In this document: positions 1-64,000 of the stretch, in pieces | Layout: every line of letters starts with the position of its first letter | Numbering within the stretch: position 1 is the stretch's first letter | IMG/VR virus record: IMGVR_UViG_3300037067_016734 | Strand: one strand, 5' to 3' | Length of the DNA: 64,000 nt | From: an uncultured virus (IMG/VR IMGVR_UViG_3300037067_016734) | Taxonomy: Duplodnaviria; Heunggongvirae; Uroviricota; Caudoviricetes | The notes under the pieces: model-generated | Database searches by the model: none | Told to the model about the DNA's origin: nothing | The model's input: the letters and a program-made list of their open reading frames with translations, nothing else | Position numbers and translations under genes: made by a program

Positions 1-1
1 T

Positions 2-940
2 TTTCCTAATCGATCAGTAGCGGTAGGAGCCGGAACTGACGCCTTACACCTAGCATATATTCTTGCAGACATCAAAGAGAACGATGAAGTCATTACTCCC
101 GTCTTCACCTGCCTAGCGACAAATATCCCCCTACTCTATCTTAAGGCCAAGGTTATCTTTGCAGACGTTAATCATAATAACTTAAATATAGATCCTCAAG
201 ATATAAAAAGAAAAATCACTTCTAAAACTAAAGCTATTGTTGTCGTTCATTACGGTGGTTGTCCTTGTAATATGGACGATATTCAAGAAATTGCAGACAA
301 ACATCACCTTAAGGTTATTGAAGATGCAGCACAGGCTCATGGAGTTTCTTACAAAAATAAAAAAATAGGAAGTATGAGTGATTTCACTTGCTTCTCTTTT
401 CAAGCTAACAAATTGATTACTACTATTGATGGAGGAATGTTAACGATTAAAGATCATAGCTTAGAAGATAGAGCAAAAAGATTAAGATGGTTCGGAATTG
501 ATCGAACGGGTAACTTTCAAGATCGCTGGCTAAACGATATTTCTGAAATTGGATTCAAATATCAAATGAACGATGTCTCTGCTTCGATTGGAATCGAACA
601 ATTAAAGCAAATAGATCAAATTATTGAACATCAAAAAAATCTTGCAAAGATATACAAAAACAGTTTAAGAAGGGTAAAAGAAATTGAGTACATCGGGGGA
701 CTATCATTATGCACTATTCTCGTAAAAAATAGAGAAAGGCTTATTGATAAATTAAAGACTTTTGGTATAGAAAGTAGTCCCGTTCATTTTCGGAACGATA
801 GGTATTCGATCTTTGGTAGCCGTAATTCAAGTTGTCCTAATATGGATCGATTAGAAAATCATTATTTAGTCTTACCGATGCACCCTCATCTGGTCGAAGA
901 TGATATAGAATATATCTGTAGCACCATTTTAAAGGGTTAA
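2..940 (+). CDS. DegT/DnrJ/EryC1/StrS-family PLP-dependent sugar aminotransferase (5' truncated by window)
   Basis: Frame open from position 2 (GTDALHLA); motifs IEDAAQAHG, FSFQANK (PLP Lys), GGML, GFKYQM, LPMHP. Confidence 0.93.
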   Translation, partial: FPNRSVAVGAGTDALHLAYILADIKENDEVITPVFTCLATNIPLLYLKAKVIFADVNHNNLNIDPQDIKRKITSKTKAIVVVHYGGCPCNMDDIQEIADKHHLKVIEDAAQAHGVSYKNKKIGSMSDFTCFSFQANKLITTIDGGMLTIKDHSLEDRAKRLRWFGIDRTGNFQDRWLNDISEIGFKYQMNDVSASIGIEQLKQIDQIIEHQKNLAKIYKNSLRRVKEIEYIGGLSLCTILVKNRERLIDKLKTFGIESSPVHFRNDRYSIFGSRNSSCPNMDRLENHYLVLPMHPHLVEDDIEYICSTILKG

Positions 941-941
941 A

Positions 942-1436
942 ATGTTAAAATTGCATCTAGGTTGTGGGGGAGAAATTCTCTCGGACTATACAAATATCGA
1001 CATACAACCACCCTATGATATATGCCATGATTTAAGACAACCTCTTCCGTATGACGATGATTCTGTTGATGAAATTTATTGTAGAGATGTTATACAATTA
1101 TTTTCTAGGGAAGAATGGAAAAAAATTAAAAAAGATTGGTATCGAGTACTCAAACCGGGTGGAAAGATAGAGTTGATTTGTTGGGACATTTATTATGTTA
1201 TATTTAATTTTATAACAAATCAAGATGGAGAAAGATGGTCTTATTGGCTCCAATGTCTTTATGCTGGACAAGAGAACGAATATGATTACTTTAAGAATGC
1301 GTTCAGTTGGATCAAATTAACGAATGATTTAAAAGAAGAAGGCTTTAGTCATTTTGAAAGACTCTTTGTTCCAAATTTTAACGAGGATTCTTATAGGTTT
1401 ATTCATTTGGTTGGGTATAAGATTAGAGAAAAGTGA
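942..1436 (+). CDS. Class I SAM-dependent methyltransferase-like protein
   Basis: LHLGCG motif I, LPYDDDSVDEI, RVLKPGG. Confidence 0.85.
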   Translation: MLKLHLGCGGEILSDYTNIDIQPPYDICHDLRQPLPYDDDSVDEIYCRDVIQLFSREEWKKIKKDWYRVLKPGGKIELICWDIYYVIFNFITNQDGERWSYWLQCLYAGQENEYDYFKNAFSWIKLTNDLKEEGFSHFERLFVPNFNEDSYRFIHLVGYKIREK

Positions 1437-2041
1437 AAATCTTAATTGGAACACCAATTCATCGTGTCAAAGATTATGCAGTAAAACGCTGGCTTGATTG
1501 TGTACGAAATTTAGATTATGATAACTTCGAATTGATGTTGGTAGACAATTCTCCTGATTTAGAATATCAAGAATATCTAAAATCGATAATTCCAGGATCA
1601 ATAAAATATTCTTTGGTTCATGTTGATATTAATTATACAGACCCCGAAGAAAGAGTTGCTATGGCTCGGGAAGAAATCCGAAGACAGGTTTTAGATAACG
1701 ATTTTGTTTTTTGGTTTAGTTGGGAGTGTGATGTTATGGCTCCTCCTGATGTTTTAAAAAAAATGTTAAAATATACAGATGAATTCAAAGTTGTACATCA
1801 TTTGTCTCCCGATAGAATTGATCCAGAGAATTCAATAGACAACTCTTTTGGTTTATCTTTAATTCACAGAGATGTTCTAGAAAAATTTCCTTTTGCTTTC
1901 CAATGGGGTAGAATAGATACAGCTATTCCGGCAAGATGGTGTGGTACAGATAGTTGGTTTAATAAAAGAATAATTAAAGAAGGCGGAACATTTATTCAAT
2001 TAGCCGGAGTAGTAAGACCATTGAAACATCTTAATGAGTAA
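1433..2041 (+). CDS. GT-A fold (GT2-like) glycosyltransferase
   Basis: ILIGTP start, LVDNS, ECD (DXD-like), FGLSLIHRDVL. Confidence 0.7.
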   Translation: MKILIGTPIHRVKDYAVKRWLDCVRNLDYDNFELMLVDNSPDLEYQEYLKSIIPGSIKYSLVHVDINYTDPEERVAMAREEIRRQVLDNDFVFWFSWECDVMAPPDVLKKMLKYTDEFKVVHHLSPDRIDPENSIDNSFGLSLIHRDVLEKFPFAFQWGRIDTAIPARWCGTDSWFNKRIIKEGGTFIQLAGVVRPLKHLNE

Positions 2042-2044
2042 AAT

Positions 2045-2695
2045 ATGGCAACAAGACTTTATATAGCTAATGATCCTCCACCTTTTACACCCGCCGTTGC
2101 AGGAACTTGGGGTGATGCCACAGCAACCATTCGCGGTTATTTGGGGGCTAAATTTGGTCTAGCTGCAACATCCGGTAAAACAGAAAGATCTAGTACAGCT
2201 ACCGCTGTACTTTTAGGAATATGGATTTCTGATGTTTTTAAAACAGATACTACTTTTGCAGTAACAGACACAATTTCTTTTTGTGCTGGTGCATTAGAAA
2301 GTGCTTCAGCGATGACAGCCACCTTTAGGTATCATATTTGGATTACAACCGGAAATACCAGTACGGTTAGAGGTACATTGGCAGCTAATGTAATCGGTAC
2401 AAAACCGTTCCCCACAACTGCCGCTGGTGTTGCGGAAGCAACAACTTCAGCCGCCGTAACAGCTTATAAAGGAGATCGTATTGTATTTGAGTTAGGCTAC
2501 TATGCCAATAATACATCTACGACATCTTATACTGGTACCATTAATTATGGAAACACAGGGGTTACAGATTTAACAGATACAAGTGCAAATGTAACAACTG
2601 AACCAGGATGGCTACAATTTTCTAATGATATCTTGTTTGGTCGTTACCCTCTTACTTCAGGAGCCTCTAACTTTCAATCCCCTGCAATATTTTAA
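2045..2695 (+). CDS. Thr/Ala/Gly-rich putative virion structural protein
   Basis: Composition typical of beta-rich virion proteins (AYKGDRIVFELG); no enzyme motif. Confidence 0.45.
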   Translation: MATRLYIANDPPPFTPAVAGTWGDATATIRGYLGAKFGLAATSGKTERSSTATAVLLGIWISDVFKTDTTFAVTDTISFCAGALESASAMTATFRYHIWITTGNTSTVRGTLAANVIGTKPFPTTAAGVAEATTSAAVTAYKGDRIVFELGYYANNTSTTSYTGTINYGNTGVTDLTDTSANVTTEPGWLQFSNDILFGRYPLTSGASNFQSPAIF

Positions 2696-2709
2696 AGGAG
2701 TTTTGTGGC

Positions 2710-5229
2710 ATGAAATCGGTTTCTATTATTATTCCTGTGTATAATCACTGGCAAGACGCAACCAAACCTTGTCTCGACTCTATCTTCAAATACACTGATT
2801 TGAATGATATAAATATTGTTGTAGTAGCTAACGGTTGCAATGACGATACATTAAAAGAAATTAAAAACTATGATGTAGATTGTCTTGAATTTTTTGAACC
2901 ATTAGGATATCCTAGAGCAATCAATGAAGGTGTCAGTTTTGTTTTAGATAATTATGATAGTGAATTTATCGTTCTCTTGAATAACGATACAGAAGTTCTC
3001 GAATCTCCCAAAAATGAATGGATTAATATGCTTCTCGAACCTTTTAAAGATTCAGAAGTAGGTATTACTGGATCATTAAAACTTAAATCCCCTGCTACTA
3101 AAGAAGATTTTATAGTATTCTTTTGTGCTATGATCCGAAGTGAGGTTTTTAGAGAAATTGGTTTGCTGGACGAATCTTTTGGTACCGGATATGGAGAAGA
3201 TTCAGATTTTTGTTTAAGGGCTAAACAAGAAGGATGGCTTCTAAAACAAATTCCTTATGAAGGCGCAATAGAGTATAAACCTGAATGTGGCTTCAGCGTT
3301 GGCCCTTTCCCTATGTGGCACCGAGCAGAAGCAACTGTACATGATAAAGAATTAGTTAAAAATTGGGACCAAATAAAAGAGAAGAATCTTTCTATACTTA
3401 GGAAAAAATATATGAATGATAAAAAATATAAAATTATGGTAGCTATTCCCACTAAAAATAGATATCATTCAACATTACCAATCACTCTATCTTCTATCTT
3501 ACATCAAACGGTTCTACCAGATCATATTCTTATTGCTGATGATAGCTCTGAAGAAGAATGGATTGATATAACAAAAGATCCCTTATATTCTACTTTATTT
3601 AACCTCATGGATAGACGTGGAGTTTCTTGCTATATTATCTATGGACCAAAACAAGGATTAGCTTATAATGATCAACTGTGTCAAAATTATGCTGTCGAAA
3701 ATAAATATGATCTCGTTCTTCGTTGTGATGACGACATTATTCTTGAACCTAATGTATTAGAAACTTTATTATCAAAGATAGAGGGGGGGATTGGGGCTGT
3801 CGGTTGTTCTGTTGTTATTCCGAATCAATATGTTGATGTAAAGGAATATGCTATTAAGGTAGAGGATGTAGGTAAATTACCAAATATTCAATGGGGAGAA
3901 AAGACTGAGGCTTGCGAAGTAGAACATCTGCATTGCTCGTTTTTGTATCGTCCAGGAATAGCTAATTACAACTTAGCTTTATCTCCTTATGCGATGACAG
4001 AAGAAACTCAGCTTACACATGAGATTTTTCGTAAGGGATACAAGATTTTATTTACGCCACAAGCTAGAATATGGCATTTAAAATCTAATGAAGGTGGATG
4101 CCGTACTTATGATCAAGCAGAAAAACAATTTCATGACTACAATGTATTTCAAGCCAAGCTTGCTGAATGGGGTAAATCTATTAATACGCCTTTCGAGGTC
4201 TATCTAGATAATGGAATTGGAGATCATATAATTTTCTCAACACTTATCCCTGAATTATTGAAAAAACATTCAAAGATTAGAATCGCTTGTTGTTATCCAA
4301 AAGTTTTTGAAGAATATATAGATAATAATAACGTAGAAATAATAAGTTTGGCAGTTTCCCCCGTAGATCCAGAAAGATATAGTATTTACCAATGGTGTAT
4401 TGATAATAATTGGAACAAACCATTAGAAGAAGCATTCCGGATTATGTATGGACTTGAAAATCAAAGTCTACCTATAGTTACAATTGTTACTCCAATGTTG
4501 GGACGAGAAAATTTCCAAAAGACTCTATCTCTTATCGTAAAGAATCAAACATATCCTAATATAGAACATCTAATCATAGAAGAAAAATGGTCATATAACA
4601 AGAAATCAACCGTCATCAAAAACGCCAGATATCAGCTTATCGATATTCCAGAAGGAGAAACTGTTTCTCTTGGATACAAATATCGCCTAGCAAATAAAAT
4701 TGCAAGCGGTGATATCATAGTCCGTATGGATAGCGATAACTATTATGGACCTGATTATGTCGAACAAATGGTCAATCTTTTGATCAATAATAAAGCTCTA
4801 TATGGTTGCAAAACTAAAACATATATTTACGATATCACTACTCAAGAATACATTCCTCATACCAATTCCGGAGCTTGGGTTTATTATAGAACGGCAATTC
4901 CTGATGAATGGATTGTAGACGATAAAAATAAAGCTGAAGATGTAGAATTATGGACTAATGCTCGTCAATATGGTGAATACGTAGAAAATGATTCCTTCGG
5001 AAACCATCTAGCTATTCGACATTATACTAAAGAAAAAGTCAAACAAAATATCGATATCAATCGACAAGTTTTTGGAACCTACATGACACAAGACGATTTT
5101 GTAAAAGAAGGTGGTCATGTTTCCGCCCATGAACCAGACGGATTTTTAAAAGATAATAATCTAGAATTGCTTTCAAGTATTGTAAAAGATGAAGATATAT
5201 TAAATTTCTACAGGAGCTTTAAAGTATGA
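2710..5229 (+). CDS. Multidomain glycosyltransferase (GT2-GT2-GT9 N-half-GT2)
   Basis: Three GT2 starts (SIIIPVYN..LNND; VAIPTKNR..CDDD; TIVTPM..MDSD) plus GIGDHI GT9-like motif near 4210. Confidence 0.85.
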   Translation: MKSVSIIIPVYNHWQDATKPCLDSIFKYTDLNDINIVVVANGCNDDTLKEIKNYDVDCLEFFEPLGYPRAINEGVSFVLDNYDSEFIVLLNNDTEVLESPKNEWINMLLEPFKDSEVGITGSLKLKSPATKEDFIVFFCAMIRSEVFREIGLLDESFGTGYGEDSDFCLRAKQEGWLLKQIPYEGAIEYKPECGFSVGPFPMWHRAEATVHDKELVKNWDQIKEKNLSILRKKYMNDKKYKIMVAIPTKNRYHSTLPITLSSILHQTVLPDHILIADDSSEEEWIDITKDPLYSTLFNLMDRRGVSCYIIYGPKQGLAYNDQLCQNYAVENKYDLVLRCDDDIILEPNVLETLLSKIEGGIGAVGCSVVIPNQYVDVKEYAIKVEDVGKLPNIQWGEKTEACEVEHLHCSFLYRPGIANYNLALSPYAMTEETQLTHEIFRKGYKILFTPQARIWHLKSNEGGCRTYDQAEKQFHDYNVFQAKLAEWGKSINTPFEVYLDNGIGDHIIFSTLIPELLKKHSKIRIACCYPKVFEEYIDNNNVEIISLAVSPVDPERYSIYQWCIDNNWNKPLEEAFRIMYGLENQSLPIVTIVTPMLGRENFQKTLSLIVKNQTYPNIEHLIIEEKWSYNKKSTVIKNARYQLIDIPEGETVSLGYKYRLANKIASGDIIVRMDSDNYYGPDYVEQMVNLLINNKALYGCKTKTYIYDITTQEYIPHTNSGAWVYYRTAIPDEWIVDDKNKAEDVELWTNARQYGEYVENDSFGNHLAIRHYTKEKVKQNIDINRQVFGTYMTQDDFVKEGGHVSAHEPDGFLKDNNLELLSSIVKDEDILNFYRSFKV

Positions 5230-5729
5230 CTCATGTTAAAAGTCCTAATATCGTAATCGCTCCATATTCAGTTCAACTTCCTTCTGGGCAATTAAACCCT
5301 AAAAATTATCCATATTGGAGGGAAGTAATAAAAGGAGTAAATACGTTTGATTCTTATTTTAATTATTTAAGTGAATATCATTTTATTCAAATCGGCAGAG
5401 AAGGAGAAGAACAACTATGTGAAGACTTTAGAAAAGATCTATCGTTTAAAGAGATAGAGCTATTACTTAAAAATTCATTCACTTTTGTAACGGTTGATAG
5501 TTTCCTACAACATCTTGCTTGGAAAATTGGAAAACGAGGAATTGTTATTTTTTCTCAATCAGATCCAGAAATTTTTGGACATAAAGAAAATATTAATTTA
5601 TTAAAAGATCGTTCATATCTACGTCCCGGACGAGAACAATTTTGGAAATGGGATCAATGCGAGTGGAACGAAGATGCCTTTGTTTCACCAGACGAAGTAA
5701 TTAAAGCAATTTGGGAATTTAAAATATAG
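5226..5729 (+). CDS. GT9 (heptosyltransferase-like) C-terminal domain protein
   Basis: IVIAP..KNYPYW, IQIG, FVTVDSFLQHLA motifs. Confidence 0.75.
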   Translation: MTHVKSPNIVIAPYSVQLPSGQLNPKNYPYWREVIKGVNTFDSYFNYLSEYHFIQIGREGEEQLCEDFRKDLSFKEIELLLKNSFTFVTVDSFLQHLAWKIGKRGIVIFSQSDPEIFGHKENINLLKDRSYLRPGREQFWKWDQCEWNEDAFVSPDEVIKAIWEFKI

Positions 5730-5738
5730 GAGAAATAC

Positions 5739-5978
5739 ATGGCAGAATATATAGATGGACTAATCAAAAGGATCGAAGAGAAAGCCGAATTATACGAAAG
5801 ATTAACCTCGGCTCTATCTCGTACACTGGAAGAAAAAGATCTTATAAACCAAAAAGAATTAGCTTTAAAAGAAGAGCTAATTAAGGTCGGTTCAGCGATA
5901 AGAACTTTAAGAAATGAGTTCCACGAGTTCACTGGCGCAGATTTTGAATTTTCTTCAAAAGAAGCCAAAAAGGATTAA
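5739..5978 (+). CDS. Coiled-coil hypothetical protein
   Basis: AGGAG RBS; heptad-like Glu/Lys/Leu sequence. Confidence 0.6.
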   Translation: MAEYIDGLIKRIEEKAELYERLTSALSRTLEEKDLINQKELALKEELIKVGSAIRTLRNEFHEFTGADFEFSSKEAKKD

Positions 5979-6050
5979 ATTAGGATAAAATATATATAAC
6001 GTTGAATTTCTATATTCATCGTTTAAATTGAGAAAATAAGGAATAACTCA

Positions 6051-7055
6051 ATGGCATATTCAAATATTACAGTTACAAACGCTGCTCTGTTTAATGGCGC
6101 TACGAGTTTGAAAAGCGTTTTAAATAATGCGGGATGGACTGTTACGAGTGGAGGTTCCCCTACTCTATCTTTTACTGTAACTCCCGGAGGCACACTTTAT
6201 TATAAGTTCGATAGACTTGCCGCCGATAGTCCGACATTTAAGGTTTACATATCACAGGATAGCGGATCTACTTATGTAAAATATGGAACCCTTACTCTAT
6301 GTCCTGGTGCTACTTATACGGGGAACATTGATTTACATAGTTTCTCTTATACTAGCCCTGATACGTTCAATCTTGTGTTTGGTGCCTTGGTTGATGGAAA
6401 ATATTATTATCAATTAGTTTGTTTAGGTTATATTGCAAGATTTGATACTAACGATTCAAATGCTTGGGGTTTATATATTAGTGGTGCCCCTGAAGCAATG
6501 GGTAAAAACTTTCTTTCTCAAGGTATTTCTTATGGAACACTTGAAACATTCTTTATGAGATCAGTGGATAAATCTTCTTCAACCTCAAAGAGTATTATTC
6601 AGTTTAAATTCACAGACATTCAAGATTACACTGATTCGGTTGGTATGGGTTACAACGGTCTTGGTACTATTACAAACGTTCTTTCGGCAAGCAACACCAA
6701 CTTCTCAGGAAACTCTCTTAGAGATATTTATGAAACCGAAAAGATCGCCGCTAGACGTTTTTGCCCTATCGGTGTTTATAAGGAATATCTTAACACTTTA
6801 TTTGATGGACAGGGATTACGTGGAACTTTGAGAAACGTCTATTCTGTCCATCAATTTTGTTATAATGATAGTGCAGGAAATATCATTCCTCATGTTATCG
6901 GCAAACAGGCTTTAGCTGCTACTTTTAACTGGACTGCACGTGGAAGCGCCATTTGGAGTTCAGAAAAAGATTGGTTAGTTGTTCCTCTTTATAACAATGT
7001 CACAAACTACGATATCTATAACGGTTTACATGTTGTAGCTCTTCCAAAGGTATAA
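6051..7055 (+). CDS. Putative virion structural protein
   Basis: AAGGA RBS; rich in Gly/Ser/Thr/Asn/Tyr. Confidence 0.45.
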   Translation: MAYSNITVTNAALFNGATSLKSVLNNAGWTVTSGGSPTLSFTVTPGGTLYYKFDRLAADSPTFKVYISQDSGSTYVKYGTLTLCPGATYTGNIDLHSFSYTSPDTFNLVFGALVDGKYYYQLVCLGYIARFDTNDSNAWGLYISGAPEAMGKNFLSQGISYGTLETFFMRSVDKSSSTSKSIIQFKFTDIQDYTDSVGMGYNGLGTITNVLSASNTNFSGNSLRDIYETEKIAARRFCPIGVYKEYLNTLFDGQGLRGTLRNVYSVHQFCYNDSAGNIIPHVIGKQALAATFNWTARGSAIWSSEKDWLVVPLYNNVTNYDIYNGLHVVALPKV

Positions 7056-7058
7056 CAA

Positions 7059-7703
7059 ATGAAATATATTTCACAAGAAGAAAGACTTAAAATTGCTAAT
7101 CAGAAGTTTGGAGAAAAGGTTAACCAACTGTATGAAATCAGTCAGCCTCCAAAAATAGAGCAAGCAGAACCTCTTACAAAATCTGTTACATCAGAAGAGG
7201 TCTTATCTCATCTACTTTCAGTATGTTTAGAAGTATCAAAAGATGATATTGAAAGATATATTGATAGGGGTGTGCAGTCGTTCCAGAAAAGCGCAACCAT
7301 TCTCGGTAACGCCAATTTTGATGTAAAACGTAGACGTTCCAATCTTACGGAGCTAATCAAAAAGGCAGCATCTTTTCCGAATCCATCAGAACGAATGAAC
7401 CCTTATGAGATTCAAATGCTAATGAATTTGGACCGCGATATTGCAGAAGCAATCGCTAACAATGGAAATCTGATCAAGAGTGATTTCTTAGATAGAGTCC
7501 GTGATTATTTTAACGGAAACAAGAACGATAAAGGTATTAACGTCTTCGTTCCTCGTCTAACCTCTATCTCTAAATCTATCAAAGATGATTTTATAACAGA
7601 ACTATATAAGTCAGCCTTGCTTTCAGCAATGGAAAAGATTGTATGGTCTAATCAAGGTCAATTCCTAGATCAAGGGGGGGAAAGGGATCTCCCTTTCGAG
7701 TAA
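7059..7703 (+). CDS. Hypothetical protein; probable N-terminal part of a frameshifted gene 7059-8881
   Basis: Repeated xxKS motifs; ends just after G7 tract 7674-7680. Confidence 0.6.
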   Translation: MKYISQEERLKIANQKFGEKVNQLYEISQPPKIEQAEPLTKSVTSEEVLSHLLSVCLEVSKDDIERYIDRGVQSFQKSATILGNANFDVKRRRSNLTELIKKAASFPNPSERMNPYEIQMLMNLDRDIAEAIANNGNLIKSDFLDRVRDYFNGNKNDKGINVFVPRLTSISKSIKDDFITELYKSALLSAMEKIVWSNQGQFLDQGGERDLPFE

Positions 7704-7786
7704 CCCCAAAAGAAGAAATTAGAGGAAGTATACAAAAAAGCCCCCTGGCTCCCAATGTAAAACAACATTCCTTTCTTTCTTGGTTA

Positions 7787-8881
7787 ATGGGTTTTAGAAA
7801 GCCTAAAGTACCCCAAGCTCCTCCAAAACTTGCCAGCGCCCAATTAGGGCCGGATATGGAAGATGTCGCTCAGACTCCAAGAAAGACTCTTGGTAATTTC
7901 CCCCCTTTAGACCTTAAAGATATGGATTATGATACGAGAAGTGTAATAGGGCGTCAAGAGGCGGCTGAAAGAGCTAGGACATCTTTTGCTAAAGCTATTA
8001 TTACCGATACGATCACCAAGGCTAGAAAGGCTTCTACAGAGAGACTTAGTGAGCCGATTCTGAAGACTGTCATGGAAGACTTATTAAATAGAGCAAACAA
8101 TCCTACCACGCCGAGGGACTTAGCAGCCATTATTTCAGATATTGCACAAAGAGGTAAATCTTCTAAGTTTATTTCAATTGCCACAGAAAGAGGTTTGCCT
8201 GCCGGTCTATTGAGAGGTAACAAACAAACGGTTCCTGCGATTAATCCTGGCAAGATGGTAGATCCAGAAGCCGCAGAAAGCTCTATCTCTGGAAATATAA
8301 GTCCTTCTGATCTTCCCTCACCCATTCTATCAAAACAGAAGAGAAGCGGTAAACTACATACTCCTGTAGAAGTAAAATTAATATCTCTTATTAATAATAT
8401 CAATGCTCAATCTCCTGCTCATACTCAAGAAACAGCACAAACCTATGCGACTACCCCTCAGAAGGCGCATGGCTCTACTTTAACGAAAGATTATGGAGTA
8501 GACGAAGAAGGCCATTCAAGAATGATGGCTGAGAAACAACTAATAGATAGAGTCTCAAGAGATCCCCAAGAATTATCCTTTTTACAAGCAATTTCAAAGA
8601 AGTTGGGGACCGGAATGAGAGGGAACGAGTATGTTCCTATGGTTTCAGGACAAGATCATGATTTAATTATAAGAATTCCTTCTCATGGAATGGAATTCAA
8701 ACACACAAGACAACATCAAGATCCATATGGAAGAACGATTCCTGCTTCGGTTTATTCTTCAGTAGATTCATACCTACCTATTCCGAGGTCTACGTTGCCT
8801 GGACAACCTCAAAAAGAACAGGAATATCATCACTATAGAAGGGGTTTGTCTCAAACTCCCGAAGAGTTTCTAAACAGCTAA
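7787..8881 (+). CDS. Hypothetical protein; probable C-terminal part of gene 7059-8881
   Basis: Frame open from 7652; ATG at 7787 has no SD. Confidence 0.6.
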   Translation: MGFRKPKVPQAPPKLASAQLGPDMEDVAQTPRKTLGNFPPLDLKDMDYDTRSVIGRQEAAERARTSFAKAIITDTITKARKASTERLSEPILKTVMEDLLNRANNPTTPRDLAAIISDIAQRGKSSKFISIATERGLPAGLLRGNKQTVPAINPGKMVDPEAAESSISGNISPSDLPSPILSKQKRSGKLHTPVEVKLISLINNINAQSPAHTQETAQTYATTPQKAHGSTLTKDYGVDEEGHSRMMAEKQLIDRVSRDPQELSFLQAISKKLGTGMRGNEYVPMVSGQDHDLIIRIPSHGMEFKHTRQHQDPYGRTIPASVYSSVDSYLPIPRSTLPGQPQKEQEYHHYRRGLSQTPEEFLNS

Positions 8882-8904
8882 CCATTCTACCACATCCTCT
8901 CCGG

Positions 8905-8930
8905 TGCGGCCCGCAAGGGCCGCATTTTTT
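8905..8930 (+). terminator. Intrinsic terminator at convergence point
   Basis: TGCGGCCC-GCAA-GGGCCGCA followed by TTTTTT. Confidence 0.9.
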
Positions 8931-9144
8931 ATGGATTATGCAGTATATAAAGTAGATATCTTTTCTGAATTGTTTCGATTGCTTCTTGATAATATAAAGC
9001 GTTTTCGTTATAATTTGATTCTATCAATTTTTTTAATATTAAATAACATTCTTTATAAAAAACATCTTTATTGTTTTCTATGTGTACATAATCGGTATTT
9101 GTTCCTAATGATTCAATTAAATTGTATACATTTAAATCTGTCAT
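8929..9144 (-). CDS. MTxLNxxNL-family small protein
   Basis: MTDLNVYNLIESL; ATGA-coupled to the upstream stop. Confidence 0.7.
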   Translation of the reverse strand: MTDLNVYNLIESLGTNTDYVHIENNKDVFYKECYLILKKLIESNYNENALYYQEAIETIQKRYLLYILHNP

Positions 9145-9347
9145 GGCATACCCAATTCTATCCATTCTGCAAAAAAGGTTGCATAATTAAAAATGTGTTC
9201 ATCGTACATTGTTAAAAATTCTCTAAAAAAACCATTTTTTTTCTTACATAATAAATCACATATTATAACTTTTGTTCCTTCTTTTTCCACCCTAAATCTT
9301 TCCTTGTATAAACTATCAAGAAGATTCTGAAGATTCAAGTTTGTCAT
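9141..9347 (-). CDS. MTxLNxxNL-family small protein
   Basis: MTNLNLQNLLDSL. Confidence 0.7.
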   Translation of the reverse strand: MTNLNLQNLLDSLYKERFRVEKEGTKVIICDLLCKKKNGFFREFLTMYDEHIFNYATFFAEWIELGMP

Positions 9348-10297
9348 TTGTTTCTAAGCCTTGTTTCTTCTTCGAGAAAGCGTTTCCAGATTCTAGAAAT
9401 AGAGTGAGTGGGAATAACTTGACGATACAAACATAATTCATGTAAAAAAGCTCTATTTAGTGAATGATTACTAATTAGATTGACAAAAGATTCCGAATTA
9501 ATAGATTTTATCTCTTTTGTGACACCCTTTCCTGTAAAAACGCCTCTTCCTAAACTAATAACAGGAACATCTCTCACTAAAGCTTCTAAAATATAACTAC
9601 TATTAATAGAAAGTAAAGCGGTACAGTCTTTAATAAGGAAATTATTTAAAGAATCATTAAGAAAATCATTTTCTAACTTATCGATATAGATGACATTTGG
9701 GCGCTCAACAAACTTAAATCCTTTGGTTGACTTTGGATGCTGCTTAACTACCAAATAATGATCGTTAGGAATAGAGTTAGATGCATCAATAATAATCTGA
9801 TCAAAATGTTTACAGTAATCCGAGGTATCAAACTTTATGACGCTATCGTTGATATGTTGAATCGGAAATAAGATATACGGAGATCTAATCAAAAGGTGCT
9901 TGATTGGTTCATATTCATATTCTTTAAAATAATATTTTGCAAGAAATGACGATAGATCTTCGTTTTCTTGCAAAGAAATCTCGGGAAGATTAAATGATAT
10001 AATACTACTTTCTGCTAAATGTCCTTTTGGGTCGATAGAAATAGTATTATAATGTGGAAGATAACCATTTTCTATAAAAGATATATTTGGTACCAATGGA
10101 GGTTGATTTTGCCAAGCCTTTCTATACGTACCGGCCCAAACAAAATAACGAACATGAGGATTCTTTTGTGCTAAAGTAGGAAGAGAATGTAAGTCGAAAT
10201 TAGCGGGAATAAATGAAATTTCACACTCTATTTCTTTCGAAAAAGATTCCGCTAATTGTTTTACAGTAATTTGTCTAGAGTGGAAACAAAACTTCAT
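9344..10297 (-). CDS. KpsS/KpsC-like capsular polysaccharide biosynthesis protein
   Basis: IENGYLP, ILFPIQ..DS, VVKQHP, SINSS..EAL, LGRG motifs. Confidence 0.8.
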   Translation of the reverse strand: MKFCFHSRQITVKQLAESFSKEIECEISFIPANFDLHSLPTLAQKNPHVRYFVWAGTYRKAWQNQPPLVPNISFIENGYLPHYNTISIDPKGHLAESSIISFNLPEISLQENEDLSSFLAKYYFKEYEYEPIKHLLIRSPYILFPIQHINDSVIKFDTSDYCKHFDQIIIDASNSIPNDHYLVVKQHPKSTKGFKFVERPNVIYIDKLENDFLNDSLNNFLIKDCTALLSINSSYILEALVRDVPVISLGRGVFTGKGVTKEIKSINSESFVNLISNHSLNRAFLHELCLYRQVIPTHSISRIWKRFLEEETRLRNK

Positions 10298-10490
10298 CGA
10301 TATGCTCTATAAGATCCATACATCCGATTTTAAAAAAATCATAATCATGATATAAGTCCCATTTCAAACTTATACTTTCGGTAGAAAAAGTCCAAAGATC
10401 CATATAATATTCTGTCTTTTCTTTTTTAATACATTGTATTTTTTTGCCAGTAAAAGATTCGAAAAGATTCGACATGTTTGTTTCTGTCAT
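10275..10490 (-). CDS. MTxLNxxNL-family small protein (variant)
   Basis: MTETNMSNLFESF. Confidence 0.65.
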   Translation of the reverse strand: MTETNMSNLFESFTGKKIQCIKKEKTEYYMDLWTFSTESISLKWDLYHDYDFFKIGCMDLIEHIDEVLFPL

Positions 10491-10753
10491 AAAAAATCCT
10501 CTCTGCTGCTTAATCTTGATCTTCTAGGTTAATCCAAGTACAAGAACCACCAAAACTATAACCTTTTTCGGTCAAAAAGTCAAGGAATTCACAAAAAAGC
10601 TCGTCCATTTCTTCTTTTGTCATATCATGACCATCATTTCGGTCAATCGTTCCTATAAGACGAGAACCCATATAAACATCCCTGATTTCTTCAAATTCTT
10701 CTTTTATTTTGATACCCTTAAGGGGTTTTTCTGATAAATATTCTTTAGACATA

Positions 10754-11266
10754 TTAAGAAAAATCATGCTCCAATCTTTCAGTCTTCATTAAACTCTGTG
10801 CAATAGAGGCTGCTTTAGATGTAATATAGAAAAGATTTCTTAGGAAGTTTTTTACGGCTTTCATGTCGGCTGTATCCGCCTCCATCTTGTCTTTAGCCTT
10901 TTCTGCGCTTCCTCTGGCGGCTTGAGTATTGGGCCACATCTGATATTGGTGCTTTGAAAACTCACCACTAAACATAACGTATAGGGTTTGAATAGAATGC
11001 ATGTGAGAAATGATCCGTCTAGCCTTATCTTCTGCTGATCCAGGATTTAAAGCCTGCATGTCGTCAAGATCCTTAATAATGGCCTTAACAACCTCTGGAA
11101 CCTCATATCCAATTTGTTTAAAAAGATATTCTGCTCCTTTTAATGAAACCGTAGAGGAATCCCCTTTCGCTATCTCTCCAAACATTTCCTTAAAACAATC
11201 TGGATCAATATTAAATTCTCCGGACTCTATCTCATCATGAACTTCATTATCTGAGATTGCTTCCAT
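10754..11266 (-). CDS. Helical hypothetical protein
   Basis: 170-aa ORF with GGAG RBS. Confidence 0.6.
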   Translation of the reverse strand: MEAISDNEVHDEIESGEFNIDPDCFKEMFGEIAKGDSSTVSLKGAEYLFKQIGYEVPEVVKAIIKDLDDMQALNPGSAEDKARRIISHMHSIQTLYVMFSGEFSKHQYQMWPNTQAARGSAEKAKDKMEADTADMKAVKNFLRNLFYITSKAASIAQSLMKTERLEHDFS

Positions 11267-11826
11267 TTAAGCTCCACCAACACTATATGTTATATCGTCA
11301 TCGTCAAGATCATAATCATCTATGTCTTCATAATCTAAACTATCATCATAATCGTCTAAATTAAGACCTTTTACATTGTCAGTCTTGCAACTACATTGAT
11401 GTTTATTGTGACGTTCTAATCTCCTTATTCTTTTAGATAAGTCACAAAGATCATCAGCTAACATATCATTATCCCCGTATAACTGATCCAGTTCATCCAT
11501 GATCTTATTATACAGTTTTTGAAAACTGCATTTATCCATCTTACGAATAAATTTCCAAATTTTCTTAATTTTCATCCTCAACCTCATTTGCTTTATCTCT
11601 TATAGCCCTAAAATTATCGCATAAAAGATCCATCGTCTCTATCTCTTGATCACTTAAGGGACTCTTACAGAAACGATACCATGTGAGATAGAGGCATTGA
11701 GCTACGTAGTCGCCCCTAAGCGCACCTTCAATGGTGCTTTTAACAAGCTGTAAGGGTGGAATTTCGATATTATCCTCCCTTGTCCACCCTACAGCCTTCG
11801 AAACCGTACTAAACATACTTAAATCC

Positions 11827-12288
11827 TTAATCTTTATATTTATAGTAATTTCTTAAAGCTCTTTTTCTTGTATTTTTCCAGGGATACAAAGCCTGATACA
11901 ATGATTTACCCTTTTTCATAGATGTACTAATCATTACACAGGCATAAATCACAAAATGTTTTTGGTTTCCCCAAACTAAACCTGCATCTTTTAAAGCTTT
12001 CTTGTGCCAACGTGGATTAATTTGAGGAAATCCTTCTTCTCCTACCGATCCAATAGAGAACATATCAAACGTTGTTTCTTGTTCCGCTAAGAAAAACATT
12101 AATAATTCCATATCTAAATCTTTTGTATTATATTCCTTAGCAACAGAAAGAACATCCAAGACTCTATCTGAATCTACGTGAGAGTTAACATTTTCAATGT
12201 ACGATTGCTTGTCAAACGCTTGAACGGGGGCGGCAAGCAAGAACCCCAATAACATAGGTACAAACAAAACACAATACTTCATTTTCAA
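11827..12288 (-). CDS. Lytic transglycosylase (SLT)-like protein with signal peptide
   Basis: Hydrophobic N-terminus ending AxA; EQETTF..GEEGFPQIN resembles ES..GxMQ. Confidence 0.55.
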   Translation of the reverse strand: MKMKYCVLFVPMLLGFLLAAPVQAFDKQSYIENVNSHVDSDRVLDVLSVAKEYNTKDLDMELLMFFLAEQETTFDMFSIGSVGEEGFPQINPRWHKKALKDAGLVWGNQKHFVIYACVMISTSMKKGKSLYQALYPWKNTRKRALRNYYKYKD

Positions 12289-12331
12289 CGTCCTTTGGTG
12301 AACTAAGCCTCGAAGAATTGAGACTTAATAC

Positions 12332-12360
12332 ATTATACCGCATTTCGTTGAAAAAGTCAA
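12332..12360 (-). promoter_or_regulatory. Sigma70-type promoter
   Basis: TTGACT-N17-TATAAT. Confidence 0.8.
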
Positions 12361-12363
12361 AGT

Positions 12364-12585
12364 TTACCATTTCCCTTCAAGGTACGCGATAACATCTTGT
12401 TGCATTATAGAGTCTCTACTGTGATGTAAGCTATATTGCCAAAAATTTCTCCTCTTATTATGACTTCCTTCATCTAGAATTGGATTAAAGTGAAATTCTA
12501 AATCACTATGATTTTTGGAAGGTTTAATAGTAATCTTCCTCTGTAACATAGATTCAAGCAAATTAGATATATTTAATGCCGTCAT
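12364..12585 (-). CDS. MTxLNxxNL-family small protein (tandem copy 3)
   Basis: MTALNISNLLESML. Confidence 0.75.
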   Translation of the reverse strand: MTALNISNLLESMLQRKITIKPSKNHSDLEFHFNPILDEGSHNKRRNFWQYSLHHSRDSIMQQDVIAYLEGKW

Positions 12586-12586
12586 A

Positions 12587-12808
12587 TTAATTCTCAAGAT
12601 ATATGTTGATGTCATTTATTACGAGACTTGGAACATCCTCACAATCATCTAAATAATATATCCAGTGTGTTGTTCTCATTTTATGGCCTAATTCTAAATT
12701 CGGATTAAAAGAAAAGATTCTTTTGTCTTTATTATAATCATCGATAGTAATAGCGACTTTGACCTGTAAGCAAGCCTCAAGAAGGTTAGCTATGTTTAAT
12801 GCCGTCAT
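12587..12808 (-). CDS. MTxLNxxNL-family small protein (tandem copy 2)
   Basis: MTALNIANLLEACL. Confidence 0.75.
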   Translation of the reverse strand: MTALNIANLLEACLQVKVAITIDDYNKDKRIFSFNPNLELGHKMRTTHWIYYLDDCEDVPSLVINDINIYLEN

Positions 12809-12809
12809 G

Positions 12810-13013
12810 TTATCCCTGATCATCAAGATATTTTTGAATATCCATCATTACATGTTCTAAAACATTACTTGAACTTAATCTATAGACCCAAGATGATGTC
12901 TGCATTCGACCCGGACGTAAATATGGATCAAAAGAAAAGACTCCATTATCTTTAATAGTAACTTTAACTTGTAAAAAACACTCAAGAAGATTGGCTATGT
13001 TTAATGCTGTCAT
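12810..13013 (-). CDS. MTxLNxxNL-family small protein (tandem copy 1)
   Basis: MTALNIANLLECFL. Confidence 0.75.
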   Translation of the reverse strand: MTALNIANLLECFLQVKVTIKDNGVFSFDPYLRPGRMQTSSWVYRLSSSNVLEHVMMDIQKYLDDQG

Positions 13014-14024
13014 CTTTTTTGTATTTCAACCTCTCCGGCGTTACAAACCAAAACAATGACCATAGTTCCCATTTTTTAGTATTATGATTATAACAAATAT
13101 CCAATAGTGCCCTACTACATTCATCGTAATCAAAATAATCCCATTCTAATATAGATAGAGAGGCAAAAATCCCCCCTCTACTCTGATAAAACGTGAAAAG
13201 TGGACTGGTACAAAATTCACCAAAATTAAGTCTTAGGCAAATATGACAATTATCTTTCCAGATCCATCCTTGTAATCTCCATTTTAACCACCACTTCTCT
13301 TGCGCCTTAAAACTCATATTAAGCCCTGCTTTTTAGCCTCCACAAACTCCTCAAGCGCCCTAAAATAGAGGTCAGGATTCAGTCTACAATCTTCAATAAA
13401 CAGAACAAGTTCATAAAACTCGTTATCATTAGCTTCGACCTGAACTCCGTTGATATCAAGCATATTATAATTACCAATATCTCTTACTTGAGACAATTGG
13501 CTTAAAACTTTAAGATCTATTGTTAATTCTTTGTTATCCATCTTTGGCTGGTCCCTTTAAAGCCTTTTCTATTTCAGAACATTTTTGTAATTCTTTTTCG
13601 AGTTGTTTTTTTCTAGATTCTAACTCTTTTATGGCGTGTTTATTTTTCCTTTCTGCTTCTTTGCGTTTCTGAATAGCTCTCTTTTCTTTTTCAGCCTCTA
13701 TCTTTTCTTGATTCTTTGTATACCAATCTTCATATTGTTTATTTAAGATCTCATATTCTGCTTTTTGTTGTAAATATAATTTCTTTCTGTATTCATATTC
13801 GAGGTCTGTTTCCTCTTCTGCATATTTAAGATACAGACTAGAATTGCACCCCCAACAATCATCTTTTTCTAATATGGCGTCAGTGATATTTAAATCTTCT
13901 ATAAGTTTCAATAGTCCCTGAATAGTTAAAGGAGTATCTATATCTAGAACTCTTTGTATCATCATTTTTGATTCATTAAAGGTTGGTTTAAGTGGTTTCA
14001 TTTTTAATTGCATCTTTATTTCCT

Positions 14025-14231
14025 TTAAGTATATCCTTGAATATATCCCTGATAATATTGGAATTCCACCAAATACAAATTTCGTATTTCTATTCCATTA
14101 AATGTTTGACCATTACTCGCTGTATATTCAAGATCAAACATAAAATGACAACTACCATCACACTGTTTGTGAATAGTAATTCTGCGATTAAAAACCGCTT
14201 GACACAGATTACTCATATTTAAGGGGGTCAT
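14025..14231 (-). CDS. MTxLNxxNL-family small protein
   Basis: MTPLNMSNLCQAVF. Confidence 0.7.
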   Translation of the reverse strand: MTPLNMSNLCQAVFNRRITIHKQCDGSCHFMFDLEYTASNGQTFNGIEIRNLYLVEFQYYQGYIQGYT

Positions 14232-14570
14232 TCTTTTAGGATTACTTGAAAACTATTGATTAAATCACTATTAAGATAGAGGATAACGACACCAGAGGGG
14301 TTCACTACAGCATATTCGTATCCCATTGCCATACCTGTATCAGGCGCTACTGTTCCAGTTAGATAGAAGTAATAGTCGTTCTTGTCCTCTACCTTGTGGG
14401 TTGTGGCGACTTGTAAAAGCTGCTCGTTAAACTCAATCAATTCTCGTAAAAAGTTTCCTCTCATGACGAACTTGCAACGGAAAGCCAAGCCGTTCGGGGG
14501 ATTCATCATTTCTTCTTCTTTTCCAAAAAGAATCATTCCGTCGATGGATTCAACTCTAATTACTTTCATA

Positions 14571-14978
14571 TTATAATATCCTCTCGTTAATTTGTTTGAT
14601 AAGTATATCAGTTCCAATTACTTCTTCGTTCTTGATAAATTTCATATCAATTGTTCCATCTGGATTCCTGGTAAAGGTAACACCATACACAACACCAGAT
14701 CCAATCGAAGAAGTATCTGTGATAATACCTCCAAAATTGTCCAGACTACCTGCATTGAGGTTTTCTACAGAGACACCATAAAAATATGGAGGACACGTGA
14801 CCTTCCCGCTGAAGTATGCCTTGGTATATCCAGGGTTTCCATACATATAAAGATGCTCAATGTATAAACTATCCCTCTCTCCAACATAAAATGTATCTTC
14901 ATTAGAATCTATTGGTTTATAAACGTTACCACAAGACACTAATAAGAATATAACAAACAGTATAATTAAATATCTCAT
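14571..14978 (-). CDS. Putative lipoprotein
   Basis: Hydrophobic signal followed by lipobox LVSC. Confidence 0.6.
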   Translation of the reverse strand: MRYLIILFVIFLLVSCGNVYKPIDSNEDTFYVGERDSLYIEHLYMYGNPGYTKAYFSGKVTCPPYFYGVSVENLNAGSLDNFGGIITDTSSIGSGVVYGVTFTRNPDGTIDMKFIKNEEVIGTDILIKQINERIL

Positions 14979-15568
14979 TTTATAACAACCTTCTTTTCAT
15001 TTTTTTTCTTTCCGTTTATTTGTGGTACTACAGACAGAGAAAGCCTTAAGTCAAAGGGATCACCATTATGTAAGATTAATATTGACGATGGTATCACATA
15101 TTCTATAAAACTTTCTATAGAGGTTGAATCTCGAAGGAGATATTTTAATAAATCCTCTTCTGTATCGAATATATATTTTAAACCATCACCATCAAGTTCA
15201 TCCATAATATCATAAATCTCATCTGGATGAATTAGGATAAATTTTGTTAAATCTGGTGACTTAATATTACCTATTTCACTTCCATGTAAGACGAAATCAA
15301 TTATATATCTTAAATCAAAATCGTAATCTACCTTTGATACAATTTTATGTTCTTTGATAAACTTCTTAACATCAACCATTCTAGCGTTGTATTTTACTTG
15401 TTCTTCTTTCTTTTGTCTTTCTGTTTCTCTTGCTTGTTCTGCTTGGAGTTTAGTCTGTTCTTCATATTCTTTGCGGTCTTGTATAGCTTGTCGTCCTATT
15501 TTTAGTGCATCGATATCTTCTGGATTGTTGGGATCAAAAGATAGAGGTTGTGTTTTTATTTTTGTCAT
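14975..15568 (-). CDS. Hypothetical protein
   Basis: 197-aa ORF with GGAG RBS. Confidence 0.6.
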   Translation of the reverse strand: MTKIKTQPLSFDPNNPEDIDALKIGRQAIQDRKEYEEQTKLQAEQARETERQKKEEQVKYNARMVDVKKFIKEHKIVSKVDYDFDLRYIIDFVLHGSEIGNIKSPDLTKFILIHPDEIYDIMDELDGDGLKYIFDTEEDLLKYLLRDSTSIESFIEYVIPSSILILHNGDPFDLRLSLSVVPQINGKKKNEKKVVIK

Positions 15569-17129
15569 TTTATTCTCCGTATTCTATAGTTATACGCCAA
15601 ATGTTAATGATTGGATATTGATAAACTTTATTCTTCATTAAAACACAGTAAAAACTTCCCTTTTCATAGGCGTTAGTCGGGTTTTTGTATACATGAGGAT
15701 CTTCTTCTGGATTCAAATGAACTGTTAAAATTATAATGGGTTTAACCATTTTAACACCCCCTAATCCCTATTCTACTAACCTCTATTCTATTAACGCATC
15801 TAGGACATGCATCACTGGTTCTCACGGTTGGTCCATAAAATCCAGCATCACATATAGGGCAAATAATCTTTTCGGTTGTTGCTGGAACTGGTGGATGTCC
15901 TTGATTAAATTCTCTTACTAACTGCATTACTTTTTCTAACACAGGAACCACATATCTCTCTGAAACCTCTGTAGTTATTGTGATTCCGGGACGCAATAGA
16001 GGAGCCTCTATCTTTATCTTATATTTGTTGTTCATTTATAAATCCTCGATTAATTTTGCTACACATGCCTTATCTTTCTCTATTGGATGAAGAGTAAGAC
16101 TAAGTTCCATCGTCCTTTCTTTTCCATGTTCTAACGTCCCCCCATTAACAATATAAACCAATCCATTTCTAATATCATCTATAATTCCATTATGAGGGTG
16201 AAATAAAACAATAAAACCATCTTTCACTGTTCCTAATTGTGCTGCATGATAACAATGGCTCCAAAATACCGGAAGTCCCTCAAAAGAAGAAAGTGGTTCA
16301 CCGAAAACATCACCAATTAGTTTAAACACCTACTTCTCCACGAACTTAATAAGTTCCTTTAAAATATATACCATTTCTTCTTGTGTTAATCCTCTAACAA
16401 AAGAAGAGTCATGTGAATGGTATTCTTCTCCTAATTGCCTTCTTGTAAAATTTATTCCAAAACTATTCTTTTTCGCTTCTTCTTTATATATTTCAATTTC
16501 CCATTCTCTATGATCAGCTTGATATGTAAACCTTTTAAAATCGGGACTAATTTCGGCTGCTTTAATCTTTTTCATGGTCTTCTTCCTACGATATCATTTA
16601 GAATCTTATCTACAATGTCCTTTATTTCCCCTTCTAAAGAATAATGACGGTTTACAATCGTTTTGTTGGCAGAATGTGTATAAGCGAGAGTGAACCAAAT
16701 TTGCTCTATCTTAATATCTGGATGATCTGTAAGAAGTTGAATATCATCATGTTTAGATAGAGCCTTGGTTATTTTGGCGTAAACAGATTCAGCCTTTTTG
16801 ATCAACTCTTCATTCGGTTTCTGTCCGTAATCAAGAGAACCGCTAAGTTTTATATCGGACGAAAATATCATTTTTGTGCCTTTTTAATTATAATATCTGC
16901 ATCATAAATGTCAAGTTCTACTGGATTGCTTTCTGCCGAAAATAACTCATTATATACAGTTAAAGTACCTTTCTCAATTAATAGATCTCTAAAAGCTTCT
17001 GACAAGCTTTCTTTTGTATCTTCTTTTTCTAAAGTATAAATTTTAGAAATATCGTCAATTCCACAACGTAGATTAATTTCTACACAATATTTTTTATCTT
17101 TTTTCATATAATCCTCTCAAACTAATATT

Positions 17130-17201
17130 CTACGGGTGAAGGGTTCGAACCCTCATTTTCGCAGTCAGAGTGCGCTTTCCTACCGATTAGAAGAACCCGC
17201 A
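17130..17201 (-). tRNA. tRNA-Gln(CTG), CCA not encoded
   Basis: Acceptor TGCGGGT/ACCCGTA with U1-A72 and G73; anticodon loop CT-CTG-AC; T-arm GAGGG-TTCGAAC-CCTTC. Confidence 0.92.
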
Positions 17202-17211
17202 TTATGTTTTA

Positions 17212-17240
17212 AGTATACCGTAAAGGCTTAAAAAAGTCAA
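17212..17240 (-). promoter_or_regulatory. Sigma70-type promoter of the tRNA
   Basis: TTGACT-N17-TATACT; same TTGACTTTTT...CGGTATA pattern as the promoter at 12332. Confidence 0.8.
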
Positions 17241-17464
17241 GGTTCTAGTAAGAGTTCAAGTATACCAAATGCATCCTTAAAATTATCTGGAAAATGTAAT
17301 CCGTCTTGCCAAGGATAGCCAAATTTTCCACAAATCGGATGTTTTACAACAATATTAAAAGTTCTTCCATCCATATTCATTCTAGTGAATTTATCTTTCC
17401 AGATTTTTGCATTTTTAATATCTAAAGATTCTAGTAAATTTTGCATATTTAATATAGTTAACAT
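17237..17464 (-). CDS. MTxLNxxNL-family small protein
   Basis: MLTILNMQNLLESL. Confidence 0.7.
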   Translation of the reverse strand: MLTILNMQNLLESLDIKNAKIWKDKFTRMNMDGRTFNIVVKHPICGKFGYPWQDGLHFPDNFKDAFGILELLLEP

Positions 17465-18059
17465 CTTACCTCCAAAATGATTCTGATTCGATTGGTAGCG
17501 GAATTTTTGGTCCTTCTAATTCAGACAAATAAACAAAATCTTTGTTTTTGAGTCCAAATATATCCTCGAATTTAATAGTGCAACATTCCTTTCCGCCAGA
17601 ATCTTTCCATCGTTCCAATATTTCAATATCTGTATCTGGATTACAATAAATTACATCATACATAACCTTATCTTTAAATCTTGTATATAAAAGCTTCCTT
17701 CTTTCTTCTGCTACTATTAAAAGATATTCAGCTTGCATATATGTAACATTATCATATATACTTCCTATCTGTTTTACCGGAACAACCTTCTTTAAAGGAG
17801 CAGGTCCGTATCCTGGATTTCCCATGCATTTTCCTAAATATTTCTGTTGTCTTTTATAGCTAAATAACTCCGGATCAGGTTTAGGGGATGTAGGACGAGG
17901 TAAATGAATTACTGCCATATTTTTCTTTTTTGATTATAAGTAATGTTTCTTTTAATAGATTTTTTAAATCATCACTTAGACTTTCATCTTGTAGTAGTTT
18001 ATTGATTTTACTATCTAATGTTTCATCTTCTTTTGACCAATTGAATCTTCTTGGTCCCA

Positions 18060-18662
18060 TTAACACCTTTCCCATCCACAAGCGGCACAATGTTTGCATC
18101 CATTCTCTGAAATCAAGGAATCTGATTTACAAATAGGACAGACTGAAACTGTTACATTTTTGATATACATAGATAGAATCTTCATAATATGAAATGTAAG
18201 ATGACTTACATTATGATCCACATTTTCTAATTCATCTACTATCTTTTCAACCGGAATCCCATGTCTAAGTGCCAAAGAAATAGTTCTACATAGTTTTGCT
18301 GAATTTGTTTGATGTTTTGATTTAAATCGTTGAGCTTCTAAAAAAATAGAGTCTACGTGTTGTGATACCAAACCCTCTATCTTTTCTAATGCATTTTTGA
18401 TGGTTGCAGAACTATCTCTAGCATTAGTATTCACAAACAATTCATACGGTTTTCCGTCTTTTTCTGTAACCGTAAAATACCACTTCTTTCCATCCGCTCT
18501 TCGTACATATGTATTACCAGAAAGTACTAACGGTCTTTTTTCTACTACTCGCGGCATCTTTAGAAGCCTTTCTGATACTTCTAAGATCTTAATTTCTTCC
18601 TCGTCTCCAACTAAAACGACGCTATCCGATATTACATCATCCGATGTTATAGGGTGAACCAT
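18060..18662 (-). CDS. nrdJb: Class II RNR C-terminal subunit (NrdJb/TSCPD-like, Zn ribbon)
   Basis: PYELFVN, RTISLALRHGIP, CPIC..GCKHCAACGWERC. Confidence 0.85.
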   Translation of the reverse strand: MVHPITSDDVISDSVVLVGDEEEIKILEVSERLLKMPRVVEKRPLVLSGNTYVRRADGKKWYFTVTEKDGKPYELFVNTNARDSSATIKNALEKIEGLVSQHVDSIFLEAQRFKSKHQTNSAKLCRTISLALRHGIPVEKIVDELENVDHNVSHLTFHIMKILSMYIKNVTVSVCPICKSDSLISENGCKHCAACGWERC

Positions 18663-21636
18663 TTCTTTCTATGTACTCCTGACTAAAGTTGAACTGAAAT
18701 TCTTTGTCTAGATCTTTTGGAGTTTTTCTAAACAGGAATATTCCTATTCTATTTGATTCCTGTTCGACATAGACAGTACACCCTTTTAGATTATGTCTCC
18801 ATGCTTCAACATAAAGTTCCTCAATATCAGAAATAGAGGTTGTCTCTCCGGAAAGATTATAGGTAACAGAAATAGAGGCATCAATCCATTCTTGAATTGC
18901 CCCCATTAATTCAATTTTCTTTCTCCAATCAATATTGTGGGCTGTTTTGACTGTTGAGGGATCTACGATGGAATCTACAAGCTCTATCTTTTCGATATCA
19001 GAAGATAGAGTCTCAGTATCGACTCCTGTTTTTTCTAAAACAATATCTCTAATAGCAGGATGAACAACCAACTGCCACATCCATTCATAAGGGTAGTTCT
19101 CGGGGACAACTCTTGTTCTTCTATAATACCACGTGTCTACAATCGGTTCTACGCCACTAGAGGACTGTAGAATCATTGATCCACTTCCAACCGGAGGAAG
19201 AGTGGTGCAACAGACGTTTCTCATTTGAAAATGAAAATCAGGCTTGTCTTTTAAATAACCACTATTATAAACATCTTTGCAAAAAGCCGGATATACTCCT
19301 TTTCTTTGAGATAAAAAGTGACTTTTCCAATATGCTCCCTCCGCCATTTTTTGTGTAATTTTTTCGGCAATTTCTCTTGCTTCGTCGCTATCATAATCCA
19401 CGTTCATTTTTAAAAAGAAATCAGCTAATCCTGTATAACCAACACCTACTCTTCTGAGTTGTTCTAGATCATGCTTTTGAACTGGTGTTGGACAACGATC
19501 ATCTCTTAATTGACATGTTACAATGTTATCGAGAAACCAAAGAACCTCCTTGGCTCTCTCTGAGACCTCACCGTAAGCTTTATCTAAATTATTTGAAAGA
19601 TTTGATAAATTGATATTAGCTAAAACACAAGAAGAACCATTAGATAGAACTTCTTCGCTACAATTGTGAACCCTACATACACCACCACAAATATAAGAAT
19701 TTGTTTCTTCTTCTGTTATACAATATACATCTTCTTTTCCGGCATACTCTACAGATACAATACGAAGTTTCTTATATCTATCTTGATAAATATTGTTTTC
19801 AGTCCATTTCTCCATTCTCTCTTGTTTAAATTTCACTAATGGTGTTATTATCTTCTTTGCATTACTATCGGAAGTTCTTACCTTCCAAACAGTTTGTCTT
19901 ATGCTTTTTTGACCATTGTTAATGTTACACCAATTTGGATTATTATGCTTACATAGTGTACCATATATTCCAAATTCGTGAAACATACGTAGTACATTTT
20001 CTAGCATTTTTCTATTGTAATTATATATTTCCAAAGACTTTAATTTGCTTTTACTTTCTTGATCTCTGACGGTTCCATCGCTCGAAACTAATCCCTGAAG
20101 AAATCCAATTTTAAATGATTTAGACCATTGATTAGGATCTATGTTCTTATTTTTAGAAACACCCCAGGATAATAATTTTTCACATGCCTCTTTCGAAGTA
20201 ATTCTTATTACAGTACAGGTATTTGGTTTTTGATGATGACTCTTGACTGAAATATTTGGATGCAAATGTTTTCTAATTAAATCAGATAATGTATCCAGAT
20301 AATCACTTTCATTATTTCCTATTGCAAAAGAGATAGTGCCATAATGATAAAACTTTTTTGTTTTTAATTCTTTTTTATAAACATAACTTCCATCTCCAAT
20401 AAACCAACCAGCGATAATGCCTCTTTCATATTCATTTTGATCTTCTATATTGCAATTGTGTACAGGTTTACAATACCAATCCTCTAATATATCTGTATTA
20501 TCGATATCCAAAAGTTCTTTTTGTTTATTATTTTTTAGGAAAAATATATGATTACCTGTAAATTTTTGGGTTAATCCATTGGAGAATGTAACTTCATATA
20601 CATCTGCCATTTTTTTTGTCAAAAACGGCCCCTTAACAATAGAGGGCTTATTTTTACCGTTAATTACGGTAAAAATATTATCTTCTGATACATTATTAAA
20701 TAAATATTCTATAGTTTGGTATCCATCCGGAGTTAAAATATGTGAATCTAATGTCTCGCAAGCATTAACCCCTATAACTGGATATCCAACCTGATCACTA
20801 TTAGACTGTTCTTGAGAATGACTCCAATAGAGAAGCCCTGGTTCACTATAATAATAAGCGTTTTTAGCGATTTTTTTCATCAAAGTTCTTGCTTTGATTG
20901 TTTTGGTAACAATAGGATTTTCAGGAGGCCATCTTAGTTCCCAATCTTCATCGTTTTCATATACCTGCATGAATTCATTAGAAACTTTAATAGAAATATT
21001 TGCATATTGAATTCGATTGAGGTCACTTTTGACTGTAATAAACTCTTCAATATCTGGGTGTCGATCATTAATACTGATCAAACCTGCCCCTCGACGCCCT
21101 TCTTGAGCAATTGTCCCCGTTGTCCAGCTAAAGAGGTCCATCCATGAAACCGCGCCGGTACTGGTTACAGCGGCATTGTGGGTTTTTGCTCCTCTCGGTC
21201 TCAAAGGATCAATGGATATTCCAACTCCCTCTCCTCTACTTTGAACTTTAGCCATCAAGAAAGCTGTTTCATATATTGCTTCTATAGAGTCAGGATCAAT
21301 CTCTTTTCCGTTTCTATCTATACCTAAAATAAAACTAGTACAGTTAATTAAAGAGATCTTTCCTTCCCTACCTGCACCATAGAAAATTCTCCCACCGGGA
21401 AGGAATTCTCTATTATACATCATCCAGAACCAATCTTCTGTTTTCTTGACTCTATCTTCTTCTTCAAGTTCGGCACTAGCAGCATAAGAAGCAACTCTAT
21501 AGAAGGCTTCTGCGGGAGTCTCTTTTGTCCCATCAGGCTTAACCATAGCATATTTTGAATTAAATATATATGCTATGTAAAGATCACCCTTAAAGTAATC
21601 AATAGTTGAAGTTGTTGGAATATCCATTGTTACCAT
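18637..21636 (-). CDS. nrdJa: Class II (B12-dependent) ribonucleotide reductase catalytic subunit with intein
   Basis: FLPGGRI, NC, QEGRRGA, spliced NACSE, RRVGVG, SSGVEP, ISVTYN. Confidence 0.92.
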   Translation of the reverse strand: MVTMDIPTTSTIDYFKGDLYIAYIFNSKYAMVKPDGTKETPAEAFYRVASYAASAELEEEDRVKKTEDWFWMMYNREFLPGGRIFYGAGREGKISLINCTSFILGIDRNGKEIDPDSIEAIYETAFLMAKVQSRGEGVGISIDPLRPRGAKTHNAAVTSTGAVSWMDLFSWTTGTIAQEGRRGAGLISINDRHPDIEEFITVKSDLNRIQYANISIKVSNEFMQVYENDEDWELRWPPENPIVTKTIKARTLMKKIAKNAYYYSEPGLLYWSHSQEQSNSDQVGYPVIGVNACETLDSHILTPDGYQTIEYLFNNVSEDNIFTVINGKNKPSIVKGPFLTKKMADVYEVTFSNGLTQKFTGNHIFFLKNNKQKELLDIDNTDILEDWYCKPVHNCNIEDQNEYERGIIAGWFIGDGSYVYKKELKTKKFYHYGTISFAIGNNESDYLDTLSDLIRKHLHPNISVKSHHQKPNTCTVIRITSKEACEKLLSWGVSKNKNIDPNQWSKSFKIGFLQGLVSSDGTVRDQESKSKLKSLEIYNYNRKMLENVLRMFHEFGIYGTLCKHNNPNWCNINNGQKSIRQTVWKVRTSDSNAKKIITPLVKFKQERMEKWTENNIYQDRYKKLRIVSVEYAGKEDVYCITEEETNSYICGGVCRVHNCSEEVLSNGSSCVLANINLSNLSNNLDKAYGEVSERAKEVLWFLDNIVTCQLRDDRCPTPVQKHDLEQLRRVGVGYTGLADFFLKMNVDYDSDEAREIAEKITQKMAEGAYWKSHFLSQRKGVYPAFCKDVYNSGYLKDKPDFHFQMRNVCCTTLPPVGSGSMILQSSSGVEPIVDTWYYRRTRVVPENYPYEWMWQLVVHPAIRDIVLEKTGVDTETLSSDIEKIELVDSIVDPSTVKTAHNIDWRKKIELMGAIQEWIDASISVTYNLSGETTSISDIEELYVEAWRHNLKGCTVYVEQESNRIGIFLFRKTPKDLDKEFQFNFSQEYIERNGSPYNIG
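19663..20760 (-). mobile_element. Intein with LAGLIDADG homing endonuclease (366 aa)
   Basis: Starts CETLDSHILT, ends VHN followed by Cys; blocks AGWFIGDGS and LQGLVSSDGT. Confidence 0.93.
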
Positions 21637-21642
21637 AATTAT

Positions 21643-21954
21643 CTAAAGTTCAATCCTATCAATTAAACGAAGAATTTTTTCATCAAATTCTCTCAGAATT
21701 TCAGTGAGACATTCAATTTTATAACGAATAGGACTAGAAAAGGTTGGAGGATCTTCAGCTTTTTTACAACATGGTTCATCTACACCATCACGCTTAACAG
21801 GAGTTAATTGTTGTTCTAGTGTATTAAAATCGGCCAAAACTCCATTAATCACATTCTCTAATCCCTCAATTTGAGAGACAATTGTTTGTTCTGGTGTTGC
21901 TCTTATTTTTGGTACAGCTTTTACCATTTCGCTCATAGAATCTTTAGATTTCAT
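21643..21954 (-). CDS. Hypothetical protein
   Basis: AGGAG RBS; ends RIEL. Confidence 0.6.
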   Translation of the reverse strand: MKSKDSMSEMVKAVPKIRATPEQTIVSQIEGLENVINGVLADFNTLEQQLTPVKRDGVDEPCCKKAEDPPTFSSPIRYKIECLTEILREFDEKILRLIDRIEL

Positions 21955-22635
21955 TAATTTCTCCTCTACTTAGTGAACTTCTTTAGTATATTGTTGAAGA
22001 ATTCACCGAAATCACTATCGTCAAATGCCTTATGCATCTTAGAAAACCATGCTGTTAGCTTTGCAGCCTTCTTTTTACCAAAGGTATAGATTTTAATTAA
22101 ACCCATCTCTTTAGCAAACTCCAAGAGATTCTCATCTATATTGGTAACATCAATAACGCCCTGTAGTTGGTTAAACTTCTTCTCTAGAAGAGTCTTATAC
22201 TTCTCAATCTCTTCTTTTGTCCATGCAACTGTAATATCTAACGTTTTATCAAAGAATTTGTTGATAAACGCGATTAAAACCTTTTTAGAAATCATATAAA
22301 ATCCTCACATTTGAAATTATTTACTTCTATTGCTTTACTTTTGAAAGCATCTCTTTTAATGATGTAAAAGTCATCATTTTCCTTATCGGTATCTATTATT
22401 ATATCCTTTAAATCGGTTACTCTAATAAGTAAAGGACATATACCGACTGTAACACACCAAACGTCTGCATTTGTTGATTCAATCAAATTCTTAGAAAGAT
22501 AGAGTTCCTCCTTGTTGTATATATCAGCGTCAAAGATCACTTCGAATCCAACTTGCTCTATTTTATAACACCTGTCGTCAATTTTGTCAAGGGGTTTCCC
22601 AAAAAAAAGGCACTTAAGATAGAGTTCGGGTGAAA

Positions 22636-22824
22636 TCATATTTTAACAAAACTATAAATTGTAGTTAGTGTTCTAGAATGAGCTTCAATATTATCATTAT
22701 TATAAAACTTAATAATATTTCCACCTTGATCTATAAAGACAACAATAGAACTATCCAGCCTCAATGGTTTTATATTTTCTAATCCATATGCCCCGAAGAA
22801 GTTATTCCAATTCAAAGGTGTCAC
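22636..22824 (-). CDS. MTxLNxxNL-family small protein (variant, GTG start)
   Basis: (M)TPLNWNNFF; GTGA overlap with the upstream stop. Confidence 0.6.
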   Translation of the reverse strand: MTPLNWNNFFGAYGLENIKPLRLDSSIVVFIDQGGNIIKFYNNDNIEAHSRTLTTIYSFVKI

Positions 22825-23168
22825 TGCTTGGCACCGCATTTAGAGCATTGAAGATAGAGTTCTTTGTTTTTAAGAAGGGAAATGGTGACGGTGTTGGCAT
22901 CGTACCTTCCACAAACTTTACATTTAAAAAATTTATGAAAAGATATCATAGAGAAGAGCGGTATTATCCACGCGAATTTGATAAGTATAAATAAGCAGAT
23001 CACACCCAATATAAACCAATATAAACCCCAAAAACCATTATTCTGTATAACATAATATCCGCCGTATATTATAACAGATAATAGTATGGATACCGAAAAA
23101 ACCGCTAATATAAACAATATTGCAATAAAAATATAATATATAATAGCATTTTTAAAGTTTGTAGTCAT
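22821..23168 (-). CDS. Membrane protein with C-terminal Zn ribbon
   Basis: Two hydrophobic helices; CKVC..CSKC. Confidence 0.55.
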   Translation of the reverse strand: MTTNFKNAIIYYIFIAILFILAVFSVSILLSVIIYGGYYVIQNNGFWGLYWFILGVICLFILIKFAWIIPLFSMISFHKFFKCKVCGRYDANTVTISLLKNKELYLQCSKCGAKQ

Positions 23169-23380
23169 TTATTTCTAACCTCATCGTTCAACCATTTGGA
23201 TACGCTACTTATTTCGGTCACTACTTGATTAAATTCTATAGAGAATAAAATCCAAACTTCATGATGTTGATTCACTTTATCTATAGTATACTCTACTTTG
23301 TTGTCTATAAATTTATGAATAATCATTAAATCATCTACTTTAAAGAATTGCAGTAGATTTGTAAAATTTAATCTTGTCAT
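23165..23380 (-). CDS. MTxLNxxNL-family small protein
   Basis: MTRLNFTNLLQFF. Confidence 0.7.
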   Translation of the reverse strand: MTRLNFTNLLQFFKVDDLMIIHKFIDNKVEYTIDKVNQHHEVWILFSIEFNQVVTEISSVSKWLNDEVRNK

Positions 23381-23405
23381 ATTATTTTCCCGTTGGATAA
23401 TAGTA

Positions 23406-26400
23406 TTAGTTATATTTGATCTTTGCGTCGTATACCTTCCGTAACCATTCTGCCGTTTCGGAATCTAAAGATATATTTACCTTAAATTCTCTGCGTTGTT
23501 TCCCTCGTAAAGAATAAAAAACAACCATTTGGTTACCAAAAGGAGTTTCATTTATAACTTCTTCAAGAACATCATCTGATACTTTAATCTGAATTGCATC
23601 TTCGTTGTCACTCCACGGCGTTAAACTACTATCTTTCCCAACTATTTTGATTTTACAATCTTCAAGGGTAGTAGCTTCAGCATCCTCGGAAAGATCAAAC
23701 TCTAAGATACCAGCGATAGTAAGGGGAATTTTGCTGTTGGCGCAATTCTCAAGAGTCAAAAAATCGTTGAAAGCTATGCACTTAACGGTGTTAATACCAT
23801 CGGATAGGACGAAATTAACGTATTTCGTTTTCGTTTTTTTTGCCGTTTCGTAAACTAAGTCTTCTACAAACCCAGAAATTTTAACATTGAACAAATCTAG
23901 ATTGTCTAGTAGATTACTAGGAGTAAGATGATCATATCTAGTAAAGATTGGATGAATTATATAAGGATTAGAGGTAAAGAAAGATCCAAGAACTTCTTTT
24001 TCAAAAAAGGCTATTTCTTCGTCATCATAAGAAACCGGTTCTGCCAGGACAAAACTTAGAGATCTATTTCTATCCTTTTCTATTGAAAGAAAGGCACCAG
24101 AATGAGATAGAGCTTGGTTTACCCTCTTGTTACACGTTCTTTTTGGAATTTTCGAGAGATAGTCTTCAATACTTCTAAAAGGTCTTTGTGATAAAATTTG
24201 CTCTGTAGCCTTAACTCCCACCCCCTTAATTCCCCCTAATCCAATCAGAATCTTTGGGGTGCTATCGTCATAATTAACAGTATATTCGGCTTCAGACTTA
24301 TTAATATCTGGTGGAACAATATTTATTTTATTTCTTTTTATATTAGCAATTGTTTCTTTGATTTTTTTAGCACTACCTATATACGAGTTTAAAACAGCGC
24401 AATAGAACTCGGTTGGGAAATAATGTTTAATCCAAAGCGTCTTATAAGCTAACGTAGCATAAGACATAGAGTGTCCTTTATTAAAGGAATAAAGGGCGGC
24501 ATCAAGAATTTGCTTGGCGATGTACTTAATTTCTGCTTCGGAATGTCCTTTATTTTTAGCTCCCTTCATAAAGTCTTTAAGAAGAACCTGCATTTCTTCT
24601 TTAATCTTCTTTCCACAGGCTCGTCTAAGGTCATCTGCCTGAGAACTTGTAAAACCCGCAATATGTTTAGCTACCTCCATCAGTTGTTCCTGATAGATCA
24701 TGATTCCGCGAGTTTCTGTTAACAGATCATTCATCACTTGAATTTCGTGGGTATATCCCCCCTGAACATACTTATCGGCCCAACCTGAAGTAAGCGTACC
24801 GGGTCTAATGAGAGCAATAACGTCACTGAGTTGTTCTATGTTTTTGGGTTGAATGGCCTTATAGTACTTTTGTCCAAGAGAAGAGCCTAACTGAAAAATA
24901 TTATCTAGACCATACTTAATACTATAAACATCAGTATCTGTAAAGTCTCCATGCTTAGGAGTTTCTATGTTATAATTCTTTTTAATTAATTTTTCAGCTT
25001 CATGAACAATAGAAACAGTCCTTAATCCTAAAAAGTCGAATTTTAATTGTTTGCAGAACTTTTCTACAGCCGACATATCGAAATCAATAATAGGGAAAGG
25101 ATGTTCTTTGGTTAATCTAATCGGACAAAGGTGATCAATGGGGTTCCTAGATATTACAATACCACTAGGATGAACACCTTCGGATGTTAATCCTCCCTCT
25201 AGTTTTTTAGCCTGATTAATTACATTATCTAATTTAAACTTAGTAACGTATTTTTTTACATCTTCTTGTTGTAGGTTCCAGTCAATTGAAACTAATTTAT
25301 TTGTCCCCGGTTCGGCCTCTAATAGTAACTTACTGAAGTTGTTCATCACAGAGAAATCGAACCCAAGTACAGATCCAACCGCCTTTATAGCCGTCTTTGC
25401 GGTATATCGAGTATTGGTTCCTAAATAATAAATGTTACCGTATGTTTCAGACAAATAAGTTAAGAATTTCCCTCTATCTTTTTGAGAGATATCAGCATCA
25501 ATATCAATCATAGAGGAAAATATCGTTTTCCCATCTTTAACTCTAACTCTACCTGCATTTAGAAAACGAGAAAAGTCTAGATTATATTTAACGGGATCAA
25601 ACATAGTAATCCCGCAAAGGTAATTCACTAGGGAGTTAGCGGCACTCCCACGGCCCGGTCCTAGCGCAACATCATTATCTCTACACCATTGAAGAGCATC
25701 GGCAACGATTAAAAAGTAGCTACAAAATCGGAAATTTTTGATCGTGTCTAATTCTTCTTTGAGTCGCTGATGATAAGGTAGTTTTTTCTTCTTTAATTCT
25801 GTATAACATTTGTTACTTAGAATAATAGCCGCATCTTCCTCAGAGATGGGTTGATTGTTAACTAAGGCGTTAGGAAAGTTGTAGTCTTCTTGTTCTGGAT
25901 TATATTCTTCGATAAGAGATCCAATTCTGTCTGTTTCATGGACCACTTCAGGAATGTCCTTGAAAAGATCAAGCATCTCATTTTCAGTTTTGAAATGAAA
26001 TGAGTTATCATAAAAGTATTCGAATTTACCGTCATCTAATTTGGCTTCGTGCCCTTTGGCTGTAATGATTTGATGGGCGTCATTATCTTCTTTGTTTAAA
26101 TAATGGACATCATTAGTGGCAACTAAAGGAATGTCGTACTTTTTAGAAAATTCTATTAATTTGGGGTTTAGGAGGTCATCTAATACGGTGAACCTTGGGT
26201 GTCTCTGTAACTCAAGCCATAATCTACCTTGAAAGATAGAGTTGAGCCAAAGAAGTCTCTCTTCTGCCACTTCCGGATGTTCTTCTAAGATAGGTTTATT
26301 AATAATGCCCCCTATACAGGCTGATAAGACAAAGAGACCTTCTTGATACTCTTCTATCTCTTTTCTTCCGATACGAGGACGATAATACATCCCTTCGGTT

Positions 26401-26711
26401 CTTGCAATAGAGCTTAATTTTATTAAGTTATGATAACCTTTGAGATTCTGAGCTAAAAGAACGATATGAGCATAGGCTCTATCTTTTTCTTTTATTTCAA
26501 TATCATCTACAAAATAAGCTTCCACTCCATATATAGGTTTGATCTTATATTTCTTCGAAGCTAAAAAAAGATCATAGAAACCCTTACATGAACCATGATT
26601 AGTAATAGCTATCGCTGACATTCCATATTTTACGGCCAAAGAACAATACGCTTCGGTATTACCAAGCGCATCGTTCAAACTAAATGTATCGTGAGTGTGT
26701 AAATGAATCAT
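23406..26711 (-). CDS. dnaE: DNA polymerase III alpha subunit (family C)
   Basis: PHP HLHTH, GPGRGSAA, DIDAD, KFDFLGL, YSFNKGH. Confidence 0.96.
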   Translation of the reverse strand: MIHLHTHDTFSLNDALGNTEAYCSLAVKYGMSAIAITNHGSCKGFYDLFLASKKYKIKPIYGVEAYFVDDIEIKEKDRAYAHIVLLAQNLKGYHNLIKLSSIARTEGMYYRPRIGRKEIEEYQEGLFVLSACIGGIINKPILEEHPEVAEERLLWLNSIFQGRLWLELQRHPRFTVLDDLLNPKLIEFSKKYDIPLVATNDVHYLNKEDNDAHQIITAKGHEAKLDDGKFEYFYDNSFHFKTENEMLDLFKDIPEVVHETDRIGSLIEEYNPEQEDYNFPNALVNNQPISEEDAAIILSNKCYTELKKKKLPYHQRLKEELDTIKNFRFCSYFLIVADALQWCRDNDVALGPGRGSAANSLVNYLCGITMFDPVKYNLDFSRFLNAGRVRVKDGKTIFSSMIDIDADISQKDRGKFLTYLSETYGNIYYLGTNTRYTAKTAIKAVGSVLGFDFSVMNNFSKLLLEAEPGTNKLVSIDWNLQQEDVKKYVTKFKLDNVINQAKKLEGGLTSEGVHPSGIVISRNPIDHLCPIRLTKEHPFPIIDFDMSAVEKFCKQLKFDFLGLRTVSIVHEAEKLIKKNYNIETPKHGDFTDTDVYSIKYGLDNIFQLGSSLGQKYYKAIQPKNIEQLSDVIALIRPGTLTSGWADKYVQGGYTHEIQVMNDLLTETRGIMIYQEQLMEVAKHIAGFTSSQADDLRRACGKKIKEEMQVLLKDFMKGAKNKGHSEAEIKYIAKQILDAALYSFNKGHSMSYATLAYKTLWIKHYFPTEFYCAVLNSYIGSAKKIKETIANIKRNKINIVPPDINKSEAEYTVNYDDSTPKILIGLGGIKGVGVKATEQILSQRPFRSIEDYLSKIPKRTCNKRVNQALSHSGAFLSIEKDRNRSLSFVLAEPVSYDDEEIAFFEKEVLGSFFTSNPYIIHPIFTRYDHLTPSNLLDNLDLFNVKISGFVEDLVYETAKKTKTKYVNFVLSDGINTVKCIAFNDFLTLENCANSKIPLTIAGILEFDLSEDAEATTLEDCKIKIVGKDSSLTPWSDNEDAIQIKVSDDVLEEVINETPFGNQMVVFYSLRGKQRREFKVNISLDSETAEWLRKVYDAKIKYN

Positions 26712-26714
26712 GCT

Positions 26715-28277
26715 CTATCTTGAAGGTAACTTATCAAGCTTCCTAAATACCCCTTCAGGACTGATAGTATAGATCTCTTCAATGCATTGTTCTACCGGCT
26801 TAAACCATTCGCCAGAACTTTCTCCTCTATCTGCATCCATAAATACGATAACAAACTTCGTATTCTCTACATTTAATTCCTTCAGGTGATCTCCTCCAAT
26901 ATACCCATCAGTAAAGATCATTGCATTATCAATTTTATTTTCTATCATATGTTCAATGAAACAGTCGCTTGTTCCGTAGCTTGTTTTAAAGCGACGTTTC
27001 TCTACATCTTCTTCACTACAAGGATGAACGAAGGTTGAAAAGGCATAAATGGCGTCGAAGTGAGCCAAATTATAATAAATTGTAGAGAAGAATATGTGAT
27101 GATAAGCGTCAGTAGAACCAGAAACATCTATATAAGCTACCGCATGAACAGCTTCGTCCTTCTTGGGAACACGATAGAAGACTTGATGAATACCCATAGC
27201 CTTATATGCGATCATGCGTCTATCCCGCATATGAGGAAAAACTTTGCGTCGTTTCTGGTTGTGTTGGATCTTCATAAATGCATGATCTATGAAGTGCTTA
27301 AATTCCGCTGGTGTAGGAATCAAGAGTACATCTTCTTCAAGATCATGCTGCTTAGAGGTCAGATAGTCCTGCATTACCTTTTCGAATTGCTGACGGGCAT
27401 TAGGATTGGCTTCATGTCCTCCGGGATTGGACTTATCAGACATATCCTTAATAATCCCTTCCGCAGCTTCCTCGAAGGCTTCATTTAAGTCTTCTGGATT
27501 GCCATCAAATTCAGGTAAGTCTTCTGGATTGCCATCAAATTCAGCCTCTAATTCACCACCATTAGAAGGTCCACTAGCTCCATGTCCGCCTATAAGGATA
27601 GTTGTTTGTCCGCTTTCTCCTCCGTCTTCATCAAATAGAGATTTTAAATCATAAAATGTTGCACTCTCTTTACTGTAAAGATTGTCATAAACCTCTTGAT
27701 CAAACGGATCTTCGAAAGAACTACCCGGTCTAAGTAAATTATCAGGTTTCTTTGTGGCATCGTACAATTTTTCAAAGAAAGATGTTATTCTTTGATCGAA
27801 ATTAAACTTACGAGTAATTGTACTGTTAATAAGGGCATCGAAGATTATGTTTTTTACTAATTGATTTGTTTCACGTGGGTTGTGGTTCTTATCTAATGCA
27901 TCCTTCTTAAGTTCTTCCATGTGACCTAAAGCATGATGCATGATTTCGTGCATCATTATTACGGCAAGCTCATAGCAGTTAATTTGTTTTTCAAGAAGGA
28001 ATCTCTCAAAAATATAAATATCCTTCTTTAGATCGATAAACGCTGTACCGCCTAATTCATTACCTTTCTCATCTTTGTGTCCATAAGGTAGTTGTACCTG
28101 CTTTTCGAGATCGGAATCTTCTTCGATAAGAATAGTTTTTGCTGTATTAATAAAGTTATAAAATGCAAACTTATACTTTCTCAATACATCAAGAAAATAT
28201 TCGTAAAACTGATCCCAATTTCCTCTCTCATAAGGAAGAGCGGGATTAAATTTTCCTTTGTATTCAAACAGGCTCAT
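26715..28277 (-). CDS. HExxH metallopeptidase-like domain plus vWA domain protein
   Basis: HEIMHH; MIDAS DVSGS; FTDG. Confidence 0.85.
   Translation of the reverse strand: MSLFEYKGKFNPALPYERGNWDQFYEYFLDVLRKYKFAFYNFINTAKTILIEEDSDLEKQVQLPYGHKDEKGNELGGTAFIDLKKDIYIFERFLLEKQINCYELAVIMMHEIMHHALGHMEELKKDALDKNHNPRETNQLVKNIIFDALINSTITRKFNFDQRITSFFEKLYDATKKPDNLLRPGSSFEDPFDQEVYDNLYSKESATFYDLKSLFDEDGGESGQTTILIGGHGASGPSNGGELEAEFDGNPEDLPEFDGNPEDLNEAFEEAAEGIIKDMSDKSNPGGHEANPNARQQFEKVMQDYLTSKQHDLEEDVLLIPTPAEFKHFIDHAFMKIQHNQKRRKVFPHMRDRRMIAYKAMGIHQVFYRVPKKDEAVHAVAYIDVSGSTDAYHHIFFSTIYYNLAHFDAIYAFSTFVHPCSEEDVEKRRFKTSYGTSDCFIEHMIENKIDNAMIFTDGYIGGDHLKELNVENTKFVIVFMDADRGESSGEWFKPVEQCIEEIYTISPEGVFRKLDKLPSR
27486..27544. 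repeat. 30-bp tandem duplication encoding EFDGNPEDL twice
   Basis: taagtcttctggattgccatcaaattcag present twice with period 30. Confidence 0.9.
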
Positions 28278-28949
28278 TTATACTCCAAAAATAGAGCTAA
28301 CGCAAGGATAAATAAAGACACCTAACGCTTCAGACGAAATTGACTTAACTAATGCTTTCTTGGAATAAGTAAATAGACCACATTCTCCTGTTTTGTTGAA
28401 AAGAATGTTTGCAAGAAAGTTATTAGTCTCTTCTGCACTAAAAATGTTAGGTAACAGTCCGGAAGCAGCATAACGCTCCTTACTATAACTAGCAATTAAT
28501 ACAGTAGATCCATTAAAGTAATCACTAAGCGAGATGCTGTCAGAAACCTTATAATTTTGCGTTCCTTCGATCTGAATAGAGAAAGAAGGAACCATACTTC
28601 CCATATAGAGTTGATTTCCTACTCCGCCCATCTCTCCATCGATAATTTCAAGACTTCCTCTTTTGATAGCGAAATCTATAGAGAGTACCTTCTTTATATT
28701 TTCCGTAGTGGTATCAGCGGGACCAGAAAAAACTTTCCAGTTGTTAAACTTTTTATCGCAGGTTGATGCACACACAAACGGTTTAGTCTTACTATTGACG
28801 GCACCTAGAAAATAACCCAAAAAGATTCTTGTGTTATGATCCTTGGTTTCAATGTAAAACGAACCCATTGCTCCAATTGGCTTATCTACAGGTCCAGATA
28901 ACATCGAGACCTTTTTAATACTCTTAATCATTTCTAAAAAGTTACTCAT
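28278..28949 (-). CDS. Hypothetical protein between the MoxR and vWA genes
   Basis: Likely start MSNFLEM at 28949, overlapping the ATPase stop. Confidence 0.6.
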   Translation of the reverse strand: MSNFLEMIKSIKKVSMLSGPVDKPIGAMGSFYIETKDHNTRIFLGYFLGAVNSKTKPFVCASTCDKKFNNWKVFSGPADTTTENIKKVLSIDFAIKRGSLEIIDGEMGGVGNQLYMGSMVPSFSIQIEGTQNYKVSDSISLSDYFNGSTVLIASYSKERYAASGLLPNIFSAEETNNFLANILFNKTGECGLFTYSKKALVKSISSEALGVFIYPCVSSIFGV

Positions 28950-30423
28950 CTTCTTCTCCAACTCCATTAATAATATAATTCTTAAGTTTGTGAATCGTTC
29001 TAATACACTCATCGACATTGGTATCAGAAGCTGCTGCAATAATTGAGGCGTTTGCAAACATCGCCTTCCAGTAACGATCCATTTCTTTTGAGTCGGTTGC
29101 TTCAAAAGTCTTATGAGTGGGGAACCTATTACCGACAGCAAATTGATCTACTGTATTGCTTTCGAGCCAATTCGCTGAGTTCATTAGATATTCTCCACTC
29201 CTCGGTCCTACGGCATTCATCGCTCTATCTAAAGTCTTTCTTTCAAGTTTAGATCTAAGTTTAGAATCAACCATAATTAGAGACGAAATAGCCATCTCTC
29301 TAGGTCCAACTGACATATCATCAGTCCGAAGATCAATATCCTCTTGTCTTGCCATATTTAAGGCGTGTTCAATAACCTCACTTAATACTGAAGAGTCGGC
29401 ATTAACGTTATAGTCACTGATTGCCTTGGCAGTAATCTTAAGAGCGTCCCGTAGAGTAAAGTAGCTTGCCACAGGGCTTGTAGAATCGATTAATGAAGTC
29501 AATGCTCCCATAACTGCCTTTCTAATCAGTTGTTGATCGATTGGGTTGAGATCAGTAACTCTCTTCGGGATAGAATAATAGATGATTTCTGTTAAAGCCT
29601 TCTCATCCTTTAAATTAAAGGACGACTCCATCTTGAGCTTTCTGATAAGCAGAAGAGTTTTAACATTAGTTGCAATCTTATGTGCCCGACGACCAGACAG
29701 TTTAAAGCCATTGTTGTTTAGAAAATCAACCACAGAAAGTGTAAACTCTTCAGTTCCAAGGGCACTTTTATCGTAACTATCACGTACAGTATCTAGGAAC
29801 TTAATAAGTGTATCATCTTGATGAATGATTTCGTTTCTATTAAGAAGAGGAGAGTCCTGGAATCCCCTCATTGTTAAAACGTTACGTTTTTCTTCGTTCT
29901 TTAAGTTCTCATACTTAGGGAACGGAATAAACAGTGAGAATCTATCCGCAATAGCATTACTAAGAGGTTTGGTTCCTCTCTCCGTTAATTCGTTTTGAGC
30001 GGCAAAAACATAATGGAGATTCAGTTCTTTACCGAGACATTTTCTATCTTGAATTAATTGAAGCATGAGGTTCTGAGTGTCTACTTCACATCTATTTACT
30101 TCATCGATAAATAGAACCTTCTTTCCCCACACAGAAGCTTCAGTCTTAGCAAAATCCAATTCCCACTCACCCTCTGAACCTTGCTTAGGAACAGGCATCC
30201 CTACAACGTCCTCATAGACCATCATTGGGGCAGACATAATACATACTTCCCTCTTATTATACCCTAAGAGAGAAGATAGGTTGGTGACGAAGAGAGTCTT
30301 GGCTGATCCAGGGTCTGAGATAAATATAACCGGATCTCCTGTAACTAGGGCGACTAAAATAAAGTCTTCGATAGGTCCAAGCCCTTGAATTTTTGTCTTC
30401 TTTAAAAGATTATAAGTTGGCAC
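28942..30423 (-). CDS. MoxR/RavA-like AAA+ ATPase
   Basis: SDPGSAKT Walker A, LFIDEVNR, AAQN, ADRF, SGRR. Confidence 0.88.
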   Translation of the reverse strand: MPTYNLLKKTKIQGLGPIEDFILVALVTGDPVIFISDPGSAKTLFVTNLSSLLGYNKREVCIMSAPMMVYEDVVGMPVPKQGSEGEWELDFAKTEASVWGKKVLFIDEVNRCEVDTQNLMLQLIQDRKCLGKELNLHYVFAAQNELTERGTKPLSNAIADRFSLFIPFPKYENLKNEEKRNVLTMRGFQDSPLLNRNEIIHQDDTLIKFLDTVRDSYDKSALGTEEFTLSVVDFLNNNGFKLSGRRAHKIATNVKTLLLIRKLKMESSFNLKDEKALTEIIYYSIPKRVTDLNPIDQQLIRKAVMGALTSLIDSTSPVASYFTLRDALKITAKAISDYNVNADSSVLSEVIEHALNMARQEDIDLRTDDMSVGPREMAISSLIMVDSKLRSKLERKTLDRAMNAVGPRSGEYLMNSANWLESNTVDQFAVGNRFPTHKTFEATDSKEMDRYWKAMFANASIIAAASDTNVDECIRTIHKLKNYIINGVGEEDE

Positions 30424-30481
30424 GTTTGAATACTCCTATTAATTTATGTCGATTTTGCAAGTCGATTGGCTCGACTATCTA

Positions 30482-30718
30482 ATAATAGCACACGTTAATG
30501 AAAAAATCAACCCTCTTGACAAATTTTGCTTGTTGTGTTATAATTACTCCATGTCGTTTATTTTTCAAAGTTACTTTCAACTTATTCTTATAGTTTTTGT
30601 GATTTACGGTCTCACGCTCTTTGGATTATATCACCCTCTATCTGAATTTGTCAAGGGGTTAATTTTAAATTTCTGTAAAATTCGTCAGGTGGACATTTTC
30701 TATAGTACATGGTATAAT
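30482..30718. promoter_or_regulatory. Cluster of four divergent sigma70-type promoters
   Basis: (-) TTGATT-17-TATTAT 30482-30510; (+) TTGACA-17-TATAAT 30516-30544; (-) TTGACA-18-TATAAT 30625-30654; (+) TGGACA-17-TATAAT 30690-30718. Confidence 0.75.
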
Positions 30719-30874
30719 CTACTTGAACGTGGGTTCTCATGCTTCTACTGTCAGTCCTTTTGGATAAGTATTATTATATGTATCATTTTCCAAACAGGTT
30801 TTTGGGAATGGTTGGGAATATGGGGATGTACTTCATTTCTTTATGGATTTAAAAACTCAGGAAATGATTTGTAA
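30551..30874 (+). CDS. DUF1360-like membrane protein
   Basis: Hydrophobic helices with CFYCQSFW; ATG 7 nt after TATAAT. Confidence 0.55.
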   Translation: MSFIFQSYFQLILIVFVIYGLTLFGLYHPLSEFVKGLILNFCKIRQVDIFYSTWYNLLERGFSCFYCQSFWISIIICIIFQTGFWEWLGIWGCTSFLYGFKNSGNDL

Positions 30875-31796
30875 TATGAATATCAATAAAAAGATATTAG
30901 ATTTATTTTTTATTACACCATACTATGCAGAACAACATAAAGACGGTCAATTCTTTGTGGCTCGATCTTCCAACTCTATCTCATCTGATAACCCCAAGGG
31001 TGACGAAACTATAACAAGACAAAAGATAGAGCTTGGATTAAAAGGAGAGATGGTAATAGGCGTATATAGTACGTCAAGAAATAACGAATGCAAATGGCTT
31101 GTCTTGGATTTCGATGCATCTTCTGATCCTGGGGATATTAAACTTCTTTCCGCTAAAGTAATAGAATATTACCGAAGAGCAATTAATTATCATTTAAAAC
31201 CTTATATAGAATTTTCAGGAATGAAAGGTTATCATCTGTGGGTGTTTTTTAATCCTATGTCTTCTGAGACCGTATATAAAGCAGTAAGTATGTTAGGGAA
31301 GGATATCGAGGGAGAAATTTTTCCGCGTCAAAGTCACTTGACAAACGGTGCATCTTATGGTAACCTTATTCGTATGCCGGGTTGTATAAATCGAAAATCA
31401 GGTAAACCTTCGGTTTGGTTGAATTCAAATATGCAACCAGCGGCAAATCAAGAAGATTTTTTTATGTCTTTAGAAAAAACGTCTCAGGCATACATATATG
31501 ATTTAGCTAGTTTGCATCCCGAAATTCCGGTAGCAAAAAAGGTATTACAGTCCGTTAGATATAATATTGACATTAGCCATTCATTATATGAGATAACAAA
31601 AGATAAAACTAGACATTTTGCTCAGTTCTCTTTGATTATGAAAGGCTTAGAAGCGGGTCTTAATGATGATGCTATTATAGAATTAGGTAAAAGGTGGCTT
31701 GAATTCTATAAAGGTCACTATAAGAGTGATTTTGATTATGCCTTAGAAGACTTTAAAAAGGGATTAAGTTACTGTAGAGAAACATATGGCAAATAA
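30843..31796 (+). CDS. Archaeo-eukaryotic primase (AEP) superfamily protein
   Basis: LDFD, EFSGMKGYHLW, EIFP, GNLIRMPG. Confidence 0.85.
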   Translation: MDLKTQEMICNMNINKKILDLFFITPYYAEQHKDGQFFVARSSNSISSDNPKGDETITRQKIELGLKGEMVIGVYSTSRNNECKWLVLDFDASSDPGDIKLLSAKVIEYYRRAINYHLKPYIEFSGMKGYHLWVFFNPMSSETVYKAVSMLGKDIEGEIFPRQSHLTNGASYGNLIRMPGCINRKSGKPSVWLNSNMQPAANQEDFFMSLEKTSQAYIYDLASLHPEIPVAKKVLQSVRYNIDISHSLYEITKDKTRHFAQFSLIMKGLEAGLNDDAIIELGKRWLEFYKGHYKSDFDYALEDFKKGLSYCRETYGK

Positions 31797-32535
31797 TATA
31801 TATTTTATAGTAAAAAAAGAAGATATTGGAAAGGTTCAATTAAAGTATCCCAAACAGGAGACTTATATTTTAGTTCCGACTGCCAAAAAGAATTCTTCTT
31901 TGAATCTATATGGTCGTGAAGGTTGGGACTTCAAAACTGATGCCCTTTATACTAGTGGTCTATCTTATTCTAAGAAATTTAGAGACTCTATCTTTACGAT
32001 ATTATCTAGATTTGAAGGAGAAGAGAGAAACATTAATAATTTTGTTACAGGACTCAAGAACGAGATACAACCTCATATCCTTAATCCTATAGCTCACCAG
32101 TTTGCTTATTTTATTTGGCATTATGTGAGAGGGACATATAATTACTTTCTAAACGGAATTTCTCCCATCTTTTGCTTAGATTCTTCGGCACCTATTTCTA
32201 ATCAATTAAACCACAGTGATGTATATTTTACTCCCGAATTTATAAGCAATCAATTAAACGATTCTGATAAAATCGTAGTTTCACCATCAGCTTGCGTTCA
32301 AATATTCAATATCGAATATCCTAGCAGGTTCCTAGTAGATTTATTTCATCTTTTAGATCCATTTTTAGGAGGTCCACTAACAACCCAACTCTATCTTAAA
32401 ATTCTGCATAACACTTATGCTTATCGTCTTATGGAATATATGGGATTTGGAAAAGATTTAGACGAGAAAATAAAAGTAATCCTTCGAATGAATGGTATTA
32501 CTACATTCACCGGTCTTCGTGACGTGGAACTGTAA
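31786..32535 (+). CDS. Hypothetical protein ending in DVEL
   Basis: 249-aa ORF. Confidence 0.6.
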   Translation: MANNIYFIVKKEDIGKVQLKYPKQETYILVPTAKKNSSLNLYGREGWDFKTDALYTSGLSYSKKFRDSIFTILSRFEGEERNINNFVTGLKNEIQPHILNPIAHQFAYFIWHYVRGTYNYFLNGISPIFCLDSSAPISNQLNHSDVYFTPEFISNQLNDSDKIVVSPSACVQIFNIEYPSRFLVDLFHLLDPFLGGPLTTQLYLKILHNTYAYRLMEYMGFGKDLDEKIKVILRMNGITTFTGLRDVEL

Positions 32536-32555
32536 AATTACACAAGGATTTATAT

Positions 32556-32828
32556 ATGAGCGAAAAGAAAAAGTATCCAGATATCACCTTTGGCGTTAGA
32601 GAGTATGAAGGTAAAACTTATCTAACTATTCAAAGTCGTGTATTCACCAACAAAGATAAGGTTGAAGGAGATAAGCGTCCTAATTACAAGAGCAATTCTG
32701 CGGCTGTTTGGGAAGCTAAAGCTCAAGATAATTCATGGGCCGCAATTGATATCAAACTTGAACCTTCGATTGAAGAAGTTATAGAGTTTCTCGAAAATAA
32801 CGGTTATACTGTGGGTAAAGCTAAGTAA
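32556..32828 (+). CDS. Small protein, possibly DUF736-like
   Basis: NKDK..DKRPNYK motif. Confidence 0.35.
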   Translation: MSEKKKYPDITFGVREYEGKTYLTIQSRVFTNKDKVEGDKRPNYKSNSAAVWEAKAQDNSWAAIDIKLEPSIEEVIEFLENNGYTVGKAK

Positions 32829-33470
32829 CTATGAATTCTAAAATGCCACGCTTCGCGGAATCTCTTCAGCAGGCCATAAAAGCGGCCCGTCAAGGTACGT
32901 CTTCATCTTCTTCGTCTGGTTTATCTTCAGAAGAAGCCTTGAGAGAGATGGAGCAATTAAATAGAAGCGTGGATTATACAAGCAGGATTCCCCCTGATCC
33001 TGCTATTCAACAGGGAGAGAGGGAGGAATTTCCCCTTCCCTCTCTTTCTCCTTTAATGCAAGAATATGCTGAATATTTATCTTCGGTACCAGAACTTAAA
33101 GATTTAATTGATGAAATTCCAGATTCAGGTTCTATTCAGAAAATTATCGGAATGATAAGGGAAATTAATTCTGTTTTAAAGAATCGTTTACATATTATTA
33201 CAGAATCAATTATCCAACAGAAAGAGAAGGAAAATATCTTGAACTTTCTCAATGTAAAGAAATTAGAATTTGGATGTTTGTATTCTTTGAGTTCAGCCGA
33301 AGCGAAGATTGTAGTGGTGATTGTGTCAAATCGTTTATATTTTATCAGTAATAAAGATAACGTTTATATTGACGATGGTAAGATTGATATTAAGTTGCAT
33401 TCAGAAGAAGCAATGGAAGAGACGAAACAACAATTATTTCAAAAAATGACAAGCGAAGTTATGAAACTAT

Positions 33471-34262
33471 ATGCAATACATAGAGACCAATCAAAGGACC
33501 ATCAAACTAACTAAAGAATTACAAGATTACTCTAAAGAATTAGATTCTATTATTGCTAAAGAAAAAAATTCCGTTGATAGTTCAACAGGAAGATATATTG
33601 GTAAAAACAATAGAGCAAAATATCTTGAGTTAGCCATTGATAAGTTATATAACAATCTCCTAGAAGAGTATAATGGACTTGTATTTTGTTGTGTCAGAAT
33701 TTTTCATGCACCTTTAGCTGATTATGACGACATAGTAAGAATAGCCAAAATTGCTCTATTTAAAGGATTTAAACGTTATGATCCCTCTGTCAGTAAGGTT
33801 ACGACCTTTATCATGAGGACTATCATGGGTGAAATCAAAAGGTATTTTAGGGATAATTGTTGGAGATGGAAGGTTCCAAGAAGATTGAAGGAGGCAGCAA
33901 GCGGTAAAAATAATGAAATTGAAGAATTAGAAATTATAGCCAAAAAATACGGAATAGAAGAGGATGATTTAAAGCAGGTCAGAGAAATATTAAGATCTAA
34001 CCTCTCCCATGAAGATTATCATGATATTCAAGACGAAAGTAATCATGATGCCGGTTATTACTTGTTTCAAACTTTATTAACTGACGAAATGCTATCCAAA
34101 TTAAGTCAAATTGAAAAAGAGGCACTGGAATTACGATTTATAGACAACCGAAGTATGGCTGATATAGCAGATATTTTGTTTATTGAGGTAGGAAGAGCCA
34201 AGAAAGTAATAGAGAATGCAACCAATAAATTAAAAAAATATTACGAGGATAAACGTGGCTGA
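33471..34262 (+). CDS. Sigma-70 family sigma factor, SigB/SigF/SigG-like
   Basis: RYDPS, IMGEIKRYFRD..KVPRRLKE, region-4 HTH (ALELRF..SMADIADIL). Confidence 0.88.
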   Translation: MQYIETNQRTIKLTKELQDYSKELDSIIAKEKNSVDSSTGRYIGKNNRAKYLELAIDKLYNNLLEEYNGLVFCCVRIFHAPLADYDDIVRIAKIALFKGFKRYDPSVSKVTTFIMRTIMGEIKRYFRDNCWRWKVPRRLKEAASGKNNEIEELEIIAKKYGIEEDDLKQVREILRSNLSHEDYHDIQDESNHDAGYYLFQTLLTDEMLSKLSQIEKEALELRFIDNRSMADIADILFIEVGRAKKVIENATNKLKKYYEDKRG

Positions 34263-35019
34263 GAAAAAAGATTCTAGTCTTAAAAATATATTAATTACAT
34301 GTGAAGATGTTAAAGGTTTGCGAGATCTTTTTGACGAAAAGACTCGTGAACTTAACAAACTCGCCATAGGTTCAGACGGTTCAATTAACAAAACTTATAT
34401 TGAGCAGACCAAAGGTGATTTAACCAAGAAACACTACGATACCACAGGTTATCGTTATCAGAGGTTAGTTAATATTTTAAATGAAGTAGTTGGATCTTGT
34501 CATTGGAGAGGTTTATATAAACTAGTAGATAGAATCGACGGAGAAGCTAAATCTGGTCAAAAGAAATATTCTATTTGTTTAGAAGTTAAAGTTCAAATCG
34601 GTAATCCTATGCCTGATGGAACATTTGATGTTCTTGATGAAAAAGTGTGTTTTGGTGGTAGTTCTAGTGCAGATATAGATAATGCCTACAAAGGTGCTTA
34701 TACTAATGGATTAAAGAAGACTTTAGCCTTAATGGGTTTGGGTTCTTGCGCTTATACAGGAGAGTTACATCAACTGTTACATGTCGAGATACCTGAAGGC
34801 GATGACGATAACGATTATGAAGAAGACGCTATATCTCATAAATCTACCTCCTCTACCTCTACTAATGACAACTCTGAAAAAATTAAATGTGTAGTAACGG
34901 GAGAAGTTATTAGTCAGAAACAAGCTCAATATTGTGAAGAGCATGGATTGAAGCCTGCAAAATTTGATATTATCAAACAGTATAGATCAGATGGAAAATT
35001 AGACGAACTGAAGGTTTAA
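34255..35019 (+). CDS. Rad52/Sak-like single-strand annealing protein
   Basis: ILNEVVG..W; AYKGAYTNGLKKTLALMGLG. Confidence 0.8.
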   Translation: MAEKKDSSLKNILITCEDVKGLRDLFDEKTRELNKLAIGSDGSINKTYIEQTKGDLTKKHYDTTGYRYQRLVNILNEVVGSCHWRGLYKLVDRIDGEAKSGQKKYSICLEVKVQIGNPMPDGTFDVLDEKVCFGGSSSADIDNAYKGAYTNGLKKTLALMGLGSCAYTGELHQLLHVEIPEGDDDNDYEEDAISHKSTSSTSTNDNSEKIKCVVTGEVISQKQAQYCEEHGLKPAKFDIIKQYRSDGKLDELKV

Positions 35020-35021
35020 TT

Positions 35022-35339
35022 ATGGAAAAAAGCAATCTATCTAAATTCGTAAAAAACTGTCGTGGCGACTTAAGTTATCGTAATTTTGCTAAGAAAATCA
35101 ATACACTTTTTACATATTCATATCTTAAGTACATAGAAGATGATATGAGATGTCCCGATGAAGATAAATGGATAACGTTTGCAAAAATATTTGATCTTGA
35201 TGAGATTAAAGCAAAAGATATGTTAAACGAACAAAGAATTCATGTTGGATATAACTTAAAAGTTAAGAAATTATATAAAGAAATGATAAAGCAAGGTTCT
35301 CAACGCAATGAGGACGATAATAACGAAAATTCTGAATGA
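35022..35339 (+). CDS. XRE-like helix-turn-helix protein
   Basis: LSYRNFAKKI..SYLKYIE..P. Confidence 0.65.
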   Translation: MEKSNLSKFVKNCRGDLSYRNFAKKINTLFTYSYLKYIEDDMRCPDEDKWITFAKIFDLDEIKAKDMLNEQRIHVGYNLKVKKLYKEMIKQGSQRNEDDNNENSE

Positions 35340-35862
35340 TCTCTACCCTGAACACCTATATATCTGGTGTCTCAAAGACTTCTTTGATTATCGTCAGGGT
35401 TTATTTATAGTTAAGGTTGGATATTGGGACGTTTTTGATGCATTATATTCCAACAGAACGATATTGTTTAAACTAGCGAGGAAGCATGATAAAAACACTA
35501 AATGTAAAATCGTATTCGAGAAGGATTAATAAGGTAATAAAGAAGTTTAAAAATATAAGAAAAGTCAAAGATACAAATTTTCCAGAGGAGATATTGACTA
35601 GCTTTAGAAGACGTTATTCTAGTGTATTTTACAGAATCTTTCTTCCTAAATCATTACAAAAAGCAGAAATGAAGTCTTATTTCATTAATAATGGAGGTAT
35701 TTTATTTAGCCAAAGTCGTTTTCCTTTAGAATTTTGCAATGTTACATTTCCTTGTTTACTGATTGCAGAAAATGACTCTATCTTTGAAAGCAAGGTTATG
35801 CCAGATAAATGTACCTCTAAATTATACGATATCAGCTATATCATAAATACATTCGTAATAGT

Positions 35863-36525
35863 ATGATTTCTAGATTATATAATAAACATCAAGGTGCGAT
35901 AATTGCAGTAGTAGGGAGTGGTCCTACCGCACAGGATTTCACAGGCAAAGAAGATATATCTATTGCTTTAAATGCCGCCATTAGTTTAGAGATAGAGTTT
36001 GATTATTTTGCGGCCTTTGATCTCAGTTTAGATGGAAGAACGTGGTTTAATAAACATAGAAAATCCAGAATCATTGGAGCGGGATTAGCTCCTGTTGATT
36101 CTATTGTATATCCGAACCTTGACGATAACTTAAAACAAAAAATTAGAGGAAACGAACTTCTTGAAACCAAATATATCGAACTTGGTATTCAGCCACCTAA
36201 AGAACCTCATGTAGTCTTTTTCTATCGTAGACGTTGTGTTCCGGTATTTGATCGTTGTCCTGTTGAATTCTCATCTGTAGGAAATATAGCCATAGTGGGC
36301 GGCGAAGCCGCTATTACTATGGGGGGATCGGAGATTCATTTTTATGGTATTGATTTAAATCAGAGATATTATTTTTATGATCCGAGAAAAAACTTAGGAA
36401 CATATGGACGTAATAGTGTTCAGTTCTTTAATCAACTATTAGAAAAAAGCATACAAAACAATATAAAAATAAAAGTTAAACGTGGGCCAAATAGCGCCGT
36501 AACAGTAGGAGCAGATCTTGTCTAA
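35863..36525 (+). CDS. MAF/DUF115-like (sialyltransferase-like fold) protein
   Basis: VVGSGPT, IALN, MGGSEIHFYGID. Confidence 0.65.
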   Translation: MISRLYNKHQGAIIAVVGSGPTAQDFTGKEDISIALNAAISLEIEFDYFAAFDLSLDGRTWFNKHRKSRIIGAGLAPVDSIVYPNLDDNLKQKIRGNELLETKYIELGIQPPKEPHVVFFYRRRCVPVFDRCPVEFSSVGNIAIVGGEAAITMGGSEIHFYGIDLNQRYYFYDPRKNLGTYGRNSVQFFNQLLEKSIQNNIKIKVKRGPNSAVTVGADLV

Positions 36526-37726
36526 AGTTAAGGGAAACATCAAAGAAATTGCAGCGCAACACTTTGAAGACTTGGTACATCCTAAACCTCGTATTCTTAC
36601 TGGTTTTAGAACTCTAGATGAAGTTTTAAATGGTATTCGTCATGAAGATTTTGCTGTAGTCGCAGGAGAGACCGGTCAATTCAAAAGTACCGTTTGTGCT
36701 AATATTTTATTAAATGCAGCAAGAATGGATATAGGGTCATGTTTGTATTCTTATGAAATGTCTAACTTGATGAATTTTAGAAGAATTATGTGTTCAGAGA
36801 CCAAAATGATGTTGAGGGATATTGAGAACGTCAATCAAACACAAGAAAATCAAGATAAAATTGAAAACAAAATCAATGAATTATCTGAACAACATTTGTA
36901 TCTCGAAGCAGAAGCATTCCCTACTATGAAAGACCTTATTAGTGATATGACTAAAAAGAGGAACGAAGGGGTTAGGCTTTTCATCATTGATTATATTCAA
37001 TTGTTAGCAATGGGGGGAGAAAATAGTCGAGTCGAACAAATTGAAGCTACTAGCCGTAAATTGAAACTGGCGGCTAAAAATCTTGATGCTGTCGTGATCG
37101 GAGTTTCGCAGTTTTCAAGAACTCACCGCAGAGACAATACCGAACCCGAGTTATGGGACATGAAAGGGTCGTCTGCCTTGGAGTTTGATCCCGCTCAAGT
37201 TATTTTTGTTCTATCTAAAACATATGCTAATCTAGATAGAAACAAAGTTTATATTCCCCCTTATGTTGAATCGGAGTTGGTCTTAAAGAAGAATCGTCAC
37301 GGTAGAGCCGGAGTGAGAACAAAATGTATCATTCTTCCTCAGTATTATAAATTTGCCAATATTGACTATACTGATGATATTGGAAAAGCCAATTGTGACG
37401 AAATGAGTTGTATGAATGAACATTGCAATTCAGATACCTTTAGTATGACAGGGGAAAGGGTGGTTTGTTCTGAATGTAATACATTTTATACGGAAGAATG
37501 TGGATGTAATAATGGTTTAGTGTTTTATGAGAAGATAATTAATGGATTTACATATGAATATGTTGGTCTATGTAGTAAGTGTGCTAGAGGTCATGCTATT
37601 TTAAACAGTACTAATAACACCAATGCAGTAATTGAGAACGAAAAAGATAAAATTTCATTCTTACCTTTTATCGGTCATGGCAAAGAAATTCTAGATGTAT
37701 GTTTTGAGGATGAAAATGGTTTATAG
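36518..37726 (+). CDS. dnaB: DnaB-like replicative helicase with Cys-rich C-terminal extension
   Basis: TGFRTLD, GETGQFKS, SYEM, IDYIQL, SQFSR, KNRHG. Confidence 0.92.
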   Translation: MSKVKGNIKEIAAQHFEDLVHPKPRILTGFRTLDEVLNGIRHEDFAVVAGETGQFKSTVCANILLNAARMDIGSCLYSYEMSNLMNFRRIMCSETKMMLRDIENVNQTQENQDKIENKINELSEQHLYLEAEAFPTMKDLISDMTKKRNEGVRLFIIDYIQLLAMGGENSRVEQIEATSRKLKLAAKNLDAVVIGVSQFSRTHRRDNTEPELWDMKGSSALEFDPAQVIFVLSKTYANLDRNKVYIPPYVESELVLKKNRHGRAGVRTKCIILPQYYKFANIDYTDDIGKANCDEMSCMNEHCNSDTFSMTGERVVCSECNTFYTEECGCNNGLVFYEKIINGFTYEYVGLCSKCARGHAILNSTNNTNAVIENEKDKISFLPFIGHGKEILDVCFEDENGL

Positions 37727-38276
37727 AAATTTTGTTTATAGTAACTATGTCGGACATTTTCCCTTTTTAATAAACTATCCGGAAAGGATTACAAATTACG
37801 ATATTCCTATTTTCAACGGAGTATATCAAGAGATAGAGGATTTTTTTGAAAAAGACATAAAAAAGGGAATGATTATTTCATCCATCAACTCATTAAATAC
37901 GGGATGTCTACTAATTCCTATTGCACTCAAGTATGGTATTACATACTGTAATGCGCTTGATCTTGTAACCAGAGAGCAGAAAGATGCAGAGTCTCTATCT
38001 TTAATTAACGCAACATCTCTAATTATAGATGAAGTAGGAGTAGAGGATAGTAGGGTTAGATGGATTATTGAAAAGATAATCAATCATCGTTTTAAAGGAG
38101 GATATCAGACTATATTCGGAATTTCAACTCATTGGGACAATTTAGACAAATCATATACGCCCAATACGGCTAGTAAGATTGTTGCTATGTCATCTTTGAG
38201 GTTGAATTTATCAAAATCACTATTTGTGGTTGCAGCGAACGAAGATTATCGTTACGATTTAGAAAAGGATTATTAA
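37695..38276 (+). CDS. DnaC/IstB-like helicase loader with degenerate Walker A
   Basis: LIIDEVG Walker B, IINHRF..TIF; position after DnaB. Confidence 0.6.
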   Translation: MYVLRMKMVYRNFVYSNYVGHFPFLINYPERITNYDIPIFNGVYQEIEDFFEKDIKKGMIISSINSLNTGCLLIPIALKYGITYCNALDLVTREQKDAESLSLINATSLIIDEVGVEDSRVRWIIEKIINHRFKGGYQTIFGISTHWDNLDKSYTPNTASKIVAMSSLRLNLSKSLFVVAANEDYRYDLEKDY

Positions 38277-38278
38277 AT

Positions 38279-38671
38279 ATGGAAAATACAGTAGAAAAAA
38301 CAGAAAATACAGAAGAAAGAGATGAAAGCTACCTATCGGATGGGCCAGGAGCAGATCTCTCACTAAAAGATCTTTTAGAAACAGTTAAATATAGGGAAGT
38401 TTGGGACGAAGATCTTTGGAGAGCAATCGCTAAAGAAGGTAAGTTATTAACGTTGGTTGTGAAAAGCCTACCATTTTCGATGAAATTCCCCAACAGTGAG
38501 AATCCTCCTCCAAAACTACCAACCGAATATAACGTAATAACAGGTGTAATTGATAATGTAATAGGAAACTGGTTGGTTTTTAAGGGGGAAGTCAAAGAAG
38601 GAGAAGTGTCTACAAAACTAACATTCTTTGTTGCTTATAGTGAAATTATATCTTTTTCTTTTAGAGATTAA
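38279..38671 (+). CDS. Hypothetical protein, possibly Sm/LSm-like fold
   Basis: ITGVI..WLVF..FVAYSEIISF pattern. Confidence 0.3.
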   Translation: MENTVEKTENTEERDESYLSDGPGADLSLKDLLETVKYREVWDEDLWRAIAKEGKLLTLVVKSLPFSMKFPNSENPPPKLPTEYNVITGVIDNVIGNWLVFKGEVKEGEVSTKLTFFVAYSEIISFSFRD

Positions 38672-38672
38672 C

Positions 38673-39758
38673 TTGTATATTTTAGCCGTAGGGGATGTTC
38701 AGATCTGTCCTAAATCTTATGTTGCCATAGATAGCATCTTGACTCAGTTCGTAACTAAGATATTAGAAATTAGAGATAAATATCAAGAACGTATAGTTGT
38801 AGTTTTTCCGGGAGATATATTCGAATATAATAATTATAGTAATAGTTATGTTCCTCCTTCTATGGTTATTGAACCTATCGCTAAGTTTCTAAGAGTTATG
38901 GAAGAAAATCAAGTGAATGTCGTGATGGTCGCAGGAAATCACGACAAAACTTACGGGGATTTTTCGAATGCAACCGATATATTTAAAGGTAACTCTATTT
39001 ATAATATTTCTGATGAAATCAAAGAGATAGAGCTTGATGGCGTAAGTTTTATTATGGTTCCGTGGTTATTGAATCATCAATACTCTAATCGAAAAGAGGT
39101 TGTTGATAAAATCAGGACACTTGCAAAGGAAGCTAAAGAAAAATCTAACTTACCTATTTTAGTAGGACACTTAAGGGTACTTGGATCAGAAGAGAAACAG
39201 TACAAAGTTAAGAATTCTAATTATTCTTTTGTTTTCTCAAAAGAAGAATTGAACAGTACAGGAATAGAATACGGTATCCTTGGAGATATTCATAAACATC
39301 AAAACGTTGTCAAAAAAATTGATTACATTGGAGGAATAAGACAAAGACATTTTGGAGAATCAGAAAATCCGTCATTGGTTAGACATCTCCATATTACTAA
39401 TTTGAATGGTAATTGGTCAGTTACTGACAATTATGAAGAAATAATTGGAATTTCAAAGTATATTGTAATTCAGATAGAGTCTGAAGAAAAATTGATGGAA
39501 ATTCTAAAACAAGAGTTTGATCCAATTCATCAGTATAGACTAGAAATGAATTTTGAAACCCAAATAAGATCTCCCTTTCTTAATGTTCATTTTAGGTGTA
39601 CTAAGCCGAGCGCCATAAAAAAACAAAAAACAACTCAAATTATTGGATCTAAACTAACCCATACGGCCATGATCAAACTATACAATGATGTTGTTCAAGA
39701 ATTATCAGCATCAGAATTACAAGACGTTATTAACTTTTTTCAGGAGAATCATCCTTAA
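38673..39758 (+). CDS. sbcD: SbcD/Mre11-like nuclease
   Basis: GDVQ, GDIFE, GNHD, GH, GDIH; probable TTG start. Confidence 0.88.
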   Translation: MYILAVGDVQICPKSYVAIDSILTQFVTKILEIRDKYQERIVVVFPGDIFEYNNYSNSYVPPSMVIEPIAKFLRVMEENQVNVVMVAGNHDKTYGDFSNATDIFKGNSIYNISDEIKEIELDGVSFIMVPWLLNHQYSNRKEVVDKIRTLAKEAKEKSNLPILVGHLRVLGSEEKQYKVKNSNYSFVFSKEELNSTGIEYGILGDIHKHQNVVKKIDYIGGIRQRHFGESENPSLVRHLHITNLNGNWSVTDNYEEIIGISKYIVIQIESEEKLMEILKQEFDPIHQYRLEMNFETQIRSPFLNVHFRCTKPSAIKKQKTTQIIGSKLTHTAMIKLYNDVVQELSASELQDVINFFQENHP

Positions 39759-40426
39759 TGTTTTATAAAAATGAATTAGTTAAATATTTAAAATATGCCC
39801 TTTTTCAAGCTACTTTATCTAAAGCTCGTAATCAAAAGGTTGGAGGAGTATTAATCCCGAAGGGTGGAGAAATACCTATTGGAGCGTATAATGGACCTCC
39901 TAGAGGAATTGATGAGAAAAATAATTGGGGAAGATTTTCACCAGAAGATAGAGTGAAGTTGTGGGAAATAGCAGAGAATGAACATGGTAGATATTGGCAC
40001 GGTCAGCATAATATCAATCTGGCCCACCCTAACGTAGAAGTTGATCCTCGACGTTTATTGGGCTATAAACATGGAGAAGGTTTAAAATTTCAACTTGATG
40101 TACATTGCGAAACCAATCTTGTAATCAATGCGGCAAGATCAGGTGTTTCAACTGTAGAGAGTGTAGTGATCTTAACCTGTCCTATACCGTGTAAAAATTG
40201 TGCCACCGTTCTTATTCAAGCCGGTGTGAGTGAAGTGCATTGCTTAACATCCAATGTAGGAGAAAAAACTGAAGATGGAGGAGAAGGGAACTACTATATG
40301 AGTCGTTGGTTATTCGAGAATGCTCAAAATACAACCTTAATAGAATATACTCAAAGTATTTATAATAAAGCATTAGAAGGATTTATTCAAAATAGCGGAA
40401 GTTTTGAAACATTTAAAAATGATTAA
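39758..40426 (+). CDS. dCMP deaminase family protein
   Basis: YNGPP, HCE, PCKNC, LIQAGV. Confidence 0.88.
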   Translation: MFYKNELVKYLKYALFQATLSKARNQKVGGVLIPKGGEIPIGAYNGPPRGIDEKNNWGRFSPEDRVKLWEIAENEHGRYWHGQHNINLAHPNVEVDPRRLLGYKHGEGLKFQLDVHCETNLVINAARSGVSTVESVVILTCPIPCKNCATVLIQAGVSEVHCLTSNVGEKTEDGGEGNYYMSRWLFENAQNTTLIEYTQSIYNKALEGFIQNSGSFETFKND

Positions 40427-42119
40427 TTTAATAGAAATCAATAATTTTTGCACTATTGACTCTGCTACTCTAGATCTCTCAAATCAAAAGTTAGTTATGA
40501 TAGTGGGAGGTTCCGGAAGCGGTAAATCATTATTACTTGGATCAATATTTGCTTGTTTATATGGAAGCTATCCAGACAAACCCGATAACTCCTTATATAG
40601 GGATGTTCTAGATGCAGAGAAAGAAGCCTCTATTGTTTTAGAGTTAGATCTTAACAATAAGTTTTATAGAATAGAGCGTCTAGTCAATGCCAAAGAACAA
40701 AAGACTCTATCTTATGTTTATGACAATCAACATCAGATTATCATTGGACCACAACTAAAAGGAGTTCAAGAATGGGTAACCGAGAACATTATGGACAAGA
40801 ACGCCTTTTTATCCTTATACTATTTAAGTCAAAAGTCTAAACAGGATATCTGCGATCTTCCTCCTTCTGAAAGTAACAAAGTGATACTTCAGCTTTTGGG
40901 GATCGGAAATCTTTATCCTTTCACTAAACATTTTTCATTATTAAATAAGGATATTCAACAAAACATCGGTAACCTTAAAAGAAACCTTCTTAACATTGGT
41001 TCATATAAGGCGGATTTAGAAAAGAACACTACAATTAAACAAGATAGAGAAAACGATATTAGATTATTAGAAAAAGAGATTAGAAATATCGATCTTTTCC
41101 TAGAGACTACTCACGATATGGAGGGAGTTGATTTTTTAAACAAACTAAAAGATCAAAAAACATCTCTAAGTCGTCGTAGTACTATGCTGGATAAACAGAT
41201 CAAACAAAACGGTGTCAGAAAAGATGAATTAGAAGGTTACCTGAAGGCTACAAATGAGGTTCCTTGCAAAAAGGCATTTCCTACCTGTAAATTCCTCATG
41301 GTTGATGAGTGGGAAAGTAACATTAAGGCTATCGAAAAAGACATACAAAATTTGCACAAAGAAGTCGAAGAGACCGACCAAGATATCGAAAAAATTCAAC
41401 AACAAATTATCGACATTCAAGGAGATGAGCAATATAACATTCATGCCAAAAGACTCCTCAGTGTTAATGAACGAGACAATTACATTCAAATACTTAATTC
41501 TAAAAATAAAGAATTGGGTGCAATAGAGGGGGACATTGAACGTTTGGAGAGAGAGATTGCAAAGGAACTGATTGTCAAAAATGAAATAAAAATATTAGAG
41601 AAGTCAAGAAAATACAGCGAATTCCTTGCAAGAACTTTTAGTAGAGAAGGTGTTCCTTCTATCGTTATAGAACAAGCTTTACCAGAAATTAATAATATTG
41701 CTAATGATATTTGTATTAATAACTATATTTCTTTTAGGTTTAGAATGAATTCCTTTAAAGAGATGCAAAATGGTACAAAAGTAGATAATATTAATGTTGC
41801 ATTAGAGGATGAGAACGGTAAAGTTCGTCATGTTGGGAGTTTTTCCGGAGGAGAGAGGCAGTTAGCTCAAGTGGTTTTAAGGTTTGCTTTACAACAATAT
41901 CTTTCAAAATCAATGAATTCTGGTTTTTCAATATTTATGGGTGATGAGATTTGGTCTCAAATGGATGCTAACTCAACAGAATTATGTTTTAATATTATAA
42001 GCAGCAAAAGTGAATTTGATCAAATTTTGGTTATCTCTCATAGTTACGATCTTGTTTCTAAATTTGATTGTATTATTGAGGTTACCAAGAATAATTTTAC
42101 AACATTTAAGGTGGTTTAA
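40419..42119 (+). CDS. sbcC: SbcC/Rad50-like ATPase
   Basis: GGSGSGKS, coiled coil, FSGGE, GDE, ISH. Confidence 0.92.
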   Translation: MINLIEINNFCTIDSATLDLSNQKLVMIVGGSGSGKSLLLGSIFACLYGSYPDKPDNSLYRDVLDAEKEASIVLELDLNNKFYRIERLVNAKEQKTLSYVYDNQHQIIIGPQLKGVQEWVTENIMDKNAFLSLYYLSQKSKQDICDLPPSESNKVILQLLGIGNLYPFTKHFSLLNKDIQQNIGNLKRNLLNIGSYKADLEKNTTIKQDRENDIRLLEKEIRNIDLFLETTHDMEGVDFLNKLKDQKTSLSRRSTMLDKQIKQNGVRKDELEGYLKATNEVPCKKAFPTCKFLMVDEWESNIKAIEKDIQNLHKEVEETDQDIEKIQQQIIDIQGDEQYNIHAKRLLSVNERDNYIQILNSKNKELGAIEGDIERLEREIAKELIVKNEIKILEKSRKYSEFLARTFSREGVPSIVIEQALPEINNIANDICINNYISFRFRMNSFKEMQNGTKVDNINVALEDENGKVRHVGSFSGGERQLAQVVLRFALQQYLSKSMNSGFSIFMGDEIWSQMDANSTELCFNIISSKSEFDQILVISHSYDLVSKFDCIIEVTKNNFTTFKVV

Positions 42120-42124
42120 CATTA

Positions 42125-43009
42125 ATGTCTATTTTGGAAGAATATTTTCGTAATGGCAGACCTCTATCTTCTTCTACACTAAAAACATTTTTTTCTTGTC
42201 CAAGGAAATTTTATTTCAAAACAATTGGATTAGAAGAACAAGAAATTGGTTCACAATTAGTTCTCGGAACATCAGTTCACCATGCTTGCGATGAATATTA
42301 CAAAGGTAGACCAATTGTAAGTATAGATAAAGCTGTACACACTTTTATTAGAACATACGATACAGAAGCAAACCAAATCAAACAAAACGGAAAGAAACTC
42401 TTATATACTAGTAGTTCTCCCGGTAAAGATAAAAGAGACGGGGGAAGCATGATAGAAATGTTTCTTAAAGAATATAAAGATCTAAATGTTGTTGCTAGTG
42501 AATGCGGAATGTATGTAACCATTCCTGTAAACGGTTATAATGTTGTTACATATGCAGGTATTGACTTAGTGATTGACGAAGGAGATGGTTATGTTTTAGC
42601 CGACATTAAGACAGGTAAATCAGGCGCAACTCCTATTTATATGAAAGAAGACCTGCAATTGAATCAATATGTGTATGTGTTTTCTCGCGGTGAATTCGGA
42701 GAGATTGATCATAAGATAAAAAGAATGGTTCCGTATCAAGGAATATTTGATCCTAAAAGTAAACCAGTAAAAGCTAAGGTTATTTTTAATATTAGAGGAT
42801 TTTTAAAGCAATCGTTTTGTTCTCACACTGTGGAATATAGAAGCGAAGAATTCAATGAACAAGGATTTCTATTAGCTTTTCAGACCGGTATTAAAGAAAT
42901 GGAACTGTATTATAATATTGGCTATTGGCCTAAGCGTGGAGTTAAATCTCTACACGATAGTCAATGTCAATTCTGTTCTTATCGTAACCAATGTATTAAG
43001 GAGACTTAA
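42125..43009 (+). CDS. PD-(D/E)XK Cas4/RecB-like exonuclease
   Basis: CPRKF, GTSVH, ID..DIKTG, QLNQY, CQFC..C. Confidence 0.88.
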   Translation: MSILEEYFRNGRPLSSSTLKTFFSCPRKFYFKTIGLEEQEIGSQLVLGTSVHHACDEYYKGRPIVSIDKAVHTFIRTYDTEANQIKQNGKKLLYTSSSPGKDKRDGGSMIEMFLKEYKDLNVVASECGMYVTIPVNGYNVVTYAGIDLVIDEGDGYVLADIKTGKSGATPIYMKEDLQLNQYVYVFSRGEFGEIDHKIKRMVPYQGIFDPKSKPVKAKVIFNIRGFLKQSFCSHTVEYRSEEFNEQGFLLAFQTGIKEMELYYNIGYWPKRGVKSLHDSQCQFCSYRNQCIKET

Positions 43010-43010
43010 T

Positions 43011-43391
43011 ATGCAAATTAGCGGAGAAATTACTCTTAGTGTAAATGATTTAGAGAGAATCTACGAACATTTATATGGTCATAGGTATTATGGAAGAAAT
43101 AGTAATATTAAAATGGTTAGAGCAATTCTTGATGAATTATCTAAACTTGATTTTGCAAGTACAAAAGGAGAGAAGGGGGAATTCTTATATCAGGCACCTT
43201 CAGGATATAACGTTTTAGTAAAAATTGATGATGAAATTGAATTATTATTTACAGAGAAAACCAATTTATATTTATCTGTAACTGACGGAAAACCTTCGTT
43301 ACGTACAGCCGGTAGTGGTGTTAAGTTTATTTATCATTCTCTTCGTATAGTAGAAGTAAAACGCCCCCAACTTTATGATGTCAACCTATGA
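43011..43391 (+). CDS. Hypothetical protein ending in DVNL
   Basis: AGGAG RBS before MQISG. Confidence 0.6.
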   Translation: MQISGEITLSVNDLERIYEHLYGHRYYGRNSNIKMVRAILDELSKLDFASTKGEKGEFLYQAPSGYNVLVKIDDEIELLFTEKTNLYLSVTDGKPSLRTAGSGVKFIYHSLRIVEVKRPQLYDVNL

Positions 43392-43683
43392 AGCACTCTT
43401 AAGAGATAATTTTCAATGTAATTTTTGTGGAAAAGAAAGCGGTATTGTTCATCACGTTCAATATCGAAGTCACTTTGGAACCACCCTAGCGGCAGAACAA
43501 CAAGCTCTATCTAATTTAATAACGGTTTGTGAACATTGTCATTTACTACTCCATCAGAGTGAATTAATGATTATATACTTAAAAGATAATCCAGAACAAC
43601 CCTTTGTTGTTACAGAGAAGAAATTTAACAAAATCAAAGATAGAGTGAGTTTTTTTGTTAAGAGTGGGGAAAGATTGCAATGA
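43375..43683 (+). CDS. HNH endonuclease
   Basis: RDNFQCNFCG, VHH, NLITVCEHCH. Confidence 0.88.
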   Translation: MMSTYEALLRDNFQCNFCGKESGIVHHVQYRSHFGTTLAAEQQALSNLITVCEHCHLLLHQSELMIIYLKDNPEQPFVVTEKKFNKIKDRVSFFVKSGERLQ

Positions 43684-43694
43684 TAAACCTTAAT

Positions 43695-44825
43695 TTTCTA
43701 AAAAGGGTACAATGTTTTTGTGAAAACAATTCGTTCCACAACTTGTTCTCTAAAATTTGCTTCTCAGGAAAAGCGGGATTTGGTGCGGATTGTGATTGCG
43801 GAATATAGCCGATTGGTGAATTTGTTTATAGATCGATTTTGGAAAGACATTCCTGAAAAACGAATCACAAAAATAGAAATCAATTCTTGGTTGTCCGCTG
43901 GACTGAAACGTGAAGCAGCCAACGAAGCAATCTACATGATTCAAGGAACAAAAAAGTCTGCCAAAACATTAAACAAAGAATGTTCAAAACCAAAACACTC
44001 CGGAAGATCGATGATTATACATGACATGAAAGCATTTGCACTGCTACAGTTCCCAGAAAACACAAATCATTTTGATTATTGGTTGCATCTAACAAGTATT
44101 GGAGATGGATTGATTTTTGATCTTCCAATCAAATCTCACAAACATTTCAAAAACCTACAAAAACGTGGACGCATGAATCAAGCTTGCCTTCTTTCTCCTG
44201 ATAAAGTTCAATTTTCTTTCGAGATTGAAACCGGAGAAAAGAGAAAAGAAGGAAAGGCCATTGGGATCGATCTAGGAATCAACCATTTCCTTGCAACTTC
44301 AGAGGGAAACCTGTTAGGAGACATCAAACCAATCATTGAAAAAATGCTCCACAAAAGACCGGGTTCAAAAGCACGAAAAGGACAAGCAATCCATCTTCGC
44401 AATGAAATGAACCGGACAATCAAATCGCTTCCGAGTGAAGCCAAAACAATGTATGTTGAACGTCTGAAGGGAATCTCTTCAGGCACAAGACAGAGACGAG
44501 TTCCCAAACAAGCTCGTTGTTTGATCGGCAGTTGGAATCAAGGCTATGCTTTGTTGAGGATTCAACGTTTCTGCGAAGACAACCGTGTTGCCTTTAGAAG
44601 CGTTAGTCCTTATCAAACAAGCATCACCTGTTCCGCGTGTGGAAAAGCCGACAAAAAGAACCGTGTCGGAGACGTTTTTCGATGTTCGTGTAGCCACAAC
44701 GAACACGCCGACATCAATGCGGCAAAGAACATCCTTCAGCGCGGGGAAGCGGCAGCAGCGCGGTTCGCCGCAATGGTAGATGCCGTTCCTGTGAAATCAG
44801 GAGAAGGCTCAAAATGAGCCTCTAC
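43695..44825 (+). mobile_element. Non-autonomous IS200/IS605-family (TnpB-only) element, copy 1
   Basis: Similarity to copy 2 runs from TTAAT to TCTAC; removal restores an in-frame ORF; no transposase. Confidence 0.88.
43720..44817 (+). CDS. tnpB: TnpB RNA-guided nuclease
   Basis: RuvC GIDLG / VERL / ADINAA; Zn finger CSACG..CSC. Confidence 0.94.
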   Translation: MKTIRSTTCSLKFASQEKRDLVRIVIAEYSRLVNLFIDRFWKDIPEKRITKIEINSWLSAGLKREAANEAIYMIQGTKKSAKTLNKECSKPKHSGRSMIIHDMKAFALLQFPENTNHFDYWLHLTSIGDGLIFDLPIKSHKHFKNLQKRGRMNQACLLSPDKVQFSFEIETGEKRKEGKAIGIDLGINHFLATSEGNLLGDIKPIIEKMLHKRPGSKARKGQAIHLRNEMNRTIKSLPSEAKTMYVERLKGISSGTRQRRVPKQARCLIGSWNQGYALLRIQRFCEDNRVAFRSVSPYQTSITCSACGKADKKNRVGDVFRCSCSHNEHADINAAKNILQRGEAAAARFAAMVDAVPVKSGEGSK

Positions 44826-44845
44826 TGGAAAGATGTAGTTGCGAA
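44748..44845 (+). ncRNA. Predicted omegaRNA (reRNA) 3' scaffold plus guide, copy 1 (5' end undetermined)
   Basis: Stems conserved with compensatory changes against copy 2; GTAGA/TCTAC pseudoknot; guide from 44826. Confidence 0.7.
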
Positions 44846-44883
44846 TAATCGTATATTAAAAACCATATTATCGAGGCTTACGT

Positions 44884-45303
44884 ATGAATAGAGAAAGTAG
44901 ATCCTTAAAATTATATCCAAAACGCGTGTTTATGCGGTATTGTACGGATCGAGGATGGAAATTCCATCTTTCGTCTCTTCATGAAACCCATGTTAACTCT
45001 ACTAAGTTAAATTCATTTGAATGTTATTGTCCTTCCTTCATTATAGATAGAGACTTCAATGATTCCAATATTCCCTTAATTTGGGGAGAGATCAAGAGTT
45101 GCAATAAAGAGGGAGACATTAAGGTATCAAAAGAAGAGTTTGATATCCATAAAGCATTCAATGAAGGAAGAGAAGTGTGGTATGTTCTTTTCGATCATCG
45201 AAATCGTCATTTCAAAATGATTGCTTTAACAAAGCTTGCTGATTTTTTCACCGCCGCAGACGAAAGATATTTCTATTTTAACTTTAATGATGTTCCGGAG
45301 TAA
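44884..45303 (+). CDS. PD-(D/E)XK-like nuclease
   Basis: YCPSFII..WGEIKS. Confidence 0.5.
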   Translation: MNRESRSLKLYPKRVFMRYCTDRGWKFHLSSLHETHVNSTKLNSFECYCPSFIIDRDFNDSNIPLIWGEIKSCNKEGDIKVSKEEFDIHKAFNEGREVWYVLFDHRNRHFKMIALTKLADFFTAADERYFYFNFNDVPE

Positions 45304-46157
45304 TATTTATGAATGAAATCATCGTCAAATCATTATTAAAGGGTACAGCTCTCCATATTTTTGAAAAAAATCAAAAAGATGCCCTTCAACAACTCAAAGA
45401 GGAAACAGAATGGAAGGTTTTCTATAAGGCGGGAATGAAACCGTCTGATTACACTTTTATAAACTATCAAATAGAAGTTTGTCCCGTAGAGGAAGGGACT
45501 AAAATTATAAGTTTAAAATATAAACTAGATTATCTTCCTGATATGTTAATGAAAACTGAAAATATAGAAATTAAAAAGTAGGTGTAAAATGTTAATAGAT
45601 GAAAATTATGCTTATGCAATAGCAAGAGCCAGAAGGATTCTATCTAATCCTCAATCTTCTTTAGAAGATGTTTCTAATGCATTAAATATTACTGTGTATG
45701 TTACTCAGTATTTAGATCCTTATATTCAACAAGACGAAACCCTTCAGAAGATATGGGAGGAAGCGGTAAATAAGTGTTTTAAGGAATTATTCGATGAAAC
45801 AAAACATTGAACTTAAAATTAATGATGAAACTATTGCATTTAGCTCCTTAAAATTTTATGCCAATGCTAATGACGAAGACAAAAAAATAGAGTTAACAAT
45901 AAACAACGAACCTTATGAAATTAAACCTAAAGATAAGTTCGTATTAAATGCAGAAACAGTTTTAATTGAAGGCTCATTTCTTTTACCTTTTATGAATACA
46001 TATATTTTATGTGGCGGAATTAAGAATGAGATTCGTTGTGGAGGTATAGAAGTTCAAATTGATAGTGTGGGAGTGAACTGGTATAATGTAAATGTAGCTT
46101 TTTACACATTAATTCCAGAAAGTCATAATCCGTTAATAGTTCCAGAGGATTAACCTT

Positions 46158-46811
46158 ATGTCCGAAAATGTGGTTTGTATCCCCCGAGATACAATCTCGG
46201 ATGGATTATTTATGGCTGGTTCACCAGGATTTGATGAACTAATACAAAATATTGCATCTAGAAGATTTTATGCAATCAGAGACAAAGAAGACAAGTCTCC
46301 TTTCGCTTTAGAAAATAATACTAACTTAAGACAATTAAGTGTTTATATTCTTGTTCAACAAGATGACTCTATCTACGTTTACCAAAGAACCAAAGGTACA
46401 GGGGAAAAAAGACTTGCCGGTATGTTTGCGTTACCGGGAGGTCATATGAATGCTCTATCTGATGATTTTTTTATAGATATTGCTCAAGATGCGACACGTG
46501 AACTTTATGAAGAATTAAACATGATACCAATTAAGCAAGTTTTCTATGAAGACGGAGTATCGTGCCCCTTCAAGATAGTGGGAGTTTTACAGAACTCTTG
46601 CGTTTTTCAGGAATCTATGGTAGAATTAGTACATACTGGGATATTGGTTAAATTCGATATCTCGAAGCGGTTCAAAGTTGAGATTAAAGAAAAAAACAAG
46701 ATGTCCTCGTTGTCTCTTGTTTCAGCAGATAATATTAATGATTATTTTAAGGATTCCGAACGATGGCTAAAAATGTTGCTTCCGTGGCTTCCCCAACTTC
46801 TAAGGATGTAG
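46158..46811 (+). CDS. NUDIX hydrolase
   Basis: YQRT..GEKRL, PGGH, RELYEEL, VHTG. Confidence 0.85.
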   Translation: MSENVVCIPRDTISDGLFMAGSPGFDELIQNIASRRFYAIRDKEDKSPFALENNTNLRQLSVYILVQQDDSIYVYQRTKGTGEKRLAGMFALPGGHMNALSDDFFIDIAQDATRELYEELNMIPIKQVFYEDGVSCPFKIVGVLQNSCVFQESMVELVHTGILVKFDISKRFKVEIKEKNKMSSLSLVSADNINDYFKDSERWLKMLLPWLPQLLRM

Positions 46812-47371
46812 AAGATAACGGTAGACTAAGCGTTACGAAGATTATCGTTTCTAGAAAAAAAACGAAATCGTTTAGTAGAATCGTAGGGATAATACTTTCA
46901 GATGGTAACATGATTAGTATCGGCTGGCAGAATGATGGGTCTATGTATTCTAATGTATCTTCCGGTGAAGATGCTAGTCGTAAATTTTCGATTGATTGCG
47001 AATCATATGAAATTAAATATAACGACGGTACTTTGAGTGTTGTAGTTCCTGATTTCATTAATGAACTTATGGGTGGAGTAGAGATAGAGGAAGAGGAAGG
47101 AGAAAAGAAACCAAAAGGAAAAGGTAACCGTAAACTTGATGTCTCCGAACTTCCTCCGGAGATTGTAGAAGAAGATTATATACCATCTGAAAAACAAAAA
47201 AGAGGTAGAAAACCTAAAACTACCACCACCCCCCCCACTCTATCTAAATCTTCCACTGAAAGTTGTCCTGATCATCCCAACTATCATGGTAAAAGAAAGC
47301 CCGTTAATGGTTGTAAGAAGTGTTGGGAAATGTATAAGAAAATTAGTCCTAAACTAGCGGAGAAATGTTAA
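46763..47371 (+). CDS. Hypothetical protein with basic tail and C-terminal Cys/His motif
   Basis: KRGRKPK; CPDHPNYHGKRKP..CKKCW. Confidence 0.55.
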   Translation: MAKNVASVASPTSKDVEDNGRLSVTKIIVSRKKTKSFSRIVGIILSDGNMISIGWQNDGSMYSNVSSGEDASRKFSIDCESYEIKYNDGTLSVVVPDFINELMGGVEIEEEEGEKKPKGKGNRKLDVSELPPEIVEEDYIPSEKQKRGRKPKTTTTPPTLSKSSTESCPDHPNYHGKRKPVNGCKKCWEMYKKISPKLAEKC

Positions 47372-48783
47372 CCCCATCAATAATTATAATAGATCCCAAA
47401 AGGGATAGCATTGTACATATCATAAACCAATACCTTACTATCGATTCAAATATGAGAATTTTATTAAACGAGGAGGGACGTAGATCATTAAGAGGCTCAA
47501 GTATTATGCTTCCATCTCTTTCTAATTTTGGTCCTCCTCCGAACACGCCGTTAGGAACGATATACGGAGTTCCAATACAAGAAGGAGAAATCAATATAAT
47601 TCATTGGTTTGGGGATTTGACAGAACTAAATAAACAAAACTTAAAGGATGCCTTAGATCCATGATCTACCTTTTAACAAGTGATTATTATGACATTGAAA
47701 CCGGTGGAGATCATACGGTTTGGGGTGTTTATACAGATTTAAATTTATTAATAAATCAAATAATTGATATCAAAAAAGATTGGGATAAAACTCGTGAATT
47801 TGTTGAACGTCAAGCCAAAATTCAAGATATGCCTACTAGAGATGAAAGTGGAAAGATTGAGATTGATCCCGAAAGGTGGTCAGCAAAAAGAGAAGCATTG
47901 ATAACATTATTAGACGAGGAACATGCATACTTTAAAGGTAAAGAAATTGATATGTATTTCCTCGGAGCAGATTACGAATGGAGCGTTGAAGAATGGGATG
48001 ATAATTCTACAAAAATTAGAAAAAGATATGATGCTTGGGAATTGTTAAAATAAAATAGAGGAATAAAATGGATATAACTAAAATCAAAGAGATTCTATCT
48101 AAATTAAATGGTACTATTACCATCACCAACGGTCAAGCAGATGTGAAATTATCAATTCCACTAGCTGATCTAATTGCTATGCTAATGCCTAAAACATAAG
48201 ATAGAGTGGAGGATTAATTTTGCCTACGATAAGTATTAAACCTTTTACTATTAGAAACATTCAAAAGGCCAAGAATATATTGAATATTGGTAGTAATTAT
48301 AATTATTATATTATTGAAATTAATAAAAATGGATTAAAATATATACGAAAACATATTGGTTTGATGGCATTTTCTCCCGCATGTAATGGTCAGATTATTG
48401 ATTTTATAGATAATGTTCAATCGGGAGAATATTTAGGGATACTAGAAGGTATTCAATGTATATATAAACCAGAACGCAAGGAAAGCTGTATCGGTACCAT
48501 TGCTAGTCCATCGACTGACTTAAACATTCAAAATTTAGATGAATTTTTTAAGAAATGAGAAAAAATAAATGGGGTCAACCCGCTCCTCCATATTTTTTAG
48601 ATTTATATTGGAGGGTAGAGTGGATTATAAAATGGTTATTTTTATATTGGAGACATCCTAAAAAAGGATGGTGGGTTGGAACTCATACTTGTTCTAATAA
48701 GTTAGCGGATTGGATGTATAAAAATGATCCAAAATGGAAAATATTTATTGACAAATGTATAGATGAAGCTATAAGAGTGGAAA

Positions 48784-49494
48784 ATGAAAACAAAATTTAA
48801 ACTAGGAAAACTTCCTCCGAAAATTGATAAACGTACTCTTAAAATGAGTACATATTTCAAGTATGGAATTCCTGCTCCTCCCGAACATTGTTATTATTAT
48901 AACAAAGCGGGAAATTGGGGAGTACTCGGAAATGATCGTTACGGAGATTGTACGTTTGCTGCCGTAGGTCATGCCGAACAATGTTGGACAGCGAATGTTG
49001 GTAGGCAGTGTGATGTTAAAGAAGCAGATATTGTCAAAGCATATTTGGCTTACACTAAAGGAGCAGATGGTGGGGCTGCTATGCTTGAGGTTCTTAATCT
49101 ATGGAGGCAGGGAGGCATTATAGGTAAAAAGATAGAGGCTTACGTTAGTGTAGACAAAGAAGATATTAGGTCTGGTATCAATCTTTTCGGTGGAATCTAT
49201 TTAGGTTTAGCTCTTCCTAATTATGTGATGAGTGATCCATTAGGTGTACCGTGGACGAGAACGGCTTTGGCATCGAAGAATTCCCGAAACGGACATTGTG
49301 TACAATTAGTTGGTTATGATAGAGATGGATTGTGGTGCATCAGTTGGGGTTGTTTGAAGTTTATGTCTAACAACTTCTTAAAGAAATATACAGATGAGGC
49401 ATATGCAATTCTTAGCCCGGATTGGTTTAAAGACAATCAGGCTCCCAATGGATTTGATTATCAATCCCTAAAAGAGGACTTGAATAAATTATGA
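48784..49494 (+). CDS. Papain-like cysteine peptidase domain protein
   Basis: GDCTFAA, GHCV..GYD, SWG. Confidence 0.75.
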   Translation: MKTKFKLGKLPPKIDKRTLKMSTYFKYGIPAPPEHCYYYNKAGNWGVLGNDRYGDCTFAAVGHAEQCWTANVGRQCDVKEADIVKAYLAYTKGADGGAAMLEVLNLWRQGGIIGKKIEAYVSVDKEDIRSGINLFGGIYLGLALPNYVMSDPLGVPWTRTALASKNSRNGHCVQLVGYDRDGLWCISWGCLKFMSNNFLKKYTDEAYAILSPDWFKDNQAPNGFDYQSLKEDLNKL

Positions 49495-50298
49495 TGTGGT
49501 TTAGTTTAGGTGTGGCTATTGGTTGTTTTGTTTTGGGTCTTCTTCCTCCTTATAATTTTGGAAGCGTCATACTTCTTCTTTTGTGGGGAATAAATTTTGG
49601 ATTTTTTACGGTTGGTTTATGGGAAAAATATATTAGAAAACAAAAGGTATAACTTATGCATAAAATAACATTCACTGGTAATTTTTTTAGAGATCAAGCA
49701 GAAACCCACGGAGAACACGGATATATTTCTCCAAGAGAATGCGATATAACAATTCAGGTTTATGATGAAAATATTAGAGTAACTATTCTTCCTAAAGAAG
49801 GTTATCATGATAGCGATCCAGATCCAGAATATCCTCCCATTATCTTAGAGTTTGACAAAGAAGATGCTGCACAAATTGGTAGGATATTATTGAAATTAGG
49901 TAGAGAAATTATGTATGAGATAAACTAAGTGTTAACTTTCAGTATTGATGAAAAAACATTAAAACAACTTGCTCTATCTCTCCCGGAAGTAAAAGATCTT
50001 TTTATAGAACCAGGAAGATGTATTACAATAAAGATAGAGGTTGATGGTAAGAATGCTAAAATTAAAATTGCTCCATTTGTAACTACCGGAAAATTAGAAC
50101 TTAGAATTTTTAAGGTTTTTGCTGAAGGTATTAATATTAATGTAGCGAGTCTGGTACCTCTCTTTCTAGGTAAGATGAAAAAGACTCTATCTTTAGAGCT
50201 TAGAAGAATAATTGATATAGAAGGGAATAGTATATTTGTATTTGTTCCTGTCAAATTCGTAGGAATCGATAAAACAGGATTAATTCTGAGGTTTTAAA

Positions 50299-50628
50299 AT
50301 GCCAACTTTATCCGATATCAACTATATAACAATAGACCCAGATCCAGCCGGACTCATAACGGAAACGGGGGATAGCACTGACGATACATGGAGGTATAAC
50401 CCAAATTATTATAAAACAAATATTGATCCTAACATATATCCTTATCCTCAAACCTCTTATACATTTCCAGAACCGGAAAATCTACAAACTCAAGTTGAAA
50501 GAATCTTAAAAAAATTAGAAGAAGAATCATTATCGGATATCGAAATTGGAATTTTGAAGACATTGTTAGAGAAAATTTCTAAATATCTAACCGATAAGGG
50601 TCCGAAACTTTTAGATGTAGAACTATGA
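50299..50628 (+). CDS. Hypothetical protein ending in DVEL
   Basis: GAGG RBS; 109 aa. Confidence 0.6.
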   Translation: MPTLSDINYITIDPDPAGLITETGDSTDDTWRYNPNYYKTNIDPNIYPYPQTSYTFPEPENLQTQVERILKKLEEESLSDIEIGILKTLLEKISKYLTDKGPKLLDVEL

Positions 50629-51566
50629 ACAACATTCAATCTCCTTGGTTTGACTTTCCGATTCCTTCAGAAACAATTGCTGAAGCAGAGCTATTACAAT
50701 CATATAGCGATGATACGATTAAATATGCGCGTTTGATGTTAATTAAGCGATTAAGAGAATCGGCTAATTATTGGGAATTGTTACCAATACCAGATAGAGA
50801 ACGTTTTACTGAAAATGAGTTAAAAACGATTGCTGAAAGCGATACAAATCTTAATAATCCGAATACATATGCTAAAATTGGTGAATCGGTTTATTCGAGT
50901 GAATTATTTAAGGGCATTCAAACCTTTAACGTCCTTAGCTTAGGTAAATATGAACTACCGGCTATACGTTTTAGGGTTAGTCGATTTGTTGGAACTGATA
51001 CGATTTATGATTTACTCCTAAACTCAGATAACGAATTACAATTGAATTATTGGCTTTCGAAAACCAAGATTCTTGACACCACAACCGCTAAATTCACGGA
51101 TATCTCTATAAAACCTTTCGAACAACAAAACACTCTATCTAGAAGTTTATTAGAGGATATAGATTACGTAGATACAGGATCTTTAGATGTAGAACTAGTA
51201 GAGAAATTAAGACAGAGAACAATGCTGAATTCTGAAAGAGAATTCTATAACTATATTCTTAATGATAAACTAGGTTTCTTTGGAGGAATTGGTGGAATAT
51301 CTTCCCCCAAGCTTACCGATGATTTAGCTCTTCGGGCATTTGCTACCGATAACAGAAGACAATTTTATCATACAAATGTGCCAGAATACATCTCTTCAGT
51401 AGGAAACAAAGATTATATCAACTTCAGATTTGAAATTATCAATATCAACGGAGAAGATTTTTTTGAAGTAAAATGGTGCTTTCCGCAAGCTGAAAGGATT
51501 TCTTTTGGCAACGGAATGGATGGTTGGACAAACCGAGAATTACTACAAATGCTAACAAAGAGATAA
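50625..51566 (+). CDS. Hypothetical protein
   Basis: 313-aa ORF, ATGA-coupled. Confidence 0.65.
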   Translation: MNNIQSPWFDFPIPSETIAEAELLQSYSDDTIKYARLMLIKRLRESANYWELLPIPDRERFTENELKTIAESDTNLNNPNTYAKIGESVYSSELFKGIQTFNVLSLGKYELPAIRFRVSRFVGTDTIYDLLLNSDNELQLNYWLSKTKILDTTTAKFTDISIKPFEQQNTLSRSLLEDIDYVDTGSLDVELVEKLRQRTMLNSEREFYNYILNDKLGFFGGIGGISSPKLTDDLALRAFATDNRRQFYHTNVPEYISSVGNKDYINFRFEIININGEDFFEVKWCFPQAERISFGNGMDGWTNRELLQMLTKR

Positions 51567-51738
51567 AATATGGACATCATACCAGATAGCCAATTAGGTA
51601 GAAACATGGAAATTGGTCTACTTATAAAAAAGATAGAGATTGCGTGTGGACAATATGGTGCAGGATGTGTAGAGTTGAGTGTGGTTACAGATTTAGCCAA
51701 ACAATTGATTGAATTAACAACATAAAAAAGGATTTAAA

Positions 51739-52374
51739 ATGAAGAATTATATCAACTATGTCGATTATGAAAGCGAATCTAGTAATGCTGGTTGCGATTG
51801 TGGCGGTGTCTGTAGATGTAGTATAATCACTAAAGTTAAAATTAATGGATTATATCCTAAAATTTTTAAACATTTAGGTTTAAATGAACCTACCTCAAAA
51901 ATTGGTAAATATTGTTTTGATAAAATTTTTTCAGGAAGAGAGTTTTCTTTTGCTAATCTGTTTGATTGGGAAGCTTCTAAGTCTTATTATGGAGAAGAAG
52001 TTACCTCTATTACGTGTCACGATGAAGAAAAATTATATGGTATCTTAAAGAACTTTTCTGAATGTAGTGAATTGGAAATGACAAAAGCTGCCCTTCGAGC
52101 AGAGTATGGTTTCATTCTCCCCGAAATAGATCCTTTAAAGACAGTTGAGATTTCAAAATTAGCTAAAACAGATATATCTCCAAAACCTAAAAAGAATACT
52201 CGTAACGATTGTTTTCTTTACTCTGCGCCGGAGAAATATCCCGGTTTTATTTGTGGTATTGTTATTGATAATAATGACGGAACATATCGCTTAATTGACG
52301 GTCATAATAGATTTGAGAGATGGCTTCCTTTAAACGTTAAAAAAGATAAAGTTGACTTTATTATATTAAGGTAA
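51739..52374 (+). CDS. Protein with C-terminal ParB/Srx-like motif
   Basis: YRLIDGHNR; N-terminal Cys cluster CDCGGVCRC. Confidence 0.6.
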   Translation: MKNYINYVDYESESSNAGCDCGGVCRCSIITKVKINGLYPKIFKHLGLNEPTSKIGKYCFDKIFSGREFSFANLFDWEASKSYYGEEVTSITCHDEEKLYGILKNFSECSELEMTKAALRAEYGFILPEIDPLKTVEISKLAKTDISPKPKKNTRNDCFLYSAPEKYPGFICGIVIDNNDGTYRLIDGHNRFERWLPLNVKKDKVDFIILR

Positions 52375-52386
52375 GAACAGAAACGG

Positions 52387-52415
52387 TTGATTTTTTTAAA
52401 CGGAGATGCTAAAAT
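52387..52415 (+). promoter_or_regulatory. Sigma70-type promoter
   Basis: TTGATT-N17-TAAAAT with TG extension. Confidence 0.6.
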
Positions 52416-52938
52416 GGAAAAAGTGTGGAGACTATTAGATGATTAAACTTGCAATAGGGATAACTGTAATAGTTTTGTTTGTATTGTTGATAATATGGAC
52501 GCAATTAATACAGAGACTTCAAGATAGAGCTATAAAATATGTTTTTGATTATGCGCTTACTGGCGATCCGCATGATCTAGCTTTAGCTGGTTATTATAAT
52601 GATTTATCTTGGGCCATTATGCACTTTTGGAACCGTCAATGCTGGAAAGATTTTCAGCAAAGCAAAGCCGAATTAGGAGAATTAAATGCTAAAAAGTCTA
52701 AAAGTAGCTAATTATCCAGAACAATTTGAAATCGGTAGAGAGGTTTTTGTAAGGTTTTGTGATTTACCGGGATGGCATTTTTTTAATGGAATTATTATGA
52801 GAAAAGTTTATGAAGTTCATGTAACAAAAGATGGAGAAACAAAACGTCCTCCTAAAATTATTATTTCTAACGGAAAAGAAGAAATAGAATCAAGTTCTTA
52901 TAGTGATTTTTATATTCCCGAATGGGAAGAATAGTGGT

Positions 52939-52967
52939 TTGCCTTTTTCAGGGGACCGTGATATTAT
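52939..52967 (+). promoter_or_regulatory. Sigma70-type promoter; predicted leaderless ruvB mRNA
   Basis: TTGCCT-N17-TATTAT; ATG 7 nt downstream. Confidence 0.65.
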
Positions 52968-52973
52968 AGGGGT

Positions 52974-53870
52974 ATGGAGCTTTATCCAGCCATAATTGGA
53001 CAAGCCAAGGCGAAAGCGTTGTTGTCTGAGAGCATTGCGTTCGTCAAGAAGCGTAACGCTAGATTTCCGCATACCATTTTCGAGAGTGCTACCGGTGGTA
53101 CCGGTAAGACCTCAATGGTGCGCTTGACGGCTCAATATCTTGATGCAGACGTTGTAACGATTAATGCGATAGACGCCAAACCTCTTGATATAGCTAAGGC
53201 TATTGCGAAACACAATCCTTTTCGTAAGCTGGTTGTGTTTATTGAAGAATGGAATAGTCCAAATAAAGCATTGGATTATTTTTTGAGACCTCTCATTGAA
53301 GAAGATAGAGTGTTGGTAGAGGGAGAGGAGTATGAGTGCGATTATTTAAATCAAGTTTCTATTATCATTAGCTCCAACGACAAGACCGCTCTCCCGCAAC
53401 CACTTCTTTCTCGTCTTGAGAGAGTCAAGATGGTTGATTATTCTCAGGAGGAACTGTATAAGATAGCTTGTCTATATCGTGACTCTCAGCCTGACTTAAA
53501 GATTAGCGATGATGCTTTGCATGAGATTGCTAGTCGTAGTAGGGGGGTTCCTAGAACCATAGTTAAGATTATTGGAGCGTGTTATAGGCACTTTGTAGTC
53601 ACCGAAAAAGCTCTATCTAAATTAGATGTCATAGATGTCATGGTTAACTTCGATATTTATAAACATGGATTAAATGCGATAGATCTTAAGATTCTAAAAA
53701 TGTTAAACGACCAGGATAGTCTCAGCTTAACCGCATTGTGCGGTATGACTAATGAAACACCTGAATCAATTCGTTATCAGGAAGCTTTATTAATGCAGCT
53801 TGGTTTGATGGAGATCACCAATAAGAGAAGAATTACTATGAAAGGTAGATCTTTTCTGAGGGACTTATAA
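52974..53870 (+). CDS. ruvB: RuvB-like Holliday junction branch migration ATPase
   Basis: IIGQ, GGTGKTS, PLLSR, IASRSRGVPR, GLNAID, E..L..GLM..R.IT.KG. Confidence 0.88.
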   Translation: MELYPAIIGQAKAKALLSESIAFVKKRNARFPHTIFESATGGTGKTSMVRLTAQYLDADVVTINAIDAKPLDIAKAIAKHNPFRKLVVFIEEWNSPNKALDYFLRPLIEEDRVLVEGEEYECDYLNQVSIIISSNDKTALPQPLLSRLERVKMVDYSQEELYKIACLYRDSQPDLKISDDALHEIASRSRGVPRTIVKIIGACYRHFVVTEKALSKLDVIDVMVNFDIYKHGLNAIDLKILKMLNDQDSLSLTALCGMTNETPESIRYQEALLMQLGLMEITNKRRITMKGRSFLRDL

Positions 53871-54088
53871 TGATATTAACAGATTTGAATATTCTGAATT
53901 TATTTGAAAGTTTAGGAGTAGAAGATATCCATATTGTACGGAGTGCTACAGATGATGTTTATGTTCAGTCTAAAAGAATTCTTCGTCCACTTGATCCTCA
54001 TGATCACTTATACATAAATAGGTCGTGGGGAACATATCAAAGTTTTGCACGTGCAATGATGGCGTACATAAAAGATGACACACTGTAA
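53870..54088 (+). CDS. MTxLNxxNL-family small protein
   Basis: MILTDLNILNLFESLG. Confidence 0.7.
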   Translation: MILTDLNILNLFESLGVEDIHIVRSATDDVYVQSKRILRPLDPHDHLYINRSWGTYQSFARAMMAYIKDDTL

Positions 54089-54353
54089 ATATTGTAAGAC
54101 ACAACTAGGATCAAGAGAGAAAAAGATTTGTTTTTCCTGTTCTAATAAATACGGTAAAATGAAGATGAAATTATTTAAGGAAGCGAAGGCAATATTTGGT
54201 GTTCTTGATACACCGCAGAAACTAAAACAATTAAAAGATTATATTGATCATAGAATGGTACAGGCTCAAAAAATTACACATTCAAGAGAAAACAATATCG
54301 TATGGATTGATTTTATTTTATTTGAACCAAAAATATATGATGTGGAATTATGA
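54075..54353 (+). CDS. Zn-finger protein ending in DVEL
   Basis: CKYC..CFSC; KIYDVEL. Confidence 0.6.
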   Translation: MTHCKYCKTQLGSREKKICFSCSNKYGKMKMKLFKEAKAIFGVLDTPQKLKQLKDYIDHRMVQAQKITHSRENNIVWIDFILFEPKIYDVEL

Positions 54354-54550
54354 CTGAATTGAATCTTCTTAATTTGTGTTGGTATTGTGGGCTAGAGGAC
54401 GCTCAAATAATTCATCGGGGCGGTATATGGATCAAGAGTGATATATTTACGAAGGCTAGACACCATATGGTATGTATTGATAAATATCAACAAAGAGATG
54501 TGTATGATAATGTGCAATTTATATATAATTATTTAGAACATTATAGTTAA
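54350..54550 (+). CDS. MTxLNxxNL-family small protein
   Basis: MTELNLLNLCWYCG. Confidence 0.7.
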   Translation: MTELNLLNLCWYCGLEDAQIIHRGGIWIKSDIFTKARHHMVCIDKYQQRDVYDNVQFIYNYLEHYS

Positions 54551-54650
54551 ATATTTCTATGGTTTTTTAATCTTCAAGGATTCTTCAGCTTCCTCTTCGA
54601 TTTCTTTTATCTTCTCTTTGAGTAGATTATCCATATATTCTTGAAGCTTT

Positions 54651-55259
54651 TCAGGGGATGATGATTTGTCTTTGTCCACTTGCCCTCATGCGCTCCATTA
54701 CAAATCTATCTACAAATTGTTTTCCTGTGATATCTAAAATATCACGATTAGATCCTCTTACTGCTAACCAAGGAATATGAATTAGACTTGCAGGATAAGG
54801 TAGACTTAAGAGATCGCGTCTAACTTCTGGAATACAGAAAACGGCAGGGTTCTCTAAAGATCCCAATGAGTGATCTTTCTTTAATAGATTAGCGAAAAAT
54901 CCAAAAATTAACATATTACTACCGGCTCTAAGATCAAATTTTTCGTCTCCTCTATCTCCTAAAGCTCTTTCCATGATTTTTCCATAATCTTCATTAAAAC
55001 TATTACCTTCTGTAGTCATCTTTCTAGCTAATTCATCCATCATTTTTGTAGATAAATCAAGATGCATTCCTTGTAATAGATTCCCTTCAATATAGCTTTT
55101 AGCGATAGTAGGATTACCAACTCGATCTAACATAGCATAACCAAAAGTTAAATCTAGGATTCCCATATCCCAAGCGTCATCATCCAAAATTAAATCAATT
55201 GCACCAACAGCACTGGCACCTTGATATGAACCATCTAATGTACTAACTCTTCCCTTCAT
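54651..55259 (-). CDS. Hypothetical protein
   Basis: 202-aa ORF. Confidence 0.6.
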   Translation of the reverse strand: MKGRVSTLDGSYQGASAVGAIDLILDDDAWDMGILDLTFGYAMLDRVGNPTIAKSYIEGNLLQGMHLDLSTKMMDELARKMTTEGNSFNEDYGKIMERALGDRGDEKFDLRAGSNMLIFGFFANLLKKDHSLGSLENPAVFCIPEVRRDLLSLPYPASLIHIPWLAVRGSNRDILDITGKQFVDRFVMERMRASGQRQIIIP

Positions 55260-55554
55260 CAGCTTCTATCTCCTTGACGATTTCATCTAGAGGAGCAAAA
55301 CCTTGGAATTGTTTCTTAAGGAAACTAATCCAATTCTTATTGCTATAAGAAAAGCCTTGTCCAAACCCTATAAAATGTCCTGCATCATAAGCTATATAAA
55401 AACTAATATAAAAAATTGATGCTACTATCATACCACCTATAATTGCAAGGGGTGTTTTAGTAACAAAAGTTAATCCATACCACGTTAATATAGCAATGAT
55501 AAGAGGAAAAAGGATAATATAGATTTCTCTAGCTTTTTGTTGGTAGAATCTCAT
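55243..55554 (-). CDS. Two-TM membrane protein whose start (MRFY) comes from the TnpB element
   Basis: First 4 codons lie inside the element right end; original N-terminus MKQKIVTHFN at 56709-56680. Confidence 0.7.
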   Translation of the reverse strand: MRFYQQKAREIYIILFPLIIAILTWYGLTFVTKTPLAIIGGMIVASIFYISFYIAYDAGHFIGFGQGFSYSNKNWISFLKKQFQGFAPLDEIVKEIEADEGKS

Positions 55555-55626
55555 TTTGAGTTTTCTCCTATATGTTTTTTAGGAGCGGCATCTACCATTG
55601 CGATTGAAAATCGCGCTGCTGCCGCT
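55523..55626 (-). ncRNA. Predicted omegaRNA 3' scaffold plus guide, copy 2
   Basis: Covarying stems against copy 1; guide CAACAAAAAGCTAGAGAAAT from 55542. Confidence 0.7.
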
Positions 55627-56679
55627 TCCCCGCGCTGAAGGATGTTCTTTGCCGCATTGATATCGGCGTGTTCTCTGTGGCTACACGAACATCGAAAAAC
55701 ATCTCCGACACGGTTCTTTTTGTCGGCTTTTCCACACGCGGAACAGGTGATGCTTGTTTGATAAGGACTAACGCTTCTAAAAGCAACACGGTTGTCTTCA
55801 CAGAAGCGTTGAATCCTCGACAAAGCATAGCCTTGATTCCAACTGCCGATCAAACAACGAGTCCGTTTTTGAACTCGTCTCTGTTTTGTGCCTGAAGAGA
55901 TTCCCTTCAGACGTTCAACATACAAAGTTTTGGCTTCACTCGGAAGCGATTTGATTGTCCGGTTCATTTCATTGCGGAGATGGATTGCTTGTCCTCTACG
56001 TCCCTTTGAACCCGGTCTTTTGCGAAGCATTTTTTCAATGATTGGTTTGATGTCTCCTAACAATTCTCCTTCCGAAGTTGCAAGGAAATGATTGATTCCA
56101 AGATCAATCCCGATTGCTCTTCCCTCTTCTCTTTTTGTTCCCGTTTCAATCTCGAAAGAGAATTGAACTTTGTCGGGAGAAAGAAGGCAGGCTTGATTCA
56201 TGCGTCCGCGTTTTTGTAGGTTCTTGAAATGTTTATGAGATTTGATGGGGAGATCAAAGATTAAACCATCACCGATGCTTTTAAGATGCAACCAATAATC
56301 AAAATAAGTCGTTTCTTCTGGAAATTGCAATTCCGCGAATTGATTCATATCCCTTAAACGAATCGATTTTCCAGAATGTTTTGGTTTGGAATATTCGCAT
56401 TTTAAGCTTTTAGCGGCATTTTTTGTTGCTTTGATCATGTAGATTGCTTCGTTGGCGGCTTCCCGTTTCAGTCCAGCGGACAACCAAGAATCGATTTTAA
56501 TTTTTGTGATTCGTTTTTCAGGAACGTCTTTCCAAAATCGATCTATAAATAAATTCACCAATCGGCTATATTCCGCAATCACAATTCGCACCAAATCCCG
56601 CTTTTCCTGAGAAGCAAATTTTAGAGAACAAGTTGTGGAACGAATTGTTTTCACAAAAACATTGTACCCGTTTTAGAAA
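55543..56679 (-). mobile_element. Non-autonomous IS200/IS605-family (TnpB-only) element, copy 2
   Basis: Follows TTAAT (56684-56680), ends TCTAC; removal restores an in-frame ORF. Confidence 0.88.
55551..56654 (-). CDS. tnpB: TnpB RNA-guided nuclease
   Basis: Same RuvC and Zn-finger motifs as 43720; close paralog. Confidence 0.94.
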   Translation of the reverse strand: MKTIRSTTCSLKFASQEKRDLVRIVIAEYSRLVNLFIDRFWKDVPEKRITKIKIDSWLSAGLKREAANEAIYMIKATKNAAKSLKCEYSKPKHSGKSIRLRDMNQFAELQFPEETTYFDYWLHLKSIGDGLIFDLPIKSHKHFKNLQKRGRMNQACLLSPDKVQFSFEIETGTKREEGRAIGIDLGINHFLATSEGELLGDIKPIIEKMLRKRPGSKGRRGQAIHLRNEMNRTIKSLPSEAKTLYVERLKGISSGTKQRRVQKRTRCLIGSWNQGYALSRIQRFCEDNRVAFRSVSPYQTSITCSACGKADKKNRVGDVFRCSCSHREHADINAAKNILQRGEAAAARFSIAMVDAAPKKHIGENSK

Positions 56680-57327
56680 ATTAAAATGAGTTACTATTTT
56701 TTGTTTCATTGGCTTGTATAATCCCTGTTTCAAGATAAAACTTAACAATATCTTCTTCTGAAATCTTAAAAATGATATTCAAGATAGAGGTTGCGGTTCC
56801 GAGGAGATATTTTAGATCATCTGTGAGTGGTGTTAAAAACACTTGTTCGTCATCCTTGACGGAAAGAATGGCTTCTTTATAGCCGTACTCATTTATCAAG
56901 GTTTGGATTTTTTCAATGAATTCGTTGAGTTTGTTTGTGTTCTCGATATTTGCTTCGTTTTCTGCCATAATATACTCCAAAATTTGATTAAGAGAGACGA
57001 TCCTCTCTACAATGTTTTACCCATTCGATAAAATTTTTGTAAAGCGAAACCAATATACCGGATAATGTGGTATAGTAAATTGTCGTAAATTTAGCTTAAA
57101 AGGTGCTTATATGGACGAAAAAAAGCCTACCATCAATCAACTTATTTATACCGGACGTATTAACGAAGAAGTTCGGTATATGACTTATTATCCTTGTTAT
57201 GTTCGAGATATTTCTTCAGACAAAACAAGATTAATCATAGAATTTCATTCGTATAATCATACATATTCTTGGGAAGTCCCTGCCAGTTCCGTTCTACGTA
57301 CTATAAACTAATTCGGGAGAATATGAA

Positions 57328-57942
57328 TTGAAGCTTGTAAGAAATAATAACAGCGAAGACCAAACCACGTTTAATTCATATGATTATGAACACGGCATTA
57401 TACGCCTTTATGATGAGATTAATTTTAAAACTGTAAAAGAAATAAGTGAATTTCTTTGGAGTTATTTAGATATTCCGCCAATCGCAATCACTTCCAATGG
57501 TACCTGTATCACAAAGCCTCTAACAGTTGAGATTATGTCTCATGGTGGTTGTTTAAAGAGTGGGATGGCTGTTTACGACATGTTTCAAAAATTAAAGGTA
57601 GCCTATGCCCAATTACCTAGTCGTCTTCAGTTAACTACGGTTGGGATTGGGTATGTAGCTTCTAGTGCTACTATTATATATGCAGCGGGAGATAGAAGGT
57701 TGGCTTATCCTCATACAGAATTCCTTCTTCATCAACCCGCTCTAACCGGTGTTGGTGGAACAAGTGATGTTATTCTACAAGAAGGAAAATATTTAAAACT
57801 TGTAGAAGACGAAATGGTAGCCGTATACAGTAAAGTATGTAAAAAGAAAGTTGAACGTGTTCGTCTTGATATTGCAAACAAAGAACTAGTTTTGACAGCC
57901 GAAGAAGCTATTAAATACGGACTGGTACACGAAATAATTTAA
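57328..57942 (+). CDS. clpP: ClpP-like protease
   Basis: SHGG, VASSA (Ser), LLHQP (His), LTAEEAIKYGLV. Confidence 0.9.
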   Translation: MKLVRNNNSEDQTTFNSYDYEHGIIRLYDEINFKTVKEISEFLWSYLDIPPIAITSNGTCITKPLTVEIMSHGGCLKSGMAVYDMFQKLKVAYAQLPSRLQLTTVGIGYVASSATIIYAAGDRRLAYPHTEFLLHQPALTGVGGTSDVILQEGKYLKLVEDEMVAVYSKVCKKKVERVRLDIANKELVLTAEEAIKYGLVHEII

Positions 57943-57951
57943 TTTCAGACC

Positions 57952-57980
57952 TTGACTTTCTACAAAGGATGTGGTAGACT
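57952..57980 (+). promoter_or_regulatory. Sigma70-type promoter; predicted leaderless mRNA
   Basis: TTGACT-N17-TAGACT; ATG 7 nt downstream. Confidence 0.7.
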
Positions 57981-57986
57981 GTATAT

Positions 57987-58619
57987 ATGAAAAGATCCTT
58001 TTTTACCATCACGCACGGTGGAACAATTGTAACGGAAAATTTCGGAATCCCCTCGATTGCTGATATTGCATTTTGTTTGAACAAAATTAATAGATATAAC
58101 GGTTCGAGTGATCAGGCGATTAGTGTTGCATCTCATTCTTTATTAGTATGGGCTTTTGCGAAAGATAGAGGGTGGGACTGCAAGCTTCAAATTGGCTCTC
58201 TTTTTCATGATGCAGCCGAAGCCGTAATTGGAGATATTCCGTCACCCCTAAAAACTGAATACTTTGATAAATTTGAAAAGAAGATTATCAATAGAATTAT
58301 GTATAGTATTGGGGTACCAGAATTAACAGAAGAAGAAGATAAGGCTGTCAATGTAATCGATAAAGAAGTTTTATCCCTTGAGGTTCATAGTGGTTTTGGA
58401 CCAAATGAATTGAAATTGTTTGTCCCGCGTTTTAATTATGAATCTGAATTTGGACATATTTATGATGAAGATTATATGAGTAAATATCCCAACGTTTTAG
58501 AAATTTTAGAAGAAGTATATCATTATAACAAAGGTCTCTCATGTGAAAATAGATCACATGAAATTGTCTTCAAAAACACCGCTCTATCTTTAATAGCACA
58601 ATATCATAATTTGGAGTAA
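57987..58619 (+). CDS. HD-domain nucleotide phosphohydrolase (YfdR/YfbR-like)
   Basis: RYNG, SVASHS, HDAAEA..GDIPSPLK. Confidence 0.88.
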   Translation: MKRSFFTITHGGTIVTENFGIPSIADIAFCLNKINRYNGSSDQAISVASHSLLVWAFAKDRGWDCKLQIGSLFHDAAEAVIGDIPSPLKTEYFDKFEKKIINRIMYSIGVPELTEEEDKAVNVIDKEVLSLEVHSGFGPNELKLFVPRFNYESEFGHIYDEDYMSKYPNVLEILEEVYHYNKGLSCENRSHEIVFKNTALSLIAQYHNLE

Positions 58620-58884
58620 TAATGGAAGTATATAGATATAGAATTCATAAAATGTCGTTCAAGTTTGGCGGTCCTACGTGGTACATTAGTAGGGTAGAAA
58701 TACACGGTACAGTAGAATGGTATGCTACTTTAAACCATGAGGTAATTTGGGTTGAATCACATGTTGATGCGGACACATTTGCAAACTTCGAATTAGCGGA
58801 TAGTACATTGCAGTTATATTTTAATGATATTGATGGTCAAACTATTCTTAACGATGAAATTGTAAAGGAGATTGCCAGAGAAGA

Positions 58885-59832
58885 ATGAAGACAGAAGAGG
58901 ATTTAATTACAGAAATAAATAAAAAATATGGAAAAGGAACCATTAAAAGTCTAGATGATCTAGTAGATGCAGAAAGAATATCTACTGGTTCTTTGAAGAT
59001 AGATAATCTTATTGGAGGCGGAATCCCAAGAGGACATATGACTGAGATTTATGGTACAGAATACTCAGGCAAAACTACTCTAAGTCTTCAGACTATAGCC
59101 AATGCTCAGAGACAAGGTATAAGGTGTCTTTATATATTAGTAGAACAAGTCCTAGACAAAAACTATGCTCTATCTTTAGGTGTAAATCAAAATCCTGATA
59201 ATCAATTAATAATAACTCAACCTAATTGCGGAGAAGACGTTATCGGGATAGCAAAGTCGTTTTGTGAAAGTGGAACAATTGGAGTTATTGTCTTGGATTC
59301 CGTAGCTGCCATGACATCTCATCAAGAGTTAGAAGGAAACATTGGGGATGCTAATATGGGAGTAAGGGCCAGAATCATGAATCAGGCTGTTAGAGTATTA
59401 ATGAAGCCCGTAGTCGATAATAATGTTGCAATGATCTTTGTTAATCAAATCCGTCAAAACCTATCCGGTTACGGAGGTAAGTCTATTCCGGGAGGAAAGG
59501 CGTTGGGTTATGGATGCACTATTATCTTGGATTTAACTAGGGTTAAAAAAGAAGAAGGGATTATTGAGGTAAAGGCGACAGTAGAGAAGAACAAAATCGG
59601 TATAGCCCCCAAAACTACTTTAATTAATGTCTTCTTCAACAAAGGAACCTCTATCTATCGTGAAATGGTAGATGTTGGTTTAGAAAAGAAGCTCTGGATA
59701 CAAGGAGGAGCATGGATTTCTGGAATTTCAGATCAAAAAATACAAGGAGTAGATAAAGCTACTGCATATTTTGAAGAGTTAGAAAAATCAGATAATAAGT
59801 CGTTTCAAGAATATTTGGAGAAGTTAAAGTAG
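58885..59832 (+). CDS. recA: RecA recombinase
   Basis: STGS, GGIPRG, GTEYSGKTT, DSVAA, NQIR, GGKAL, KNK..P. Confidence 0.95.
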   Translation: MKTEEDLITEINKKYGKGTIKSLDDLVDAERISTGSLKIDNLIGGGIPRGHMTEIYGTEYSGKTTLSLQTIANAQRQGIRCLYILVEQVLDKNYALSLGVNQNPDNQLIITQPNCGEDVIGIAKSFCESGTIGVIVLDSVAAMTSHQELEGNIGDANMGVRARIMNQAVRVLMKPVVDNNVAMIFVNQIRQNLSGYGGKSIPGGKALGYGCTIILDLTRVKKEEGIIEVKATVEKNKIGIAPKTTLINVFFNKGTSIYREMVDVGLEKKLWIQGGAWISGISDQKIQGVDKATAYFEELEKSDNKSFQEYLEKLK

Positions 59833-59965
59833 ACGTTAAAATGAGTGGACCATTAAACCCTCTACAACTTAAAAATTTTAAGTATAATGAATTTTTAGAC
59901 TTAATGTTGTATTCTATAGACGCAAGTGCAGTATTATACGGACTAAAATAATAAAGGTTTAAAGA

Positions 59966-61054
59966 ATGAAAAAAGGTTTAAATTTTGATGATGTCTTGCT
60001 TTTCCCTCGTTTTTCCGATATTAGTTCTAGAACCGAACCGATTGTGAAAAGTAAAATCGTTGAAGGAATAGAGATAGAGTGTCCAATAATTCCCGCCAAT
60101 ATGGATTGCATCGCTTCTCCTGCGATGCATGACCTTATGTTTAAAATAAATAATAATAAAACGGGAAACTTTATTTATCATAGATTTATAGAGATGAAAG
60201 CCTTAAAACCGGGAGATTTTGTTACTATTGGTTTGAGAGGTTTTCCTTCTGACGAATGGAACGTTAGAACATTGGCGATAAACAATCATGATTGTCATTT
60301 TGTGATTGATATCGCTCACGCTCACTCTAAACAGGTTTTTGATGCTTTAGCCTTTTTAAAGAAAAAATATACTAAAAAAATTATTGTTGGAAACGTAGGT
60401 ACAAAAGAAGCAGCGCGTGATTTCTGTATGGCGGGAGTAGACGGATTAAAGATAGGTATAGGCTCAGGACATCCCTGTTTAACCAGAAACGTAACGGGTT
60501 GTGGAGTACCACAAATTACGGCTATCAAATGGGTATCCAAGATAGCGCATCAATTTGGAGTAACCACTATTGCAGATGGAGGGATCGGATCTTCTGATGA
60601 TGCAGCGAAAGCATTGGCGGCAGGAGCCGATTCGATAATGATAGGATCAATGCTTGCAGGTACCGATGAAGCCGCAGGAAGATGGGTTAATAAATACGGG
60701 AATCCGTTAGTATATTACAAACATATTTCTCCTTCTCAACCAGATGAGCATATAGAAATCAATGATCATCCAGAATATTTAGAAGAATATATAAAACAAT
60801 ATGGAACAAAGGGTGTCTATAGAGAATATTGGGGTCAGAGTAGTGCCGACTATCAAAAAGTTTGGTTCGGGGGAATCAAACCGGGAATAGTCCCAGAAGG
60901 CGAGACTCTATCTATTCCTTATAGTGGACCAGCAGAAGATACTATATATAAATTAGCTGCCGGATTAAAGTCCTCTATGTCTTATGTAGGAGCAAGAGAT
61001 CTTGATGAATTTCGTAGAAAAGCTGAGTTTATTAAAGTTAACAAAATAAAATAG
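59966..61054 (+). CDS. IMP dehydrogenase / GMP reductase family protein (no CBS domains)
   Basis: FDDVLL, ANMD, DIAHAH, GIGSGHPCLTR, ADGG, PEG. Confidence 0.9.
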   Translation: MKKGLNFDDVLLFPRFSDISSRTEPIVKSKIVEGIEIECPIIPANMDCIASPAMHDLMFKINNNKTGNFIYHRFIEMKALKPGDFVTIGLRGFPSDEWNVRTLAINNHDCHFVIDIAHAHSKQVFDALAFLKKKYTKKIIVGNVGTKEAARDFCMAGVDGLKIGIGSGHPCLTRNVTGCGVPQITAIKWVSKIAHQFGVTTIADGGIGSSDDAAKALAAGADSIMIGSMLAGTDEAAGRWVNKYGNPLVYYKHISPSQPDEHIEINDHPEYLEEYIKQYGTKGVYREYWGQSSADYQKVWFGGIKPGIVPEGETLSIPYSGPAEDTIYKLAAGLKSSMSYVGARDLDEFRRKAEFIKVNKIK

Positions 61055-61066
61055 TAAGGATTATAG

Positions 61067-61735
61067 ATGCAAAAAACAGTTGTAGAAAGAGAAAATGATC
61101 ATAAGTTTGGAAATGTGGTAGTTGTTGAAATAAAAACAATTACAACGATAGAAAAAAGTGGTGAAATTACAGAAACGTCAGATTCTAGATATTTCATTGT
61201 AGATGGTAGGGAACTTGAAAATAAGACTTATAATGAATGCCGTCACTATCGTTATTTTAAAGATGACGTAGACATACATTCGTTTGAACCTTGGTTTATG
61301 ACATTTTGGGAGGCCATAGATAAAATTACAATCTCTCCCGAAGATATTATTAGGGATGGAAAGGTTAACGAAGATAGACTTTACGAATGTTCACATAATA
61401 ATCATCTTACTTATAAGTTTGGAGAAAAAGAGCCGATCACTAATTATCTTTATGATTGGATATCTTATAAAGATTACAAAAAAGAAAAATTGTTAGGGCA
61501 ATTTAAACAAGATCCCCGCGTAATAATTTTAGACGAGAATTATTATATTCCGCATAGTGGATATTTTGCAGAGATTAAATATCTTTTGTCTCAGGATGAT
61601 TTTGATGCATTTAGAAAGAAATCATATCATAAATATCCAGATTTTACTTATGATGGTGTCGATAAAGTCCTTTTAATTTGTGAACCAGAATGTGATTTTC
61701 TACACATTCAACAATTCAGGAAAAAGAGGGATTGA
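61067..61735 (+). CDS. Hypothetical protein
   Basis: 222-aa ORF with AAGG RBS. Confidence 0.6.
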   Translation: MQKTVVERENDHKFGNVVVVEIKTITTIEKSGEITETSDSRYFIVDGRELENKTYNECRHYRYFKDDVDIHSFEPWFMTFWEAIDKITISPEDIIRDGKVNEDRLYECSHNNHLTYKFGEKEPITNYLYDWISYKDYKKEKLLGQFKQDPRVIILDENYYIPHSGYFAEIKYLLSQDDFDAFRKKSYHKYPDFTYDGVDKVLLICEPECDFLHIQQFRKKRD

Positions 61736-61785
61736 TTTTTTTAGAGGCATGTGATATGTTGATAGTACTCTTATAGAGTTGGAGT

Positions 61786-62067
61786 TTGTTTGTGCCCGAA
61801 TTAACAGAATTAAATTTTTTCAATTTATGTCAAGTTGTTTTAAATAGTACTATTTTAGAAAAACTAATAGTTGATAATAGAACTCTTTATTATGCTAATA
61901 AATTCTTTGTAGGAGATACAGATACTATTTCTCAACTATCTGATACTAAAGAATTAGTATATTATATGGCACTTCCTTATAATAAATATGAGGATGATCT
62001 TTATAGGCACCATAAAGCCAAAATTGAAGTAGTTTTTGATATCAGAAAAAAAAGAAAGTGGATTTAA
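61786..62067 (+). CDS. MTxLNxxNL-family small protein
   Basis: ELTELNFFNLCQVVL. Confidence 0.65.
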   Translation: MFVPELTELNFFNLCQVVLNSTILEKLIVDNRTLYYANKFFVGDTDTISQLSDTKELVYYMALPYNKYEDDLYRHHKAKIEVVFDIRKKRKWI

Positions 62068-62088
62068 CCAGAATTTAACCTATTTCCC

Positions 62089-62117
62089 TTGACACCATCA
62101 AAATAATCTGCTATACT
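62089..62117 (+). promoter_or_regulatory. Sigma70-type promoter
   Basis: TTGACA-N17-TATACT with TG extension. Confidence 0.8.
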
Positions 62118-62269
62118 CATGGCATCATGAGGGCCGACGAATACGACATTTTGTTTGAAGAGAAACTTTCCTATTACGTAAGTTTAGGATACTCTTACGC
62201 ACAAGCTTTAGTGTGGGTTTACAATGATATCGGTAAGAGACAGGATGTGATAAAAGATGAGGATATCAA

Positions 62270-63208
62270 ATGTTAATTACCTTTTTATATGATGTTGAAC
62301 TTGACGTATATGGAGATACTATCCAAAGAGCTATTTTGATGCCTCTTTATCCTGATGCTACGTTTAAACCGCAAGTTTTTACTGTCGGACGGCCTATTTT
62401 ACTGAATTCTAAAAATATTAGTGTTAGAGTAGATAAAAAAATAAATCAACAAATCCTTGATAACATAGTTCGCGGAATATATGAAGGATATCCCGGAATA
62501 AATGAAGCATATCCTAATGAAATAATAGCTTGTGTAGAGCAAGGTTTTACTTCTTCGACTAAAAGGGTCGAGGAGATAAAAGAAGCCTATAAAACAGCGC
62601 CTTTAGTTCCCATTCGTTCTAACTATGCTTGTGAGAGTAATTATTCTTTTGGAGATGACGATCAAGTGAGACGTTATAAAAAGAATTTAACAAACCCTTG
62701 TTTGACTAAGGAGTTTGCTTATCCTTCTCAGGATTCTTCTAACTATCTTCAAGAGAGAGATAGAGTGAAGTTGATTGTGAAGGATTTTATCAAGGAATCG
62801 CTTTTCGAAGCTCTATCTTTGATTGATGATTCAAAAGCGTTCAATGCAACTACTTTAAGAGGGATGTTTATTACAAACCTAAGAAGAAAGCTTTGTACGA
62901 TTGGAATTTACTCTAGTACTAATTTACTAGATGTCGATAATTGGTTGACGGCAGGGATTTGGAATGGTAGTGCAAATAATCTAAGGGTAGGTACTTTTAT
63001 GTTTTCTCCGGACGAAATTAATGCGAAAATCGGATTGGGGACAGAGATTCCCTTCGAACAAGGGGTTCAATCAGAGATCCAATCCATTCACCATGATTTG
63101 ATAGCGATGCGCTCTATCTTTGTAGATAAGGTTGAAGAGGAGGTAGTGAAGTTCAACAACATAGCAGATCGAGTCGAAAAGTTGATTTTGGACAATCAGG
63201 ATTTATAA
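62270..63208 (+). CDS. Hypothetical protein
   Basis: 312-aa ORF with GAGG RBS. Confidence 0.65.
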   Translation: MLITFLYDVELDVYGDTIQRAILMPLYPDATFKPQVFTVGRPILLNSKNISVRVDKKINQQILDNIVRGIYEGYPGINEAYPNEIIACVEQGFTSSTKRVEEIKEAYKTAPLVPIRSNYACESNYSFGDDDQVRRYKKNLTNPCLTKEFAYPSQDSSNYLQERDRVKLIVKDFIKESLFEALSLIDDSKAFNATTLRGMFITNLRRKLCTIGIYSSTNLLDVDNWLTAGIWNGSANNLRVGTFMFSPDEINAKIGLGTEIPFEQGVQSEIQSIHHDLIAMRSIFVDKVEEEVVKFNNIADRVEKLILDNQDL

Positions 63209-63231
63209 AATTAATTAAGGAGTATTGTATT

Positions 63232-63579
63232 ATGTCAGATGACGGTAATGTAATTGGTAGACTGAGCGAAATGCTTGGTTTCAATGCGGCTTCTAAGCCC
63301 GAGAGCGGTATCGCGGGTTCCATTCTTTCCGCTCTTGATGATATCAAGAAGGAAAGGACAGAGAAGGCGAAGGAGGCTGCAAAGGCTCTGATTCTTCAGG
63401 CTCTCACTGAAGCCGAGGGTTTAGATAAGCTGAAGAAGGACTTTGACGCTGCTTTCAACAAGCGGAACAAGGCGCTTCAGAAGCTGGTTAATCGTATCCA
63501 GGCTTATTTTGCAGGCAAGGAGCCTGAGCCAGAGAAGCCGGACAACGAACCGGACAAGCCAGAGTCGGATAACTCTTAA
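63232..63579 (+). CDS. Helical hypothetical protein, probably highly expressed
   Basis: AAGGAG RBS; G-ending Lys/Glu codons unlike neighbouring genes. Confidence 0.7.
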   Translation: MSDDGNVIGRLSEMLGFNAASKPESGIAGSILSALDDIKKERTEKAKEAAKALILQALTEAEGLDKLKKDFDAAFNKRNKALQKLVNRIQAYFAGKEPEPEKPDNEPDKPESDNS

Positions 63580-63589
63580 AGGATAGTGC

Positions 63590-63618
63590 ATTGTGGGGCG
63601 GAAAATCCGCCCCACAAT
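63590..63618. other. Perfect 13-bp intergenic hairpin without U tract
   Basis: ATTGTGGGGCGGA-AAA-TCCGCCCCACAAT. Confidence 0.8.
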
Positions 63619-63639
63619 CTAAATAAGGAGAAGAATTAT

Positions 63640-64000
63640 ATGTACGATCAAGAATTCACAGAAAAAATGATTAAAAACACAGGAAGAAGTCTTACTGAGA
63701 TTTCTAAGCTAGTGAACGAGAAGCCTTCTCTTGTCGATGTTAAGTTTGACGTACATCATTTAACTCCCGTTGTTTATCACGCTAAAGAAAAAGTTGTTCA
63801 ATTGGTTGCTAAAGATAGAGTGATGTTTATGCATCCAAACGCGCTTTATCAGCTTTACGGAAAATCTCATTTTCCGGCTTCCGCTGAATTTCGTAACAAC
63901 ATTGAACTTGATACGATGCAAAGAGTTATTAATGATCTTTGGAAGAATGTTATTTGTAGGGTTCCTAAGAGAGGGGAAAAGAAGAAGCTTTTACTTAGGA
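63640..64000 (+). CDS. Hypothetical protein (3' truncated)
   Basis: AAGGAG RBS; MYDQEFTEK..., open to the window end. Confidence 0.6.
   Translation, partial: MYDQEFTEKMIKNTGRSLTEISKLVNEKPSLVDVKFDVHHLTPVVYHAKEKVVQLVAKDRVMFMHPNALYQLYGKSHFPASAEFRNNIELDTMQRVINDLWKNVICRVPKRGEKKKLLLR

Follow-up and report, generated by a model that had tools for sequence, protein, structure and literature searches.

A lineage-private, direction-specific octamer placed by selection on both strands of a jumbo-phage genome

In the window, the 64-kb stretch of phage DNA analysed here, the octamer AGATAGAG is a lineage-private, direction-specific word that selection has put into a jumbo-phage genome, filling both strands almost to saturation. 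It represents the local dialect of a more extended signal, in which a TAGAG core is followed on the 3' side by roughly 10 nt of G/T-rich tail; what selection favours is that each strand be covered densely and evenly, irrespective of the particular sites. Some factor must read these words along the DNA. A literature search retrieved no description of such private words for jumbo phages.

A reading made from the sequence only had claimed at least 84 copies, about 39 on the plus and 45 on the minus strand. The exact search returned 84 (39 and 45), on average ~760 bases apart when both strands are counted, and recovered all 14 of the coordinates quoted in that reading. No other 8-mer occurs as often in the window. 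Base composition alone predicts ~3 copies, dinucleotide shuffles (n=100) gave a mean of 3.13 (sd 1.74, maximum 7; none of the 100 reached 84), and Markov models predict 2.5-11.1 copies at orders 0-4, 30 at order 5 and 69 at order 6. When synonymous codons were shuffled, with all proteins and the per-gene codon usage held constant, the count was 11.7 +/- 2.5 copies for shuffling within genes and 10.5 +/- 2.4 for a global codon pool, with a maximum of 19 in 300 in both cases. The sequence-only reading had set beforehand, as possible refutations, a codon-preserving null and equally frequent single-mismatch variants; the excess persists under the former (~11 vs 84), and the variants reach 0-17 copies each, the best having 17 against 84, so that the word is sharp. 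Together, these two results support the proposal that the word is a dispersed cis-signal and that selection acts on the DNA itself.

The placement of the word, described earlier as mostly genic, in several frames and on both strands, was confirmed: 81 of the 84 copies fall inside ORFs (103 greedy ORF calls) and occupy all five stop-free frames, namely sense frame 1 (K/E/Q-I-E, 19 copies), sense frame 2 (x-D-R-x, 20) and the antisense frames L-Y-L (7), x-L-S (24) and x-S-I-x (11); the sixth, AGA-TAG, contains a stop. The word is held by 81 of 158 protein-compatible places (51%), where codon usage would give 7.8, and the proteins are themselves bent to accommodate it, with 158 compatible peptides vs 92.5 +/- 9.2 under amino-acid shuffling (maximum 119 of 200).

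All copies reported here come from the exact match search of the window. Those within plus-strand ORFs include 134..141 (-, antisense) and 466..473 (+, sense) in ORF 2-940; 1165..1172 (+, sense) in ORF 942-1436; 2778..2785, 3485..3492 and 4523..4530 (-, antisense) and 3776..3783 (+, sense) in ORF 2710-5229; 5452..5459 (+, sense) in ORF 5226-5729; 5812..5819 (-, antisense) in ORF 5739-5978; 6163..6170 (-, antisense) in ORF 6051-7055; 7490..7497 (+, sense) and 7562..7569 (-, antisense) in ORF 7059-7703; and 8281..8288 (-, antisense) and 8545..8552 (+, sense) in ORF 7787-8881. Minus-strand ORFs carry sense copies at 11225..11232 (-; ORF 10754-11266), 12162..12169 (-; ORF 11827-12288), 13696..13703 (-; ORF 13534-14013), 16006..16013 (-; ORF 15751-16035) and 18375..18382 (-; ORF 18060-18662), and antisense copies at 13153..13160 (+; ORF 12982-13317), 14274..14281 (+; ORF 14228-14617) and 15539..15546 (+; ORF 14975-15568). 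The RNR gene holds 18982..18989 (-), paired with 19003..19010 (+), and 21450..21457 (-); the polymerase gene holds 24105..24112 and 26234..26241 (+, antisense) and 25472..25479 and 26477..26484 (-, sense), while 26713..26720 (-) lies at an ORF boundary; and the RecA gene holds 59168..59175 and 59649..59656 (-). Two plus-strand copies, 48199..48206 and 51631..51638, lie between ORFs. The other plus-strand copies are at 22497..22504, 22617..22624, 22852..22859, 35990..35997, 37831..37838, 39025..39032, 39472..39479, 39946..39953, 41042..41049, 45045..45052, 47082..47089, 49130..49137, 50792..50799, 52522..52529, 53303..53310, 58163..58170, 60072..60079 and 63813..63820, and the other minus-strand copies at 26825..26832, 29223..29230, 30636..30643, 31986..31993, 32389..32396, 35776..35783, 37993..38000, 40705..40712, 42162..42169, 43505..43512, 47238..47245, 50185..50192, 51133..51140, 53611..53618, 54950..54957, 58582..58589, 60906..60913 and 63112..63119.

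No copy was found in either TnpB element (copy 1, 43690..44765, +, GC 0.42, with neither of its two protein-compatible places used; copy 2, 55609..56684, -, 90% identical to copy 1) or in the RNR-gene stretch 19011-21449. Two plus-strand copies lie just beyond the elements: 43638..43645, which is 45 nt outside copy 1 and is not part of the TnpB target, and 56782..56789, 98 nt outside copy 2. The claim that the word is absent from recent arrivals is true but statistically weak, the chance of zero copies in both TnpB elements being P(0) = 0.06. The longest word-free stretch (32397..35775, +; sigma factor, Rad52-like and small ORFs) uses none of its five compatible places, and the largest gap, of 3387 bp, is of a size to be expected when 84 points are placed at random.

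The context of the word is asymmetric, A-rich on its 5' side and G/T-rich in the 3' tail. At +10..+16, G/T reaches 64.3% vs 50.0 +/- 2.1% in matched controls (maximum 57.5% of 2000), in sense and antisense copies alike. Both strands carry the word in every 8-kb bin, in line with the absence of strand polarity noted earlier, and its spacing within each strand (1.4-1.7 kb) is more even than expected. Keeping the positions and shuffling the strand labels, the per-strand CV of spacing was 0.70 vs 0.86 (P=0.0056), with 9 gaps shorter than 400 bp between copies on the same strand where 15.2 were expected (P=0.0065). Of the eight pairs less than 100 bp apart, seven combine a plus-strand and a minus-strand copy, among them 11637..11644 (-) with 11686..11693 (+), 16704..16711 (-) with 16755..16762 (+), 30974..30981 (-) with 31024..31031 (+), both in the AEP primase gene, 49972..49979 (-) with 50032..50039 (+), and 62758..62765 (+) with 62811..62818 (-); the sole same-strand pair is 46367..46374 and 46453..46460 (-). 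That same-strand copies keep apart implies that the reader is directional.

Relatives were found through the DnaE-type DNA polymerase III alpha of the window (23406..26711, -). The nearest, G005, is a collinear genome of 203 kb whose polymerase is 50% identical. It shows no enrichment of AGATAGAG (12 copies, control 12), and carries 186 copies of TAGAGCC against 16 for the control and 48.7 under synonymous shuffling (maximum 60 of 100). The shared TAGAG core, G/T tail and spacing imply that the two words are dialects. In this relative the per-strand spacing (1.9-2.6 kb) is again even (CV 0.69 vs 0.87; 0 of 5000) and the density uniform (15-23 per 20 kb), and in both genomes the two strands are covered everywhere. 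Conservation of sites in relatives, the remaining refutation test named by the sequence-only reading, was not seen: none of 46 aligned window sites coincides with a site in G005, which indicates turnover. The reason is that G005 writes, at positions of its own, a word that is related but not the same; non-conservation does not make the signal spurious, and that test needs rewording.

Among the open-ended list of roles proposed earlier, a Chi-like signal stays the best candidate, and our tentative reading is that AGATAGAG may control a putative strand-tracking helicase-nuclease. For an uptake-like role, a phage offers no plausible reader. The Chi-like enzyme would track one strand from a DNA end, recognise the word in one orientation and then give up degrading the DNA in favour of preserving and recombining it, the G/T-rich tail being the place where the strand would be cut and the recombinase loaded. 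It might be a helicase-nuclease of the host or the phage's own set of Mre11/Rad50-like proteins, PD-(D/E)XK nuclease and RecA. The window encodes a Mre11/SbcD-like phosphoesterase (38628..39758, +), a member of this candidate end-processing set, a Rad50/SbcC-like ATPase (40404..42119, +), a PD-(D/E)XK (RecB/Cas4-type) nuclease (42125..43009, +) and a RecA/UvsX-like recombinase (58885..59832, +). These end-processing and recombination proteins, the SbcCD-like genes included, are conserved in G005, where RuvC is additionally present; the window and 102 ORFs of G005 showed no helicase-nuclease of the RecBCD/AddAB type. If the word is Chi-like, any break or free end of the phage DNA would be rescued within ~1.5 kb on either side, and the phage's DNA would be distinguished from word-free DNA.

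Known Chi sequences are G- or GT-rich, and AGATAGAG is unlike them. In other respects there are precedents: phage LLS has 23 Chi (1 per 1.86 kb) where 0.85 would be expected, and the DNA around its recently acquired modules is free of Chi (PMC12315714), and P1 has 50 on both strands of 94.8 kb (bioRxiv 10.1101/2021.07.08.451572). The same sources describe a common core with one differing end for the Chi of E. coli and Pseudomonas, and PMC5041463 places a 3'-flank determinant of Chi at nt 4-7, the RecBCD cut position. Chi of LLS and P1 are concentrated towards the genome ends, whereas here the word density is uniform; and Chi-rich phages of the lambdoid survey typically lack a recombination module of their own (PMC12315714), unlike this phage, with its RecA, Rad52-like, Mre11/Rad50-like and PD-(D/E)XK nuclease genes. 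Lagging-strand priming would account just as well for the per-strand density (1 per 1.4-1.7 kb), which counts against the Chi-like reading.

The main rival, possible although rather unlikely, is that the word is the start signal for lagging-strand primers made by the clade's AEP-family primase (30843..31796, +), a candidate reader, together with the DnaB-like replicative helicase (36518..37726, +) and the DnaE polymerase; synthesis would start at the shared TAGAG, with a primer beginning AG as in many primases, and the tail would be the primer-coding stretch. Priming solely at the word would require a copy on each strand about every Okazaki-fragment length, in agreement with the even per-strand spacing and the coverage of both strands in the two genomes, and would confine the phage replisome to phage DNA. 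No primase other than the AEP enzyme (structure model unusable, pLDDT 37) was detected in either the window or G005, where it is conserved at 48.5% identity, and a DnaG zinc ribbon was searched for in G005 and not found; among 50 DnaE-bearing viral records its homologue is limited to G005, the other TAGAG-word genome. This association is, however, confounded by phylogeny, and G004 and G028 have an equally strong private word with a DnaG-type primase and not this AEP primase. The bases adjoining the word show no clear purine-start signature, and known primase sites are mostly 3 nt. The AEP PrimPol of NrS-1, which recognises the 8-nt template word TTTGGTTA through its helix-bundle domain, is a precedent, although it also uses GTG (PMC8718748). 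Requiring a rare 8-mer brings no obvious benefit unless self-discrimination matters. We know of no case of primase sites shaping genome composition, and a literature search found none.

A double-strand 'self' tag, by which a phage DNA-binding protein would select, condense, partition or package word-marked DNA, seems improbable. DUS/USS mark own DNA for a translocation machine, and their hallmarks (~1 per kb, both strands, mostly genic, lineage dialects, a conserved core and an extended flank) are shared by the word. However, with a strand-blind binder the pooled copies should be evenly spaced and their strand labels random, while clearly even spacing is seen only per strand and close pairs are mostly on opposite strands; packaging calls for a single site per headful rather than one in every kb; and gene searches yielded no candidate binder. 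The ParB-like ORF 51739-52374 had no Pfam match at E<=0.01 and no homologue in G005, and the 'XRE' ORF 35022-35339 has a homologue there and no Pfam match.

It is also quite doubtful that the word is the target of a modification or nicking enzyme, such as a Mom-family protein or an HNH nickase, whose mark or nick would have a part in replication, repair or anti-defence. A site that is asymmetric would have to be present separately on both strands, a Mom-family protein is encoded in G005 (PF25680, E 4e-13), and both genomes contain HNH genes together with large sets of genes for sugar and methyl transfer. Yet a modification target gives no reason for a 27-fold enrichment or for protein bending, Mom-type sites are short and degenerate, and no DNA methyltransferase family was detected in either genome.

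That the word has no function, and simply follows from codon or dipeptide usage, from the avoidance of other words or from a mutational 'writing' bias, is very improbable and largely refuted by the codon null, place usage, amino-acid shuffle, spacing and tail tests: two encoded codon pairs do use common codons (GAT-AGA), and Markov orders 5 and 6 take up part of the excess, as is inevitable for any real word, but the null that preserves proteins and codons leaves 11 copies vs 84, the rare codons CTC, CTA, ATA and GAG are employed in writing it, all five open frames are used, and mutational bias predicts neither per-strand even spacing nor a compositional tail.

A third, unrelated jumbo-phage group carries the word TTAAYAGC, and in G004 the per-strand spacing effect was repeated for another word (P=0.0004-0.044).

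In the window, the octamer AGATAGAG, which is non-palindromic (reverse complement CTCTATCT), was the top-ranking 8-mer, with 84 exact copies, 39 on the plus and 45 on the minus strand, and every position quoted by the sequence-only reading was found among them. Base composition (a Markov null of order 0) predicted 2.5 copies, a dinucleotide shuffle 3.1 (maximum 7 in 100 shuffles), and Markov nulls of order 3 and order 4 predicted 5.4 and 11.1, respectively. When synonymous codons were shuffled, keeping the proteins and the codon usage of each gene, 10.5-11.7 copies were expected (maximum 19 of 300); this null errs on the conservative side, as codons contributed by the octamer itself remain in the pools that were shuffled. 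The iteration claimed from the sequence alone thus persisted under a codon-preserving null. The word was also sharp, since single-mismatch variants were not equally frequent: the commonest had 17 copies and most had 0-9, and the heptamer GATAGAG, present 85 times, was preceded by A in 84 cases.

Our 103 greedy ORF calls (94.7% of the window coding) placed 81 copies within ORFs and 3 between them, with neither enrichment nor depletion outside genes. All five stop-free frames were occupied (19, 20, 7, 24 and 11 copies), the sixth being AGA-TAG, and the description of the copies as mostly intragenic, in several frames and on both strands, was therefore accurate. Of the 158 places at which the protein permits the word, 81 (51%) carried it, against 7.8 expected from codon usage, and the rare codons CTC, CTA, ATA and GAG were employed to spell it. 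The permissive peptides were themselves in excess: there were 158, whereas shuffling the amino acids within each protein gave 92.5 +/- 9.2 and at most 119 in 200 shuffles. Together, these results imply that the pressure acts on DNA rather than on protein, as had been proposed, and that it is strong enough to alter proteins.

We found no longer repeat around the copies; their context was nonetheless asymmetric. A made up 50% of the bases at positions -3 to -1 and was scarce directly after the word (7 of 84), and G or T amounted to 64.3% at +10 to +16, compared with 50.0 +/- 2.1% at matched random positions (maximum 57.5% of 2000). This G/T tail was present in both orientations relative to the gene (60% for sense copies, 68% for antisense copies). 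The word lacked strand polarity, as originally stated, both orientations occurring within every 8-kb bin. With the positions fixed and the strand labels shuffled, the per-strand coefficient of variation (CV) of spacing was 0.70 vs 0.86 (P=0.0056), same-strand gaps below 400 bp numbered 9 vs 15.2 (P=0.0065) and same-strand neighbours 32 vs 41.3 (P=0.023); in addition, seven of the eight pairs less than 100 bp apart were on opposite strands. Each orientation is therefore spaced independently, with a mean same-strand gap of 1431-1667 bp, and this points to a reader that acts on a single strand or in a single direction. Strand labels that were non-random given the positions, as for a word read in one direction, were found in three genomes: the window and two phages, G005 and G004, that are described below. 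A composite element around the minus/plus pairs about 50 bp apart was ruled out because the pair spacers and flanks are unrelated.

Six metagenomic polymerases related to the DnaE polymerase of the window (23406..26711, minus strand) were found, 44-51% identical to it and on contigs of up to 221 kb, and we analysed in full the contig carrying one of them, G005, a 202,677-bp, 91%-complete viral contig. Of the 103 window ORFs, 41 had a homologue in G005, with gene order kept; this relative is a phage with portal, capsid and baseplate genes, and it also encodes RuvC. AGATAGAG occurred there 12 times, the same as its reversed-word control. The heptamer TAGAGCC had 186 copies in G005 (77 plus, 109 minus) vs 16 for its control and vs 48.7 under the synonymous shuffle (maximum 60 of 100). 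Its z-score was 38.9, every usable frame was occupied and mismatch neighbours were rare. Its density was uniform (15-23 per 20 kb, both strands in each 20-kb bin), its per-strand CV was 0.69 vs 0.87 (0 of 5000 permutations), same-strand gaps below 400 bp numbered 13 vs 21.5 (P=0.0066) and the per-strand spacing was about 1.9-2.6 kb. When the two words were aligned on the common pentamer TAGAG, the window fixed AGA 5' of it and G005 fixed CC 3' of it, and in both a stretch of about 10 nt rich in G and T followed as a tail; the extended form is AGATAGAGCTTG in the window and TAGAGCCTTG in G005 (47 copies vs 0.3 expected). We conclude that AGATAGAG and TAGAGCC are two dialects of one signal; by a rough count the probability that two such words overlap by five letters by chance is about 2%.

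Orthologous coding sequences that could be aligned, 31.5 kb in all, allowed individual sites to be compared, 46 from the window and 38 from G005. No two coincided in register or lay within 12 nt of each other (control 0.7), and a single case lay within 50 nt (control 2.8); the partner genome had the bare TAGAG core at just 2 of the 46 and at none of the 38 aligned sites, and word positions were less conserved than background (4.4 vs 5.3 identical of 10 nt). The conservation of sites in related phages that the sequence-only reading looked for was thus absent (0 of 46 coincide), but the signal is not refuted, as the relative has its dialect. Each site is a lineage-specific gain, and what selection maintains is density and spacing, not given places. 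The DNA of the window was also present in one groundwater run, which may be its source, and in landfill runs from two other studies; these matches are assembled contigs, with no RNA run among those listed. In four runs compared with window 12001-32000 the fragments were near-identical, with 16 variant places, none of them within an octamer, so that a test of site conservation had no power there.

Few words of comparable strength emerged from a screen of 105 loci of at least 15 kb each. These were TAGAGCC in L001, a locus of G005; the cyanobacterial octamer HIP1 (GCGATCGC), the positive control of the screen, which a viral contig with a cyanobacterial-type locus (L005, record G007) carries 96 times in 22.7 kb; and TTAATAGC in L036 and L037. 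The last word is iterated genome-wide in the two jumbo phages that carry it, G004 (242,420 bp) and G028 (167,645 bp), whose polymerase is about 32% identical to that of the window, with 244 and 175 copies vs 5 and 5 for the reversed control. It is degenerate as TTAAYAGC (T or C at position 5, 244/106), and copies on one strand repel each other (P=0.0004-0.044). L036 and L037 were dropped as a pair for the conservation test, being too close (99.3% identical). The density of AGATAGAG was at most 0.27 per kb in each of the first 160 loci fetched. A pair-pattern scan of viral contigs, which matched at least 119 loci, gave no convincing second carrier among the matches listed, the best of which were G001 (24,028 bp, 10 copies) and G003 (24,801 bp, 15 copies). 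Both contigs were ruled out: reversed-word controls were equally high (9 and 12), other words had similar z-scores and no proteins were in common with the window. We judged their copies to be a product of the pattern-search selection or of composition, which does not explain them fully; in G001 the context of the word was frequently GAGATAGAG.

The window encodes a DnaE-type polymerase, a DnaB-like helicase, an AEP-family primase, a clamp-loader/RuvB-like ATPase and a sigma factor, together with recombination and end-processing proteins (RecA, a Rad52-like protein, Mre11- and Rad50-like proteins and a PD-(D/E)XK nuclease). Further genes encode a class I RNR whose insert bears an endonuclease, nucleotide-metabolism enzymes, sugar-transfer functions and two TnpB elements. 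About 73 kb of this phage is assembled. No DNA-level relative was found among named phages, tblastn against them gave only matches below 60%, and searches by DNA or by single proteins returned no close relatives; a metagenome scan with a polymerase profile was dominated by bacterial DnaE, all of its 80 loci being at most 35% identical.

On these findings, the reader must be specific for orientation and must need the word densely along each strand, and its specificity must shift between related phages. Bacteria have genome-wide recognition words, among them Chi, DUS/USS and KOPS, and a few phages have borrowed the Chi of their host. A more far-reaching possibility, to which we give close to even chances, is that the reader is encoded by the virus. 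In large DNA viruses the word would then be a private 'genome password', an oriented rare word written about once per kb per strand, by which a virus would limit one of its own strand-tracking enzymes to self DNA, and word and reader would co-evolve into dialects. The enzyme might be a replisome primase or an end-processing nuclease that requires the word. Such co-evolution could have produced AGATAGAG and TAGAGCC, with every site replaced since two collinear genomes diverged, and the TTAAYAGC of an unrelated jumbo-phage group would be a further instance of the same principle.

Among the mechanisms, we favour a Chi-like signal, though at clearly less than even odds. We know of no report of same-strand spacing for Chi, and AGATAGAG does not resemble known Chi sequences. 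Besides phage LLS, MD8 is reportedly another Chi-rich phage. Like Chi, the octamer is an asymmetric word of about 8 nt with one reading orientation that lies within genes; PMC12315714 gives 23 Chi copies in phage LLS vs 0.85 expected, a phage enrichment of about 27-fold that resembles ours, and in phage P1 Chi is found on both strands (bioRxiv 10.1101/2021.07.08.451572), as here. The same papers describe recently acquired phage DNA without Chi (PMC12315714) and Chi words with a common core in related hosts (PMC12315714; bioRxiv 10.1101/2021.07.08.451572), and both features have their counterpart in our data. In Chi, a determinant in the 3' flank sets where the strand is cut (PMC5041463), and this arrangement of a core plus a 3'-flank preference is matched by the G/T tail in the window and in G005, although E. 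coli Chi prefers other bases. On the other hand, the density here is 2.5 times higher than in Chi phages and uniform, whereas theirs is concentrated near the ends. Chi-rich lambdoid phages typically lack a recombination module of their own or a RecBCD inhibitor (PMC12315714), unlike the window, with its RecA, Rad52-like, Mre11/Rad50-like and PD-(D/E)XK proteins, and G005, with RuvC. Neither the window nor 102 G005 ORFs yielded a RecBCD/AddAB-type helicase-nuclease.

The main rival reading is that the word marks where the AEP primase (30843-31796, plus strand) starts; we consider it unlikely, though not much less so than the Chi-like signal. Known primase sites are mostly short (GTC for T7, trinucleotides for DnaG), and we know of none that is enriched genome-wide; nor did we find in the literature a genome shaped by primase sites. 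Primases read a single-stranded template in one orientation, and each strand would need copies at about the length of an Okazaki fragment, which is 1-2 kb; the word is present on each strand at about that spacing, and the overall range of 1.4-2.6 kb for the window and G005 together fits. The AEP enzyme was the only primase found and, among 50 viral records with DnaE, it was common only to the window and G005, but this association is confounded by phylogeny. G004 and G028, furthermore, lack an AEP primase of the window type and have a DnaG-type primase instead, so that in G004 a private word stands alongside a different primase. An AEP PrimPol is able to read 8 nt: that of NrS-1 recognises the 8-nt TTTGGTTA and GTG, although the 8-mer is thought to serve origin-type initiation and not dispersed priming (PMC8718748). 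An AlphaFold model of the window's primase made without an alignment had a pLDDT of 37 and was left unused.

A strand-blind self tag has a still smaller claim, and we regard it as improbable. Its models are DUS of Neisseriaceae, which has dialects, and USS of Pasteurellaceae, read by the uptake machinery of these naturally competent bacteria. The octamer is like them in its frequency of about one per kb on both strands, its location mostly in genes, its dialects around a conserved core, its extended flank and its character of a genome-wide 'own DNA' signature. However, the carrier here is a phage, Pfam scans of the window and G005 ORFs detected no pilin or competence family, the copies (3 of 84 between ORFs) form no terminator hairpins, and the strand labels are non-random, which a strand-blind receptor would not predict. 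The orienting sequences of FtsK and SpoIIIE, KOPS and SRS, are also purine-rich asymmetric 8-mers, read one-way by a DNA translocase; they show a strong replichore skew, unlike the word, which has both orientations in every 8-kb bin of the window and every 20-kb bin of G005. HIP1 is likewise a hyper-abundant octamer within genes, but it is a palindrome of cellular genomes, whereas AGATAGAG is asymmetric and private to a virus.

That the word is a modification or nicking target we consider very unlikely. It draws on a Mom-family protein in G005 (L288:4322-5173; PF25680, E 4e-13), whose gene has the capsid gene and an ORF of the LAGLIDADG type as neighbours and which points to base modification of DNA in the clade. 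The Mom-family protein was found in G005 only, with about 73 kb of the window's phage assembled, and no DNA methyltransferase family was found in the ORFs of the window or G005. A non-functional by-product is scarcely credible beside a pressure strong enough to alter proteins. As a separate observation, G005 has an excess of the palindrome GATATC (638 vs 401 expected, z 11.8), with CGATATCG prominent in L001. For a phage, such an excess of a restriction-type palindrome is unusual.

The two TnpB copies (43690-44765, plus; 55609-56684, minus) are inverted, 1076 nt each and 90% identical, with a GC content of 0.42 vs 0.34 for the genome, and belong to the IS605-family OrfB type with a Cas12f-like TNB domain. 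They had been described as recent arrivals without the word: copies are indeed absent (0 of 4 permissive places), but the support is weak (P=0.06). The sigma/Rad52 block used 0 of 5 permissive places, and the longest word-free gap was ordinary for 84 random points. The word-free DNA of both regions is in keeping with resident DNA gaining the word slowly, though it is weak on its own. A role of the word as TnpB target site was ruled out. With TnpB as a lead to the host, a genome scan gave one weak Nocardia match, and in the protein search the closest outside match was 70% on a 5-kb contig, with a 44% match in a Patescibacteria MAG, both too weak to name a host.

Genome-wide oriented recognition words are known from Chi and DUS/USS; what is new is a word that is private to a virus, exists in dialects, has turned over at all its sites and keeps its same-strand copies apart. 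For jumbo phages, the open-access papers searched, with a term search of a 2026 jumbo-phage review, yielded no account of such a private iterated word; the letters of AGATAGAG occur in 2,404 papers, as primers, miRNAs and the like in the 30 listed. A jumbo phage and its relative each have a private, related word, dense enough to recode half of the permissive codon contexts and to alter proteins. A viral reader would make the word part of a self-recognition layer in virus replication or recombination that the searchable literature does not describe; if it is a host Chi-recognising enzyme, the word would give the Chi of an uncultured, possibly Patescibacteria-type host and link phage to host. 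Such words are strong lineage markers for the binning of phage contigs and a handle on the reader through co-variation, and they constrain codon usage in a way that gene predictors and selection tests disregard.

It is worth mentioning several other features of these genomes. The RNR large-subunit ORF (18637-21636, 999 aa) contains an endonuclease-like stretch at residues 401-491 (phrog_4645), which is consistent with an intein, and the best tblastn segment between the RNRs of the window and G005 spans only 377 aa. Next to the polymerase, at 26715-30423, lie genes for a MoxR-type AAA ATPase (28942-30423) and a 520-aa protein, both conserved in G005; the latter was ruled out as an HNH reader, having weak VWA and metallopeptidase hints and no PDB relative. 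At 12525-13016, three direct repeats of 64 nt (72-81% identical, spacing 205-223 bp) sit at the ends of three small tandem minus-strand ORFs, probably a small paralogous gene family. Finally, large sugar-nucleotide and glycosyltransferase gene sets occupy 2-11266 of the window and 70-140 kb of G005, and include DegT aminotransferase, GT2, GT9, capsule-synthesis-like, NTP transferase and phosphomutase genes.

Follow-up and report, generated by a model that had tools for sequence, protein, structure and literature searches.

On the usual view, a TnpB element that lacks an intron spreads at the expense of the genes it disrupts. Translational coupling, at overlapping stop and start codons, occurs in operons. 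Elements of the IS200/IS605 and IS607 families, among them tnpB-only copies without a transposase, encode a TnpB in which a zinc finger accompanies the RuvC D-E-D residues, and have a structured right end that overlaps the 3' end of tnpB. The passages of one report that bear on IS607 describe a serine recombinase TnpA, GG ends and insertion at or after GG (PMC13565253). IStrons, which are IS605/IS607 elements with a group I intron, make a TnpB element within a gene phenotypically quiet, at the price of an inherent conflict over a transcript from which the omegaRNA must also mature, as presented in the corresponding passages of a second report (PMC10690162). The passages of both reports treat homing and retention rather than a start codon in an element end, and the terms "in-frame" and "start codon" do not occur in them (PMC13565253; PMC10690162). 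Phage genes can also be split by free-standing homing endonuclease genes ("genes in pieces", such as the fragmented nrdA); there too a selfish nuclease gene lies within another gene, and a new start serves the translation of the downstream part (PMC3045599).

Here, we focus on two elements in a 64,000-nucleotide stretch of DNA from an uncultured virus of the Caudoviricetes (hereafter the window). The window contains two TnpB-only elements with 91% mean column identity in pairwise alignment, and their boundaries were set by that alignment. Copy 1 lies on the plus strand (43695-44825, 1131 nt) and copy 2 on the minus strand (56679-55543, 1137 nt). Both have a left end of 25 nt, both directly follow a TTAAT (2/2), and the identity between them ends exactly past TCTAC. 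When the window was scanned for the end patterns, with as many as 3 mismatches allowed, the only matches were the right and left ends of the two copies, where none was expected by chance. The tnpB gene takes up 97% of the element, with its stop codon 8 nt before the element end; in copy 1 it runs from a GTG at 43720 to a TGA at 44815-44817 (plus strand, 365 aa), and in copy 2 from 56654 to 55551 (minus strand, 367 aa). The junctions of both copies recur with 0 differences in metagenomic contigs of a second study (X2 record 9).

The encoded proteins are TnpBs, as both have the TNB/zinc-finger domain (Pfam Cas12f1-like_TNB, PF07282; E 1.5e-13 for copy 1 and 7.8e-14 for the other) together with the RuvC D, E and D residues. 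Positions D184, E247, D331, C304, C307 and C322 are invariant across 67 family members, both copies included. The two proteins are 88% identical, and the dN/dS of 0.21 (dS 0.34) between the genes indicates that tnpB has been under purifying selection; over the last 65 codons, dS is 0.17 versus 0.34 overall. The TTAAT by the left end would fit a TAM, with the guide coming from the right flank as in known TnpB/omegaRNA elements. Compared with these, the window copies are extremely compact and have no transposase beside them: no transposase family, including the Y1 TnpA of IS200/IS605, was found among the 88+9 ORFs of the 64-kb window. IS607 identity was rejected, since the copies end in TCTAC rather than GG, have an AT-rich TTAAT on the 5' side and lack TnpA. 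The likeness to IS605 is not clear-cut, with a right-end hairpin and TTAAT in 2/2 copies but a left end without a hairpin. IStron identity was rejected as well, because no Rfam family matched within either element at E<=1 and the left end is only 25 nt; the original prediction that no intron is present thus stands.

Both copies are co-directional with their neighbours within a phage operon, copy 1 starting 11 nt and copy 2 starting 1 nt past the stop of the upstream gene. Upstream of copy 1 is an HNH endonuclease gene (43375-43683, plus strand; Pfam HNH, E 3.7e-6; PHROG HNH endonuclease families), whose TGA overlaps the ATG at 43680 of putative host ORF 1. The 5' stub of this ORF reads MINLN (43680-43694, plus strand) and ends in the TTAAT at 43690-43694, the likely TAM or target. 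Its remainder (WKDVV...TYE, 44826-44891, plus strand) ends at the TAG at 44889-91. When copy 1 is removed in silico, a frame of 26 codons runs from ATG 43680 to that TAG, reading MINLN joined to WKDVVANNRILKTILSRLTYE. The end of this mini-ORF is overlapped by the ATG of the next phage gene (44884-45303, plus strand, 139 aa), for which Pfam and PHROG searches gave no match. Upstream of copy 2, a 99-aa phage gene (56681-56980, minus strand) has its stop TAA (56683-56681) in the middle of the TTAAT (56684-56680) that precedes the element. The 5' stub of host gene 2, MKQKIVTHFN, occupies 56680-56709 on the minus strand, and removal of copy 2 gives MKQKIVTHFN/QQKAREIY..., a frame of 109 codons. Its downstream part (55542-55243) is a small predicted membrane protein of 99 codons, an open frame in DNA of 33% G+C, and a search with the product found no homologue. 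As had been claimed, taking out the element rejoins the host frame in both cases, with ORF 1 as a putative gene of 26 codons. The native N-termini of both host ORFs remain putative, given the shortness of ORF 1 and the orphan state of gene 2.

The right ends of both copies share the pattern ATGAG(CC/AT)TCTAC. In copy 1 the last 12 nt are ATG AGC CTC TAC, with AGGAG at 44799-44803 followed after 10 nt by the ATG at 44814-44816; in copy 2 they are ATG AGA TTC TAC, with AGGAG at 55569-55565 and the ATG at 55554-55552. In both copies, just as the original prediction described, the ATG shares bases with the tnpB stop, follows AGGAG at a distance of 10 nt and reads in frame into the host ORF downstream. 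From the copy 2 ATG, an ORF beginning MRFY continues into host gene 2 (55243-55554, minus strand). The layout is that of coupling at ATGA in phage and bacterial operons, with the same 4-nt overlap and an upstream Shine-Dalgarno-like AGGAG, although the partners here are a mobile element and a truncated host gene. Overlaps of this 4-nt type are the commonest junction in this phage (17/102 same-strand neighbour pairs), whose genome is 92% coding.

The same nucleotides are also part of predicted structure. In copy 1, hairpin 1 (TTCCTG/CAGGAG, 44786-44803, plus strand; RNA and DNA folds) holds the AGGAG, and its counterpart in copy 2, CTCCTA/TAGGAG, shows one compensatory change of a G-C to an A-U pair. 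Hairpin 2 (AGGCTCA AAA TGAGCCT, 44805-44821, plus strand; DNA fold z = -2.86) holds the ATG and thus the overlapping stop. This right-end hairpin lies 4 nt from the element end and has a DNA fold z of -2.9 in both copies, while the right-end RNA folds give z of -2.2 and -2.7 with no Rfam match. The left end is unstructured (DNA fold z -0.5 and -0.2). That AGGAG and ATG sit in two hairpins and in tnpB codons accounts for the fact that they are conserved in a set of just two copies. If copy 1 follows the known TnpB/omegaRNA layout, the first ~16-20 nt of the right flank of copy 1 (from 44826) would be the omegaRNA guide. Folding of the hairpins or binding by TnpB could block initiation at the paired AGGAG and ATG, and omegaRNA processing would cut the transcript that carries the host gene. 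A ribosome that sets out from the host ATG reads across the start of tnpB in a different frame, over 38 codons; this may leave both the translation of tnpB and any coupling to that translation weak.

How much does the frame match by itself say? In the window, the frame needed for restart is found at 95/156 sense-strand intragenic TTAAT sites, since a T-TAA-T reading is impossible inside an ORF. The chance of a match is thus ~0.61 per copy and ~0.37 for both, well above the 1/9 that had been estimated before, and the two window insertions alone are weak evidence for restart. Their position is more unusual, as both insertions belong to a class that makes up only 19/424 TTAAT sites: in sense orientation and no further than 15 codons into an ORF.

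Three relatives (L017, L001 and L162/L170), in host genes that homology verifies, show the same outcome, namely a sense insertion at about codons 12-16 and an in-frame start within the right end. The L017 element interrupts a 137-aa gene for which an empty allele, the check that had been proposed, does exist: P0115 is uninterrupted, 99% identical and starts with MNFKEVAGKYGV followed by SLVEF. The stub lies at L017:1107-1142, and the right end supplies an ATG at 3723, giving MSRFKGTV/SLVEF. The host part at L001 was matched by 887 homologues; in most alignments its first residue falls on their residues 10-17, and the right end offers an in-frame GTG 29 nt inside. At L162/L170 the interrupted gene encodes a peptide deformylase, and the product started at an ATGATG that lies within the right end, by 47/44 nt, aligns with its residues 19-156 to Pfam positions 18-149 of 156. 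At 8 of 56 unique right-end junctions, a long sense ORF that spans the junction (at least 60 codons) is cut, and no start belonging to the ORF itself lies within 33 nt. An in-element, in-frame start is present at 7/8 of these versus a base rate of 74/168 junction-frames (binomial 0.016), in junction classes that were defined post hoc and with some related right ends (L176, L208); for ATG only, the counts are 6/8 and 30/168. Recurrence in relatives and the 7/8 enrichment together suggest that translational restart is a recurrent, probably selected or selection-filtered outcome.

The relatives do not share the form of the start. Their TnpB identity is 37-45%, their right ends read ...AACGGT (18/22 loci; ...ACGGT in 51/59), and in them no ATG overlaps the tnpB stop, so this ATG, whose conservation had been proposed as a check, is not a family feature. 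Unlike the window elements, they are recognizably of the IS607 type: a serine recombinase is found in several (Resolvase and MerR in L010, Resolvase in L081), and the target in L010, L014 and L017 is GGGGT. Right-end starts vary in position and frame or are absent, and 94/168 junction-frames have no in-element start. In the right-end types of L004, L010, L014 and L164, GGAACGGT directly follows the tnpB stop. An outward ATGATG just past the tnpB stop is kept in L005, which is not in a gene, and in L162/L170; an ATG at -9 is kept in L176, L208 and L012, and one at -33 in the ...TAAcggt family. The GTG of L001 is GTA in L007 and L161, neither of which lies within a gene in that frame, which looks like post-insertion change or filtering. 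Early sense insertions are accompanied by mid-gene ones (L179, L199, L226), some without a restart codon, and the element is co-oriented with the next gene in only 34/52 cases.

The reading that we favour, by a little over even chances, is that the window, part of a large phage genome, holds two diverged, non-autonomous, TnpB-only OMEGA copies and that restart lets the cut phage genes stay expressed. TnpB is intact in its RuvC and zinc-finger residues, TTAAT would be the TAM, and the structured right end would yield the omegaRNA. Read-through from the phage operon probably transcribes the elements, given the 25-nt left end, in which no promoter-like site was found in either copy, and the co-directional operon position. 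Ribosomes finishing tnpB, or binding AGGAG 10 nt upstream, would probably initiate at the right-end ATG, and the host protein would start MSLY or MRFY in place of its first 5 or 10 residues. Tolerance through restart most likely explains how a 92%-coding genome comes to retain insertions at precisely these sites. The frame match would then reflect the codon-phase bias of TTAAT together with the survival of phages whose genes stay expressed, and the different start codons in different right ends point to repeated selection, at insertion or later, rather than to one conserved device. A broader claim is more tentative: it is conceivable, though we would not bet on it, that phage OMEGA elements, both TnpB-only and IS607-type, repeatedly gain or keep outward right-end starts and so live in the first dozen codons of genes without silencing them. 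Equally speculative is that such starts are a translational, intron-free means of staying phenotypically silent, analogous to splicing in IStrons and in competition with omegaRNA maturation for one transcript. In contrast to IStrons, the rescue would be translational, change the N-terminus and work only near 5' ends; and in contrast to fragmented phage genes, where both halves are made and reassemble, only 5-16 N-terminal residues would be replaced, by an element whose nuclease is RNA-guided.

It was also considered, following the original prediction, that the right end was shaped always to carry a ribosome binding site and an outward start, making 5' insertion harmless as a translational counterpart of the IStron. 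We regard this as unlikely. Both copies retain AGGAG, the 10-nt spacing and ATGA in spite of a dS of 0.34, the outward starts of L005 and of the -9 and -33 types are kept as well, and in-frame starts are enriched at cut ORFs. However, the tnpB codons (G-E...S-K-stop) and the two hairpins explain the window motif, the 18% base rate of ATG is about chance level, and a start that shifts position and frame between lineages, is missing from so many right ends and is GTG in L001 only does not look like a fixed device. The original prediction of a splicing-free restart is supported in part, by recurrence and enrichment, whereas the start being built into the omegaRNA scaffold is unproven. That the elements merely sit in tolerated spots, with no functional restart, is improbable in our view. 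The ATG would then be a by-product of AAA and TGA at the end of tnpB that gene callers merely pick, with copy 1 in a 69-nt intergenic gap and copy 2 in an orphan gene that the phage can spare. The near-default frame match agrees with this, as do the ~0.15 chance of a 26-codon open frame (estimated from window composition), the predicted sequestration of AGGAG and ATG, and a diverged relative in run X3 that seems ~125 nt short of host gene 2 (one contig, depth 2). It does not account for two insertions at so rare a class of TTAAT site, nor for three relatives with the same arrangement in conserved genes, and 7/8 against 44% argues against pure chance. Still harder to credit is that immobile tnpB genes are kept as operon genes, for instance for RNA-guided exclusion of competing phages, with overlaps that are ordinary junctions. 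The missing transposase and promoters, the dN/dS and the identical junctions in two studies would suit such domestication. Against it, the copies occupy two unrelated sites, have sharply defined ends in common, share TTAAT and retain their catalytic residues, and the guide would match the element's own flank, which is a homing layout. As homing from one co-infecting phage to another does not require a transposase, this explanation overlaps with the favoured one of restart at mobile copies.

If a right-end start commonly rescues the cut gene, this would explain how TnpB elements persist in gene-dense phage genomes; a TnpB relative is encoded in 136/376 viral-collection stretches matching a search pattern. 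It would also predict that making the guide RNA and translating the host gene trade off against each other on a single transcript. For annotators, it would be a warning that many gene starts beside tnpB are element-derived, and public gene predictions do include the 103-aa MRFY-started product of host gene 2 as a called protein.

Predicted translational restart at the right (3') end recurs, probably as a selected outcome, among TnpB insertions close to the starts of phage genes, and two TnpB-only elements in the window are likely examples of it, copy 2 being more credible than copy 1. Alignment of the two copies with each other places copy 1 at 43695-44825 on the plus strand (1131 nt) and copy 2 at 56679-55543 on the minus strand (1137 nt), with a mean column identity of 91% when short flanks are counted in. 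TTAAT, the likely target, lies directly 5' of both copies; each begins with TTTCTAAAA and ends with TCTAC, and similarity breaks off exactly there. A pattern search of the window allowing up to three mismatches returned two left and two right ends only, which are those of copies 1 and 2. Both tnpB genes start with GTG 25 nt inside the element, and their TGA overlaps an ATG (44814-16 in copy 1, 55554-52 in copy 2) situated 10 nt 3' of AGGAG and 12 nt from the element end. The ORFs continuing into the flanks share the frame of this ATG. Sequence and alignment thus bear out the original prediction as to the element positions, the overlap of ATG and tnpB stop, the spacing from AGGAG and the common frame with the host. 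Its further claim that excision restores the host frame holds as well, since in silico removal gives a 26-codon ORF for copy 1 (ATG 43680 to TAG 44889-91) and a 109-codon ORF for copy 2 (ATG 56709 to 55243).

The window belongs to a large phage and spans its replication module, with Pol III alpha, DnaB, a primase domain, RecA, an SbcC-like ATPase, ClpP and an RNR gene with an intein. Both copies are co-directional with the surrounding genes. Copy 1 starts 11 nt past the stop of an HNH gene, and copy 2 starts 1 nt past a 99-aa gene, the TAA stop of which forms the centre of TTAAT. The ORF interrupted by copy 1 is putative and only 26 codons long. ORF 2 is surely coding in its host part, given an open frame of 99 codons in DNA of 33% G+C. 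This host gene 2 returned no homologue, no Pfam or PHROG family and only Atlas matches below 0.9, so its native start is a putative one; public gene predictions already take the element ATG as its start, as gene calls rather than evidence of translation. Joints corresponding to the empty alleles (43694>44826 and 55542>56680) are absent among those listed for three metagenome runs (X1-X3), where contigs resembling the window are few and shallow. Fragments of tnpB about 85% identical occur in X1 and X3. One X3 contig of depth 2, from a diverged relative, passes from 55417 to 56671 across a joint of 16 other letters. This contig would lack tnpB together with some 125 nt of host gene 2, while a 9-nt perfect match to the left end remains; the joint may be the scar of a deletion or an artefact of alignment. 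The RNR large-subunit gene (18637-21633, minus strand) is interrupted by a LAGLIDADG-bearing intein (Pfam Intein_splicing, LAGLIDADG_3); counting this intein and the HNH gene (43375-43683), the phage has at least four selfish nuclease elements.

Both TnpB proteins match Cas12f1-like_TNB (Pfam) and retain D184, E247, D331 and the zinc-finger cysteines, which are invariant among 67 family members. Between the two tnpB genes dN/dS is 0.21 and dS 0.34, and the copies are evidently old, maintained separately and selected as proteins. Over the last 65 codons dS falls to 0.17, as would be expected if an RNA overlaps that stretch. The divergence is patchy, with dS of 0.14 in the first 80 codons, 1.58 in codons 80-130 and 0.36 in codons 130-300 (43720-44817 versus 55551-56654), which suggests a mosaic or recombinant segment at codons 80-130. 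A profile search of the window ORFs found no transposase, and there is no promoter-like site at the left end of either copy. From the host ATG, a frame that overlaps the tnpB start extends 38 codons into the element (43680-43808; 56709-56566) and closes at one and the same stop in the two copies. Ribosomes from the host start codon would pass over the tnpB ribosome-binding site.

How much weight does the shared frame deserve? A chance of about 1/9 had been proposed for both copies being in frame, and this is too low. Among 156 sense TTAAT sites in window ORFs, the insertion point follows a complete codon at 95, two bases at 61 and one base at none. With the T-TAA-T reading impossible inside an ORF, the in-frame chance is about 0.61 for each copy and 0.37 for both. 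Of the 424 TTAAT sites in the window, just 19 are sense and fall in the opening 15 codons of an ORF; the position and direction of the copies are less expected than their frame.

At the RNA level, the right ends of both copies form two terminal hairpins with GUAGA/UCUAC closing (RNA z -2.2 and -2.7; DNA z -2.9), and neither left end has a significant hairpin. The AGGAG is paired in hairpin 1, whose stem reads UUCCUG/CAGGAG in copy 1; copy 2 has CUCCUA/UAGGAG, with G-C replaced by A-U. Hairpin 2 is AGGCUCA-AAA-UGAGCCU, with the AUG at the loop edge of the predicted fold. On this model AGGAG and AUG are constrained by both tnpB codons and structure, which sufficiently explains their conservation in two copies. 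They would be hidden in the folded or TnpB-bound RNA and opened by the ribosome completing tnpB. Neither the window nor any of 11 relatives matched omegaRNA or RAGATH-18 families in Rfam.

Close relatives were not found by tblastn of phage records (best match 25-30% identical), by queries of viral contigs with either TnpB, the related protein P0003 or two flanking proteins, or by a left-end DNA pattern search; right-end pattern scans of viral contigs gave only two loci and one already known. Above 46% identity there is a single relative, P0003 (70%, protein), encoded on a 5.4-kb metagenome contig. Phage contigs commonly carry relatives of 37-45% identity, and 136 of the 376 stretches matching a search pattern encode a relative. 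Besides these viral stretches, 366 metagenome and 416 genome stretches gave relatives. The right ends of the 37-45% relatives read ...AACGGT in 18 of 22 loci and ...ACGGT in 51 of 59, with the tnpB stop 4-52 nt short of the element end and not overlapped by an ATG. Several carry an IS607-type serine recombinase and sit after GGGGT. The window elements, with TTAAT and ...TCTAC, do not match the IS607 description, nor clearly the IS605 one, in the consulted part of a review (PMC13565253). Left ends located by ACCGTT were obtained for loci L014 and L017 only, with L181 possible; that of L010 came from a neighbouring left-end motif. The IS607-type left ends (L017:1143-1200, L014:1200-1260, L010:27-80) show a TTGACA ... 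TATAAT/TAAAAT pair that makes a well-formed promoter-like motif, and they repeat the right-end tip in inverted orientation (ACCGTTCC / GGAACGGT). Neither feature is present at the 25-nt left end in the window.

The restart arrangement is seen in several of these relatives. L017 is a full IS607-type element within a 137-aa gene, whose uninterrupted allele P0115 (99% identical) has the N-terminus MNFKEVAGKYGV|SLVEF. A 12-codon stub (L017:1107-1142) lies 5' of the left end, L017 being the only locus checked for one, and ATG 3723 in the right end gives MSRFKGTV|SLVEF. At L001 an in-frame GTG lies 29 nt inside the right end, and residue 1 of the host part mostly aligns with residues 10-17 of its 887 homologues. 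At L162/L170 a peptide deformylase gene is cut at about codon 14-17, with an in-frame ATGATG just 3' of the tnpB stop. The outward ATGATG is kept at L005 although this copy is not inside a protein gene: a tmRNA gene (L005:3735-4103; Rfam, E 8e-55) begins 94 nt 3' of its right end, so that its setting is either a cellular genome or a phage with a tmRNA.

Across 56 unique right-end junctions, a sense ORF of at least 60 codons crosses 22. Fourteen of these have a start codon within 33 nt downstream, and most are compatible with genes beginning right after the element; by profile position L179 and L226 are mid-gene insertions. The other eight have no nearby start, and seven of them have an in-frame start within the element against a base rate of 74 of 168 junction-frames (binomial 0.016), or six against 30 of 168 for ATG alone, in classes drawn after the data were seen and with some right ends related. 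Several results go against the restart idea: mid-gene cuts occur at L179, L226 and L199, the last without a restart codon, an antisense ORF of at least 60 codons abuts 11 of the 56 junctions, and the nearest downstream gene is co-oriented at only 34 of 52. A class of '3'-end insertions' (L010, L014) was dropped; the left-flank frame of L014 is open for just 11 codons.

Start codons vary in place and frame across right-end lineages, many right ends lack any, and the GTG of L001 is replaced by GTA in its relatives L007 and L161, neither of which lies within a gene in that frame; these results disfavour the idea that the restart is built into the omegaRNA scaffold. The comparison favours insertion filtering or later adjustment over such a conserved device, and right ends may be under selection for an outward start. 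In the literature searched we found no TnpB, IS605 or IS607 element end described as carrying a start codon, and neither 'in-frame' nor 'start codon' occurs in the consulted portions of an IStron preprint (PMC10690162) or of the review (PMC13565253). From the parts consulted, the nearest analogues are IStron splicing (PMC10690162) and the homing-endonuclease 'genes in pieces' (PMC3045599).

Some relatives are inserted inside other selfish genes. At L179:4080-4436 the element lies mid HNH/homing-endonuclease gene (PHROG profile positions 55-166/187), and at L226:4104-4895 inside an intein/PhoH gene, with a LAGLIDADG/intein-like motif, read by eye, upstream of a PhoH-like domain. Directly 5' of tnpB in L001, an ORF (1002-1535, plus strand) matches Tad3, a type I Thoeris inhibitor (PF25185, E 7.8e-41, positions 1-114/119). 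Recombinase-like sequence lies farther upstream, and the Tad3 ORF appears to separate the serine recombinase from tnpB; in that case an anti-defence gene is cargo of a mobile element. The same slot in L017 is occupied by an unrelated 145-aa ORF.

Follow-up and report, generated by a model that had tools for sequence, protein, structure and literature searches.

Two tnpB-only elements of apparent IS607 descent in a large uncultured phage, with a predicted omegaRNA scaffold and a putative translational restart at their right ends

The stretch of DNA analyzed here (the window; 64,000 nucleotides of the IMG/VR record IMGVR_UViG_3300037067_016734) is part of a large uncultured phage. It has a GC content of ~34% and encodes members of the PHROGs families DNA polymerase III alpha, ribonucleotide reductase, DnaB, sigma factor, UvsX, and prohead protease. 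The phage DNA polymerase is only ~30% identical to those of named phages, and blastn against phages returned no relatives at the DNA level. Contigs matching the window were found in three sequencing runs (X1–X3) from three studies, covering groundwater and landfill, with X1 as the probable source run. In the regions 18060–21636 and 26715–28277, the ribonucleotide reductase is split into two ORFs, the large one with an endonuclease-like insert at residues ~240–570, and a 520-aa ORF matches an endonuclease family; the insert and the 520-aa ORF are probably inteins or homing endonucleases. One tRNA gene lies on the minus strand at 17130–17201.

Two tnpB-only elements interrupt small operon ORFs of this genome, each within the first codons. 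Copy 1 (1131 bp) occupies positions 43695–44825 of the plus strand and copy 2 (1137 bp) positions 56679–55543 of the minus strand. Both adjoin TTAAT, a candidate target motif or TAM, on the left (43690–43694, plus strand, and 56680–56684, minus strand) and finish in TCTAC. On the left side, the sequence common to both copies begins at TTAA, 30 nt 5′ of a GTG start codon, and tnpB then encodes 365 aa in copy 1 (43720–44817, plus strand) and 367 aa in copy 2 (55551–56654, minus strand), the two products being 88% identical. A contig of run X2 spans the left junction of copy 1 without differences. A contig of run X1, with a depth of 4.7, carries a third tnpB variant with 15 listed differences from copy 2 (window positions 55746–55863).

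The interrupted ORFs can be followed on both sides of each element. At the copy 1 site, an ATG at 43680 overlaps the stop codon of an HNH gene (ATGA) and opens five codons (43680–43694, plus strand) that close on TTAAT; beyond TCTAC, the frame continues until a stop codon that overlaps the ATG of the next gene. At the copy 2 site, ten codons starting from an ATG at 56709 (56680–56709, minus strand) close on TTAAT, and past the element the frame continues as an ORF of 99 codons that encodes two hydrophobic stretches.

Within the 25-nt left end lies GGGTAC/TACAAT (43705–43713, plus strand), a possible relic of an ancestral IS607-type junction and/or a ribosome-binding site or −10-like motif for tnpB; GTAC is expected by chance in ~5% of such stretches. 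TACAAT is located 6 nt 5′ of the tnpB GTG, and a three-codon ORF overlaps this start (GTGA; 43708–43722). In a relative of these elements (L283), a perfect −35/−10 pair is found 6 nt 5′ of the tnpB ATG. Leaderless tnpB transcripts are possible, an arrangement that is rare among the genes of this phage (2/71), and the left end of copy 1 gave no sigma-70 promoter call. We also considered that the left end is a repeated phage promoter and rejected this, as its matches are confined to the two copies.

The tnpB product is predicted from its sequence to be an RNA-guided nuclease. The RuvC residues D184/E247/D331 and the cysteines of a C4 zinc finger (C304/307/322/324) are present in both copies and in 60/60 aligned proteins, which bears out an earlier claim, made in a preliminary description of this DNA, that the catalytic triad is intact. 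PF07282 is matched at 51–52 bits (cut-off 26.3); the NCBIfam model guided_TnpB scores 64–68 bits, under its cut-off of 100, and the NCBIfam TnpB models all remain below their cut-offs. The best Foldseek matches of the predicted structure (pLDDT 88.5) are AsCas12f and the TnpBs of ISFba1 and ISDra2, with none of the solved structures compared exceeding ~18% identity. Between the two copies, codon differences over residues 131–343 are 32 synonymous versus 14 non-synonymous. Residues 71–130 are highly diverged, with 17 synonymous and 20 non-synonymous differences in 60 codons; DNA identity falls to 66% at 43974–44073 (a patch within 43930–44110) and is otherwise 85–97%. The diverged residues adjoin the TAM-reading region, and the copies are mosaic.

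The 3′ end of tnpB overlaps a folded segment that is predicted to be the omegaRNA scaffold, with the right end at TCTAC and the guide starting from the next base. In copy 1 (plus strand), the first stem-loop, SL1 (AGCGGCA/TGCCGTT; 44748–44787), encloses an inner hairpin (44760–44771) and the pseudoknot loop strand GTAGA (44776–44780); SL2 follows at 44787–44802, SL3, a subterminal hairpin, at 44805–44821, and the pseudoknot 3′ strand TCTAC, the last bases of the element, at 44821–44825. The scaffold core of copy 2 (55543–55626, minus strand) has two 3-nt insertions relative to copy 1, with GTAGA at 55595–55591 and TCTAC at 55547–55543. The predicted guides are 44826–44845 (plus strand), which doubles as the remainder of the ORF interrupted by copy 1, and 55523–55542 (minus strand). 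All hairpins, the enclosing stem, and the pseudoknot of the preliminary description lie where it had placed them in copy 1 (44748–44825, plus strand) and recur in copy 2 (55626–55543, minus strand); likewise, the alignment of both right ends loses similarity directly 3′ of TCTAC, and the guides begin at the following base, as had been written.

Its fold and right end hold, through a shared register and not through sequence similarity. The two copies alone offer thin evidence: the inner hairpin, SL2, and SL3 have a single compensatory double change apiece (three in all), SL3 also has one broken pair, and SL1 has one one-sided change. Real support comes from the relatives described below. The enclosing stem and the pseudoknot are near-identical by descent in both copies, and their support is therefore that of the relatives. 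Folding z-scores for copies 1 and 2 are −3.38 and −2.11 in short windows and −2.58 and −1.74 in longer ones. The base pairs listed in the preliminary description have probabilities of 0.56–1.0, except for the outermost SL1 pair of copy 1 (0.19), and the minimum-energy fold of copy 1 differs from these pairs in SL1. The 7-bp SL1 and the 5-bp SL2 have one T in common, and the closing T of SL3 is also the first base of TCTAC, so the listed pairs cannot all form together. We rejected a pseudoknot lengthened into the guide by one further base (G with T or C), since this is possible in 25/52 relatives, which is the chance level; it would also place a stop in the copy 2 host frame. At Rfam gathering scores, the window gives only a tRNA, and RAGATH-18 is not matched.

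A protein search returned 77 proteins at E ≤ 1e-20, one outsider being 70% identical (P0003) and the others at most 45%. An alignment of 32 of these proteins led to 240 loci, 58 of which have a near-full-length match to a member of the clade (22 viral contigs, 4 genomes, and 32 metagenomes, L155 being a duplicate of L156); locus searches with copy 1 alone, or with a three-protein alignment, confirmed nothing in viral contigs, and in two motif scans 0/151 loci encode a TnpB relative. After setting aside four loci with no called end and one duplicate, 55 right ends were examined, those of 53 relatives and of both window copies. The right ends of the relatives are sharply defined, mostly as ACGGT or ACTAT; conservation halts exactly after the pseudoknot strand, and composition is random from +1. 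In 54/55 right ends, five loop nucleotides of a stem pair with the final 5 nt of the element in the same register (the search required G as the fourth loop base and no fewer than 4 pairs). The pairs vary in a compensatory manner: position 1 is A:T in 50, G:C in 3, and T:A in 1; position 2 is C:G in 31, T:A in 21, and T:G in 2; and position 5 is T:A in 50 and A:T in 2, with a G:G mismatch mid-pseudoknot in 29 relatives. The window GTAGA/TCTAC occupies this register, with double changes at positions 1 and 5, and the pseudoknot proposed earlier from the two copies is supported by the shared register and the compensatory changes. TnpB RNAs are described as generally having a nexus pseudoknot (PMC10690162, PMC10097598).

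SL1 is 100% paired in 35 aligned relatives, with 3/5 pairs changed on both sides, a covariation score reached by 0/500 shuffles, and slid controls dropping to 27–49% paired. The SL2 base is 90.5% paired and covaries, as does one pseudoknot pair. A lower stem (columns 5–9 with 37–41) was dropped, as it reaches just 78% pairing and would compete with the SL2 base, for which the support is better. A covariance model built from the relatives, a check that the preliminary description had proposed, contained just SL1 and the tentative lower stem and detected neither window scaffold (best match E 0.86, elsewhere). RNA homology therefore rests on position and register. The scaffold cores of the relatives measure 46–108 nt, counted from SL1 to the element end. 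Against these, the scaffold of the window copies has been rebuilt, with an additional hairpin inside the SL1 loop, changed pseudoknot pairs, and an added SL3 that has no counterpart in the aligned relatives; the AAA linker is absent.

The company kept by tnpB in these loci speaks to its lineage. An IS607-type serine transposase gene lies upstream of tnpB in 32/58 relatives (one matches by its first 40 residues only; two that were checked are PF00239), and the 49 upstream ORFs scanned (of 79 listed), from 22 of the 26 relatives without tnpA(S), included no Y1 transposase. The window has no serine transposase (best tblastn E 0.59), and no other transposase family was found among the 60 window ORFs scanned (PHROGs). 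In a 35-row tree with a midpoint root, the three window-type proteins group together (100/100) at the end of a long stem branch (1.23); the ACGGT group is their sister (98/95), and they lie within a 100/100 group that includes ACTAT rows; outgroups were placed in a separate quick tree. The left ends of the ACGGT group have GGGT followed, 3–6 nt on, by an inverted copy of the right end in 14/29 cases (0.36 expected from shuffles and 0/23 downstream, for a motif derived from the same data). In the ACTAT group, GTAT occurs shortly upstream in 14/16 cases (6.5 expected), and in one close pair similarity begins exactly at GTAT. Wherever the left end of a relative can be called, its end dinucleotides match (GT/GT or AT/AT). 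Published IS607 elements have a GG core (PMC6188088, PMC13565253); in the clade surrounding the window proteins (relatives L118–L337), the IS607-type elements have a GT or AT core in place of GG and a predicted TAM of GGGT or GTAT.

The window copies depart from this pattern. Their end dinucleotides, AT on the left versus AC on the right, do not match, they adjoin an AT-rich motif, and they have a subterminal hairpin; of the IS607 traits, tnpA within the element, matching end dinucleotides, and a G-rich motif at the present junction are absent, and the position of TnpB within a tnpA(S)-linked clade is present. Of the IS200/IS605 traits, insertion 3′ of an AT-rich 4–5-mer, without duplication and with unrelated ends, can be read from the junctions, and a Y1 tnpA was found neither in the element nor in the lineage, as far as upstream ORFs were sampled. 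As for subterminal hairpins, SL3 on the right ends 4 nt from the element end, and the left folds are weak (~−4.5 kcal/mol) and differ between the copies. The framing of the preliminary description, which had read the locus by analogy with ISDra2, is apt for the junction, which looks IS200/IS605-like, and fails for the protein, which nests among IS607-type TnpBs. By its sequence, the protein descends from IS607-type TnpBs with G-containing targets. An IS607-type lineage with IS200/IS605-like ends leads us to file the elements in neither family, as what look to be solo TnpB elements of IS607 descent with remodeled ends. An exchange of TnpB between the two transposase types has been described (PMC10691335).

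The relatives carry several further genes. Among the tnpA-bearing ones, 13/32 have one to three unrelated ORFs between tnpA(S) and tnpB (L278, L279, L281, L282, L284, L286, L288, L300, L306, L309, L316, L130, L139); close elements differ in these passengers, whose stop often touches the tnpB ATG, and the position looks like a cargo slot in phage-enriched IS607 elements. In the ACGGT group, a conserved ORF of ~70 codons lies between the left end and tnpA (L278, L288, L316, L287, L311, L309, L282, L300, L286, L306, L123, L139). A ribbon-helix-helix gene (PF01402; L303:425–580) directly precedes a tnpB with an intact triad, and short ORFs like it were seen by eye before tnpB in L280, L314, L136, and L331. 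At L149:665–1891, a second, unrelated tnpB of IS605 type lies upstream of the clade tnpB and divergent from it.

The identity of the TAM can be approached from the interrupted ORFs. If the right end is taken to lie behind TCTAC, both ORFs (26 and 109 codons) are recovered only when the left cut is placed 2, 5, 8, and so on bases into TTAAT; cuts at 4, 6, 19 (GGGT), and 21 (GTAC) fail. Among options of TAM size, the TAM 5′-TTAAT of the preliminary description is favored by these reading frames, but a TTAAC join, in which the target would supply the last base of the right end, gives the same frames and length, with AAC for AAT, and residue 64, a putative TAM-reading residue, points to a G. We give TTAAT an even chance of being the TAM; a G-containing ancestral motif is an unlikely second choice, and TTAAC or some other motif would each be a slightly poorer guess still.

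Position 64 may correspond to Q80 of ISDra2 TnpB, in the ISDra2 register that we assume for this mapping. It is K in 30/31 GGGT-group proteins, Q in 18/18 GTAT-group proteins, and R in the window proteins, which argues for G rather than A at TAM −2. Q80 of ISDra2 is reported to read the A at −2 (PMC10097598). At nearby positions, the window proteins have G at residue 61, where the two groups have R (30/31 and 18/18), mostly N in place of R/K68, E or D in place of V65, and two residues inserted at 102–103; the surface that reads the TAM has therefore changed, and the window sub-lineage seems to have acquired an altered specificity. One residue (K or Q at 64) tracks the predicted TAM −2 base across the clade, and the window sub-lineage seems to lie outside the scheme, making a switch of TAM or transposase directly testable.

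These same data can be read in two other ways. In the first, the nuclease still reads the ancestral GGGT or GTAC, kept at 43705–43710, and the element moved together with 14–16 captured flanking bases; TnpB would therefore no longer cut its own empty sites and would be kept for RNA processing or by drift. The rule of the family, by which the TAM has its last three bases in common with the right end and a G at −4, leads one to expect GTAC where the end is TCTAC, GGGTAC lies in the left end common to both copies (~5% by chance), and residue 64 is basic, as in the GGGT group. Set against this are the altered reading surface (R61 to G, R/K68 mostly to N, V65 to E/D, and the 102–103 insertion), the excess of synonymous over non-synonymous differences in the nuclease part, and the chance that GGGT is merely the ribosome-binding site of tnpB. 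We regard this reading as improbable.

In the second, IS607 geometry persists: a serine transposase acting in trans would exchange strands within a dinucleotide core, the T before the element would be element-derived and the final C of TCTAC target-derived, and the empty site and TAM would read TTAAC, with the guides unchanged. The lineage is indeed IS607-type, and TTAAC preserves both host frames. In ISXfa1, the right-flanking base is target-fixed and part of the scaffold (PMC10711439), and CboTnpA(S) can yield products with unmatched end dinucleotides (PMC10690162). A two-base core mismatch, on the other hand, blocked excision in the same work (PMC10690162), the callable relatives have matching cores (GT/GT, AT/AT), and the window left end is only 25 nt long, without a motif of the AC[N]GTT type of the GGGT group at the junction; we hold this geometry to be rather unlikely. 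Neither guide has a self-target in the window beside any candidate TAM (at least 5 mismatches of 16). The literature search found no paper combining TnpB and TTAAT and, in titles and the starts of abstracts, nothing on point for the TAMs of this clade, one member of which may still belong to the set of 59 orthologues in PMC10278001 or appear in the tables of PMC10691335.

The folded right-end segment is, with good probability, the omegaRNA core of a predicted active, non-autonomous TnpB element present in two copies in a large phage. The tnpB mRNA would read through the right end into the flank, its last 80–90 nt of element sequence folding into three stems and the GTAGA/TCTAC pseudoknot, and the bases past TCTAC would serve as the guide. 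Judging from published TnpB work, the RNP would cut element-free alleles beside the left-end motif, and repair from an occupied phage genome would copy the element in, as homing or retention; RNP cutting of element-free alleles and copying by repair are described for other systems (10.1101/2023.03.14.532601, PMC10690162). In a phage, the DNA that is cut would belong to a co-infecting relative or to an excised copy, and the cutting of empty alleles in co-infecting phages, as the preliminary description had it, is a reasonable inference. The sub-lineage has lost tnpA and rebuilt its scaffold, and it now adjoins TTAAT with unmatched end dinucleotides; for these reasons the element would have moved in trans, by a Y1 transposase (IS200/IS605) or a mismatch-tolerant serine transposase, which new sites would need.

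Empty alleles were looked for, and none turned up. The joined flanks of the relatives match no uninterrupted site, and two flanking proteins find no related phage. The X1–X3 contigs contain no joint across either element, which is not evidence of absence because contigs drop rare variants; a joint in X3 (55417–56671) lies off the element ends and was treated as low-likeness noise. We also weighed whether copy 2 arose by recombination, or by repair of a break made by TnpB, with no transposase at all, leaving its left boundary uninformative for the TAM. The window lacks a serine transposase, no second transposase family appeared among the 60 scanned ORFs, and residues 71–130 are much more diverged than the rest, showing recombination with other alleles; yet the right boundary coincides exactly with the end of the functional scaffold, and in both copies the left boundary recovers the reading frame at one and the same motif, a precision typical of a transposase, and we consider such an origin very unlikely.

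The right end contains a feature that the preliminary description overlooked, an in-frame restart signal. In copy 1, AGGAG (44799–44803, plus strand), supplied by the 3′ strand of SL2, precedes an ATG (44814–44816) in SL3 that overlaps the tnpB TGA; this putative restart signal (44799–44816) opens an ORF of 25 codons (44814–44891) whose stop overlaps the ATG of the next gene at 44884. In copy 2 (minus strand), AGGAG at 55569–55565 and ATG at 55554–55552 open an ORF of 103 aa (55243–55554) with two hydrophobic stretches, four codons of which come from the element and the rest from the interrupted gene. At both right ends, AGGAG-N10-ATG overlaps the tnpB stop and is in frame with a small phage gene interrupted at codon 5 or 10, and the ATG stands 12 nt before the element end. 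Of the gene junctions counted in the window, ATGA is the most frequent. The signal lies within SL2 and SL3, both of which a ribosome finishing TnpB would unfold. A translational rescue of the host gene by this restart is putative, and we place its probability at or somewhat below even; the insertions are probably tolerated because the downstream part of each gene is still translated. Among titles and abstract starts, the literature held nothing on point for a restart mechanism in such elements.

The signal may instead be incidental: AGGA would have been inherited as the 3′ strand of SL2, the ATG would have come about by chance with the stop codon, and the ORFs would be dead or non-genes; to us this is a toss-up. 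The relatives finish in AGGAACGGT, which makes AGGA older than any restart role, and ATGA at the tnpB stop is rare among them (4/53, one of which stays open for >100 nt past the end). In P0003, the closest protein from elsewhere (70%), the tail differs, and the stop probably does not fall on the same ATGA. The location of the signal inside hairpins fits this reading too, as do the small ORFs without homologues: none were detected, the 25-codon ORF being too short to search. Three observations pull the other way. Two independent insertions are both sense, rescue the frame, and lie at most ten codons from a coupled start; both element sites satisfy the strict, stop-coupled form. The 422 other TTAAT sites include 21 with an ATG in frame at most 10 codons away and at least 21 open codons, four of which are also stop-coupled upstream, so that ~1–5% of these sites look alike, under criteria chosen post hoc and with n = 2 copies of one ancestor. 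Both scaffold indels are 3 nt long and keep the stop on the ATG, and the remainder of copy 2 has gene-like GC by codon position, with no other start before codon 38.

The fuller proposal, that a phage TnpB lineage of IS607 descent turned to an AT-rich target and built a stop-coupled ribosome-binding site and start codon into its scaffold to restart the host gene, is tentative, and we would sooner bet against it than for it. Since TTAAT in coding DNA frequently closes on a codon boundary, ribosomes finishing TnpB would, if the proposal is true, restart the interrupted gene. Damage would be repaired without splicing, and the transcript would be either host-gene message or guide RNA, a translational counterpart of the IStron conflict. 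A real restart would also give RNA-guided selfish elements a simple survival route in gene-dense phage operons. As a tool candidate, the element offers a 365-aa nuclease, a scaffold core of ~80 nt, and ready-made guides, distant from characterized orthologues.

Among known systems, ISDra2 (IS200/IS605; PMC10097598, PDB 8h1j) shares with the window elements a RuvC nuclease of the TnpB fold, an RNA that overlaps the 3′ end of the gene, a pseudoknot joining the first stem-loop to the 3′ end, an AT-rich 5-nt left motif, and a subterminal hairpin. It differs in sequence (~14% identity in the structural alignment), in its pseudoknot, which spans −6 to −2, whereas that of the window runs to −1, and in its scaffold of 116 nt versus a core of 78–84 nt; no Y1 tnpA, and no stable left-end hairpin common to both copies, was seen in the window. 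The IS607 TnpBs of CboIStron (PMC10690162), ISXfa1 (PMC10711439), and ISFba1/RAGATH-18 (PMC11061315, PDB 8iaz) resemble the lineage in its link to tnpA(S) and the window in having three stem-loops and a nexus pseudoknot. The last two scaffold bases of the IS607 relatives match the end of the TAM, unlike those of the window copies, and the published IS607 TAMs (TGGG, GGG, AGGAG, or GAGGG) go with a GG core, in contrast to the GT/AT cores of the relatives and the AT-rich junction of the window. IStrons, which combine a group I intron with an IS605 or IS607 TnpB, are similar in that one RNA end serves both the guide scaffold and host-gene expression, two uses that compete; the window elements have no intron, and their proposed rescue is a translational restart, workable only near the start of a gene. 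Finally, the free-standing homing endonucleases of phages (reviewed in PMC13565253) are proposed, like the window elements, to spread by cutting element-free alleles in co-infection, but the window nuclease would be RNA-guided, with its target renewed at each insertion.
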